Below are positions 1 to 32,000 of a stretch of DNA of 32,000 bases, in pieces (the first letter of the stretch is position 1; every line of letters begins with the position of its first letter). The notes below the pieces were generated by a model, which was not told the DNA's origin, ran no database searches, and saw nothing but the letters and a program-made list of their open reading frames with translations. The stretch covers positions 270,001-302,000 of the forward strand of contig OZ245819.1 in the NCBI GenBank assembly GCA_965228485.1, written 5' to 3'. The stretch is from Candidatus Saccharimonadota bacterium (lineage in GTDB: Bacteria > Patescibacteriota > Gracilibacteria > UBA4473). The position numbers and the translations under genes are program-made.

Positions 1-1440
1 TCCAATCATTACTGTCATAGGAAACCATCCCCACCACATGATCATTTCATTGCTGTATCCTTCATAGTTTTCGGCCAGCTCTTTTGGTAGTGTTTGCCAA
101 TACAAAATTAAAAATACTGCAGGCGCTAAAAATTTTACCAAGTAATCAAAGAGTATTCCTAAGTCAATGTCTGACACGTGAGCAATAAAAATTCTCAGTC
201 GCTCAATTGGTAATAACCATCCAATAACGATTAACTGTAATAGAATTGTCCAGTAAAATAAGTGTCCAAAAACAAAGTGATCAAGAATATCGAGATGGTA
301 CAATCCATTTCCACCAGCAAAACACAGAGACCAAAAAAAGAAAATCATACACAAGAATGCCGTCCATTTTTCACGAGGGATATTTTGCAAATGAGAAAAC
401 TGACGTCTTACAGCTTCCGAAATAGTTTCAATCATCGCAAAGAGGGAATCTATAGCGAGCGTTAAAATTGATATAAAAAATATCAATGCAAAGATTTTTG
501 CCCCAATGGGCAGAAGGGCTAAGGCCGTCGGGAAGGTTACAAAAGCGAGTGTTGGCCCAGAAGTAACTACTTCAGAAATAAGCTGTGAATTTTCTTTCGC
601 CATCCAACCAAGGGTTCCAAACATAGCCAATCCTGCCACTAAACTCACTAATGCATCCCCAAAGGCAATTAAAACTCCACTCTGAATAACTTTTTGCCGT
701 TGAGCATTGAAACTCGCATAAAGAATCGTCAATCCCATACCAATATTCATGGAGAAAAAAGCCTGAGTAATAGCATTTTTCCAGAGTGTAACATTAGACA
801 ACTGAGACCAGTCTGGAACTAAAAAATAAGCAAAACCAGTTTCTGCTCCTGGAAGAAATAAACTGTTGATAAATAAAATAAATAACAACACAAAGGGCAG
901 GGGAACAGACCATTTTACAACGGCTCCAACAGATTTTAAGCCCTTAAAGATGCAAAAATAAACCAAGGTATAAGTCAGTATAAGACCAAGAATTACCGGC
1001 CAGGAAAATCCGCCAAACACTTCTGGTTTATCTGATAAATTTAAGATTCTTTCATGAAAAAATGAAGTCGCATCATTCCCCCAGGCAAGGGTAGGACTCG
1101 CTAATAAGAAATCCATTCCCCAGGCAATAATTGCCGCATAATATCCCGCAACCAAAGTTAATACTGAAATCACCAACCATCCCACAAAGCGTCCAAAACG
1201 ACCAGCTGTGTGAGAAAAAGCCTGTACAACTTCTGTTTGAGCTCTTTGTCCAAAAGCCACTTCCATAATGACAAGTGGTAATCCAAAGGCGAATAATATA
1301 ACAAGATAGGCAAACAAAAAAGCTCCTCCACCATTTTCATAAACCATATAAGGAAACCTCCAAAGATTACCAAGCCCTGCAGCAGCACCAATGGCTGCAA
1401 GAATGAAAACCCATTTTGATGACCATACCTGTTTGTACAT
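1..1440 (-). CDS. Sodium-dependent transporter, neurotransmitter:sodium symporter (NSS/SNF) family; C-terminal end runs off the window
   Basis: Absent from the ORF track because no stop codon lies in the window. The reverse frame from ATG 1440-1438 stays open for all 480 codons down to position 1; I checked it codon by codon. The translation starts MYKQVWSSKWVFILAAIGAAAGLGNLWRFPYMVYENGGGAFLFAYL, which carries the NSS signature GxGNxWRFPY...NGGGAF. Many hydrophobic helices follow. Confidence 0.85.
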   Translation of the reverse strand, partial: MYKQVWSSKWVFILAAIGAAAGLGNLWRFPYMVYENGGGAFLFAYLVILFAFGLPLVIMEVAFGQRAQTEVVQAFSHTAGRFGRFVGWLVISVLTLVAGYYAAIIAWGMDFLLASPTLAWGNDATSFFHERILNLSDKPEVFGGFSWPVILGLILTYTLVYFCIFKGLKSVGAVVKWSVPLPFVLLFILFINSLFLPGAETGFAYFLVPDWSQLSNVTLWKNAITQAFFSMNIGMGLTILYASFNAQRQKVIQSGVLIAFGDALVSLVAGLAMFGTLGWMAKENSQLISEVVTSGPTLAFVTFPTALALLPIGAKIFALIFFISILTLAIDSLFAMIETISEAVRRQFSHLQNIPREKWTAFLCMIFFFWSLCFAGGNGLYHLDILDHFVFGHLFYWTILLQLIVIGWLLPIERLRIFIAHVSDIDLGILFDYLVKFLAPAVFLILYWQTLPKELAENYEGYSNEMIMWWGWFPMTVMIG

Positions 1441-1506
1441 TTTTGATAGAAGTTAAAAACAAAAAAACTCTCAGGTTAATATGAGGAGCTTTGTGTATTT
1501 ATTTTT

Positions 1507-1522
1507 TGAAAGTTAACTTTCA
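1507..1522. promoter_or_regulatory. Perfect 16-bp palindrome TGAAAGTTAACTTTCA in the divergent intergenic region between the NSS transporter and rsmI; candidate operator
   Basis: Read directly from the sequence; it is its own reverse complement. No binding protein can be assigned. Confidence 0.3.
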
Positions 1523-1613
1523 TTCTTCATAGTTTGTAATAAAAGGCAAATTTTTATTAATTACACATTCATAAACGTCTAGGTTTTATAAAGAAATAGT
1601 ATACAATAATCAT

Positions 1614-2297
1614 ATGGAAAAACTGTATATTGTAGCAACTCCAATTGGGAATCTTAACGATATAACGTTTAGAGCTATCGAAACGCTAAAAGAAGTTTCT
1701 TTTGTGGCGGCAGAAGATACTCGACAAACAAGAAAACTTTTTGATAAGTATGAAATTGATACCCCCCTTTTGTCTTTTCACGCTCAAACATCTGACCAGA
1801 AAACAAATCAAATTATAGATCGTATAGCAAAAGGAGAGTCTGCGGCTCTTGTTAGCGATGCTGGAACCCCTTGTATATCAGACCCGGGTTTTAGGCTGGT
1901 AAAACTAGCCAATCAAAAAAATATTACCGTTATCCCTATTCCGGGAGCATCAGCGCTAACAACACTCATCTCTGCTAGTGGTTTTCCGGTCGACACCTTT
2001 ACCTTCCACGGCTTTATGCCTCATAAAAAAGGACGTCAAACACTGATTAAATCTTTTGCTGATGCCGAAATATCTCATATTTTTTATGAGTCAGTACATC
2101 GGTTTCCCAAACTTCTCTCTGAACTTGAAGAATATTTAGAAGACAATCGAATGATTTGCGTTGGGAGAGAGCTTACCAAAATACATGAAGATATTTTTCG
2201 AGGTAGCATTTTCGAGGCAAAAGAGTATTTTAATACGGAGAATACAAGAGGGGAGTTTGTAATTATTGTGGCCCCAAAAAAATTTACTATCACATGA
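1614..2297 (+). CDS. rsmI: 16S rRNA (cytidine1402-2'-O)-methyltransferase RsmI
   Basis: 227 aa. The N-terminus LYIVATPIGNLNDITFRAIETLKEVSFVAAEDTRQTRKLF and the segments SDAGTPCISDPG and IPGASA are typical of the RsmI / tetrapyrrole-methylase fold. Confidence 0.9.
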   Translation: MEKLYIVATPIGNLNDITFRAIETLKEVSFVAAEDTRQTRKLFDKYEIDTPLLSFHAQTSDQKTNQIIDRIAKGESAALVSDAGTPCISDPGFRLVKLANQKNITVIPIPGASALTTLISASGFPVDTFTFHGFMPHKKGRQTLIKSFADAEISHIFYESVHRFPKLLSELEEYLEDNRMICVGRELTKIHEDIFRGSIFEAKEYFNTENTRGEFVIIVAPKKFTIT

Positions 2298-2572
2298 CAC
2301 AAAAACTATTGGCCGACAAAAGAGCCCGAATCAATGAAATTGATGCTGGCATCCTTGCACTCCTAGATGAAAGAATGAAGCTCGCTATTGATATTGCTCA
2401 GATTAAAAAAAGCACAGGGAAAGATATCGAAGATCTCGCTCGGGAAACTGAATTATTAGAAGGACTTAAGACCTTAAATACTGACACCTGCATGCCAGAT
2501 GAAAAAATACTAGAGATTTGGGGAAAAATCCTAGAACTCTCAAAAAAAATTCAGGAGGACGAGCCTTCTTAA
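2294..2572 (+). CDS. Chorismate mutase, AroQ (type II) single-domain protein
   Basis: 92 aa. The pattern R-x-x-I-D-x-x-D-x-x-(I)L-x-LL-x-ER-x-x-L-A-x-x-I-A-x-x-K...RE-x-x-LL matches the AroQ helical chorismate mutase pattern (KRARINEIDAGILALLDERMKLAIDIAQIKK...ARETELLEGL). Its start overlaps the rsmI stop (ATGA), which implies translational coupling. Confidence 0.65.
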   Translation: MTQKLLADKRARINEIDAGILALLDERMKLAIDIAQIKKSTGKDIEDLARETELLEGLKTLNTDTCMPDEKILEIWGKILELSKKIQEDEPS

Positions 2573-3717
2573 TCGTTGATTTTATAAATCTGAAGACGCG
2601 GCTTGGTTTCTACCTGTCTACGATTCGTGGTAAAGCCTCCATGGATATTACTTGAAGAGATTGAGTTCCCACTTTGTAAGTACTCAGGAGAAATTAGACT
2701 TTGAGAACCAATTTTTAAGATCAGACTATCTCCATCATCAGCCTGAGAATTTATCCGACCAGAAACTACTATCTGAGCATTCGCCGGGATTTCGAAACTT
2801 GAATCAAACAAAAGGCCTGTTTCGCCATTTTTATGATCAAAATTATTCGTACTATCAACTTCATAACCATTTATATAAAGTCTAAAATCACGAAAAGTCT
2901 CTTCAAAATCTAATACTTCGTTATCAATAGAGTTGCTATTTTTATCTTTTGCCTTAGCGTTTCCTGAAAGAGAAACAAACATCCCATCGACGGCAATATC
3001 AACTTTACTCCGAAGAGAAGTACTCAAAAATACTACCCCCTTTGCTCCAGGGTTATAGCTTCTTTGTAAGTAGTTGCTATTAATAGAGCTATATTGATTC
3101 TTTGTCGTATATGAAGGAGTGTAACGACTGCTGGAATAACGATAATTACGAGAACCATAATAACGACTTGGCCGATAATAACTTCCTCCAGAAATAGAAA
3201 TACTCCCAGCTTTGGTTCTATATACTTTCATTTTTACATTATCACAGTCTTCACATTCGGCATACATTCCTGTCGTCATTTCTTTGGCTAGAACATCCTC
3301 TGGATCCCTAATCCCTAATTGGATAGTTTTGTTGTATCGAGCGTATTGAAGATTTCCCTTAATAGTTAGAATCAAGCTGTCACCTGGGCCAATTAAAGTT
3401 TCGTCAAAAAGGATGGTAACGGTTTTACGATCTATACGAGCAGAATGTCCAACAAGATTATGGTTATTGTAGACTTCAATAGAACTAAAACTTTCTTTTA
3501 GATTTAGCGTTCCATAATTTTTAAAATCAATACGTTCTAAACTCAAATATTTTCGCCCTTCATTTGTAAATCTGAAACGAGCAATCTCACTCGTTTGTCC
3601 CACTGAAATTAATGATGTACTGCCCAAAGGGGTAATAGCAATTTCCGAAACGCTATAGGCCTGAACATTAGCCCAAAAGAAACCTAATAATCCCAGTAAA
3701 AAATATTTATATGACAT
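2569..3717 (-). CDS. Secreted hypothetical protein with a duplicated beta-rich domain and a Tyr/Ser/Arg-rich linker
   Basis: The ORF track gives 2569..3777. I prefer Met21 (ATG 3717-3715) because MSYKYFLLGLLGFFWANVQA is a signal peptide and the longer start would overlap the ribB stop. Both halves end in a related motif: PGDSLILTIKGNL and DGDSLILKIGSQSL. The linker is GGSYYRPSRYYGSRNYRYSSSRYTPSYTT. Confidence 0.7.
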   Translation of the reverse strand: MSYKYFLLGLLGFFWANVQAYSVSEIAITPLGSTSLISVGQTSEIARFRFTNEGRKYLSLERIDFKNYGTLNLKESFSSIEVYNNHNLVGHSARIDRKTVTILFDETLIGPGDSLILTIKGNLQYARYNKTIQLGIRDPEDVLAKEMTTGMYAECEDCDNVKMKVYRTKAGSISISGGSYYRPSRYYGSRNYRYSSSRYTPSYTTKNQYSSINSNYLQRSYNPGAKGVVFLSTSLRSKVDIAVDGMFVSLSGNAKAKDKNSNSIDNEVLDFEETFRDFRLYINGYEVDSTNNFDHKNGETGLLFDSSFEIPANAQIVVSGRINSQADDGDSLILKIGSQSLISPEYLQSGNSISSSNIHGGFTTNRRQVETKPRLQIYKIND

Positions 3718-3769
3718 ATGAATATTCTGACATATTTTCTGACGAATACCTAAAAGTATTTGTGACGGA

Positions 3770-4366
3770 TTAATCAAGCAATGCTTCTTTGAGTTGAACC
3801 AAATTCATCATTGGAAGGTTTAATTCCTCGGCCATAAGTGAGACCTCATTAAAAGTAGCTTTTTCACCTTCTGTATTGAGAATTTCGCAAATAGTAACGA
3901 CTGGAATTTTTTCTACTTTTTGAGCCAGTCCAACCGCCGCTTCTGTATGTCCAAATCGTTCTGAAAAATCTTCTACAGCTCTCAATGGAAATGTGTGTCC
4001 TGGAACTGAAAAGTCATTTCTCGTAGCTTTTGGATTAGCGAGCATAGAGATCGTTTTACTTCTGTCACTCGCAGAAACTCCAGTAGTAATCCCTTCCTTC
4101 ACATCTACTGTTACACAAAAATTTGTTGAGTGAGGCTCGTCATTTTCTTCGACCATTAGCGGTAAATCAAGTGTATCTATAACCTCTGCACTACAAGCCG
4201 TACAGATCATTCCTTTTCCCTTTTCCATTAAAAAATTAATTTTTTCTGGAGTCACATATTCTGAGAGTACAAAAAAGTCAGCCTCATTTTCTCGATGTTC
4301 ATCAAAAACAATTACCATTTCACCAGCAGAAAAAACATCAAAAAAACGTTCTAGTGTGACATTCAT
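3770..4366 (-). CDS. ribB: 3,4-dihydroxy-2-butanone 4-phosphate synthase (monofunctional RibB)
   Basis: 198 aa. It contains FDEHRENEADFF, the MICTA region and FGHTEAAVGLAQ, all typical of DHBP synthase. There is no fused GTP cyclohydrolase II domain. Confidence 0.9.
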   Translation of the reverse strand: MNVTLERFFDVFSAGEMVIVFDEHRENEADFFVLSEYVTPEKINFLMEKGKGMICTACSAEVIDTLDLPLMVEENDEPHSTNFCVTVDVKEGITTGVSASDRSKTISMLANPKATRNDFSVPGHTFPLRAVEDFSERFGHTEAAVGLAQKVEKIPVVTICEILNTEGEKATFNEVSLMAEELNLPMMNLVQLKEALLD

Positions 4367-4369
4367 AGT

Positions 4370-4789
4370 TTAATTTATCATATTCGCAAAAAGCTGTTTC
4401 ATTTCTAATGCCGTCTGAGCAAATTCTGCCCCATGATTTTTTCTATCAATAGCTTGACTCGCATTATGGCAAGCTAGCACCCCCTGAATAATTGGTACTC
4501 CCGTATCAAGGGATAATTGAGTCAAGCCATCGGTTACAGATTTTGAAACCAGTTCATAATGATCAGACTCTCCTTTGATAACACACCCAAGAGCAATAGC
4601 AGCTTGGTAAGACTCTACATCGTTATCTAAAAAATGTTTGATCGTTACAGGAATCTCAACGGCTCCAGGAACTCTGATAAGTTTATAAGCTTCATCAGCG
4701 GCTTCTAAAACTTCGATAGCTGAACCAATTAATGACTGTATTACATTGTCTTCAGATTTATCAAACTGGGAAGCTACAATTAAAATCAT
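4370..4789 (-). CDS. ribH: 6,7-dimethyl-8-ribityllumazine synthase
   Basis: 139 aa. VPGAVEIPV, ALGCVIKGESDHYELVSKSV and TGVPIIQGVL match the lumazine synthase family. Its stop lies 3 nt upstream of the ribB start. Confidence 0.9.
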   Translation of the reverse strand: MILIVASQFDKSEDNVIQSLIGSAIEVLEAADEAYKLIRVPGAVEIPVTIKHFLDNDVESYQAAIALGCVIKGESDHYELVSKSVTDGLTQLSLDTGVPIIQGVLACHNASQAIDRKNHGAEFAQTALEMKQLFANMIN

Positions 4790-4825
4790 TTCACTAGGAT
4801 GTTAGAGATTCTAAAAAAAATAGCG

Positions 4826-4854
4826 AAAAAAAAAGCTGGAGAAATTCTCCAGCT
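4826..4854 (-). terminator. Rho-independent terminator downstream of the V-ATPase B gene
   Basis: A 9-bp stem pairs AGCTGGAGA (4834-4842) with TCTCCAGCT (4846-4854). On the minus strand an 8-nt U-run follows, corresponding to the A-run at 4826-4833. Confidence 0.7.
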
Positions 4855-4881
4855 TTAAACTCTAAATATTGGATACTTAAA

Positions 4882-6264
4882 TTATTTTTTATCCTTGTGA
4901 TCAGGATGAAAAGCATCAATGGTTTTTTGATTAAGACGTTTAAGTTCTGAAACTGGGAATGGTCTTAGAAGTTCCCATCCTAGCTCTAGAGAATCAATAA
5001 TATTTCGATCAGAATCAAACCCTTGTCCTACAAATTCTTTTTCGAATTTATCAGCAAACTGTAGATAAGTTTTATCAACATCAGATAGTGAACTTTCTCC
5101 CAATACTACCGCCAGTTCTCGCACATCTTTACCTCGTGCGTAACAAGCAAAAAGTTGATCTTTTAATTTTGAGTGGTCATCTCGAGTTTTTCCTTCTCCC
5201 ATTCCAGCCCCTGCTAGTCGAGAAAGAGATTTTAGTACATCTACTGGAGGAGCAATTTGTTTTTGGTGAAGACCTCGATCCATTACAAATTGTCCTTCGG
5301 TAATATATCCCGTTAGATCTGGAATTGGATGTGTAATATCATCTTCTGGCATAGATAGAATCGGCATTTGAGTTACTGAACCATCTCGTCCTTTAATCCG
5401 TCCAGCTCGTTCATAAATTGTTGAAAGATCCGTATACAGGTATCCTGGATAACCTCGTCGTCCTGGAACTTCTTTACGTGCCGCTGATACTTCTCGAAGT
5501 GCTTCAGCATAGTTTGTCATGTCCGTAAGAATAACCAGTACATGTTTTCCTTTTTCGAAGGCTAAATACTCAGCTAGTGAAAGAGCCATTCGTGGAACTG
5601 AAATTCGTTCTACTACAGGATCCGCCGCAGTATTAACAAAAAGTGTCGCTTTCTCAATGGCTCCTGTTCGTTCAAATTCTTTTTGGAAGAACATCGCTTC
5701 TTCAAAGGTTACTCCCATCGCACCAAAAACCACGGCAAAGTCTGAACCGTCATTTACTTTTGCATTTCGAGCAATCTGTACGGCAAGTTCTGCATGAGGA
5801 AGACCAGAGCCTGAAAAGATCGGAAGTTTTTGCCCTCGTACAAGCGTATTCATCACATCAATCGTAGATACTCCAGTCTGAATAAAGTCAGAAGGAAATG
5901 ATCGGGAGTAAGGATTAATAGATTGACCAGAAATATCAATTTGAGATTCGGCTAGAATTTCAGCTCCTCCATCAATAGGTGCCCCAGCACCATTAAATAC
6001 TCGTCCAAGCATATCTTCTGAAACTCCTAAGGTAGCAACTTTTCCTAAGAATTTTGCTTTTAATCCTGTTGTTCCAAGTCCCTGAGTTGATTCGAACATT
6101 TGAACCATGGCTCTGTTTCGGTTTACTTCCAAAACTTTCCCCATTTTAGTGGTACCATCGGCAAGAGTTACCTCTACCAACTCTTCATATTTTGCTCCTT
6201 CAACTCCGTCTACAACTAGAATTGGACCAGCAATCGATTGAATGTTTTCGTACGCTTTTTGCAT
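4882..6264 (-). CDS. ntpB: V/A-type ATP synthase subunit B (non-catalytic)
   Basis: 460 aa. The N-terminus is [22 protein letters not shown]...GKVLEV. The degenerate P-loop region [17 protein letters not shown] and the segments [14 protein letters not shown] and [22 protein letters not shown] are all characteristic of V/A-type B subunits. Confidence 0.95.
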
Positions 6265-6297
6265 GATTTAAATTAACTTAAATGTGATTTCTCGCGG

Positions 6298-6328
6298 ATT
6301 CTATGAATGATTTGGTCGATGTCAAAGG
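6298..6328 (-). promoter_or_regulatory. Sigma70-like promoter of ntpB: CCTTTGACA-16 nt-TAGAAT followed by CCGCGAG
   Basis: On the minus strand TTGACA is at 6325-6320 and TAGAAT at 6303-6298, with a 16-nt spacer. The same 9-mer CCTTTGACA and a G+C-rich discriminator recur upstream of ntpD. Confidence 0.5.
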
Positions 6329-6387
6329 TTTGAAGTTACTTTTTCTAACTTTCTTGCACGAAGAGAAAAAATATTTTATTTTGGCTA

Positions 6388-7125
6388 GTGATGAGAATGA
6401 AATTTGGTGAAGAGTTAATTGAGCCAAAAGGTGTTATTTTTGATGTTGATGGAACGGCTACAAACACTGAACCGCTAATGATCAATTATAATTTACAGTT
6501 ATTACAAGAGAGCGTTTTTTATCTTCATTTTATACAAGCTATAGCCCCTTTTCAGTTTTCAGACCTTCCGAGATATCCTGGAAAGGATATGAAAGGACAC
6601 ATAATGCTTTGGATTCAAAACTATGCTGATGGGTGTGAAGATCTCACTGCTATGTTTCGTCAATTTTATCTAGGATGGCTTTCCAGCTTAGAGGCTCTTT
6701 GGCATGAACATCAAGAACGGATAGAAGTTTTCCCTGATTTTGCAGTATTTCTTTCTCATTTAGAAGAAGCTAATACGCCATATACTTACGCAACAAATAA
6801 TCAAAAAGCCGTATCAAAAGTTATTTTAACCAAAGCGAATCTTGGTTCTGGGAATAGGGGATTAACTACCGCAACAGAAAGTCGCAAACCTAAACCACAT
6901 CCAGAAATTCATATGCGAGCCTTGATGAAACTGGGAATTCCAAAAGAAGATGTCATATCTGTTGGAGATTCTGAGGGGGATATGGAATCAGCTATGACGG
7001 CAGGAGTCGGAAGGGGAGTACTTATTGATAGAAAACAAAAATCACCTCCAGAATTGGTAGGTGATTTTCAGAATAAGGTTTTAAGGGTTAGTCAGTTAAC
7101 GGACTTAGTTATTTCTTCTCAATAA
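6388..7125 (+). CDS. HAD-superfamily hydrolase (subfamily IA, phosphatase-like)
   Basis: 245 aa. HAD motif I is [10 protein letters not shown] (DxDxT). The basic motif is SRKPKPHPE. Motif IV is [15 protein letters not shown] (GDxxxD). Confidence 0.8.
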
Positions 7126-7714
7126 CTTTATCAATGAGTCCGTATTTACCATACTTAACCGCATCATGAGCCTTAATAAAGTTATCACGATCACAATCGG
7201 TGACAATCTGTTCTTTATCCTGTCCAGTGCAATTATGGATCATATCATAAAGAATATTTTTGGTATCTAAAATATGCTTTGCATGAATTTCAATATCTGA
7301 AGCCTGACCTTCGGTCCCTCCAAGTGGCTGATGAATCATGACTTCAGAGTGGGGAAGGGCGAATCGTTTTCCGCGTGTCCCGGACATCAAAATCATCGCT
7401 CCCATACTTGCTGCCATTCCAACACAAACCGTGGAAACATCGGGCTTAACGTAATTCATCGTATCGATCATTGCTAGCCCTGCTGAAACAGATCCTCCAG
7501 GAGAGTTTACATAAATAGTGATATCTTTTTTGTCATCTTCGGATTCTAAAAAGAGCAACTGAGCAATTACAAGATTAGCAATATTGGCATCAATAGCCGT
7601 TCCCACAAAGATCACCCTATCCTTTAGTAGCCGAGAGTAGATATCAAATGATCTCTCACCATTCTCCGTTTGTTCGATCACCATCGGAACCAAATGATTT
7701 TGTATTTTAGACAT
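7109..7714 (-). CDS. clpP: ATP-dependent Clp protease proteolytic subunit
   Basis: 201 aa. [36 protein letters not shown], the catalytic Ser context GMAASMGA and the His context VMIHQP are all present. Confidence 0.95.
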
Positions 7715-7784
7715 AATTTATAGCAATTTAAATTCTCCCTACTTTAGCACAAAACAACACTTTTAAAAAGTATTTAGCCTTGAG

Positions 7785-8942
7785 TTACTTCTTTTTTTGT
7801 TTTGAACCAACAATAAAGGCAACTACCCCAATTAATGCCGCTCCAATCAAGCCAAACCAAAACCAGTTTTTCTCACCAGAAATAGTGGCAGAGTCTCCAT
7901 CAACGGCCCTGGTATCACAAGCGTCACCTCGACCATCACGATCTCTATCGGATTGATCAGGATTTTCAATAAGCTTACAATTATCAATAATATCTCCTTT
8001 ACCGTCACGATCTATATCTGACTGATTGTAGTTTTTAGCCTCGAGAGCATTATCACATTTATCACCAATTTTATCCTCATCTCGATCTTTTTGATTCTTA
8101 TTCTCAACAAACACACAATTATCTTCTGTGTTAATCACGCCATCGCCATCAATATCTTCGTTTGAGAGGGGATTAAAGGCTGTCTTTGAAGTTTTAGCCA
8201 TTATATCTACCTCTAATGGCTCTGAAACTCTTTCTAAATACCTTTTAGAATTCACTGCAGGATTCCCAAATAAGACTCGATAACGAGCTGAAGGCTCTGC
8301 TTCAAAATAGATTAAGGCTTTTGGTTTTACATAAAGATTTACATCTTCTAGACGAATATTATTTCCCCAAAGTCGAATTTCCATATAACGAAGGGGGGGA
8401 AAGTCTAAATCAGTAAAAGTTTGGAACGCCGTCTTTCGTTTAATAGTTTTTAGCTGATCTTCACGAACACCACCTTTTAATTCATATCCAGGAATATTGG
8501 CCGTATCTACTGGCCAAAGCTCTAAACGGTGAAGGTATACTATTTCCCCAAAATCTAACCAGATAGTTGAAGCTTCTGCTCCATCTGATTTCTCATCAAA
8601 AGCAAATTTTGTCAGTCGATTATCATCTAAAAGGTTGCTAGGGGAGACATTGTTTCTAGCTGAACTTACCTTGAGCGTTTCGAGTTTATCTACTTGAGTT
8701 GCTGGAATATCAAACAGCGTAAAAGGCACTTCCTCATTTTGATCATTCACCAATTGAAGTCGGGAAAAATCAACATCATTATTGGAAATTACATCTTCTG
8801 TTAACTCAATTCCTACCATTTTCTTGGCATCAAATAGGGTATTAACCTTTTGTTCAAAAGCATATTCGCTTACATTAGGTGCTGCAGCGTTTGCAACTTG
8901 AACACAAAAAATACTCAAAAATAGTAACGATAAATTTTTCAT
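7785..8942 (-). CDS. Membrane-anchored surface protein with thrombospondin type-3 (Ca-binding) repeats
   Basis: 385 aa with signal peptide MKNLSLLFLSIFCVQVANA. Two 35-aa units match the TSP type-3 pattern DxDxDGxxDxxDNC...NxxQxDxDxDGxGDxCD; they span residues 263-297 and 309-343 (nt 7914-8156). The C-terminus is a TM anchor followed by a basic tail, WFWFGLIGAALIGVVAFIVGSKQKKK. Confidence 0.75.
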   Translation of the reverse strand: MKNLSLLFLSIFCVQVANAAAPNVSEYAFEQKVNTLFDAKKMVGIELTEDVISNNDVDFSRLQLVNDQNEEVPFTLFDIPATQVDKLETLKVSSARNNVSPSNLLDDNRLTKFAFDEKSDGAEASTIWLDFGEIVYLHRLELWPVDTANIPGYELKGGVREDQLKTIKRKTAFQTFTDLDFPPLRYMEIRLWGNNIRLEDVNLYVKPKALIYFEAEPSARYRVLFGNPAVNSKRYLERVSEPLEVDIMAKTSKTAFNPLSNEDIDGDGVINTEDNCVFVENKNQKDRDEDKIGDKCDNALEAKNYNQSDIDRDGKGDIIDNCKLIENPDQSDRDRDGRGDACDTRAVDGDSATISGEKNWFWFGLIGAALIGVVAFIVGSKQKKK

Positions 8943-8981
8943 AATTTTAGTTTTTTAAGAACTATAAAATTTTTGTTTTAA

Positions 8982-9623
8982 TTAGGCTGCATTTTCCGCT
9001 TCTTGAGCCTCAATCATATTTTTAATTGCCATAACCTGAACAATAGCAGATCGTTCAGCTTCTCCCAGTTTCATCTGAATAAATTTCAGTGTTTCTTGAA
9101 GATCAGGAATAAGTCTATGTTCTAAGGCATTTACTCGACGCCGAGTTTTCTCAATCTCTAGAGCCAAATTTTCTGCTGATTTCTCAATCTCAGCCAATTG
9201 AAGAAGTACTTCAAATACTTTGGCAAAGTTTGAAATAGCAAGATCTAGTTCCCCACGAGTCTGAACAAGACCATAGTCTAGAGCATTTCCATGACTTTGC
9301 AGCTTGAAAACTGGAATTCGAACCGACATAACGTTTTTAGTCTTCACTTTAAGGCTTAGTCGTTGTGCAGGATTTGATAGAGTGTTTTCCAAAACTTCTT
9401 TTGGAAGTACTGCTTGAGCCAACAAAAAGCTCTGATTAGCGGCTTTGATAGCCTCTTCTACTTCTTGCCTAAGCGCCTTGGCTTTATGTACAATCTGCAG
9501 AAATTCCTGCATTAATCCATCCTGTTTATCTTTCAATAGTTTGTGACCACGCTGAGCAACCTTAGTTTGATTTTTAAGGCTTAGAAGCGTCATTCGTGTT
9601 GCGGTAACATTTTGTACTGCCAT
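8982..9623 (-). CDS. ntpD: V/A-type ATP synthase subunit D (central stalk)
   Basis: 213 aa. The N-terminus VTATRMTLLSLKNQTKVAQRGHKLLKDKQDGLMQEF and the C-terminal coiled coil EIEKTRRRVNALEHRLIP are typical of the V-type D subunit. Confidence 0.9.
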   Translation of the reverse strand: MAVQNVTATRMTLLSLKNQTKVAQRGHKLLKDKQDGLMQEFLQIVHKAKALRQEVEEAIKAANQSFLLAQAVLPKEVLENTLSNPAQRLSLKVKTKNVMSVRIPVFKLQSHGNALDYGLVQTRGELDLAISNFAKVFEVLLQLAEIEKSAENLALEIEKTRRRVNALEHRLIPDLQETLKFIQMKLGEAERSAIVQVMAIKNMIEAQEAENAA

Positions 9624-9657
9624 ATTTTTCTTTGAACAATAAAATTAACCGTGCGCG

Positions 9658-9688
9658 ATTTTAAAACTTATATGAAGAGTGTCAAAGG
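9658..9688 (-). promoter_or_regulatory. Sigma70-like promoter of ntpD: CCTTTGACA-16 nt-TAAAAT followed by CGCGCAC
   Basis: On the minus strand TTGACA is at 9685-9680 and TAAAAT at 9663-9658, with a 16-nt spacer. The architecture parallels the ntpB promoter. Confidence 0.5.
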
Positions 9689-9696
9689 GAAAACTA

Positions 9697-10458
9697 TTAT
9701 TTATCCAAATATCTTTGGCACACTTCTGAAATTCTCCCAGTTCTCAAAAACTCACTAGAAAAAGGCATTACGCAAACTTTTTCATAATTATTTTTAGAAC
9801 GTAAAAATACGTATTCATTATTGTGATAAATAAAAACTGCTTTAGCTTGCCGCGTATCATCCATTAAAAATTGAATTGATTGAGCCGTAAGAGAGGTTGT
9901 TTGCCATAAATAGAAAGAAGAACTTACATAGAGAATAAATATAAAAATCCTCCAAAACTCCTTAAAATCTTTTTCATCAAAAAAAATAATATAAGTCCCT
10001 AACACCACTAATCCAAAGAGTAATAGAATTACACAATTGATAATCACTCCCAACTTTAAGTCTATTAACATGATTAAAAAGAGGCAAATACAACAAGCTC
10101 CAAACATGCAATAAAACCATAAATAGTAAGGTTTCTGTAAAACCCTTTTAACCACATTAACTATAAAATCTAATAAAGTCGCAGCACTTGTCACTAGTAA
10201 AAAAACAAAAACAAAGAAAGGAATCATCAATAAGACATCTCTAGCTAATCCATCAAAAGAAAAGTAATTAAGATACCCCCAAGATATATTCAATAATTTT
10301 AAAAACTGCACAAGACCCGCCGTTATAAGGAAAATAAATGCCAATATAATTAGATATTCTTTTAAGTTTTTTATAAAAATAATTTGTTCTTCTAATTGTT
10401 CATAGATTTTTTTCATCAGCAAAGATTTTACTGAAATTTTAAAATTGTCTAGAAACAT
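9697..10458 (-). CDS. Hypothetical polytopic membrane protein
   Basis: 253 aa with about six hydrophobic segments rich in F, L and I. I recognise no motif. The start could be Met15 instead. Confidence 0.55.
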   Translation of the reverse strand: MFLDNFKISVKSLLMKKIYEQLEEQIIFIKNLKEYLIILAFIFLITAGLVQFLKLLNISWGYLNYFSFDGLARDVLLMIPFFVFVFLLVTSAATLLDFIVNVVKRVLQKPYYLWFYCMFGACCICLFLIMLIDLKLGVIINCVILLLFGLVVLGTYIIFFDEKDFKEFWRIFIFILYVSSSFYLWQTTSLTAQSIQFLMDDTRQAKAVFIYHNNEYVFLRSKNNYEKVCVMPFSSEFLRTGRISEVCQRYLDK

Positions 10459-10621
10459 AAGTTAATGTTATTTTCAAGTTTGTAGTACATAATAATTAAA
10501 ACAATATACATTGTGTTAAGTAGTAAAAATATATCAAAATCACTCCCCTTTGTAGCCCTATATTAGAAAGGCTTAATAAAAAATACTCGATTTAAGACAT
10601 TTTTTTATAAAAAAGGTATGA

Positions 10622-11281
10622 TCAATCCTTTTTTAAAATTCTATGCATAAAAAATTCTTGCCAAAAAACATCTGCTTTTTGATTTTCTTCTAAATCCGAA
10701 AGTTCATATTCGGGGTGAGACTGTATACCATAAATTCCAGAGTCAAACTTAACCAAGTAAGGCATTCCCTCTGGTCCCCTTCCTAAAATTTCAACTTCAT
10801 CACTATGAAATGCTTCGATACAGTTTTCATGATAAGCACGAGTTGGTATTACCTCCCCATTCTCTAAAGTCATGGCTACTTCTTTATTTTTAAAATTACA
10901 ACTTCCGATCTGCCCCCCCATAACATCAGCTAGCACCTGCATCCCAAAACAAACCCCTACAATTGGAGTATTATTTTGTTGCGCTAAATATAGATTCAAA
11001 GCAAATTTTAGGTTTATCACCCAATCATGTTCATCTGCTACCAAAAAAGGTGAGCCGCTAAGAAGTAAAAGATCATAGTTCTTATAATTGAGTCGCTCTG
11101 TTAAGTCCCTAAAGCTTTGTTTTTCAACTTCAAAAAACTCCCAAGAAGCTTTTAATCCCAAAAATCTATCCATAGAACAAATAGCCTGATGCGCAGACTT
11201 ACGGTGGGCAATAGGACAGCCAAATCCAGGGTATTTAAACCCATGTTTAGGGGCGTAGTTGGAGAGTACTAATACTTTCAT
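10622..11281 (-). CDS. Class I glutamine amidotransferase-like protein
   Basis: 219 aa. The nucleophile elbow is VGVCFGMQVLA (G-x-C-x-G) and the His/Glu pair sits in IQSHPEY, which together form the GATase1 triad pattern. Confidence 0.8.
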   Translation of the reverse strand: MKVLVLSNYAPKHGFKYPGFGCPIAHRKSAHQAICSMDRFLGLKASWEFFEVEKQSFRDLTERLNYKNYDLLLLSGSPFLVADEHDWVINLKFALNLYLAQQNNTPIVGVCFGMQVLADVMGGQIGSCNFKNKEVAMTLENGEVIPTRAYHENCIEAFHSDEVEILGRGPEGMPYLVKFDSGIYGIQSHPEYELSDLEENQKADVFWQEFFMHRILKKD

Positions 11282-11437
11282 TTTTCAAAAAAATCCCAAG
11301 CTGATTGCTTTAGGACATTAGGTTGGTGATGTATTTTTTTATCTAGTAATTTTTGTTTTCACCAAACAATTGCCCCAAAGTATTTGGACAGACAACATTT
11401 CGGTGAAGACACATAACTACGAACATCAAGCTAAATT

Positions 11438-12598
11438 CTAGATGAGCGTTTTTAAAATATCAAGCGCTTTTTCAATATCCTTTTTCTTGGTAGACCACCC
11501 AAAAGAAAGTCTAATTCCCCTGAAAATTTCTGCATCCTCAAATCCAAGAGCTTCTAAAGCTTTGCTCCCCCCAATACTCCCACTCGAACAAGCACTTCCT
11601 GCGGAAATTGCCAATCCTTGCATATCGGATTGTATGACAAACAAGGCCGCCTTAGCATGTTGAGTCGGTAAAAGAAAATGAAAAACATGAGGTAAGCACA
11701 CTTCCCTACTTTCGGGAGTTGTAATTTTTATTTTTGAAAAATTTTTAGTGAAAAAATTTCTTATCTCCGTCTGAAATATTTCATATTTTTTAACATTTTC
11801 TTCTCTATTTCTCTCCAAAACTTCTAGGGCTTTTGAGAGAGATATAATCCCCCATAAATTCTCTGTTCCTCCTCTGAATCCAAATTCATGACTCCCCTTT
11901 TGCAGTGGAGAAAGAGGTAAATCTTGTTTCTTGATAAGCACTCCAATACCTGGCAAAGCTCCTATTTTTTCTCCTGAAACGGCTATTAAATCACATTTTT
12001 GATACTCTAAACTAACCTTCTCTGAAACTATTGCCGCTGCTGCATCGACTATAAATATCGGTTTTTCCGTTTTATTCTCTTGGGCATATTTTAGACACTT
12101 CTTACCAATACGTGCAACAGGCTGAAGAATTCCTATTTCAGAATTCCCACACTCACAGACAATTATATCAGGGCTATCTTCTAAAATGCTATCAAATTTA
12201 TTTTCATCGATAATCCCCTCCTTTGTTATTGGTAAATATTTTACCTCAACTGAAAAATTTTTAACTAAAAACTCTACCGCCCCAGAGATAGCCGAATGAG
12301 TAATTGGAGAAATGTAAATAATCCCACTCTTTTTCTCTTTGGCTAGATAACTCCCTATAATTCCTAAATACAAACTTTCCGTTGCTCCAGAAGTAAAGAT
12401 GACCTCCCCAACACTCACCTCAAAAAAGTTGGCCACTAATTGACGCGCCGCATCAATAAGCATACGACTCTGGCTTCCTGGTTGGTGTACACTGCTTGGA
12501 TTTCCTAAATCATCATCTAGATTAAATAAAACCTCCTTTACTTCAGGTAAAATCGGTGTTGCCGCAGCGTGGTCTAGATAGATATAAGACATTTTCAA
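11438..12598 (-). CDS. Cysteine desulfurase (class V aminotransferase, NifS/IscS-like)
   Basis: 386 aa. It starts IYLDHAAATPILPEV and has the PLP-lysine context AVSGEKIG and the catalytic Cys loop SAGSACSSG. Confidence 0.85.
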   Translation of the reverse strand: MKMSYIYLDHAAATPILPEVKEVLFNLDDDLGNPSSVHQPGSQSRMLIDAARQLVANFFEVSVGEVIFTSGATESLYLGIIGSYLAKEKKSGIIYISPITHSAISGAVEFLVKNFSVEVKYLPITKEGIIDENKFDSILEDSPDIIVCECGNSEIGILQPVARIGKKCLKYAQENKTEKPIFIVDAAAAIVSEKVSLEYQKCDLIAVSGEKIGALPGIGVLIKKQDLPLSPLQKGSHEFGFRGGTENLWGIISLSKALEVLERNREENVKKYEIFQTEIRNFFTKNFSKIKITTPESREVCLPHVFHFLLPTQHAKAALFVIQSDMQGLAISAGSACSSGSIGGSKALEALGFEDAEIFRGIRLSFGWSTKKKDIEKALDILKTLI

Positions 12599-12611
12599 AT
12601 AGATCCTGATG

Positions 12612-12620
12612 ATTCTACCA
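12612..12620 (-). promoter_or_regulatory. Extended -10 element TGGTAGAAT upstream of the cysteine desulfurase gene
   Basis: The minus strand reads ...TTTGGTAGAATCATC..., placing the element 14 nt upstream of ATG 12598. It fits the TGnTAnAAT pattern. Confidence 0.4.
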
Positions 12621-12636
12621 AAAAATTCAAATTATA

Positions 12637-15600
12637 CTAAAGCCCACCTGAATATCTATTTCGCAAAAACTGTTCAATAGATGATGGATCTTTGAATATC
12701 TTTTCCCCAATATCTCCACTCACCATACTATCAATCGTTTTATTCAAAAACTTATATTCTTCAGTTTGTTCCACTTGGGCGAAATTTTCACTCACAGATA
12801 CTACTAAGTTTGATTGAAATACATCTACCGTCTCACCTGAACTTGTAGTATGTTGATAGGCATCAGGGCTTAATCCAGCCTGCCCCACTAAAGTCCTTAC
12901 CATATCTCCAATTTCTTTTTTATTTGAGGCTACATCTCCAGTATCTCCTTCCCAGTAACGCGCTTTATCTAGGTAAGATGGCGTTTGATTTTTCTGCATT
13001 TTGTAATTCCCCGACAAAGAACTAATCCCACCAAAAGCAACCCGAATTCTCTCACCAATTTCAATAAGCGCTTTTTTTCTCATTCTTTGCCATTCTGGAG
13101 TAGAACCGTACATTTTATCATATTCTAAAATATACTTATAACGTCCTTTGACATAGGGCTCTAGCCCTTGAAAGAGTTGTGCAAGTTGATCTTGAGATTT
13201 TGCAATGTCACGCCCTTCTGAACGGGTATTCACAAGCTTCGCCATCTCAATATAACTAATCCCACAGAACTGCATCCACGCATCATCATGATCCCCTTCT
13301 TTATCTCCCACAGAAGCCATCCGACTTGCCCGGGTTACGGCCATATCAGAGCTCATAATATATTCGAAGAAAAACCGATCAGAATTCTCCCGTATTTTAC
13401 TCTCATTACTTTCAATAGGACCTGATAACCCCTGCATCAAAAAGGCTTTCCAGTTCTGAATATCCTGGTAATTCCAGGTACGTTGTTCCGCTCCTGGAGT
13501 ATTTGGAGGGACTATTTTCCCATCTTTTTTCCAACCTCCATCTGAAAAAAAATCAAAGAAAGGAATTCTCGCTAATAGTCCACTATTAAATCTCGTCATC
13601 ATTTCTTGGGAAATAAGCGTTTTCCCTTGAGGATTGGTCGCCGCCATTCCCATAATGAGAAAAAACCATCTTCGATCTTGAGGTCCATTGAAACGAGCAT
13701 CGTCAAAGAGTTTAAACATGAAATGTTCATATGCTGCTGGATCAACCGTATCATCTCCGCTCATCCAAGATTCTAACATTCCTCCTAATGTAGACATAAT
13801 TCTTGCAGGATTCTGACGCATATTCTGGAAATCTTTTTCATTTGATTCCATTTGTTTTTTAAGATTTCCTTCTAGAGAACCATTCCAGTTATTCCAAATA
13901 GCGGTCGTCCAAATTTCAGAACAAGCCAGTCCAACTTTATTAATCTGATCACCAATCGGAAGATTTAGATCATTCTCTAGATCAAAAACAACCTTCTTCT
14001 GGAACTTCATCAAAACTTTCCAAAATTCTGGATCGTTCCAGCGCATATAACCATTGTTTACCAGTAGGTTAATCATGGCTCGAGCCTGATCTTTATTCTT
14101 AGTTTTGTAGAGCACCTCCCTCCAGTTATAGAAATCTTTATTTTCTTCTCGTTTTTCATCTTCAGAAACCCTCTGCTCTTCTGCTTCCCGTTGCTTCCTC
14201 TGAAACTCTTGTCCATAAGCAGAATTTCCAAATATTTTTGTTCCTAAAAATGCAACCGCCTCTTCCTCTCGACGCTGTCTTAAGCGTTCAAGGTTCTCAA
14301 CATGCTGCTTAATCATTCTTCCAATATCTAACAATGAATACCATTGTTTTACATAAATTCGAGGAAGATATCGCCAAGGCTTATCCCATCCTTTTCTATT
14401 TTTATCGTAGTCTTTGTAATCTGATAAAAATTTCTTAAATGATTCTGTATCTTTTTTTAAATGTTCTCCTACTCCATCTTTTACCACAAACATTTTTCTC
14501 ATGTCATCTACGGCTTCAGATTGAGTTTCAGGCTTTTCATACCGCTTAAACCACTCCTGAAAAGCAAAGGGTGAAGCTAGCATTTTTTGATAAAATGGTT
14601 CAAAAGTTTCTATATCTAGTTCTACCTCTTCTATATCTTTTTTAATGTCAGATTTTTCAACTCCATAAACCTGTCTAAATTTCTCAGCAGGCATTTTTTC
14701 TAAATCGTTTTTTGTTTTTCCAAGATAGGCTCTAGACTTTTCTAAATATTCTTCAAATATAGCTTTATATTCTTGTTGTATTTCACTGTAATGTTTTTCA
14801 GCCTTATCCTTTCCACCTTCTTCAAACAGCCCCAGTTCATCGGCCATAAATTCATAGGTCGAGGTAATTTGATCCAATGAGTCAAAAGAATCTTTTTGAA
14901 CGGGAACCCATTCTCCTGAATTTAAATCCAGACTGGATTCAACCCCTCTAAAAAGTTTAAGAATATATTCAAAATCATCTCCTGTCGGGTTGAATTTATC
15001 ACTATATTCTAACTTTTGTTTATAGTTGTCTCTCAAGGCTATAAAGTTTGTTTCTAATGCTTTGTAGGTTTCATCAAATCGAGCTAAATATTTTTTCGTA
15101 AAACTTTCTGTAAACTCAGGAAACAAAGCCAACAGTGTTGACTCTAATTCTGACCTAATAAGTTTGAGTCTTGGAAAAATAGAATTCTCCACATCAGAAA
15201 AATACAAACGATTAAGTTGTGAAAAATCTAATTTATCTCCATTGTTTAGACGAGAAGCAATAGCCAATGTTCTATCATTTAAATGCTTATTGAGAAGTTT
15301 TACCTCGTTAACAATTGGCATGACTTCCAAGCCTATTTGATTTAAGGATTTAAGCCCTATCTGGTTTTCACTCCCTTCAAAAACATCAAAAGACTTACTA
15401 GAAACAACACCTTTAGCTTCTATTCCTGCATAATAACGCAGAATTTTTTCAGCAATATTTTTCTCTGCCTGAAGCTTTTGATCTTCAGTAAAGCTTGATA
15501 ATAAAGATGCATCAATACTATCAAGGACTTTCCCATTACCTTTTATTAAAGCTATCTGTTCTTCTCTTGAAGCATATCGATTAATCAGAGTATTAATCTG

Positions 15601-18060
15601 GTCAGTTGTTATTCCTGGGATTTCTTTTTCAATTTCCTGAGACAATTCTTCATGACCTCCTACTCTTAAAGTCTCTAATATTTTTGCATTCTGTTCTCCT
15701 TCTTTTTTTAAATATTTCTCCCTTTTTTCTACATATTTTTTCTGTTCTTCGGCGTTCCAAGCCTGAATATCTTGGTCATAAATTTTATTGTGTACTCTAT
15801 CGTAACTCGAGACAAAACTACTCAGTATTTTTGCTTCATTTGGAGTCCCAAGGCCCATCCCGAGAACCGCACTCACTTGCTGTAATGTCTCTTTTTCTCT
15901 CACTTCAGCCGGATCAATCTGTCGAACTTTTTCAAAAATTTCATGACGAAAAGACTCAATCACTCCATACACCACTTCACTTAGAGCTAACTCAGAATCA
16001 GATAAAACCCCCCTTAGGGCTCTTATATCTGCTGGAGATTTTGCGTAAACATTTCTTAAACTCAAACCTTCATCAAAAGCTTGTTGCCAATTTTCAAAAC
16101 TAGATTTTCCATCAATAATGGCATCCAGTTCATCTAATACTGGTTCTAAAACGGTGCTTTTTAGGCCTTCTCTGAATGTTTTAATTTTTTGTAGTAACTG
16201 GGCTTCCCTTCCTTCGAATATTTTTTCTTCATTAGTATTATCTTCCTCAACAAGCAAAGTATAAATATCTGCACTGGTTAATCTTTTTTGTTTCACTCTT
16301 TCGGCCAAATCTTCTCGGTAAGACTGATACATCTCCGAAGCTTTTGTTGGAGCTTTGTAAATAAATTCAGCTAGTTCCACATGTGATCGTGCTTCAGACT
16401 CATTATTCTGAAGCTTCGGTATTAACTTCGCTATTTCCCCCTCTACTTCATCTTGCTTCGCCTTAAGCTCTCCTATTGGATTTGTTTTAAGTTCTGCAAT
16501 TTCAGCTAAAACGTTCTGTGCTTGAGTCCCACGAGCCTCTCTAGCTTGTTTTTGATCAGGAGTTTCTCCTTGTGGAACTTGATTGGATTCCAATAAGACA
16601 TCGGTTAAAGGCGCTTCAATCTCCTCGTATAATGTCTCGAGAAATTCACCTCGAACATCTCCAAAAGAAGGATCTTCTTCAATAACAATATTACTTTTAA
16701 GATTATTCCATTTCGAAGCCAATTCAGCATTTTCTGAAAGTAATTTCGAAAAATGCTGTTTTGCCCCAAACGCTTCGACTGTTTTCTTAAGAGCTTCAAC
16801 AAGTTTTTTATCATTAATACTTTCTCTAAGCTTTCGAACCTTCTCGCTCATAGAAACTGATTCAGGGTTTTTGTCATCTCCTTCCTGCATCATTACATCA
16901 CCATTTTCGGCTTCCCATTGTCCCAAAAATTCATCTAACAAGTCTCCTTTCTGAGGTTTTGAAGCAATAGCTTGTAATTCAGATAACTCATCGGCTGAAA
17001 GTCGCTGACCTTCTCTTTGTTTTTGCTCTAAATCCAATAGTCTCGCTTCTTCTTGTTTTGTCCTACCTGAATCCACCCCAACTCCCAGTAACTGTTGGTA
17101 GTTGTCTTGATTTTGTGATTTAATAATCCGAAGAGCGGTAATATGTTCTGGTAGTAGAACTTTTTTACCATCTGCCCACTTTAGAAACTCAGCCGCTTGA
17201 GTTTGCTCTACCAGAGCCTCAATTTTAGGTTTCACCGACTGAAGGTCATAATCAGGATTATCAACAAGGCATTCCAATAATTCCCAGGCTCGAAGATATT
17301 CAATTCGGTTTTTAAACGTTGCTTCTCCAGTAAGTTCATTTTTAATTTCTGAAACCACCGCCTGACCAAAATTAGCAAATTTACCTGTTTCTGAGTCCGT
17401 TTCAAAATGGACATCTCCACCAAAAACTCTTTGGGCCTCGAGAACAAATAGCTTATCTCTTAACTGAAATTTTTTGTTTGGATCTTTACAGACTAAATGT
17501 CCAGCCTCATTCACTCGATAACCAGACAAAATATCTCTCGTCTTATCCAAAAGCTTCGCTCTCACAGAGGCTCGTAAGTCAGCATCAATATCTTTGTTGT
17601 TCCACACAGAACGATAAAACCGAAGCATCGATTGTAAGTTTGCAAAAGATATTTGCTCTACGCCTTCTACTTTTTCTGAGATTTTTTTTAACTCATCCTG
17701 TTCTTTTGATATTCCCATATCTACCCTTCGTCTCAAATCTGGGCTGATAAATTTCCAAAGCTTAGAAAACTTTAGATTGAAAAGCACCCTGTTTGGGAAA
17801 GTTCTATCTCTTTTCTCCATCACAAGACTTAAGTGAAATTCTACCAAGTCATTTAATTTTCTTTTTTGTTCAGCGGTTAAAGAATCTTTTACTGACTCCA
17901 GTTTCTTAAGCCCTGCTAATGATAGGTTATGAGGGCTCTTGAGTATTTGTTCAATTTGAGCCTCTATCCCCTGCTCGCCTTCGGTTCTTTCTTCACGATT
18001 ATTAAAACACCAGTTTTTCTGGTCTGTGAAGGTGTTAGAAGACGAAAATAAATATTTCAT
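12637..18060 (-). CDS. Giant hypothetical protein (1807 aa), predominantly helical and E/K/Q-rich, with no signal peptide or TM segment
   Basis: A single uninterrupted 5.4-kb ORF. I recognise no catalytic or nucleotide-binding motif. The last 600 aa or so are Trp/Phe-rich and less repetitive, for example WNDPEFWKVLMKF and RRWFFLIMGMAATNPQGK. Confidence 0.85.
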   Translation of the reverse strand: MKYLFSSSNTFTDQKNWCFNNREERTEGEQGIEAQIEQILKSPHNLSLAGLKKLESVKDSLTAEQKRKLNDLVEFHLSLVMEKRDRTFPNRVLFNLKFSKLWKFISPDLRRRVDMGISKEQDELKKISEKVEGVEQISFANLQSMLRFYRSVWNNKDIDADLRASVRAKLLDKTRDILSGYRVNEAGHLVCKDPNKKFQLRDKLFVLEAQRVFGGDVHFETDSETGKFANFGQAVVSEIKNELTGEATFKNRIEYLRAWELLECLVDNPDYDLQSVKPKIEALVEQTQAAEFLKWADGKKVLLPEHITALRIIKSQNQDNYQQLLGVGVDSGRTKQEEARLLDLEQKQREGQRLSADELSELQAIASKPQKGDLLDEFLGQWEAENGDVMMQEGDDKNPESVSMSEKVRKLRESINDKKLVEALKKTVEAFGAKQHFSKLLSENAELASKWNNLKSNIVIEEDPSFGDVRGEFLETLYEEIEAPLTDVLLESNQVPQGETPDQKQAREARGTQAQNVLAEIAELKTNPIGELKAKQDEVEGEIAKLIPKLQNNESEARSHVELAEFIYKAPTKASEMYQSYREDLAERVKQKRLTSADIYTLLVEEDNTNEEKIFEGREAQLLQKIKTFREGLKSTVLEPVLDELDAIIDGKSSFENWQQAFDEGLSLRNVYAKSPADIRALRGVLSDSELALSEVVYGVIESFRHEIFEKVRQIDPAEVREKETLQQVSAVLGMGLGTPNEAKILSSFVSSYDRVHNKIYDQDIQAWNAEEQKKYVEKREKYLKKEGEQNAKILETLRVGGHEELSQEIEKEIPGITTDQINTLINRYASREEQIALIKGNGKVLDSIDASLLSSFTEDQKLQAEKNIAEKILRYYAGIEAKGVVSSKSFDVFEGSENQIGLKSLNQIGLEVMPIVNEVKLLNKHLNDRTLAIASRLNNGDKLDFSQLNRLYFSDVENSIFPRLKLIRSELESTLLALFPEFTESFTKKYLARFDETYKALETNFIALRDNYKQKLEYSDKFNPTGDDFEYILKLFRGVESSLDLNSGEWVPVQKDSFDSLDQITSTYEFMADELGLFEEGGKDKAEKHYSEIQQEYKAIFEEYLEKSRAYLGKTKNDLEKMPAEKFRQVYGVEKSDIKKDIEEVELDIETFEPFYQKMLASPFAFQEWFKRYEKPETQSEAVDDMRKMFVVKDGVGEHLKKDTESFKKFLSDYKDYDKNRKGWDKPWRYLPRIYVKQWYSLLDIGRMIKQHVENLERLRQRREEEAVAFLGTKIFGNSAYGQEFQRKQREAEEQRVSEDEKREENKDFYNWREVLYKTKNKDQARAMINLLVNNGYMRWNDPEFWKVLMKFQKKVVFDLENDLNLPIGDQINKVGLACSEIWTTAIWNNWNGSLEGNLKKQMESNEKDFQNMRQNPARIMSTLGGMLESWMSGDDTVDPAAYEHFMFKLFDDARFNGPQDRRWFFLIMGMAATNPQGKTLISQEMMTRFNSGLLARIPFFDFFSDGGWKKDGKIVPPNTPGAEQRTWNYQDIQNWKAFLMQGLSGPIESNESKIRENSDRFFFEYIMSSDMAVTRASRMASVGDKEGDHDDAWMQFCGISYIEMAKLVNTRSEGRDIAKSQDQLAQLFQGLEPYVKGRYKYILEYDKMYGSTPEWQRMRKKALIEIGERIRVAFGGISSLSGNYKMQKNQTPSYLDKARYWEGDTGDVASNKKEIGDMVRTLVGQAGLSPDAYQHTTSSGETVDVFQSNLVVSVSENFAQVEQTEEYKFLNKTIDSMVSGDIGEKIFKDPSSIEQFLRNRYSGGL

Positions 18061-18084
18061 TTCTGACGTAAAAATAGTCTGAAT

Positions 18085-18093
18085 ATTATAACA
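18085..18093 (-). promoter_or_regulatory. Extended -10 element TGTTATAAT upstream of the 1807-aa gene
   Basis: The minus strand reads AAAATGTTATAATATTC, placing TATAAT 24 nt upstream of ATG 18060. The element lies downstream of the 18147-18179 terminator, so the giant gene appears to have its own promoter. Confidence 0.5.
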
Positions 18094-18146
18094 TTTTTAT
18101 TCGTCAAACACGACTAAATACTCTTTACAAAAATGTATTAATATGT

Positions 18147-18179
18147 TGTAAAAAAACAGCCTTATAAAAGGCTGTTTTT
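18147..18179 (-). terminator. Rho-independent, bidirectional-looking terminator after the 648-aa gene
   Basis: An 8-bp stem pairs ACAGCCTT (18154-18161) with AAGGCTGT (18166-18173) around a 4-nt loop. A 7-nt A-run sits on one side and a T-run on the other, giving a U-tract in either orientation. Confidence 0.75.
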
Positions 18180-18204
18180 TATCTTTAAGATCAAGGTTCA
18201 ATAA

Positions 18205-20151
18205 CTAAGAAGGTTTTCTAACGATCTTAATAGTACCATCCTCTTGTGTTTCAATTGTGAAGGTAGTTTCCGACTCAATCCTAGTTCTAATTTCTCTTAA
18301 TTTATCTCCAGACAAGTCTCCAAAGTCTTTTTCAGATGTTACTCCAAAATCTGCTGGATTTATAACCTGTCCCTCTGTGAGGCCTGTTGCTATGGCCCCT
18401 GCAAGTTTGCTTTCATCGAAAGTAACTGTTGTAGGTCCACTTCTATCTGGATCAGGAGTCCCACTCGTATCTGCTGCGAATATTTTAGCAGCATTAGCAG
18501 CATTCCCGAGATCTCCAGCACTAGAAATCCCCAGTGCAGTTCTATCTCCTTCGGATAAATGACTAAATACTTGTGTCTGAAGTTGTGTATTACTGGCTAG
18601 AATAGACTGTGTAACACCATTGGCTGCTAAGATAGACTTAATTTCTTGAAGCGTAGCTCGATTTCTTCCAAATTGAGTAGCCAATTTATTTCTCGCTTTA
18701 TCAGCTTTAGCTGTATCTTGTGCTCCTCCCGTGAAGGATTCCCTTAAGCCAGTTGGCCCACTATCGGACCTCATTCTATTTCTTGCACTAGCCATACCTT
18801 GATTGATATTTCCAACGTTAGCTAGTGTTCCCATTCCAGGAATTTTAATCTGATCTGCCCCCCAAGTCATAGCCGTTTTAGCCATCCCAGATCCGAAGTT
18901 CTGGATTCCTTGAACCACTCCTTGTACGTCTTCGATATCTTTAAGTGCTAGGAATACAGCTTTCCAGAAGAGAACGACAATAAATATTTTCCAAACAAAC
19001 TGCCATCCTTTGAATTTCTCATCTCCCCAGAAAGGTTTTAATGGTGCCCCTGGTTCAATATATTCTGTATAGAATTGAGGGGCTGGCACCACCGCATCTA
19101 AAGTTGCAATCAACACAAAGGTAAAGGCAAATACAGCCGCTACTTTCATCGGTACAATCAAATAATTCCAGAAACGTCCATTAATCTGTTGGAACGCATC
19201 TCCACTCCACCCCAGTACCCAACCGGTAACCAGAATCGGAGATAAGAGTATCATTACCCACATCATTACCACTCGGACAATAAGTACCACGAAGACGGCC
19301 ACAAGGGCCAATATATAGGCCACTGCCATAACGAAAGAGAAAAGAGCATTGTCTAAGACAGCCCAAATACTTTTGGAATTCGCCGCTAAAATTGGAAGCG
19401 ACTCAAGTCTCATAAAATGAACTCCAAAAGCCAGAATAATATTTTTCTTTTCTGGATCTTGTAGTTGATCTACTTCGATTTTATCTTTTACCTTGAAGAG
19501 ACAATAATCCTTATTTGGATCCTTACTTTTACAAAAGGTATCATTAATAATATCCCTTACTGGCGTACATGGTTTACCCGCACTTTGATCTTTACAAACA
19601 GTGTATTTCTTCGTATCAACTTTTAGATCCATCATCTCTTGGACATCCTTTGTTCCCTTTGCATCAATAGCCGTATCGGCAATAGTCAAGAGACCAATCG
19701 TTCCAACGTAAGTAGCATCTACCAGAACTTTCACTGCTAGAAGTGAAAAATTCACGGCTACTAGCCCAAGAATAATCTTCCCAAGCTTCGCTTTAATTGA
19801 CCAGTTTGAAGATTCTCCTGAAGTCAGAAGATTAATCATGATTACCGCCAAAAGAACAATCACAAAGACCATGTTCATGATATTTCGAATAAACATCCAC
19901 ATTGGTTTTAATGCGGCAATAATATCTGGGCCTGTAATCAAATCAGTCCCCCATAAAGGTGGCATGAATTGTAGCAAAATCAATGTTGCCGCCGTTAGAA
20001 TATGAACTAACGCGGACATTGTTTGAGCAAAATTCTCTAGAGCCGGAGATCGTGCTGCATTCGTTGCAAAAGCCATTTCCGGCATAAAAAATGTTGCTAC
20101 TAGAAAGGCAAAGGCCACAAGTGGAAGTGATTTTGTAAAAAATCGTTTCAT
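18205..20151 (-). CDS. Polytopic membrane protein with signal peptide, a Cys-containing external loop and a long soluble C-terminal tail; VirB6/TrbL-like by topology only
   Basis: 648 aa with signal peptide MKRFFTKSLPLVAFAFLVATFFMPEMAFA. There are at least six long hydrophobic helices. A 4-Cys loop reads VCKDQSAGKPCTPVRDIINDTFCKSKDPNKDYC. The C-terminal tail of about 230 aa is hydrophilic. The functional label is inferred from architecture and from linkage to a VirB4-like gene. Confidence 0.45.
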   Translation of the reverse strand: MKRFFTKSLPLVAFAFLVATFFMPEMAFATNAARSPALENFAQTMSALVHILTAATLILLQFMPPLWGTDLITGPDIIAALKPMWMFIRNIMNMVFVIVLLAVIMINLLTSGESSNWSIKAKLGKIILGLVAVNFSLLAVKVLVDATYVGTIGLLTIADTAIDAKGTKDVQEMMDLKVDTKKYTVCKDQSAGKPCTPVRDIINDTFCKSKDPNKDYCLFKVKDKIEVDQLQDPEKKNIILAFGVHFMRLESLPILAANSKSIWAVLDNALFSFVMAVAYILALVAVFVVLIVRVVMMWVMILLSPILVTGWVLGWSGDAFQQINGRFWNYLIVPMKVAAVFAFTFVLIATLDAVVPAPQFYTEYIEPGAPLKPFWGDEKFKGWQFVWKIFIVVLFWKAVFLALKDIEDVQGVVQGIQNFGSGMAKTAMTWGADQIKIPGMGTLANVGNINQGMASARNRMRSDSGPTGLRESFTGGAQDTAKADKARNKLATQFGRNRATLQEIKSILAANGVTQSILASNTQLQTQVFSHLSEGDRTALGISSAGDLGNAANAAKIFAADTSGTPDPDRSGPTTVTFDESKLAGAIATGLTEGQVINPADFGVTSEKDFGDLSGDKLREIRTRIESETTFTIETQEDGTIKIVRKPS

Positions 20152-20175
20152 GAATTAATTCGAATAAATCCCTCC

Positions 20176-20184
20176 ATTATACCA
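20176..20184 (-). promoter_or_regulatory. Extended -10 element TGGTATAAT upstream of the 648-aa gene
   Basis: The minus strand reads TTTTCTGGTATAATGGAGGG, about 25 nt upstream of ATG 20151. Confidence 0.4.
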
Positions 20185-20251
20185 GAAAATCACTAAAAAA
20201 ACAACGATAAAATATTAATTTAGTCGCTATAAAATCTCCTTAAATACGAAA

Positions 20252-22459
20252 TTAAGTGGTCACACTAAATCTATCGGCTGGTAAAACTCTAAAATTCCCT
20301 GTATTTCCAACATCAAACTCAAATCTATCATCTCTAAATCGAATTTTTAAAGTCGTTGATTCCCCTCCTGGCGTGTCTTCTGTAGCATTTCTGATAGTTA
20401 ATCCACGAGAAAGCTCGCTTGTAATTTTCCTATAAGGATAAGTAGCTCCAGCACCAATAATTCTTTGAATTCTATCAAAAAAGCTCCCAGTCCGTTCAAA
20501 ATTATAGCTTTTCCCATCTAAGTTAATTTTTATTTTTCCTTTATTCCCGACTTTAGAGGCAAATTCTCGGAGCTTTCTAAACTCGTAGAAAATTTTATGA
20601 AAGCTATCAACATTATTAATGATATTTGAATCAATACCAGAGGCTCTAAGTCCCTGTAAAAAAGAATTTCTAAGCGTTAATCTAGATTTTTGATTCGTAA
20701 CATCGTTGGCAAAAGCCCTGAAATTATCGTTCCCCTGAATTGAAATTCCTGCCCCAATAATAGCCGCTTTAAGAGCTTCGTTAGGCATGATTACTCCATA
20801 CTTCACTAATTCATCGTAAGTTGATTCGGCATCTTTCTTAATAGCACTATCAATATCACGATAAGGTTTTTTTCCTGAAAATAGGGTCTTCAGATTTTCA
20901 TCATCACGATTTTTCATCATATCACCTGGAGTGGTCTCTGTTTTATCTCTATTCGGAAATAACGCCCCTTTAACCATATTAAACTCTAAATCTAACATGC
21001 TCATAAACGCCCAAACCGCCACAATCGATCCTGAAAAACCAAGATCTCCAATAACCTCAAATACGTCATTATAGCTAAATTCTCCTCGAAGCTGCCCCCC
21101 TAAACGTTGATTTAGCTTCGCAAAACGAGGATCGTTTTTTACGTCCACTAATTGTGCCTGGCTAATATCTTGTGGATGGAAAGCCTGGTTGAGGTCCTCT
21201 ATAGAATTTAATTGTCCAGATTTAATCTTTTGTTTTGCCAGCTCCAGCTGATTGGCAAGATTCGGCATCACTTGTTTTTGACTGTCAGGCGCTAATTCTA
21301 GATTACTAGACTTACGAATCATTGATACATACATCCCTATAAGATATTTTTGTTTTTCTTCTGTACTCAGGGTTCCTCCACGGAAACGTTTCACCATTAT
21401 GGCAAAAGATTCTTGTGGATCCACTAAGTTCTCCGTTTGTGCCATAAACTCCGCTGCAGCATTAACTTGATCTTGTGTTGGAGCTGGCGCGTTTTGTCCA
21501 GCTCTAATAGCGAATAGATAATCAATAATCGGACGAATTGCCGCTGGTGCATATCGACTTTCTTGTTTCAAGAGCTCCATAGTTTGATTTGCCATATTTC
21601 GCATTTCTGGATTCAACTTTTGAAACGCCTCAGGATCAAAAGGATAGGCCATAAATTTTGGCATCAAATTAATGTACTCTGAAAAGAGGTTGCTCAAAGC
21701 TTCCGTGTTTCCTTGAAAACCATAATCAATCCCTTTCACTAGCCCTATAGCGGTTGCCGCATTAAATCCTAATACTGATCCAATTCCTCTTCCTGCAACT
21801 CCCACGGTTTCATGTAAAGCTTTTGTGGCATTTGGACTTTGGAGCGCAAAACCAGTTAAAGCTCCCGCCATAATCATTCCTTTACCAAAACCACTTGTAT
21901 CTTTACCAGCATTAAAACCCCACCAAAGAAGTCCTGCTCCCACCGCTGTAGAACCAATAGTAGAAGTAACGTTTAGGTTTGCTAAATCTGCGGGGATATT
22001 AGCCAACTTTCCTCCAATAGAATCTATTCGAGCGCTGGCCATTGTCGCTACATCCGCCCACTGAGAATCGGTCATATGAATATTCTGAGCCGCCAATTTA
22101 GCTCGAACATTTGCCTCTACCTGAGCTTTCACCGAAGTTAAAACGGATGGATTACGTAGTACATAATCCACTCTTTGTTCTTGGGTTAAGTTATTCCATT
22201 TTGGTACAACTTTCGCTAATTCTTTTTCAAGTTCTTCACCAGAAATACTATGGATCATATCAATCTCTAATAACCCTCTTTCTAGAGAGGACTCCACCAG
22301 GGCCACTTCCTCTGCAGGTCTTCTAGCGGCTTCCCTTTGAGCCTCTAACTGAGCTCGAGACTCTTTGGCTTGAGCACGCAAAAGCGCCTCAGAGGGTGCT
22401 CCTCTTGTTATTCCAGGAATTTGATCCCCTCTTGCTAAATCCTGCTCAACTCGTCCCAT
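20252..22459 (-). CDS. Hypothetical 735-aa protein with an Arg/Ala-rich N-terminus and Gly-rich hydrophobic segments
   Basis: Long ORF whose start lies 12 nt after the stop of the upstream 170-aa gene. Residues about 165-250 (TSTIGSTAVGAGLLWWGFNAG...GMIMAGALTGFAL...VGVAGRGIGSVLGFNAATAIGLV) look membrane-inserting. I recognise no family. Confidence 0.7.
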   Translation of the reverse strand: MGRVEQDLARGDQIPGITRGAPSEALLRAQAKESRAQLEAQREAARRPAEEVALVESSLERGLLEIDMIHSISGEELEKELAKVVPKWNNLTQEQRVDYVLRNPSVLTSVKAQVEANVRAKLAAQNIHMTDSQWADVATMASARIDSIGGKLANIPADLANLNVTSTIGSTAVGAGLLWWGFNAGKDTSGFGKGMIMAGALTGFALQSPNATKALHETVGVAGRGIGSVLGFNAATAIGLVKGIDYGFQGNTEALSNLFSEYINLMPKFMAYPFDPEAFQKLNPEMRNMANQTMELLKQESRYAPAAIRPIIDYLFAIRAGQNAPAPTQDQVNAAAEFMAQTENLVDPQESFAIMVKRFRGGTLSTEEKQKYLIGMYVSMIRKSSNLELAPDSQKQVMPNLANQLELAKQKIKSGQLNSIEDLNQAFHPQDISQAQLVDVKNDPRFAKLNQRLGGQLRGEFSYNDVFEVIGDLGFSGSIVAVWAFMSMLDLEFNMVKGALFPNRDKTETTPGDMMKNRDDENLKTLFSGKKPYRDIDSAIKKDAESTYDELVKYGVIMPNEALKAAIIGAGISIQGNDNFRAFANDVTNQKSRLTLRNSFLQGLRASGIDSNIINNVDSFHKIFYEFRKLREFASKVGNKGKIKINLDGKSYNFERTGSFFDRIQRIIGAGATYPYRKITSELSRGLTIRNATEDTPGGESTTLKIRFRDDRFEFDVGNTGNFRVLPADRFSVTT

Positions 22460-22471
22460 GAAAGTGGTTAA

Positions 22472-22984
22472 TTACAATTTCAGAGCTCTAATCCATAGAT
22501 CGGTAAGAGCTTCTTTCTGTGAATTTTTTGGTAACTCTTCAATATTGGCTTTATCCAAAACTTTATGAATTTTACTATTAGAAATTTCTTCTAACTGTAA
22601 AATTACTCGATCTGATCGTTTCACAGAATATTCAAAAACCAATAGTCGAGCATGGATATCATCTAGAATCCAATACCCTCGAAATTTATCCCAAGGAAAA
22701 ATATTTCTTTTATCCAAAATGAGTGCATTTTCAAAAATTTCGATCTCGTGCTCTCTCTCTGCATCTCGATGAATCCAGAAATAAACGGCCGCTACAAAAC
22801 AAAAAGTAAAGGCGCTTACCCATCCCCATTCTTTATCCCACCAGAGGAAAAATATCGCACTTCCAAACATTACTCCACAAAACCCGATATGCCAGAGCAG
22901 ACCTCTTTCATGCGGGTGATAGTCTGGCGCACTCCAATTGATAAGTTTTTTTCCAAGCCGAATTTTTGGTTTTTCTTTACCCAT
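22472..22984 (-). CDS. Small membrane protein: two TM helices followed by a beta-rich (PH-like?) C-terminal domain
   Basis: 170 aa. After a basic N-terminus comes W-S-A-P-D-Y...LLWHIGFCGVMFGSAIFFLWW...WVSAFTFCFVAAVYFWI. The PH-like assignment is an inference from this architecture. Confidence 0.65.
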   Translation of the reverse strand: MGKEKPKIRLGKKLINWSAPDYHPHERGLLWHIGFCGVMFGSAIFFLWWDKEWGWVSAFTFCFVAAVYFWIHRDAEREHEIEIFENALILDKRNIFPWDKFRGYWILDDIHARLLVFEYSVKRSDRVILQLEEISNSKIHKVLDKANIEELPKNSQKEALTDLWIRALKL

Positions 22985-23005
22985 GGGGAAAATATTAATC
23001 CCCAG

Positions 23006-23014
23006 ATTATAACA
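23006..23014 (-). promoter_or_regulatory. Extended -10 element TGTTATAAT upstream of the 170-aa/735-aa/648-aa gene set
   Basis: The minus strand reads AGTATGTTATAATCTGG, placing TATAAT 21 nt upstream of ATG 22984. The short leader contains the hairpin GGGGA-N9-TCCCC, which abuts the ATG. Confidence 0.45.
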
Positions 23015-23044
23015 TACTTTTATAAATTTTAAAAGTCAGAAATT

Positions 23045-25669
23045 TTACTGATTTTTCCGAACAAAGATCTTTTGGATTTCGACAACAACCAAAGGAATCA
23101 CACAACTCAAAAGTACCACTCCCCAATCATGTAAATCTAGCGGTGTGGTTTTTAGTATATCATTAAGAAACGGAACGTAGATCATCAAAAGCGTCATCAA
23201 GATTGAGGTCATAACAGCCACAAGCATAAAGTGGTTTTTCAGTGGATTCATCTGAAACACTGATCGAGAGAACGATCGGGCAGAAAAAGCGTTTACTAAT
23301 TGAACCATAACCAGACAAACAAAAGCTACCGTCGTTGCGTGCGCAAACTCTTCATTTGTTGGCATTCCAAAGGCCCAACCATCATTAAATATGGTATAAA
23401 GGAAGGCAATCGTCATCACCACCCCAATAGAACATCCTGTAAATAAAAAGTTCAGCACAAAATGACGATTCATTACCTTTTGTTTCGTATCTCGAGGAGG
23501 CTGTTTCATAAGGTCTCTTGATGGATTATCGACCCCCAATGCAATAGCTGGCAAGATATCGGTTCCCAAATCAATACACAGGATAAGAATCGCCGTTAAT
23601 GGCAATGGGAAATTGAAAAGAATAGCTGCAAAAATTACAAATAACTCTGCAATATTACAAGAGAAGATAAACCACACGAACTTTCTTAGATTTTCATAAA
23701 TCCTTCTCCCCTCTTCCACCGCTGTAACAATAGAGGCAAAAGAGTCATTAAGTAATATCATTGTAGCGGCTTCTTTACTTACTTCCGTTCCGGTAATTCC
23801 CATAGCAACTCCAATATCAGCTTTTTTAAGGGCTGGTGCATCATTAACTCCATCCCCTGTCATCGCCACAATTTCACCTTGTTCTTGAAGAAGGCGAACA
23901 ATTCTCATTTTCTGTTCTGGCAGACTCCGAGCAAAGATCAAAGATCGGTCTCTGTCTGATAACATTCTCCTTAATTCCTCATCTTCAATATTTTTTACCT
24001 CACCTCCAGTAAGGACTTTTACGTTCTTTCCTCTTACAATACCTAGTTCTCGAGCAATCGCTTCTGCTGTGATTCCAAAATCTCCCGTAATTACTACTAC
24101 TCGTATCCCTGCGGTACGACATTTAGCAACCGCTCTTCTTACCTCACTACGAGGTGGATCGATCATTCCTACTAACCCTAAAAATACTAGATTTGATTCT
24201 GCTTCTTCAGCATTTTCGGGTAATTTCCCATCAATAGATCTTTCCGCAAAGGCCAAAACTCTCAAAGCATTCTCAGCCATTCGCTCATAATGGGCTTTGA
24301 TTTTGATTCGCTTAGCCTCTGTCATTTCTTGAACAGAAACTCCATCAGACCAATGTGTACACTGTTCTAGAACTTGGTCAGGAGAACCTTTGACCAATAC
24401 TTTCCCTTGAGAAACTACCGACATCATTTTTCGATCAGAATCGAATGGGAAAATATCATCTACCGTTGCTGGATGAATCCCACTTTTTTCAAGGTCAACA
24501 ATTTTGTCCTTATAATAAAGAGTCAAAAGCGCTCCTTCTGTCGGATCTCCAAGAATCTGAAAACGATTTTCTTTTTCAACAAGCTTCGCCTCATTACACC
24601 GATAACAAACATCTAGTAAAGCATTTTTGAGATCGGTGTTTTCTTTTGTATTTTTTTGTCCTCCCACATAATTAAGTTTTCCTGAGTGAGGTTCGTACCC
24701 TACTCCCGACACATGAAAGATAGAACGATCCGCTAAATAAATCTCACGAACCGTCATTTCATTCTTTGTCAAAGTTCCGGTCTTATCAGAACAAATTGTG
24801 GTTACCGCCCCAAGGGTTTCAACCGATGATAGTTTCTTGATGATCGCCTTTTTTCGAGCCAGTACCGTCGCCCCCAAAGCAAGCGCAATGGTAATGGTCG
24901 TTGGCAAACCTTCTGGGACCGCTGCAATAGCTACCGATACGGAAAAGAGCAAGCTCTGAACAATCGTATAATCTCTAAATAATCCCACTAAAAATAGGAA
25001 GACACAGATGACAATCGTTACTTTCGTTACAAAGACTCCAATACGCTGAAGTTCGATTTGAAGTGGAGATTTCACCTTTACCGTTTCTGTGGTTAGACGA
25101 GCAATCTCACCAAACTTGGTATCCATTCCTGTTTTTATCACCTCAAACATTCCTGATCCTCTCGCAATAGAAGTCCCCATAAATACCACATCTTCTGCTT
25201 TTTTCTCCAGAGGCAGGCTTTCTCCTGTTAGGGCCGATTCTTCGATCTTTAAAGAGTGGGCTTCAACTAGACGCCCGTCAGCTGGCACTTTATCCCCTTC
25301 TCCCAAGACAACAATATCTCCTGGGACAATCGATTCGGTCAAAATCATCTTTTCCTCTCCGTCTCGGAAAACCCGAATTTCTGGATGCACCATCTTTTTT
25401 AGCGCCTCCAATGTCTTCTCTGTTCTAAATTCCTGAAAAAATCCAATCCCCGCATTTAATAATACAATCCCAAAGATCACGTAACTATCAACTGGATCGT
25501 GACTTAAGAAATAGGACACAACAGCCGCTAATACCAAAATTACTACGAGCAAGTCGGTAAATTGTGAAAACAATATTTTATACCAAGGGTTTGATTTTTT
25601 GGCCTTAAGAAGGTTTTTACCAAACTCAGCCAACCTTTTTTCCGCTTCTTTTTGTGAAAGCCCTTTCAT
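23045..25669 (-). CDS. Cation-transporting P-type ATPase, P2 (Ca2+-ATPase-like) subfamily
   Basis: It has the phosphorylation motif ICSDKTGTLT, the TM4 motif AAVPEGLP and the hinge MTGDGVNDAPALKKADIGVAMG. I place the start at Met36 (ATG 25669-25667). MKGLSQKEAEKRLAEFGKNLL is the canonical N-terminus, and the longer 909-aa ORF would run across promoter-like sequence. Confidence 0.9.
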   Translation of the reverse strand: MKGLSQKEAEKRLAEFGKNLLKAKKSNPWYKILFSQFTDLLVVILVLAAVVSYFLSHDPVDSYVIFGIVLLNAGIGFFQEFRTEKTLEALKKMVHPEIRVFRDGEEKMILTESIVPGDIVVLGEGDKVPADGRLVEAHSLKIEESALTGESLPLEKKAEDVVFMGTSIARGSGMFEVIKTGMDTKFGEIARLTTETVKVKSPLQIELQRIGVFVTKVTIVICVFLFLVGLFRDYTIVQSLLFSVSVAIAAVPEGLPTTITIALALGATVLARKKAIIKKLSSVETLGAVTTICSDKTGTLTKNEMTVREIYLADRSIFHVSGVGYEPHSGKLNYVGGQKNTKENTDLKNALLDVCYRCNEAKLVEKENRFQILGDPTEGALLTLYYKDKIVDLEKSGIHPATVDDIFPFDSDRKMMSVVSQGKVLVKGSPDQVLEQCTHWSDGVSVQEMTEAKRIKIKAHYERMAENALRVLAFAERSIDGKLPENAEEAESNLVFLGLVGMIDPPRSEVRRAVAKCRTAGIRVVVITGDFGITAEAIARELGIVRGKNVKVLTGGEVKNIEDEELRRMLSDRDRSLIFARSLPEQKMRIVRLLQEQGEIVAMTGDGVNDAPALKKADIGVAMGITGTEVSKEAATMILLNDSFASIVTAVEEGRRIYENLRKFVWFIFSCNIAELFVIFAAILFNFPLPLTAILILCIDLGTDILPAIALGVDNPSRDLMKQPPRDTKQKVMNRHFVLNFLFTGCSIGVVMTIAFLYTIFNDGWAFGMPTNEEFAHATTVAFVCLVMVQLVNAFSARSFSRSVFQMNPLKNHFMLVAVMTSILMTLLMIYVPFLNDILKTTPLDLHDWGVVLLSCVIPLVVVEIQKIFVRKNQ

Positions 25670-25746
25670 ATTTATATTTATTTTAAGATTCAAAGCGCAT
25701 TCTAGCACAAAGATACAATCAAATTTAAAAAAATGTTTTAAAGTAG

Positions 25747-25775
25747 TTGAAAAAAGATTGAAAATCTGATACAAT
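25747..25775 (+). promoter_or_regulatory. Near-consensus sigma70-type promoter TTGAAA-17 nt-TACAAT facing the 568-bp intergenic region
   Basis: TTGAAA is at 25747-25752 and TACAAT at 25770-25775, with exactly 17 nt between them. The predicted transcription start is near 25781. Confidence 0.45.
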
Positions 25776-25780
25776 GCTCT

Positions 25781-25975
25781 GTTCTTTTTCAGAACGATTC
25801 CTTTTGGGAGGGATCTCGACTTAGCTCCGTTGGCACCTTTATGGACTATGCAACGAGTGTTGCTGAGTCGAGTTCTCTCCTGGCCTTCCTCTCTTCTATA
25901 AAGTTGTACTTTATAAAACTAGAGAGAAGACCCAGAACCAGTCTTGCTTCGGGTTTTACCTCTCGCCTACCCCCA
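25781..25975 (+). ncRNA. Candidate structured non-coding RNA or leader of unknown family
   Basis: Four consecutive hairpins start at the predicted transcription start.
- H0, 25781-25795: 5 bp.
- H1, 25807-25880: about 24 bp (18 bp in 25807-25825/25862-25880, then 6 bp in 25827-25832/25851-25857). The only disruptions are one U-U mismatch, a small internal loop and one bulged A. It contains two G-U pairs (25811-25876 and 25822-25865), which become A-C mismatches on the minus strand and so favour + strand transcription.
- H2, 25885-25929: 7+6+3 bp.
- H3, 25930-25954: 7 bp.
The region has no ORF. I could not match it to tmRNA, RNase P, SRP or a known riboswitch. Confidence 0.35.
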
Positions 25976-26072
25976 AAAAAACAAAAGATAAAAAACAAAT
26001 ATAAATAACAAAGAGCGTGTTATCCGCTCAAGAAAAATCGATAACAGGAAGGATTTAAAAAGGAGAAATTTT

Positions 26073-26129
26073 AAAAAAAACACTGCTCGCCCCTCTGATA
26101 TATCGGGAAAAATGAGCAGTGTTTTTTTT
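26073..26129 (+). terminator. Intrinsic terminator (bidirectional-looking) in the intergenic region upstream of the VirB4-like gene
   Basis: An 8-bp stem pairs CACTGCTC (26081-26088) with GAGCAGTG (26114-26121). An A8 run (26073-26080) and a T8 run (26122-26129) flank it. The 25-nt loop may carry an inner CCC/GGG stem and contains one GATATATC box. Confidence 0.55.
26097..26104. promoter_or_regulatory. Palindromic box GATATATC, copy 1, in C-rich context (CCCCTCT-GATATATC-GGG)
   Basis: Read directly from the sequence. A second copy lies exactly 60 bp downstream. Confidence 0.3.
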
Positions 26130-26156
26130 ACTTTTAGTCGGAATAGTTTCCCCCTA

Positions 26157-26164
26157 GATATATC
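26157..26164. promoter_or_regulatory. Palindromic box GATATATC, copy 2 (CCCCCTA-GATATATC-CCC)
   Basis: Read directly from the sequence; it lies 179 bp upstream of the VirB4-like ATG. Confidence 0.3.
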
Positions 26165-26304
26165 CCCTTAAATTTAGGAATAAAAAATTCTTAGTGAGCC
26201 CAAGAGATCCCAAAAAATTTTATAAAGACTTTGATATGATTTTAAGGACTCTTTTTAATAAAGACTCTAAAAAAACATTTATCAAAAAACTCAAATACTT
26301 CGCA

Positions 26305-26333
26305 TTGAAAAAAACCTCAATTTCAGCTATAAT
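26305..26333 (+). promoter_or_regulatory. Sigma70-type promoter TTGAAA-17 nt-TATAAT immediately upstream of the VirB4-like gene
   Basis: TTGAAA is at 26305-26310 and TATAAT at 26328-26333, with 17 nt between them. The ATG at 26343 is only 9 nt from the -10, so the mRNA would be leaderless or nearly so. The intervening GAAGGGA could instead serve as a ribosome-binding site for a longer transcript. Confidence 0.45.
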
Positions 26334-26342
26334 GAAGGGATT

Positions 26343-28712
26343 ATGTCGGAAAACCAAAACACACAAAACAACCAAAATAGCCAAGCCAGTCAAAATACTG
26401 GGGCTAATAGTGGAAATCAAAGCTTTGTAGATAAACAAGGAATTGTCAGTATTGAAGCACTTCAAGCAATGCAAAAACAGCAACGAGAAGTTGAAACTGA
26501 AGAAACTCCAACTGAGGAAGTAGCACCACAAAACATGCCTCCGAGTACGGAAGCACCAGTAGTGCAAACGCCCACTCCGACGCCTGCACCAACAGCAGCG
26601 CCAACACCACCTCAAACGGTTCCACCGACAACACCAGCCCCTACAGCACCGCCAAGCACGGAAGCGCCAGTAGTACAAACTCCCGCTCCAACGCCTGCGC
26701 CAACAGAAGCACCAAAATCAACTGCAGCTCCTAAACCAGAAACTAAAAACTCTGGTCTTCTTGGAGGCATGAAACAGAAATGGAATGCTCACGTAGAAAA
26801 GAACAAGACCAATGCGGAAAAACGAAAACAACAACAAGTTGAAGCTGCGGCAAAAAAAGTCGATCCTAAAAAGACTGAATCCGAACAATCTCAAGATGAG
26901 TTAGAACAACTTTTTGAAAACTATGATCCGAAAAAAGATCGAAAAAAACTAACTCCAGCCCTTCGAAAGAAAATTATCGAAGCCGAGAAGTTCTACAATG
27001 AAGGAGTTGTAAATATTAAAGACCTTATCGCTCCAAGCTCTCTTGAGGTTGGACCACGAAGCTTAAACGTAAATAGTCAGCATGTACGATCTTACTACGT
27101 GTTTAATTATCCACGTTATTTAGAAAGCAACTGGCTTAATCAAATTATCAATTTTGATGCGACTCTAGATATTTCACTCTTTGTTTATCCAACGGATTCG
27201 GCTCGAATGATGCGTACTTTGAGAAAGAAAGTAACCGAAATGCGAGCCACTCGAAGAATGAAATCTGAGAAAGGAATCACCAATGATGTATCGCTAGATA
27301 CGGCTCTAGAAGATGCCGAACAACTTCGAGTTGATCTTCAAAGAGGGAAAGAAAGATTCTTTCAAGTAGGGGTATACTTCACCGTTTACGCCGACTCACA
27401 AGAAAAACTCGATGTTATCTGCAAACAGGTAGAAACGATTCTTGGAGGACTCCTCGTGATGACTCGTCCAACAGAATTCCAAACCGAACGAGCGTTTAAT
27501 ACGACACTCCCACAATGTACCGATGATTTAGACATTCATAGAAATATGAACACGTCTCCCCTATCGACCACTTTCCCATTTGTTTCAAGTACACTGACTT
27601 CAAATGAAGGAATCTTGTACGGACTTAATCGACATAATAATTCATTGATTATCTTTGATCGATTTAAACTTGAGAATGCCAACTCGGTTATCTTTGCGAA
27701 ATCTGGGGCGGGTAAATCTTATGCCGTAAAACTAGAAGTACTCAGATCAATGATGATTGGAACCGATGTCATCATCCTTGATCCAGAAAAAGAATACGAA
27801 ACACTAACCCATACCATTGGGGGAACGTATGTAAATATTTCGCTGAACTCAAATCACCGAATTAACCCTTTCGACCTTCCACTGCCAATTGATGATGCGG
27901 ATGAAAACACCGCTTCCCTACTCCGGGAAAACATCATCAATATCTCTGGTCTTATGAACCTGATGCTTGGGAAATTGACGCCAGAAGAAAGTAGTCTTAT
28001 GGATAAGGCCCTTTATCAGTGTTATGAAATCAAAGGAATCACCGCTGAGGTAAAAAACCCTCACGAATACGAAATGCCAACGATGAAAGATCTGCAGAGT
28101 ATTCTTGAAAGTATGGAAGGGGGTAAAAGCCTCGCTATGCGTCTAGAAAAATATACCGAAGGAACTTTTGCGGGACTCTTTTCTCAACAGACCAATGTTG
28201 ATCTGAGTTCTGGACTTATCTGTTTTGGTATTCGAGACCTAGAAGATCAACTTCGACCCATTTCAATGTATATTCTTCTGAACTACATCTGGAACCGAGT
28301 TCGAAGCGAAATGAAACGACGAATGCTTGTGATTGATGAGGCCTGGAATGTCGTTCAATACGAAGACTCTGGACGATTCCTACACAATCTTTGTAAACGA
28401 GCGCGGAAATATTATCTTGGTATTTCAACGATTACCCAGGATGTGGAGGACTTCCTCAAATCGCCTTGGGGGAAACCGATTATTACTAATAGTTCGATGC
28501 AGTTGTTGCTCAAACAAGCCCCATCGGCCACGGAAATATTGCAAAACACCTTCAATCTCACCGAACAGGAAAAATACTTACTCCTCAATTCCAATGTGGG
28601 GCAAGGACTCTTCTTTGCGGGGAACCAGCATGTAGCGGTACAGATCATCGCGAGTTACGGAGAACACAAAATCGTAACGACGAATCCAGAGGAAATCCTA
28701 AAACAAGGATAA
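26343..28712 (+). CDS. VirB4/TrsE/TraC-family type IV secretion ATPase with a ~190-aa low-complexity N-terminal extension
   Basis: 789 aa. Walker A is KSGAGKS (nt 27699-27719) and Walker B is MLVIDEAW (nt 28323-28346). The segments ISTITQDVEDF and LLLKQAP follow. The overall layout is a non-ATPase N-domain followed by a C-terminal ATPase, as in VirB4-family proteins. The N-terminus is Q/N-rich, then Pro/Thr-rich, then K/E-rich. Confidence 0.8.
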   Translation: MSENQNTQNNQNSQASQNTGANSGNQSFVDKQGIVSIEALQAMQKQQREVETEETPTEEVAPQNMPPSTEAPVVQTPTPTPAPTAAPTPPQTVPPTTPAPTAPPSTEAPVVQTPAPTPAPTEAPKSTAAPKPETKNSGLLGGMKQKWNAHVEKNKTNAEKRKQQQVEAAAKKVDPKKTESEQSQDELEQLFENYDPKKDRKKLTPALRKKIIEAEKFYNEGVVNIKDLIAPSSLEVGPRSLNVNSQHVRSYYVFNYPRYLESNWLNQIINFDATLDISLFVYPTDSARMMRTLRKKVTEMRATRRMKSEKGITNDVSLDTALEDAEQLRVDLQRGKERFFQVGVYFTVYADSQEKLDVICKQVETILGGLLVMTRPTEFQTERAFNTTLPQCTDDLDIHRNMNTSPLSTTFPFVSSTLTSNEGILYGLNRHNNSLIIFDRFKLENANSVIFAKSGAGKSYAVKLEVLRSMMIGTDVIILDPEKEYETLTHTIGGTYVNISLNSNHRINPFDLPLPIDDADENTASLLRENIINISGLMNLMLGKLTPEESSLMDKALYQCYEIKGITAEVKNPHEYEMPTMKDLQSILESMEGGKSLAMRLEKYTEGTFAGLFSQQTNVDLSSGLICFGIRDLEDQLRPISMYILLNYIWNRVRSEMKRRMLVIDEAWNVVQYEDSGRFLHNLCKRARKYYLGISTITQDVEDFLKSPWGKPIITNSSMQLLLKQAPSATEILQNTFNLTEQEKYLLLNSNVGQGLFFAGNQHVAVQIIASYGEHKIVTTNPEEILKQG
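26538..26714 (+). repeat. Two copies of a 22-codon Pro/Thr-rich unit PPSTEAPVVQTP(T/A)PTPAPT(A/E)AP inside the VirB4-like gene, 111 nt apart
   Basis: Copy 1 is 26538-26603 and copy 2 is 26649-26714. A codon-by-codon comparison shows 9 synonymous and 2 non-synonymous differences. Confidence 0.85.
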
Positions 28713-28798
28713 AAAATCTCTGAATTTTACTCTATTTCCCTTATTAAATTTTTCCTTATCCTGACCCTTCGGGATTAATTTGGCAAAAACAATCTTTG

Positions 28799-28960
28799 AA
28801 TGAAGCGTTTTAAATTTTGCTCGAAGGCTTGCAAAATTCAGCGGAGTGAAAAGTTTTGTTTTCTAAATTATTATCCCAGGGTTGCCCTTTTTTCCTTTCT
28901 TTTTTGGGCACGCAAAAAAGAAATATTTGAAAAACTAGATCCTTCGCAAGGTTCAGGATG
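28799..28960 (+). CDS. Possible small protein (53 aa) with an F-C-S-x-x-C zinc-finger-like N-terminus and a hydrophobic segment
   Basis: It falls below the ORF-track length cut-off. The translation is MKRFKFCSKACKIQRSEKFCFLNYYPRVALFSFLFWARKKEIFEKLDPSQGSG. The call rests only on the FCSxxC motif and on sitting in an otherwise empty 295-bp gap. Confidence 0.25.
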
Positions 28961-29007
28961 ACAAACCAAATATATTTTTTCTTTCACCAAAATCATAAAT
29001 CTCTACA

Positions 29008-29544
29008 ATGACCTCAATGACCTGGATCGCAATTATTTGGCTGATCGTTTTTATTCTGACCGTGATAACGCTGATTTCTTTTATCTGGGTTATTGCTCCG
29101 TACTTTCCTACGAGAAGTAAACACTTAGAGGCGATTAATAAAATTTGTGCTCTCAAGCCTGGTGAAATTTTCTACGAACTCGGTTGTGGAGATGCCCGAG
29201 TGAGTCGACATCTCGCCAAACACAATCCAGAAGCTCAGATTATCGCTCTAGAAATGGCGGTAATTCTTTTCCTTATTGCTAAGATTAAGAGTCTCCGATA
29301 TCCGAACCTCACGGTTAAATGGCAAAATATTTTTTGGGAAGACCTTAGTAAGGCTGATGGAGTCTATGTATTTGGAATGACCGACAGTCTAAACAAAAAA
29401 CTCCGAGCCAAATTCCTCGAAGAACTCAAGCCAAAGAGTCGAATCATCTCTTACGTCTTTTCTATGAAAGACTGGGAAGGTAAAAGCGAAGACTTTCCTC
29501 AACCAGGAGAAAAAACCGTGATCCACAGGTATACGATGAAGTAA
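29008..29544 (+). CDS. Class I SAM-dependent methyltransferase with an N-terminal TM anchor
   Basis: 178 aa. The N-terminal helix is WIAIIWLIVFILTVITLISFIWVIAPYF. SAM-binding motif I is FYELGCGDARVSRHLA, and an acidic residue follows beta-2 (IIALEM). Confidence 0.7.
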   Translation: MTSMTWIAIIWLIVFILTVITLISFIWVIAPYFPTRSKHLEAINKICALKPGEIFYELGCGDARVSRHLAKHNPEAQIIALEMAVILFLIAKIKSLRYPNLTVKWQNIFWEDLSKADGVYVFGMTDSLNKKLRAKFLEELKPKSRIISYVFSMKDWEGKSEDFPQPGEKTVIHRYTMK

Positions 29545-29566
29545 TCTGATAATAGTAACAATCTCG

Positions 29567-29669
29567 CACAAGAAATTCTGGCTAAGAGATTTTCCCAAGA
29601 CCTTCCGCCCAGAATCTCACATCTTCACGACTAGGCTTTAGACTCTGGACAAGCCAGAGATTTATTTAT
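29567..29669 (+). repeat. Copy 1 of a ~103-nt direct repeat containing two conserved hairpins
   Basis: Hairpin A pairs ATTCTGG (29575-29581) with CCAGAAT (29609-29615). Hairpin B pairs CTCTGG (29643-29648) with CCAGAG (29654-29659) around an ACAAG loop, followed by the tail ATTTATTTATT. Confidence 0.8.
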
Positions 29670-29740
29670 TAAAAAAAGTAATAATCTCTACAAAAAACAA
29701 CACACGCCTCTTTTACAACAGAGATCAAAAAAACGAATTA

Positions 29741-29844
29741 CACACCAAAAATTCTGGCTAAGAGTTTTTCCCAAGACCTTCCGCCCAGAATCTCAATTTT
29801 TACGACTAAGTATCAGACTCTGGACAAGCCAGAGATTTATTTAT
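29741..29844 (+). repeat. Copy 2 of the same ~104-nt element, 174 nt downstream of copy 1
   Basis: Identity to copy 1 is about 90% by eye. Both stems are identical (29751-29757 with 29785-29791, and 29818-29823 with 29829-29834). The differences cluster in the linker between the hairpins. Confidence 0.8.
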
Positions 29845-29908
29845 GGAATGGGTTTTTTTAAAATTAAAAAGCTAGATTCCTGGCTTCGCAGAAATGACAA
29901 AGCAATTA

Positions 29909-29937
29909 TTGACTTTTTTGAATAAAAGTTTTATTTA
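29909..29937 (+). promoter_or_regulatory. Candidate promoter TTGACT-17 nt-TATTTA for the first Cys-rich gene
   Basis: TTGACT is at 29909-29914 and TATTTA at 29932-29937. The ATG at 29945 is 7 nt after the -10, so the mRNA may be leaderless. The -10 is weak. Confidence 0.3.
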
Positions 29938-29944
29938 AAAAGTC

Positions 29945-30571
29945 ATGACCGAAGTATTCCGTCCAGACTTTCAAACTACCAGCGATGATGCTCCTCTTGA
30001 GTCGGGTCTTTATATTCGGGATATTGCGACCGCTTGTTTAGATTGTATTGCTAAAGGTGAAAAAGGAAAACGCTGTACTCCCAATCAAGCTAAAGCTCGG
30101 CACGAGCTACTCGGAAAAACACTTCATGCTATGCAGTTTACCGATGGTGTACTTAGGTGTTCAGAAGGCGAAAATGACTCCCCTTGTGAACAAACCTGTC
30201 AGAGATTTCATAGAGAGGTCTGGCAATGTGCTAATTTCCCCCATAACTGTCAGCCAGATTCATTGGATACTCGACAACAAGGAATTGTGAGAGATGTAAT
30301 TAGGGCTCAGAGAGAAAATGTGGTGTGTGAAACACTCGCCATCCAAGCTCAAGAAACCTGTCATCGAAATGGAGGAATCGCTGGTAAAAAAACAGCATCA
30401 GGAGTTGCAACAGTAGACAAAACCATAAGTAACGAGAAGACTTTACTTTCAGCACAAGAAAGCCTAAACAAATGTGGAAAATGTCCACATAAAGAAGCTT
30501 GTAACTCACTCATAAATACCCTACGATCAAAAGCGGAAACAATTGCCTTAGCAGCAGACAATGATTGGTAA
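29945..30571 (+). CDS. Cys-rich hypothetical protein (13 Cys in 208 aa), paralog A
   Basis: The C-terminal module C-H-x-x-GGIAG...ESLNKCGKCPHKEACNSLINTL (nt 30359-30532) is shared with the next gene. There is no signal peptide or TM segment. Confidence 0.7.
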   Translation: MTEVFRPDFQTTSDDAPLESGLYIRDIATACLDCIAKGEKGKRCTPNQAKARHELLGKTLHAMQFTDGVLRCSEGENDSPCEQTCQRFHREVWQCANFPHNCQPDSLDTRQQGIVRDVIRAQRENVVCETLAIQAQETCHRNGGIAGKKTASGVATVDKTISNEKTLLSAQESLNKCGKCPHKEACNSLINTLRSKAETIALAADNDW

Positions 30572-30744
30572 AATAATTGATGCATAGATCCCATGAGCAA
30601 GAACCTTTTGAATCTGAAAAAGACTACTTACAAGAAAAGATAATAGACTCAGGGGGCTTCCAAGAAAATTCAAATAAAAACTTGCAACTAAGTTGCTTTT
30701 CAATAAATTCCTGAGTGTTAACACTTTTAATAGGCATAAAAAAC

Positions 30745-30772
30745 TTGACTTAGGCATGCCTAATCATAGAGT
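30745..30772 (+). promoter_or_regulatory. Candidate promoter TTGACT-16 nt-TAGAGT with a 10-bp palindrome AGGCATGCCT in the spacer
   Basis: TTGACT is at 30745-30750, the palindrome at 30752-30761 and TAGAGT at 30767-30772. An additional TAGGCAT half-site lies at 30731-30737. Confidence 0.35.
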
Positions 30773-30812
30773 GGGAGCACTTACAAAAAATATTTTTTAA
30801 ATTTTATAAAAA

Positions 30813-31493
30813 ATGGCTATCAAATCTCCTGATCAAGCGCTTTCGGAACTTAAACATCATCATGGACACGAACACAATCATGATAAGAAGTTCACTATTT
30901 CATCTAAAGAAGCAACTTCTCAACTAGACACCGCAAAAGACTCTACGGACAAGATTGTTAATGTTTGGAGTGGAGCGAGGGCTAGAATTGTTGAGCTCAT
31001 CCCTGAACTAGGAGATACCTGTTTAGATCATCTAACTCACGGTTGTGGTGGATGTGAAAAAGCTGGAACGACTCGAGTAGTAGACGCACAAACTCAAAAA
31101 GAAGTAGTTATCGCTAATGCAAAAACACTAAAAGAGCAGTTTGTTAACATCGCTGCAGAAAAAGTAGCCACTCTTACTGCTGACGAACAAAAAGAAATTG
31201 CTCCAGCTATTGATGCCATTGCAAAACTACTAGATCAAATCTCTGTACTTCAAGAAGAAATCAACAAAGCTTGTGTTTGTTGTTGTGCTGATCACGGAGG
31301 AATTACTGGGAATCCTGTTTCAGGAGTCAAAGGCGTAAGTTCAAGTGGAAAAGATATGGCAGCACTAAATACAGCTAGAGAGTCTTTGGCAAACTGTGGA
31401 AATTGTCCTCATAAATCAGGATGCCAAAACCTTTTAAGTTCCTTAGCTGCTCAAATTAGACAATCTAGACCTGCAAGAAAAAGGAGTTTCTAA
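30813..31493 (+). CDS. Cys/His-rich hypothetical protein (226 aa), paralog B, with a His-rich N-terminus
   Basis: The N-terminus is LKHHHGHEHNHDKK, and CLDHLTHGCGGCEK follows. The C-terminal module CVCCCADHGGITG...ESLANCGNCPHKSGCQNLLSSL (nt 31272-31445) aligns with paralog A. Confidence 0.7.
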   Translation: MAIKSPDQALSELKHHHGHEHNHDKKFTISSKEATSQLDTAKDSTDKIVNVWSGARARIVELIPELGDTCLDHLTHGCGGCEKAGTTRVVDAQTQKEVVIANAKTLKEQFVNIAAEKVATLTADEQKEIAPAIDAIAKLLDQISVLQEEINKACVCCCADHGGITGNPVSGVKGVSSSGKDMAALNTARESLANCGNCPHKSGCQNLLSSLAAQIRQSRPARKRSF

Positions 31494-31503
31494 TGTTTAA
31501 AGA

Positions 31504-32000
31504 ATGCCTCCTAAAAACCCCGACAAAGATCCTTCTCTAGGCGGTTTGGATGCTTTAAAAAGCGCAATAGAAGCACCAGAGGGTGCTAGAAATTTGTTTG
31601 AAGAATATAAAAACAAAAAAGGAGAAAATATTCCTTTCGATTTGTTCTATGAAGAATTCTTACAGGATTTAGAGTATTATAATGATACAGAGGCTTTAAA
31701 TGAACTTAAGTCTGAAGAAGGGAAAAATTACCTAAAACAAGTACATGAAAACTTGATAGGAACAGAACAGTCCCCAGAAAAAAAAATTAATGAGTTCTAC
31801 GACAAAGAACTCCCTGATATCTATAAGAAACTAAAACAAGCAAAGTTTCCAAAACGAGTTGAATGGAACGATGTAGTTGATCATCTAAAATCTACAGGAA
31901 GAGAAGACTTCGCTAAAGAGTTAGACAATTCCCCTTTAAGCTATCAACTCTGGACTCGTTTCAGAAAAGAACAAATTGATCTTTTTAATACCTCTGAGAA
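31504..32000 (+). CDS. Hypothetical protein, N-terminal 165 codons only (runs off the window)
   Basis: Absent from the ORF track because no stop codon lies in the window. The ATG at 31504 is 10 nt after the paralog B stop, and the frame stays open to position 32000. The translation starts MPPKNPDKDPSLGGLDALKSAIEAPEGARNLFEEYKNKKGENIPFDLFYEEF and has an E/K-rich helical composition like the 1807-aa protein. Confidence 0.6.
   Translation, partial: MPPKNPDKDPSLGGLDALKSAIEAPEGARNLFEEYKNKKGENIPFDLFYEEFLQDLEYYNDTEALNELKSEEGKNYLKQVHENLIGTEQSPEKKINEFYDKELPDIYKKLKQAKFPKRVEWNDVVDHLKSTGREDFAKELDNSPLSYQLWTRFRKEQIDLFNTSE

Follow-up and report, generated by a model that had tools for sequence, protein, structure and literature searches.

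The window analysed here, a stretch of 32,000 nt, is chromosomal DNA of an ultrasmall Candidate Phyla Radiation (CPR) bacterium. It contains a gene for a VirB4-family type IV secretion system (T4SS) ATPase (789 aa; 26343–28712, forward strand) and, on the opposite strand, a four-gene operon coding, in order, for a 170-aa protein (22472–22984), a fast-evolving 735-aa protein (20252–22459), a VirB6-like extended polytopic membrane protein of 648 aa (18205–20151) and a giant protein of 1807 aa (12637–18060). Spacers of 12 nt (22460–22471) and 100 nt (20152–20251) separate the first gene from the second and the second from the third. All five open reading frames, both gaps, the Walker motifs, the 4-Cys loop and the terminator described below lie where a preliminary description of this DNA had placed them. 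The 3.4-kb separation it reported between VirB4 and the operon is also correct as a distance (3.36 kb from the start of the VirB4 gene to that of the 170-aa gene), but it overlooked a P-type cation ATPase gene (909 aa; 23045–25774, reverse strand) situated between the two. The T4SS-type genes are flanked by housekeeping genes, and G+C content is even along the window (~0.35–0.41), with a single kilobase at 0.30 outside the region of interest. We found no relaxase, coupling protein (VirD4/T4CP) or integrase in the window, nor any tRNA, Rfam element, PrgI or TrsD, and the T4SS-type genes have no integrase, repeat or tRNA borders. The lack of relaxase, T4CP and integrase, together with the uniform base composition, indicates that the locus is not a mobile element and supports the earlier argument against a standard conjugative one.

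The 789-aa protein begins with a low-complexity extension (residues 1 to ~200, Pro/Thr/Ala-rich and Lys/Glu-rich), followed by the VirB4 body (residues ~213–789) with intact Walker A (AKSGAGKS, residues 452–459) and Walker B (MLVIDE, residues 661–666) motifs. It scores 397.8 bits against NCBIfam NF045971 conju_CD1110 (cut-off, 325 bits) and matches Pfam P-loop_TraG (5.5e-25) and AAA_10, as well as the solved VirB4 structure PDB 4ag5 (E 2.2e-48). Its closest relatives are CPR VirB4s, with overall identities of 49–84%: 66–84% to those of MAGs labelled Peribacteria or Gracilibacteria (with two partial matches at 60% and 54%) and 49–56% to those on contigs labelled Saccharibacteria and WWE3, identity to non-CPR plasmid VirB4s being at most 38%. 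The archaeal DNA importers CedB and CedD match it weakly (2e-10 and 3e-4, far under cut-off), and Ced and ComB scores are far poorer than those of conjugative VirB4s. An FtsK or HerA identity was rejected in favour of the VirB4 family. Judged by its sequence, the protein is a bona fide VirB4, as had been proposed, and it belongs to a Patescibacteria clade nested in the monoderm MPF_FATA class.

The 648-aa protein has a signal-like N-terminal segment ending in AFA (A29 being near-invariant across the family), at least six strongly hydrophobic TM helices, a 4-Cys loop (residues 165–232; Cys 186, 195, 207 and 217, of which C186 and C207 are near-invariant among family members) and a hydrophilic tail of ~240 aa. 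It also carries a hairpin motif, R293-x11-P305, which recurs in pCF10 PrgH and in three further Firmicutes cluster proteins. Its family is very large (14,406 cluster representatives) and occurs in at least two distinct gene contexts, a second subfamily being found in an rplS-infB context without the 170-aa, hypervariable or giant partners. In hhalign comparisons, the family proved homologous (98.7%, E 3.8e-16) to the polytopic proteins beside VirB4 in L013 and L014, two other CPR contigs (L013 labelled Saccharibacteria) whose clusters comprise VirB6-like, PrgI(VirB3), TrsD-like and VirB4 genes, which upholds the earlier reading of the 648-aa protein as polytopic and VirB6-like. Pfam TrbL ranks first for both the 648-aa and the L013 proteins, at equivalent profile positions, with a match to the former (E 7.9e-5, 23 bits) that falls under the gathering score of 25.9; just 2 of 63 family members are TrbL-positive. 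Homology to PrgH-type proteins was not statistically demonstrable by hhalign (P 0.014–0.058). The AF2 model has a pLDDT of 83. Two Foldseek fold searches placed TrwI/VirB6 and TrbL/VirB6-annotated entries near the top, at non-significant E values (at least 0.2). On this sequence evidence we regard the 648-aa protein as a candidate VirB6-type channel subunit, very divergent and weakly tied to canonical TrbL/VirB6/PrgH.

The two genes upstream code for proteins that matched no family in Pfam or NCBIfam. Hydropathy analysis of the 170-aa protein indicates a 2-TM hairpin at the N-terminus together with a soluble ~100-aa domain, and homologues occupy the same slot in L001, L002, L004, L024, L026, L029, L030 and L032; PrgI/VirB3 and TrsD identities were rejected by hhalign. 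In the 735-aa protein the N-terminal region is charged, a single stretch at ~160–260 is rich in Gly/Ala and weakly hydrophobic, and one segment at ~470–495 is TM-like; its earlier portrayal as hydrophobic is thus overstated. Its homologues are detectable only in L001 (1e-29) and L002 (2e-24). Second-slot genes of L024, L026, L029, L030 and L032 show no detectable similarity to it or to one another, and most of their products have Gly-rich, weakly hydrophobic segments.

The 1807-aa protein encoded by the fourth gene is helical and charged, without TM segment or signal peptide, and gave no match in Pfam, NCBIfam or PDB searches. Its conserved parts are the first ~100 aa and, towards the C-terminus, a domain of ~470 aa (residues ~1230–1700; nt ~12961–14373) with the motif KEGDHDDAW. 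What looks like a P-loop at residue 1474 lacks conservation. Between this gene and that of the VirB6-like protein, just 3′ of the stop codon of the latter, lies an intrinsic-terminator-like hairpin with a T-run (18150–18180, reverse strand; AAAAAACAGCC-TTTTATAA-GGCTGTTTTTTT), recognised by reading the sequence and recovered as the centroid structure of the intergenic region (fold z = −3.8). An extended −10 promoter-like element, TGtTATAAT (18085–18093, reverse strand), a consensus match only, is found 25 nt upstream of the ATG of the giant gene. Neither element was listed by a generic scan, because the G+C-rich stem has just five pairs.

Gene order in the operon (170 aa, hypervariable 530–840 aa, VirB6-like, giant) is kept in all seven lineages in which both flanks are visible, to which the count was restricted, demonstrating that the 170-, 735- and 1807-aa genes form a conserved unit with the VirB6-like gene. 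Giant homologues lie directly downstream of the latter in L001, L024, L026, L029, L030 and L032. Given this recurrent order and fixed slot, the 1807-aa protein is therefore no orphan, contrary to the label it had been given. Linkage of VirB4 to the operon was seen in close relatives only, a synteny accounted for by shared descent. In L024, L026, L030 and L032 the operon has no VirB4 nearby (none within 10 kb in L024, L026 and L032), and in L006, L007, L008 and L016 VirB4 occurs without the operon, in L006 among housekeeping genes. Since the two lie apart in distant genomes, their co-function is argued only from homology to genes that are linked in other classes.

We think it probable that the window holds two pieces of a chromosomal, non-conjugative T4SS, namely the VirB4 motor and a four-gene operon with an extended VirB6. 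The VirB6-like protein would form a membrane translocon onto which VirB4 docks to power assembly or transport; VirB3/PrgI and a TrsD-like N-domain protein are presumably encoded at other genome sites. The 170-aa protein and the hypervariable, membrane-associated one may be accessory envelope or contact components, and the soluble giant protein either a cytoplasmic scaffold on the VirB6 tail or transported cargo. The physical and functional coupling of VirB4 with the operon, like the kind of substrate and the direction in which it travels, is what we infer from these relationships: the apparatus would support epibiotic life by carrying protein or nucleic acid between cell and host, rather than serve plasmid or ICE transfer.

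The separate occurrence of operon and VirB4 in the lineages named above would also fit two unrelated systems, with VirB4 working with T4SS parts encoded elsewhere and the operon specifying an independent CPR envelope complex that reuses a membrane scaffold derived from VirB6, for instance to mediate attachment or to anchor or export a giant surface protein. The P-type ATPase gene and divergent orientation that split the two in the window, and the size and at least two gene contexts of the VirB6-like family, point the same way. We consider this unlikely, if by no means negligible, as distant homologues of the family sit within bona fide VirB6-like/PrgI/TrsD-like/VirB4 clusters and we know of no VirB6-type protein that functions without a VirB4 ATPase. 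Moreover, other T4SS parts are unlinked from virB4 in the Gracilibacteria of a 2025 survey, dispersal being the norm there.

A machine for DNA uptake (ComB/Ced-like), in which VirB4 and the VirB6-like channel import host DNA or nucleotides that the cell cannot make, differs from the T4SS reading in transport direction alone and is a sub-case of it. Nucleotide acquisition through a T4SS has been proposed (PNAS perspective; PMC11665869), and the lack of relaxase and T4CP and the weak CedB/CedD matches speak for uptake; yet Ced/ComB scores fall far below the conjugative VirB4 scores, and Pfam, NCBIfam and PDB searches detected no DNA-binding or nuclease domains in the operon proteins, which makes this version improbable. 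That the VirB4 and VirB6-like genes are functionless relics of a decaying, integrated conjugative element of Firmicutes origin seems scarcely credible: the CD1110/MPF_FATA type of VirB4 is typical of Firmicutes conjugative elements and neither relaxase nor coupling protein is left in the window, but every open reading frame is long and intact with catalytic motifs preserved, VirB4 keeps 66–84% identity in most of the related MAGs, the operon has been retained across deep divergence (17–30% identity among VirB6-like proteins), and the even G+C, housekeeping flanks and borderless setting argue against such a remnant.

Among known systems, the dispersed T4SS islands of Rickettsia, an exception to the clustering of T4SS genes near virB4 (PMC12102498), likewise have their genes scattered over a reduced chromosome and not in one operon, but they are diderm and MPF_T-type with a full VirB/VirD4 set, whereas the window is monoderm-type with few recognisable parts. 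Firmicutes MPF_FATA modules (pCF10 PrgH-PrgI-PrgJ-PrgK-PrgL; CD1110/CD1115) share with it the VirB4 family, to the point of the CD1110 cut-off being passed, and the R-x11-P motif of PrgH-type proteins; the window differs in having no VirD4, relaxase, PrgI, hydrolase or PrgL, and its VirB6-like protein, with a Cys-rich loop and a long tail, is 2.4 times longer than PrgH (266 aa). In architecture only, the latter resembles the 'extended VirB6' class (PMC12857230), with at least five hydrophobic helices and large hydrophilic central/C-terminal domains.

The closest counterpart is the Patescibacteria-clade T4SS, known from Southlakia epibionticum (SEML1_0006-0019) and a survey of 3,035 CPR genomes (PMC10633639, PMC12102498), which is chromosomal, relaxase-poor and, in Southlakia, essential (PMC12102498, PMC10633639; Wang 2023, Quiñonero-Coronel 2025). 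Like it, the window has a monoderm MPF_FATA VirB4 on the chromosome, without relaxase or linked coupling protein, and a VirB6-like protein homologous to that of the L013/L014 VirB4 clusters; its parts are dispersed, as the survey noted for class Gracilibacteria, where VirB6 was not detected (PMC12102498, PMC10633639). Unlike it, the window VirB4 has no adjoining PrgI, TrsD, pilin array or hydrolase, and its VirB6-like gene belongs to a separate operon that also codes for 2-TM, hypervariable and giant proteins, partners not found in the L013/L014 VirB4 clusters (a weak 170-aa-like match lies ~4 kb away in L013). Rather than an apparatus of a type not yet characterised, as first suggested, the system is thus the published MPF_FATA-derived, relaxase-less chromosomal T4SS of Patescibacteria (PMC10633639, PMC12102498). 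What appears to be new is a candidate VirB6 for the GTDB class Gracilibacteria, the very part that the 2025 survey failed to detect there, together with its giant-protein operon, both of putative function.

The four minus-strand genes lie in the order 170 aa (22472–22984), 735 aa (20252–22459), 648 aa (18205–20151) and 1807 aa (12637–18060), with successive gaps of 12, 100 and 144 nt, and the gene for the 789-aa ATPase is on the plus strand at 26343–28712; ORF listing and translation confirmed all the coordinates of the preliminary description. The 3.4 kb between the 170-aa and 789-aa genes, which had been treated as a gap, proved to be filled by a gene for a 909-aa P-type cation ATPase (23045–25774, −; Pfam E1-E2_ATPase, 4e-54). 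This gene occupies exactly the same position in the close relatives L001, L002 and L004, with 72–74% identity.

Comparison with other loci revealed that the operon is recurrent, its order being a 170-aa homologue, one gene of 530–840 aa, a VirB6-like gene and a giant gene with a conserved C-terminal domain, and this order was kept in seven of the seven lineages in which both flanks are visible. It is found in L001, where only the N-terminal 427 aa of the giant fall within the locus, in the distant genomes L024 and L026, where the VirB6-like protein has ~30% identity to that of the window, and in three metagenome contigs (L029, L030 and L032) retrieved with the giant C-terminal domain as query, in the last of which the second position is taken by two ORFs; L002 and L004 offer partial views. 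Word-indexed homology searches with the giant and with the 735-aa protein returned only the queries themselves, and homologues of both were obtained via neighbouring loci. By its position, the second gene is an orthologue that has diverged beyond recognition between lineages, most copies retaining weakly hydrophobic Gly-rich segments together with a TM-like helix. The giant, previously taken for an orphan, has homologues at a fixed place after the VirB6-like gene. These range from 1,171 to 2,033 aa and share two conserved parts, the first ~100 residues and, close to the C-terminus, a ~470-residue domain that bears the motif KEGDHDDAW and in which up to 35% of positions are invariant in a three-sequence comparison. 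This domain has no relative in Pfam or the PDB, and its single-sequence structure model (pLDDT 46) was unusable. Between the VirB6-like and giant genes lie a good terminator hairpin, as proposed in the preliminary description, and a −10 element of the extended type, and hence expression of the giant may be separately tuned.

Other identities considered for the operon products were rejected: the 170-aa protein is not PrgI/VirB3 (no PF12666 match; hhalign probability of 1.8% between its family and PrgI) nor, again by hhalign, TrsD, and the giant is not an NTPase, its single GKT match (residue 1474) not being conserved. In L024 and L026 a second giant ORF follows the first giant gene (L024:18586–22163+ and L026:17973–22391+, with called products of 3,969 and 3,691 aa), and it has no counterpart in the window. 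A homologue of the N-terminal region of the giant also occurs in a Gracilibacteria-labelled MAG (L006:2–1288, −), 8.7 kb from virB4; the gene before it encodes a TPR protein and not a VirB6-like one, so that at this locus the operon may have broken up or the giant been duplicated.

The 789-aa protein is a member of the VirB4 family. Its residues 161–764 match the NCBIfam model NF045971 (VirB4-like conjugal transfer ATPase, CD1110 family) with 397.8 bits (curated cut-off 325), residues 417–775 match the solved Thermoanaerobacter VirB4 domain (PDB 4ag5; 2.2e-48), and the Walker A (AKSGAGKS, 452–459) and Walker B (MLVIDE, 661–666) motifs are both intact. When we checked whether FtsK or HerA describes the protein better, the five strongest NCBIfam matches were all to VirB4 or TraC models and Pfam returned P-loop_TraG (88.3 bits) and AAA_10, whereas HerA DUF87 was much weaker (33.7 bits) and the Pfam/NCBIfam scans gave no match to FtsK; the original VirB4 call therefore stands. 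The first ~200 residues (26343–26950, +) are of low complexity, Pro/Thr/Ala- and Lys/Glu-rich, a composition responsible for an AT-skew spike at 26–27 kb and for a spurious antisense ORF of 152 aa (26220–26678).

[quoted passage not shown] Identity was 66–84% for most MAGs labelled Peribacteria, Gracilibacteria or Altimarinota, with two partial matches at 60% and 54%, and 49–56% for contigs labelled Saccharibacteria and WWE3 and one unlabelled contig. The source is accordingly an organism of Peregrinibacteria/Peribacteria type, a group that GTDB places in class Gracilibacteria. Exact-sequence look-ups with the VirB4 and 648-aa proteins of the window matched no recorded contig. The best non-CPR relatives, on Priestia and Pontibacillus megaplasmids, were only 37–38% identical, among 72,556 plasmids. 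A grouping with CPR VirB4s is suggested by identity, at 49–84% for CPR loci against at most 38% for the best of 3,087 plasmid records.

The case for a VirB6-like 648-aa protein, also put forward in the preliminary description, is more composite. The protein is polytopic (at least five TM helices), with hydropathy peaks at 45–63, 91–109, 126–155, 274–292, 337–355 and 385–403 in addition to a signal-like N-terminus. A word-indexed search found five relatives; an exhaustive search by profile yielded 14,406 cluster representatives with E ≤ 1e-3, 746 of them at E ≤ 1e-30. Residues W85, R89, R293, W298, P305 and P334 are invariant in the family, and A29 (in an AFA signal-peptidase-like site), C186 and C207 nearly so. 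Its AlphaFold2 model (121 sequences; pLDDT 83.3, pTM 0.67) is a helical membrane bundle with long helices, a small Cys-containing insert and a helical tail. Direct comparisons with VirB6/TrbL proteins provide evidence that is weak, if consistent, for membership of that family. TrbL (PF04610) was the top-ranked Pfam match (residues 261–351, E 7.9e-5), its 23.0 bits falling short of the gathering score of 25.9, and only 2 of 63 family members matched at E < 0.01. Foldseek returned nothing significant; below significance, R388 TrwI/VirB6 chains took ranks 2, 4 and 31 in the PDB search and a protein annotated ‘TrbL/VirB6’ rank 5 in BFVD. Likewise, hhalign of the family profile against pCF10 PrgH, three PrgH-type proteins and a 779-aa protein of a Pontibacillus cluster was non-significant (P 0.014–0.058), with the same hairpin aligned every time and an R-x11-P motif in that hairpin common to all of these proteins.

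What we consider decisive is indirect. In L013 (labelled Saccharibacteria) and L014 (unlabelled), VirB4 ends a cluster that is opened by a polytopic protein of 818–864 aa and also contains PrgI (PF12666; 8e-8 and 8e-14) and a 213–224-aa gene, with an unannotated 262-aa ORF between the polytopic gene and PrgI in L014. The 213–224-aa protein is TrsD-like, since its profile also matches the N-terminus of a Firmicutes VirB4. In hhalign, alongside which hmmsearch was also run, the 648-aa family matched these polytopic proteins with 98.7% probability (E 3.8e-16, 267 columns), and TrbL was again the top Pfam match of the L013 protein, at the same profile positions as in the window protein. This match, together with the location of the polytopic proteins in VirB4/PrgI clusters, identifies the 648-aa protein as homologous to the component that occupies the VirB6 position in patescibacterial type IV secretion systems (T4SS).

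The VirB6-like protein has a second subfamily (598–628 aa), encoded between rplS and infB in L019, L021–L023, L036 and L037, with the gene of a 195-aa protein before it in divergent orientation and that of a 388–415-aa protein after it; neither partner is related to the partners in the window operon, whether the 170-aa protein or the giant.

Pfam/NCBIfam scans of every non-nested ORF of at least 80 aa in the 32-kb window detected none of the hallmarks of a conjugative element (ICE or plasmid): no element borders and, as the preliminary description had it, no relaxase, type IV coupling protein (VirD4) or integrase. PrgI and TrsD HMMs had no match in the window or in Peribacteria-type loci, and Pfam scans of the window revealed no VirB2-like pilins and no hydrolase near virB4, which is not accompanied by a complete patescibacterial T4SS cluster. 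The remaining genes are housekeeping: SNF transporter, RsmI-like methylase, chorismate mutase, RibB, RibH, V/A-ATPase subunits B and D, HAD hydrolase, ClpP, a TSP3-repeat surface protein, GATase and class-V aminotransferase. G+C is even at ~0.35–0.41 except for one kilobase at 0.30 (10–11 kb), translation table 11 yields long ORFs, a sign of the standard genetic code, tRNA and Rfam scans found no element in the window and the tandem-repeat scan nothing relevant.

Several features of this neighbourhood can be recorded in their own right. The V/A-type ATPase operon is unusually fragmented, subunits B and D (4882–6264, −; 8982–9623, −) being split by the HAD, ClpP and TSP3-repeat protein genes, with no A subunit in view. 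Secreted thrombospondin-type-3-repeat proteins recur near virB4 in several CPR loci (window 7785–8942, −; L013:11749–12684; L014:2951–3898; L006:13044–14225), and that of the window has a weakly LPXTG-anchor-like C-terminus. Two paralogous Cys-rich proteins of no known family (29945–30571, + and 30813–31493, +) have a C-terminal CG(K/N)CPHK...C motif in common (BLASTP 2e-10 over 58 aa). Gene orientation flips from minus to plus at 25.8–26.3 kb and cumulative GC skew reaches its minimum near 29–30 kb, compatible with an origin-proximal position; dnaA is absent from the window, and the counterpart region of L001 lies ~90–115 kb from the end of a 1.33-Mb chromosome record.

Linkage of all five genes, a check proposed in the preliminary description, held for the four-gene operon but, for VirB4, only in close relatives. 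In the window the VirB6-like gene and virB4 are 6.2 kb apart on opposite strands with three genes between them, the P-type ATPase gene included. A distance of no more than 10 kb between VirB4 and the operon is confined to the window and to L001, L002 and L004; the P-type ATPase gene intervenes in every case, and shared descent is explanation enough for this synteny. No VirB4 occurs within 10 kb of the operon in L024, L026 and L032, and that of L006 is located among ftsX, recO and pur genes. Since linkage is confined to close relatives, functional coupling of VirB4 with the operon is suggested by homology and not by conserved linkage. An operon that keeps its order where no VirB4 is nearby could instead encode an independent envelope complex, the main rival, which we judge unlikely beside the homology of its 648-aa product to a protein encoded in VirB4 clusters. 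The model we favour, and hold to be probable, is a T4SS of patescibacterial type with dispersed parts, in which VirB4 would be the motor and the 648-aa protein, as an extended VirB6, the membrane translocon. The 170-aa, hypervariable and giant proteins would act as accessory or cargo components specific to the lineage and would serve interaction with the host, not conjugation. We are doubtful of a bolder version, a distinct Peregrinibacteria/Gracilibacteria subtype whose unlinked VirB4 powers an extended-VirB6 channel dedicated to one giant protein (1,200–2,000 aa, with the conserved, unclassified C-terminal domain) and whose hypervariable partner is a host-contact or specificity element; if true, it would be a dedicated machine delivering or anchoring a giant effector and underpinning epibiosis.

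Among published systems, Southlakia has an unusual T4SS that lacks relaxase and coupling protein and is essential (Wang et al., 2023; PMC10633639), for epibiotic growth in this one species tested. VirB4 is found in ~80% of CPR genomes, forming a monophyletic clade nested in MPF_FATA, and CPR virB4 is carried on the chromosome, seldom with a relaxase alongside (Quiñonero-Coronel et al., 2025; PMC12102498). In class Gracilibacteria, that survey reported TrsD and VirB3 away from virB4 and VirB6 homologues as ‘absent’, which its authors put down to ‘extreme sequence divergence’. These reports supersede the idea of a type not yet characterised; together with the orphan giant, it is the part of the preliminary interpretation that did not survive, while the underlying observation and the VirB4, VirB6-like and operon assignments did. 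A cluster arranged like those of L013 and L014 is on the Pontibacillus megaplasmid (L027; NZ_CP062975.1, 351801–361354), comprising a pilin-like gene, the 779-aa membrane protein, PrgI-like, TrsD-like and VirB4 genes and one for a large peptidoglycan hydrolase. Annotation shows no relaxase in its vicinity, the replicon is classed as non-mobilizable, and the VirB4 encoded there is one of the two closest non-CPR relatives of that of the window (37% identity; 38% for the Priestia megaplasmid). In size and architecture, the 648-aa protein resembles the ‘extended VirB6’ of a FEMS review (PMC12857230). What the locus adds is a well-supported, strong candidate for the missing VirB6 of class Gracilibacteria, and with it a VirB6-related family of very large size (>14,000 cluster representatives) that escapes standard HMMs. 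Three unannotated partners, one a giant and one evolving very fast, are tied to the candidate in a conserved operon, which appears to be new, as we found no description in the literature on patescibacterial T4SS represented by PMC10633639 and PMC12102498, and which offers concrete candidates for the substrate, scaffold or host-contact parts of the system. The advance is thus an incremental refinement of a known system rather than a new kind of machine.

Follow-up and report, generated by a model that had tools for sequence, protein, structure and literature searches.

The raiA motif RNA (RF03072) of Firmicutes and Actinobacteria is a large, highly structured RNA that usually lies upstream of one given gene (PMC10861870). 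An early suspicion that it was a leader gave way to its recognition as an RNA in its own right, and its biochemical function is still unknown. OLE, ROOL, and GOLLD are orphan, lineage-restricted RNAs of several hundred nucleotides with many conserved helices and single strands (PMC12286853). The OLE gene adjoins the gene for the protein that partners its RNA and so offers a precedent for adjacency as partnership. The 6S and Ms1 RNAs are abundant stand-alone structured RNAs with a strong promoter, detected by synteny and structure and not by sequence (PMC9130861). Terminating riboswitches have a compact domain closed by P1, followed by an intrinsic terminator, upstream of and codirectional with a gene.

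The element described here lies between a P-type ATPase gene and a virB4-like gene in a 32,000-nt stretch of DNA, which is called the window below. It is likely to be a stand-alone gene for a structured noncoding RNA of ~349 nt (25781-26129, + strand) with its own promoter and terminator; the RNA would most likely be trans-acting and probably protein-bound. Judged from the sequences, it most likely represents a new RNA family, which is conserved in related uncultured Gracilibacteria-type bacteria and falls outside the known families. Size, extensive structure, and a place upstream of one gene are shared with the raiA motif RNA, but Rfam scans gave no sequence or structure match to it, the host belongs to the Patescibacteria group, the neighbour is virB4, and the architecture is a three-way junction of P1, P2, and P3 with a conserved terminator apex. 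Like OLE, ROOL, and GOLLD, the RNA is an orphan with many conserved helices and single strands; however, it is smaller (~350 nt, up to 605), has no Rfam match, and was not found on phages or plasmids. The layout is also that of a terminating riboswitch, except that here the terminator and the gene are separated by a promoter, no antiterminator was found, conservation is highest in the terminator apex, and most aptamers are far smaller than the RNA. In contrast to the central-bubble rod of 6S and Ms1, folding predicts a three-way junction and a large multiloop, the 5' and 3' ends do not pair with each other, and the 6S-type Rfam models are unmatched.

Locus and predicted transcription unit

The gap upstream of virB4 had been given in the first-pass annotation as 568 bp, or 673 bp with a revised ATPase start, and its length was confirmed. 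The smaller value counts from the start of the longest ATPase ORF (TTG 25774) and the larger one (25670-26342) from ATG 25669. In the long ORF, the N-terminal Pfam domain of the ATPase starts only with residue 37, and its orthologues measure 879-884 aa; therefore, the shorter start is supported. In other loci the upstream neighbour varies (CoA ligase, GlnA, 7TM_transglut, and others). The downstream gene is constant, and its homologues carry the source names VirB4 or TraC. UGA is reportedly decoded as Gly in this lineage. In the long ORFs of the window no in-frame TGA was found, and translation tables 11 and 25 led to the same genes, so that the genetic code is immaterial to the RNA finding. 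The features of the locus are listed in Table 1.

Table 1. Features of the RNA locus and its neighbours (window coordinates)
Feature	Position	Strand	Basis
P-type cation ATPase gene	23045-25669	-	Pfam; upstream neighbour, not conserved
RNA gene promoter, TTGAAA-17-TACAAT with TG extension	25747-25775	+	Consensus scan, 10/12 matches plus TG
Predicted structured RNA transcript, ~349 nt	25781-26129	+	Syntenic homologues (nhmmer), fold z = -6.0, shared architecture
5' tail with conserved (C)UGUUCUUU	25781-25798	+	Alignments
P1 5' strand, UCCUUUU (pairs with 26058-26064)	25799-25805	+	Full-length MFE folds
P2 long hairpin, 19-bp conserved base GGGAGGGAUCUCGACUUAG/CUGAGUCGAGUUCUCUCC and covarying distal part	25806-25881	+	RNAalifold, pair counts, swap tests
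CU box CCUUCCUCU, P3 5' strand	25884-25892	+	CUUCC in 12/12 homologues
P4 putative hairpin, variable sequence, UAUAAAGU/ACUUUAUA	25897-25915	+	Folds
GA box (AGAGAGAAGAC) and P5 region, with a small UUCG-loop hairpin and a downstream CU-rich strand	25921-25964	+	Alignments, folds
Conserved A-rich single strand (...AAAAACAAAUAUAAAUAACAAA)	25965-26012	+	Alignments, folds
P6 small hairpin, GAGCG-loop-CGCUC	26013-26029	+	RNAalifold, 5 pairs
Joiner AAGAAAAAUCGAUAAC, then AGGAAGG (26046-26052), P3 3' strand	26030-26052	+	Alignments, folds
P1 3' strand, AAAAGGA (overlaps conserved GGAG box, 26062-26065)	26058-26064	+	Folds, swap test
P7 intrinsic terminator, A-tract, stem, and U8	26073-26129	+	Read from sequence; stem covaries
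virB4-like gene's own promoter, TTGAAA-17-TATAAT	26305-26333	+	Consensus scan, 11/12; 9 nt before ATG 26343
VirB4/TraC-like ATPase gene	26343-28712	+	Pfam P-loop_TraG, AAA_10, DUF87; conserved downstream neighbour

The near-consensus promoter and the intrinsic terminator that the first-pass annotation had placed around the element both stood. The promoter has the -35 and -10 hexamers of the sigma-70 type at a spacing of 17 nt, within the range of 16-18 nt. TGnTAnnnT is kept in 12/12 homologues at a fixed distance of 5-6 nt ahead of the conserved 5' sequence of the RNA. In the terminator, CACUGCUC (26081-26088) pairs with GAGCAGUG (26114-26121) over 8 bp, and this G+C-rich stem-loop runs directly into U8 (26122-26129). 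A U-tract is found 3' of P7 in every one of the 12 homologues. A simple terminator scan missed P7 because its loop of 12 nt exceeds 8 nt and because of an internal bulge. The apex of P7 (26090-26113) is conserved as CCC-CUCUG...GGG-AAAAAU, with the inner CCC/GGG pairing changed to CAC/GUG in homologues L006, L155, and L008. The outer stem gave -12.4 kcal/mol with own partners and -3.6 otherwise in a swap test (0/20000 permutations). It should be added that the terminator strand of L001 resembles the 3' end of 16S rRNA; the resemblance, which falls within the variable stem, was put down to chance.

Promoter, transcript body, and terminator are kept together as one unit in the 12 homologues. The -10 box gives the predicted 5' end of the RNA, and the U-tract its predicted 3' end; its abundance is likewise inferred.

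Helices and conserved blocks

The comparative evidence is based on 12 distinct homologous sequences of 332-605 nt, all in the same orientation and directly upstream of virB4. Their assemblies belong to Gracilibacteria/Altimarinota/"Peribacteria", and the nhmmer matches to these syntenic homologues had E values of 1e-51 to 1e-101. In a neighbour-joining tree the carriers of the RNA are scattered over the entire VirB4 clade. The differences in length are due to peripheral insertions around a fixed core. Of the 41 pairs given by RNAalifold, 23 show compensatory changes, and a three-way junction was predicted by independent folds in 11/12 homologues. The candidate RNA turned out to have syntenic relatives with compensatory changes in its helices, as seen by nhmmer, RNAalifold, and swap tests. 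Covariation across the homologues supports the predicted helices P1, P2, P6, and P7.

P1 is weak in the window (7 bp) and in L001. The swap test with the 12 homologues gave -13.4 kcal/mol for own partners against -7.7 for non-own ones (0/20000 permutations). In P2, 89.9% of cells were paired and 9/19 basal pairs showed compensatory changes; 0/500 shuffles were as high, slid controls gave pair counts far below those observed, and the swap tests gave 0/20000. The long-range helix P3 would form between CCUUCCU of the CU box and AGGAAGG about 160 nt downstream. In 9/12 homologues the best downstream partner of the CU box in the whole RNA is the GGAAG box. GGAAG itself is present in 10/12; L006 has GGAGU, and L155 is without an obvious P3 3' strand. 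P3 yields little covariation because it is nearly invariant, with a compensatory change in L001 (UCUUCCU/AGGAAGA).

Four hairpins followed by an A-rich spacer had been read from the sequence earlier, and this description was upheld in part. The second hairpin is P2, which covaries, whereas the first (25781-25795) is not conserved. Of the third and fourth, the inner part (25897-25915, P4) recurs as a variable hairpin: a hairpin of differing sequence occupies this site in 9/12 homologues, with none in L002, L020, and L031. The flanking CU- and GA-rich strands, however, pair otherwise in full-length folds. A GA-rich block is present in all 12 homologues, mostly as GAGAGAAAG and as AGAGGU in L002, L020, and L031. 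Its partner is a downstream strand of the UUUCUC type in most full-length folds and the upstream CUCUCU in the local fold. The A-rich stretch is not a spacer: it belongs to the fold, because the CU box pairs with AGGAAGG there, and it contains conserved blocks, P6, and the 3' strands of P3 and P1. An RNA of 195 nt, one of the two lengths proposed for a stand-alone transcript, is excluded since it would sever P1 and P3. The longer version, of about 350 nt and reaching the terminator, agrees with the conserved unit of promoter, body, and terminator and with P1 and P3 joining the 5' hairpins to the supposed spacer.

The block AAAAACAAAAAUAAAUACAAAG is kept in the 12 homologues with 1-nt indels and is unpaired in every fold. 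The outer pair of P6 varies among G-C (5), A-U (2), and G-U (2), and L155 has GAGUG/CACUC. For the 5' tail, the best intramolecular partner in 8/12 sequences is (C)AAAGAG(C), immediately 5' of P6; no pairing of the tail with AAAGAG, the GA box, or the terminator 3' strand was consistent among the homologues. In only 5/12 is there a suggestion that the P7 loop pairs with the GGAG box.

The RNA folds more stably than shuffled sequence: for 25781-26129, z was -6.0 (+ strand) and -5.4 (- strand), and for 25776-25960 it was -3.9 and -4.9, respectively. Since z is strong on both strands, folding energy alone cannot choose between them. The + strand, for which G-U pairs had been cited earlier, is indicated by U-G at one P2 position in 10/12 sequences and by covariance model scores of 72-86 bits, as compared with 12-34 bits on the - strand.

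Taken as a whole, these features suggest the following model. RNA polymerase would start at the strong sigma-70-type promoter, and transcription would end at P7, the apex of which would itself be a conserved part of the RNA. P1 would close the core, within which P2 and the long-range P3 would meet in the three-way junction. P3 would enclose the variable hairpins, the conserved A-rich single strand, and P6, and P7 would come after a short A-rich linker. The RNA would act in trans as a stable RNA, probably in a protein-bound particle, and not as a virB4 leader. We infer this trans-acting, protein-bound character from the conserved sequence in helices and long single strands and from the fixed core with peripheral insertions.

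Probable stand-alone gene and alternative readings

The virB4-like gene seems to have its own promoter. Of the 11 homologues with virB4 placed, 10 have a near-consensus (TGn)TATAAT between the terminator and the virB4 ATG, 7-11 nt from the latter; in L004 there is only a weaker TAGAAT. This means that the virB4 mRNA would be leaderless or nearly so. The arrangement makes it unlikely that the RNA controls virB4 in cis, either through a terminator opened by a signal or as a read-through unit that occludes or feeds the virB4 promoter. Such control would agree with the position of the RNA, which, where found, is always directly upstream of and codirectional with virB4, and with the riboswitch-like layout of a closed, conserved P1 domain ending 8-20 nt before P7. 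Furthermore, several homologues have the terminator U-tract right next to the -35 region of virB4, and in 7/11 the ATG follows after a gap of 39-65 nt. However, a read-through RNA would bear a long leader in a genome nearly without Shine-Dalgarno use, as a Shine-Dalgarno-like motif was seen for only ~2/22 genes of the window. When transcripts were truncated ahead of the terminator 3' strand, no conserved alternative partner for the 5' strand was found; this strand was unpaired or weakly self-paired (ddG 0 to -3.1 kcal/mol). The terminators of the homologues also look strong, with stems of 8-14 bp and 5-8 U, and virB4 is expressed without the RNA in close relatives. A riboswitch- or attenuator-like leader, the other reading offered by the first-pass annotation, is unsupported by the separate -10 box and by the search for an antiterminator.

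The stand-alone RNA might still be connected with the product of its neighbour. Its site directly upstream of the virB4 promoter suggests, by position only, some relation to the type IV secretion-like ATPase; alternatively, the site may simply preserve the order of genes in an ancestor. A role as dedicated partner of the secretion-like machine, whether as a subunit or regulator of a VirB4 complex or as secreted cargo, appears rather improbable. In some close relatives the place at virB4 is taken by tRNA-Glu (five loci), a 100-nt spacer (L159), or a CRISPR array (L160). No divergent copies were found at the VirB4 loci L005, L007, L009, L033, L034, and L156-L160 by nhmmer and/or the covariance model. 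The RNA is missing at the locus in several close relatives and is therefore dispensable or relocated there.

The statement that the element matches no known RNA family held against Rfam 15. At the gathering threshold, the 4227 models gave no match in the whole window and, on 11 homologous loci, only tRNAs located elsewhere. Scans at E values up to 5-10 of the window, L008, and L032 gave terminator- or hairpin-type noise far under the thresholds. Literature text searches returned no earlier description of the RNA. Several traits of the element are typical of housekeeping RNAs and would suit a highly diverged one (6S/Ms1-like, RNase P, tmRNA, or SRP) beyond the reach of these models, namely the length of 350-600 nt, the strong promoter, the fixed core with insertions at its periphery, and the retention in genomes of ~1.3 Mb. 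In addition, 6S-type RNAs are hard to detect by sequence. This identity is nevertheless very doubtful, given that three members had no Rfam match even at the relaxed E values. ARAGORN found no tmRNA and no tRNA in the window, the 5' and 3' ends are not paired with each other in any of the folds, and a tRNA-like domain is lacking. Neither the P4 core of RNase P nor the SRP domain IV loops with a GNRA-type tetraloop were seen in the alignment. A 6S RNA would be rod-like, with its ends paired and a large bubble in the middle, but the three-way junction is predicted in 11/12 homologues. An essential RNA would also not usually be absent from the locus in close relatives, barring a move to another site.

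RsaE/RoxS-type sRNAs use a C/U-rich anti-Shine-Dalgarno seed against targets with Shine-Dalgarno sites. Conserved CU-rich blocks are present in the RNA, most of them paired internally. The idea of an anti-Shine-Dalgarno sponge is weakened because the genome is nearly without such sites.

It is extremely improbable that the inverted repeats act as DNA, as a transfer origin or single-strand-origin-like hairpins next to the secretion ATPase, or as part of a chromosomal replication origin. The element does adjoin the virB4-like gene, gene orientation flips at ~26 kb, the cumulative GC skew flattens at ~26-29 kb, and in one relative virB4 is two genes away from dnaA. However, covarying helices spanning 160-260 nt with many strand-specific G-U pairs fit RNA, and the conserved promoter and U-tract terminator frame the element exactly. 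The TTATCC of the P6 loop is not conserved. Plasmid and phage collections gave no match to the element, and neither did viral contigs with the specific core pattern; a looser core pattern gave at least 120 chance matches, of which nhmmer confirmed none. A Pfam scan of 20 window ORFs detected no relaxase or Rep domain. An oriC was rejected, as a DnaA box cluster is absent from the gap 25670-26342, where no DnaA-box-like 9-mer (TTATCCACA-like, up to 1 mismatch) occurs. A small protein gene was likewise dismissed, with stops in all six frames (tables 11 and 25), 1-2-nt indels in the conserved blocks, and, for a 55-aa ORF at 25841-26008, indels together with compensatory changes.

Significance for the Patescibacteria group

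Tiny genomes and dependence on hosts characterize the Patescibacteria group. Literature text searches returned no report of lineage-specific structured RNAs in this group. With 350-600 nt, strong conservation, four covarying helices, a conserved long-range pairing, and a conserved apex, the RNA would join the few large orphan RNAs of bacteria. Several of these have proved to have unusual biochemistry. For the annotation of these genomes, it is relevant that what looks like a long leader with a terminator can be a separate gene. The virB4 gene family has been reported to be essential for epibiotic growth in Saccharibacteria (10.1101/2025.01.22.634366). If the RNA were indeed a partner of the secretion machine, secretion and epibiotic life in the Patescibacteria group would for the first time be linked to a large structured RNA class.

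Copies of the element and their surroundings

The first-pass annotation had proposed a promoter-driven structured RNA between the P-type ATPase and virB4 genes, and the element is conserved in related genomes. The DNA around VirB4 relatives was fetched and searched with nhmmer, which gave 12 distinct copies including that of the window. The other copies lie in loci designated by L numbers, each with its own coordinates. All 12 are in the same direction as virB4, which lies immediately 3' of the RNA in each of the 11 copies where it could be placed. In L008, no long ORF begins less than 900 nt from the RNA terminator. The neighbour on the other side varies (ATPase, CoA ligase, glutamine synthetase and others). 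Copy length ranges from 332 to 605 nt, the surplus being hairpins inserted around a constant set of blocks.

Coordinates of the RNA copies and associated features, with the strands of the closing helix P1
Feature	Locus	Position	Strand or remark	P1 strands (5'/3')
RNA	window	25781-26129	+	UCCUUUU/AAAAGGA
RNA	L001	3513-3863
RNA	L002	3576-3929		CGUGGUGCU/AGGCAUCACG
RNA	L012	1897-2228
RNA	L004	3488-3913		GGCCUCC/GGAGGCC
RNA	L020	1803-2161		CGUUGUGCC/GGCAUAACG
RNA	L031	2034-2383
RNA	L032	1994-2415
RNA	L030	1950-2294
RNA	L006	3541-3928		AUAACUUAAAG/CUUUAAGUUAU
RNA	L155	2014-2408
RNA	L008	102-706		GACCC..ACCCUG/CAGGGUGGGUC
P-type ATPase gene	window		-, left flank of gap
Promoter-like site of RNA, TTGAAA-17-TACAAT, TG extension	window	25747-25775
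Second promoter-like site, TTGAAA-17-TATAAT	window	26305-26333	just upstream of virB4 ATG
VirB4/TraC-like gene	window	26343-28712	+, right flank of gap
tRNA-Glu(UUC) at RNA position	L034	2271-2345
tRNA-Glu(UUC) at RNA position	L007	3600-3674
tRNA-Glu(UUC) at RNA position	L158	1295-1369

The gap is 568 bp with the longest ATPase ORF, or 673 bp with the ATPase start at ATG 25669. This shorter ATPase, already preferred in the first-pass annotation, agrees with the Pfam N-terminal domain and with orthologue lengths. The promoter-like site claimed for the RNA is also present, and has a TG extension. The remaining window content consists of ordinary chromosomal genes and, on the - strand to the left of the ATPase, a secretion-related cluster (12637-22984) with a 1807-aa ORF, a TrbL/VirB6-like 648-aa ORF, and ORFs of 735 and 170 aa that have no Pfam matches. 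A TrmB-like methyltransferase gene lies downstream of virB4 (29008-29544), and likewise in L030, L031 and L032. TGA is the stop codon in two of 22 window ORFs (1614-2297 and 10622-11281 on the - strand) and does not occur in frame inside the long ones. Genetic codes 11 and 25 give identical genes, so UGA is either avoided in this genome or serves as a rare stop, unlike in related lineages, where it is reported to be read as Gly.

Fold and covariation

RNAalifold was run on ten copies aligned by MAFFT, unguided. It predicts 41 pairs, and 23 of these show compensatory changes. The pairs make up three elements: the long hairpin at its base, a small GAGCG/CGCUC hairpin, and the terminator, whose stem has an inner CCC/GGG. 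When each copy was folded separately at full length by minimum free energy, the same larger architecture kept recurring. P1 is formed by the segment directly 5' of the long hairpin (P2) and a segment about 260 nt downstream. Directly after P2, an invariant CU box (CCUUCCU) pairs with an AGGAAGG box to form P3. Enclosed by P3 are two named hairpins, P4 (variable in sequence) and P6 (small), together with a GA-rich box accompanied by additional small hairpins and an A-rich single strand that is conserved (AAAAACAAAAAUAAAUACAAAG). A short linker rich in A separates P1 from P7, the terminator hairpin. No block of the RNA is more conserved than the P7 apex (CNC-CUCUG ... GNG-AAAAAU), in which CCC/GGG is changed to CAC/GUG in L006, L155 and L008. 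Several CU-rich and GA-rich blocks have more than one possible pairing.

In the 19-bp base of P2, 89.9% of cells are paired over all 12 copies, and nine pairs are changed on both sides. None of 500 shuffles reached any observed measure, and slid controls dropped to 31-56% paired. The sequence of P1 differs strongly between lineages. Each 5' segment was paired with every 3' segment, and own and non-own energies were compared over 20000 permutations. The own pairing was favoured in P1 (-13.4 versus -7.7 kcal/mol), whole P2 (-39.9 versus -25.2), the distal part of P2 (-14.7 versus -8.1), and the outer stem of P7 (-12.4 versus -3.6), and no permutation reached the observed value in any of them. 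P3 shows little covariation because it is nearly invariant; even so, no downstream segment pairs better with the CU box than the GGAAG box does in 9 of 12 copies, and a compensatory change is seen in L001 (UCUUCCU/AGGAAGA).

The folding energy was better than that of dinucleotide shuffles, with z values on the two strands of -3.9 and -4.9 for 25776-25960, and -6.0 and -5.4 for 25781-26129. This means that the structure is unusual, and that energy leaves the strand unpicked. The first-pass annotation had chosen the + strand from G-U pairs. These pairs are abundant in the helices (one P2 U-G pair is in 10 of 12 copies), and a covariance model of P2 and the CU box gives scores of 72-86 bits for the + strand versus 12-34 bits for the - strand. 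The conserved promoter and U-tract agree with this choice.

DNA site, leader or separate transcript

The conserved repeats might act as DNA, either as an origin or as a protein-binding site. Gene orientation switches from - to + at about 26 kb, at the RNA locus, and cumulative GC skew flattens nearby (about 26-29 kb). However, the gap contains no DnaA-box-like 9-mer, and RNA is a better fit than a protein-binding DNA site to helices that span 160-260 nt and to the strand-specific G-U pairs. In this lineage, a replication origin may lie close to virB4 (in the window, about 26000-30000). Across the window, DnaA-box-like 9-mers are enriched (17 versus 9.2 expected) but scattered. No similarity of the element to plasmids, phages or viral contigs was found.

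The layout, a closed domain followed by a terminator, resembles that of a riboswitch, and the first-pass annotation had offered a riboswitch- or attenuator-like virB4 leader as one reading. Three results speak against this reading. A near-consensus (TGn)TATAAT lies 7-11 nt 5' of the virB4 ATG, downstream of the RNA terminator, in 10 of the 11 placeable copies (L004 has a weaker TAGAAT box only); given this position, the mRNA of virB4 would have no leader or almost none. Shine-Dalgarno sites are scarce (about 2 of the window's 22 long ORFs), and therefore a long-leader read-through RNA would have no obvious route to translation. The 5' strand of the terminator had no common partner in transcripts that stop short of its 3' strand, and no antiterminator is encoded; opening the 5' strand by force in such transcripts cost 0-3.1 kcal/mol. 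The defining riboswitch features that were looked for, a leader position with no promoter before the gene and a conserved antiterminator pairing, were not found.

Near-consensus TATAAT is also found 7-30 nt 5' of many window start codons (for example at 26328-26342, and upstream of 18205-20151 and 22472-22984, both on the - strand), with a GGGAT(T/A) motif shared 3' of several boxes. Together with the scarce Shine-Dalgarno motifs, this suggests that many window mRNAs are leaderless or very short-leader.

Comparison of the copies shows a conserved putative promoter-to-terminator unit and, on the + strand, a fold of several covarying helices. The RNA would be transcribed on its own, termination at P7 would be constitutive, and the product would most likely be a stable RNA that acts in trans. 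Binding by protein is probable, because conserved sequence lies within helices (the P2 base, P3 and the P7 apex) as well as in long stretches of single strand, while peripheral hairpins come and go. Conserved adjacency is the one point by which it may be tied to the VirB4 machine.

Distribution and relation to known RNAs

In a neighbour-joining VirB4 tree, RNA-bearing loci span the entire clade. A tRNA-Glu(UUC) gene takes the position of the RNA in one monophyletic subgroup (L034, L005, L157, L007 and L158), where both orientations occur; the gene order in L158 (1-1500 region) is dnaA-recR-tRNA-Glu-virB4. L159, a close relative nested among RNA-bearing loci, shares the ATPase-virB4 arrangement but lacks the RNA; a spacer of 100 nt (1402-1501) is all that lies there, which makes it a natural "empty site" for comparison. 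In the more distant L160 (58% VirB4 identity), cas1, cas2 and a CRISPR array with a 35-nt repeat (GGTTAAGCAGTCTTGAAAAAGTGGCAAATCAAAAC) lie directly upstream of virB4 (1380-2400), the array being at the position of the RNA. With the covariance model of P2 and the CU box, neither a second nor a divergent copy was found in any of the loci examined. Therefore, the RNA is old in the lineage and was several times lost from, or moved off, the virB4-adjacent site.

Matches to known families were absent, as first reported: Rfam 15 at the gathering threshold gave none in the whole 32-kb window, an E-value scan of 25600-26400 gave only terminator- or hairpin-type noise, and ARAGORN found neither tRNA nor tmRNA. 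Stops interrupt all six frames under codes 11 and 25. Full-text literature searches gave no report of a structured RNA in these bacteria or adjoining virB4. We rate the RNA as a new family among the orphan large structured bacterial RNAs, a known kind of element exemplified by raiA and OLE. The nearest VirB4 proteins belong to assemblies labelled Candidatus Gracilibacteria, Candidatus Altimarinota (a phylum of the Patescibacteria group) or "Peribacteria".
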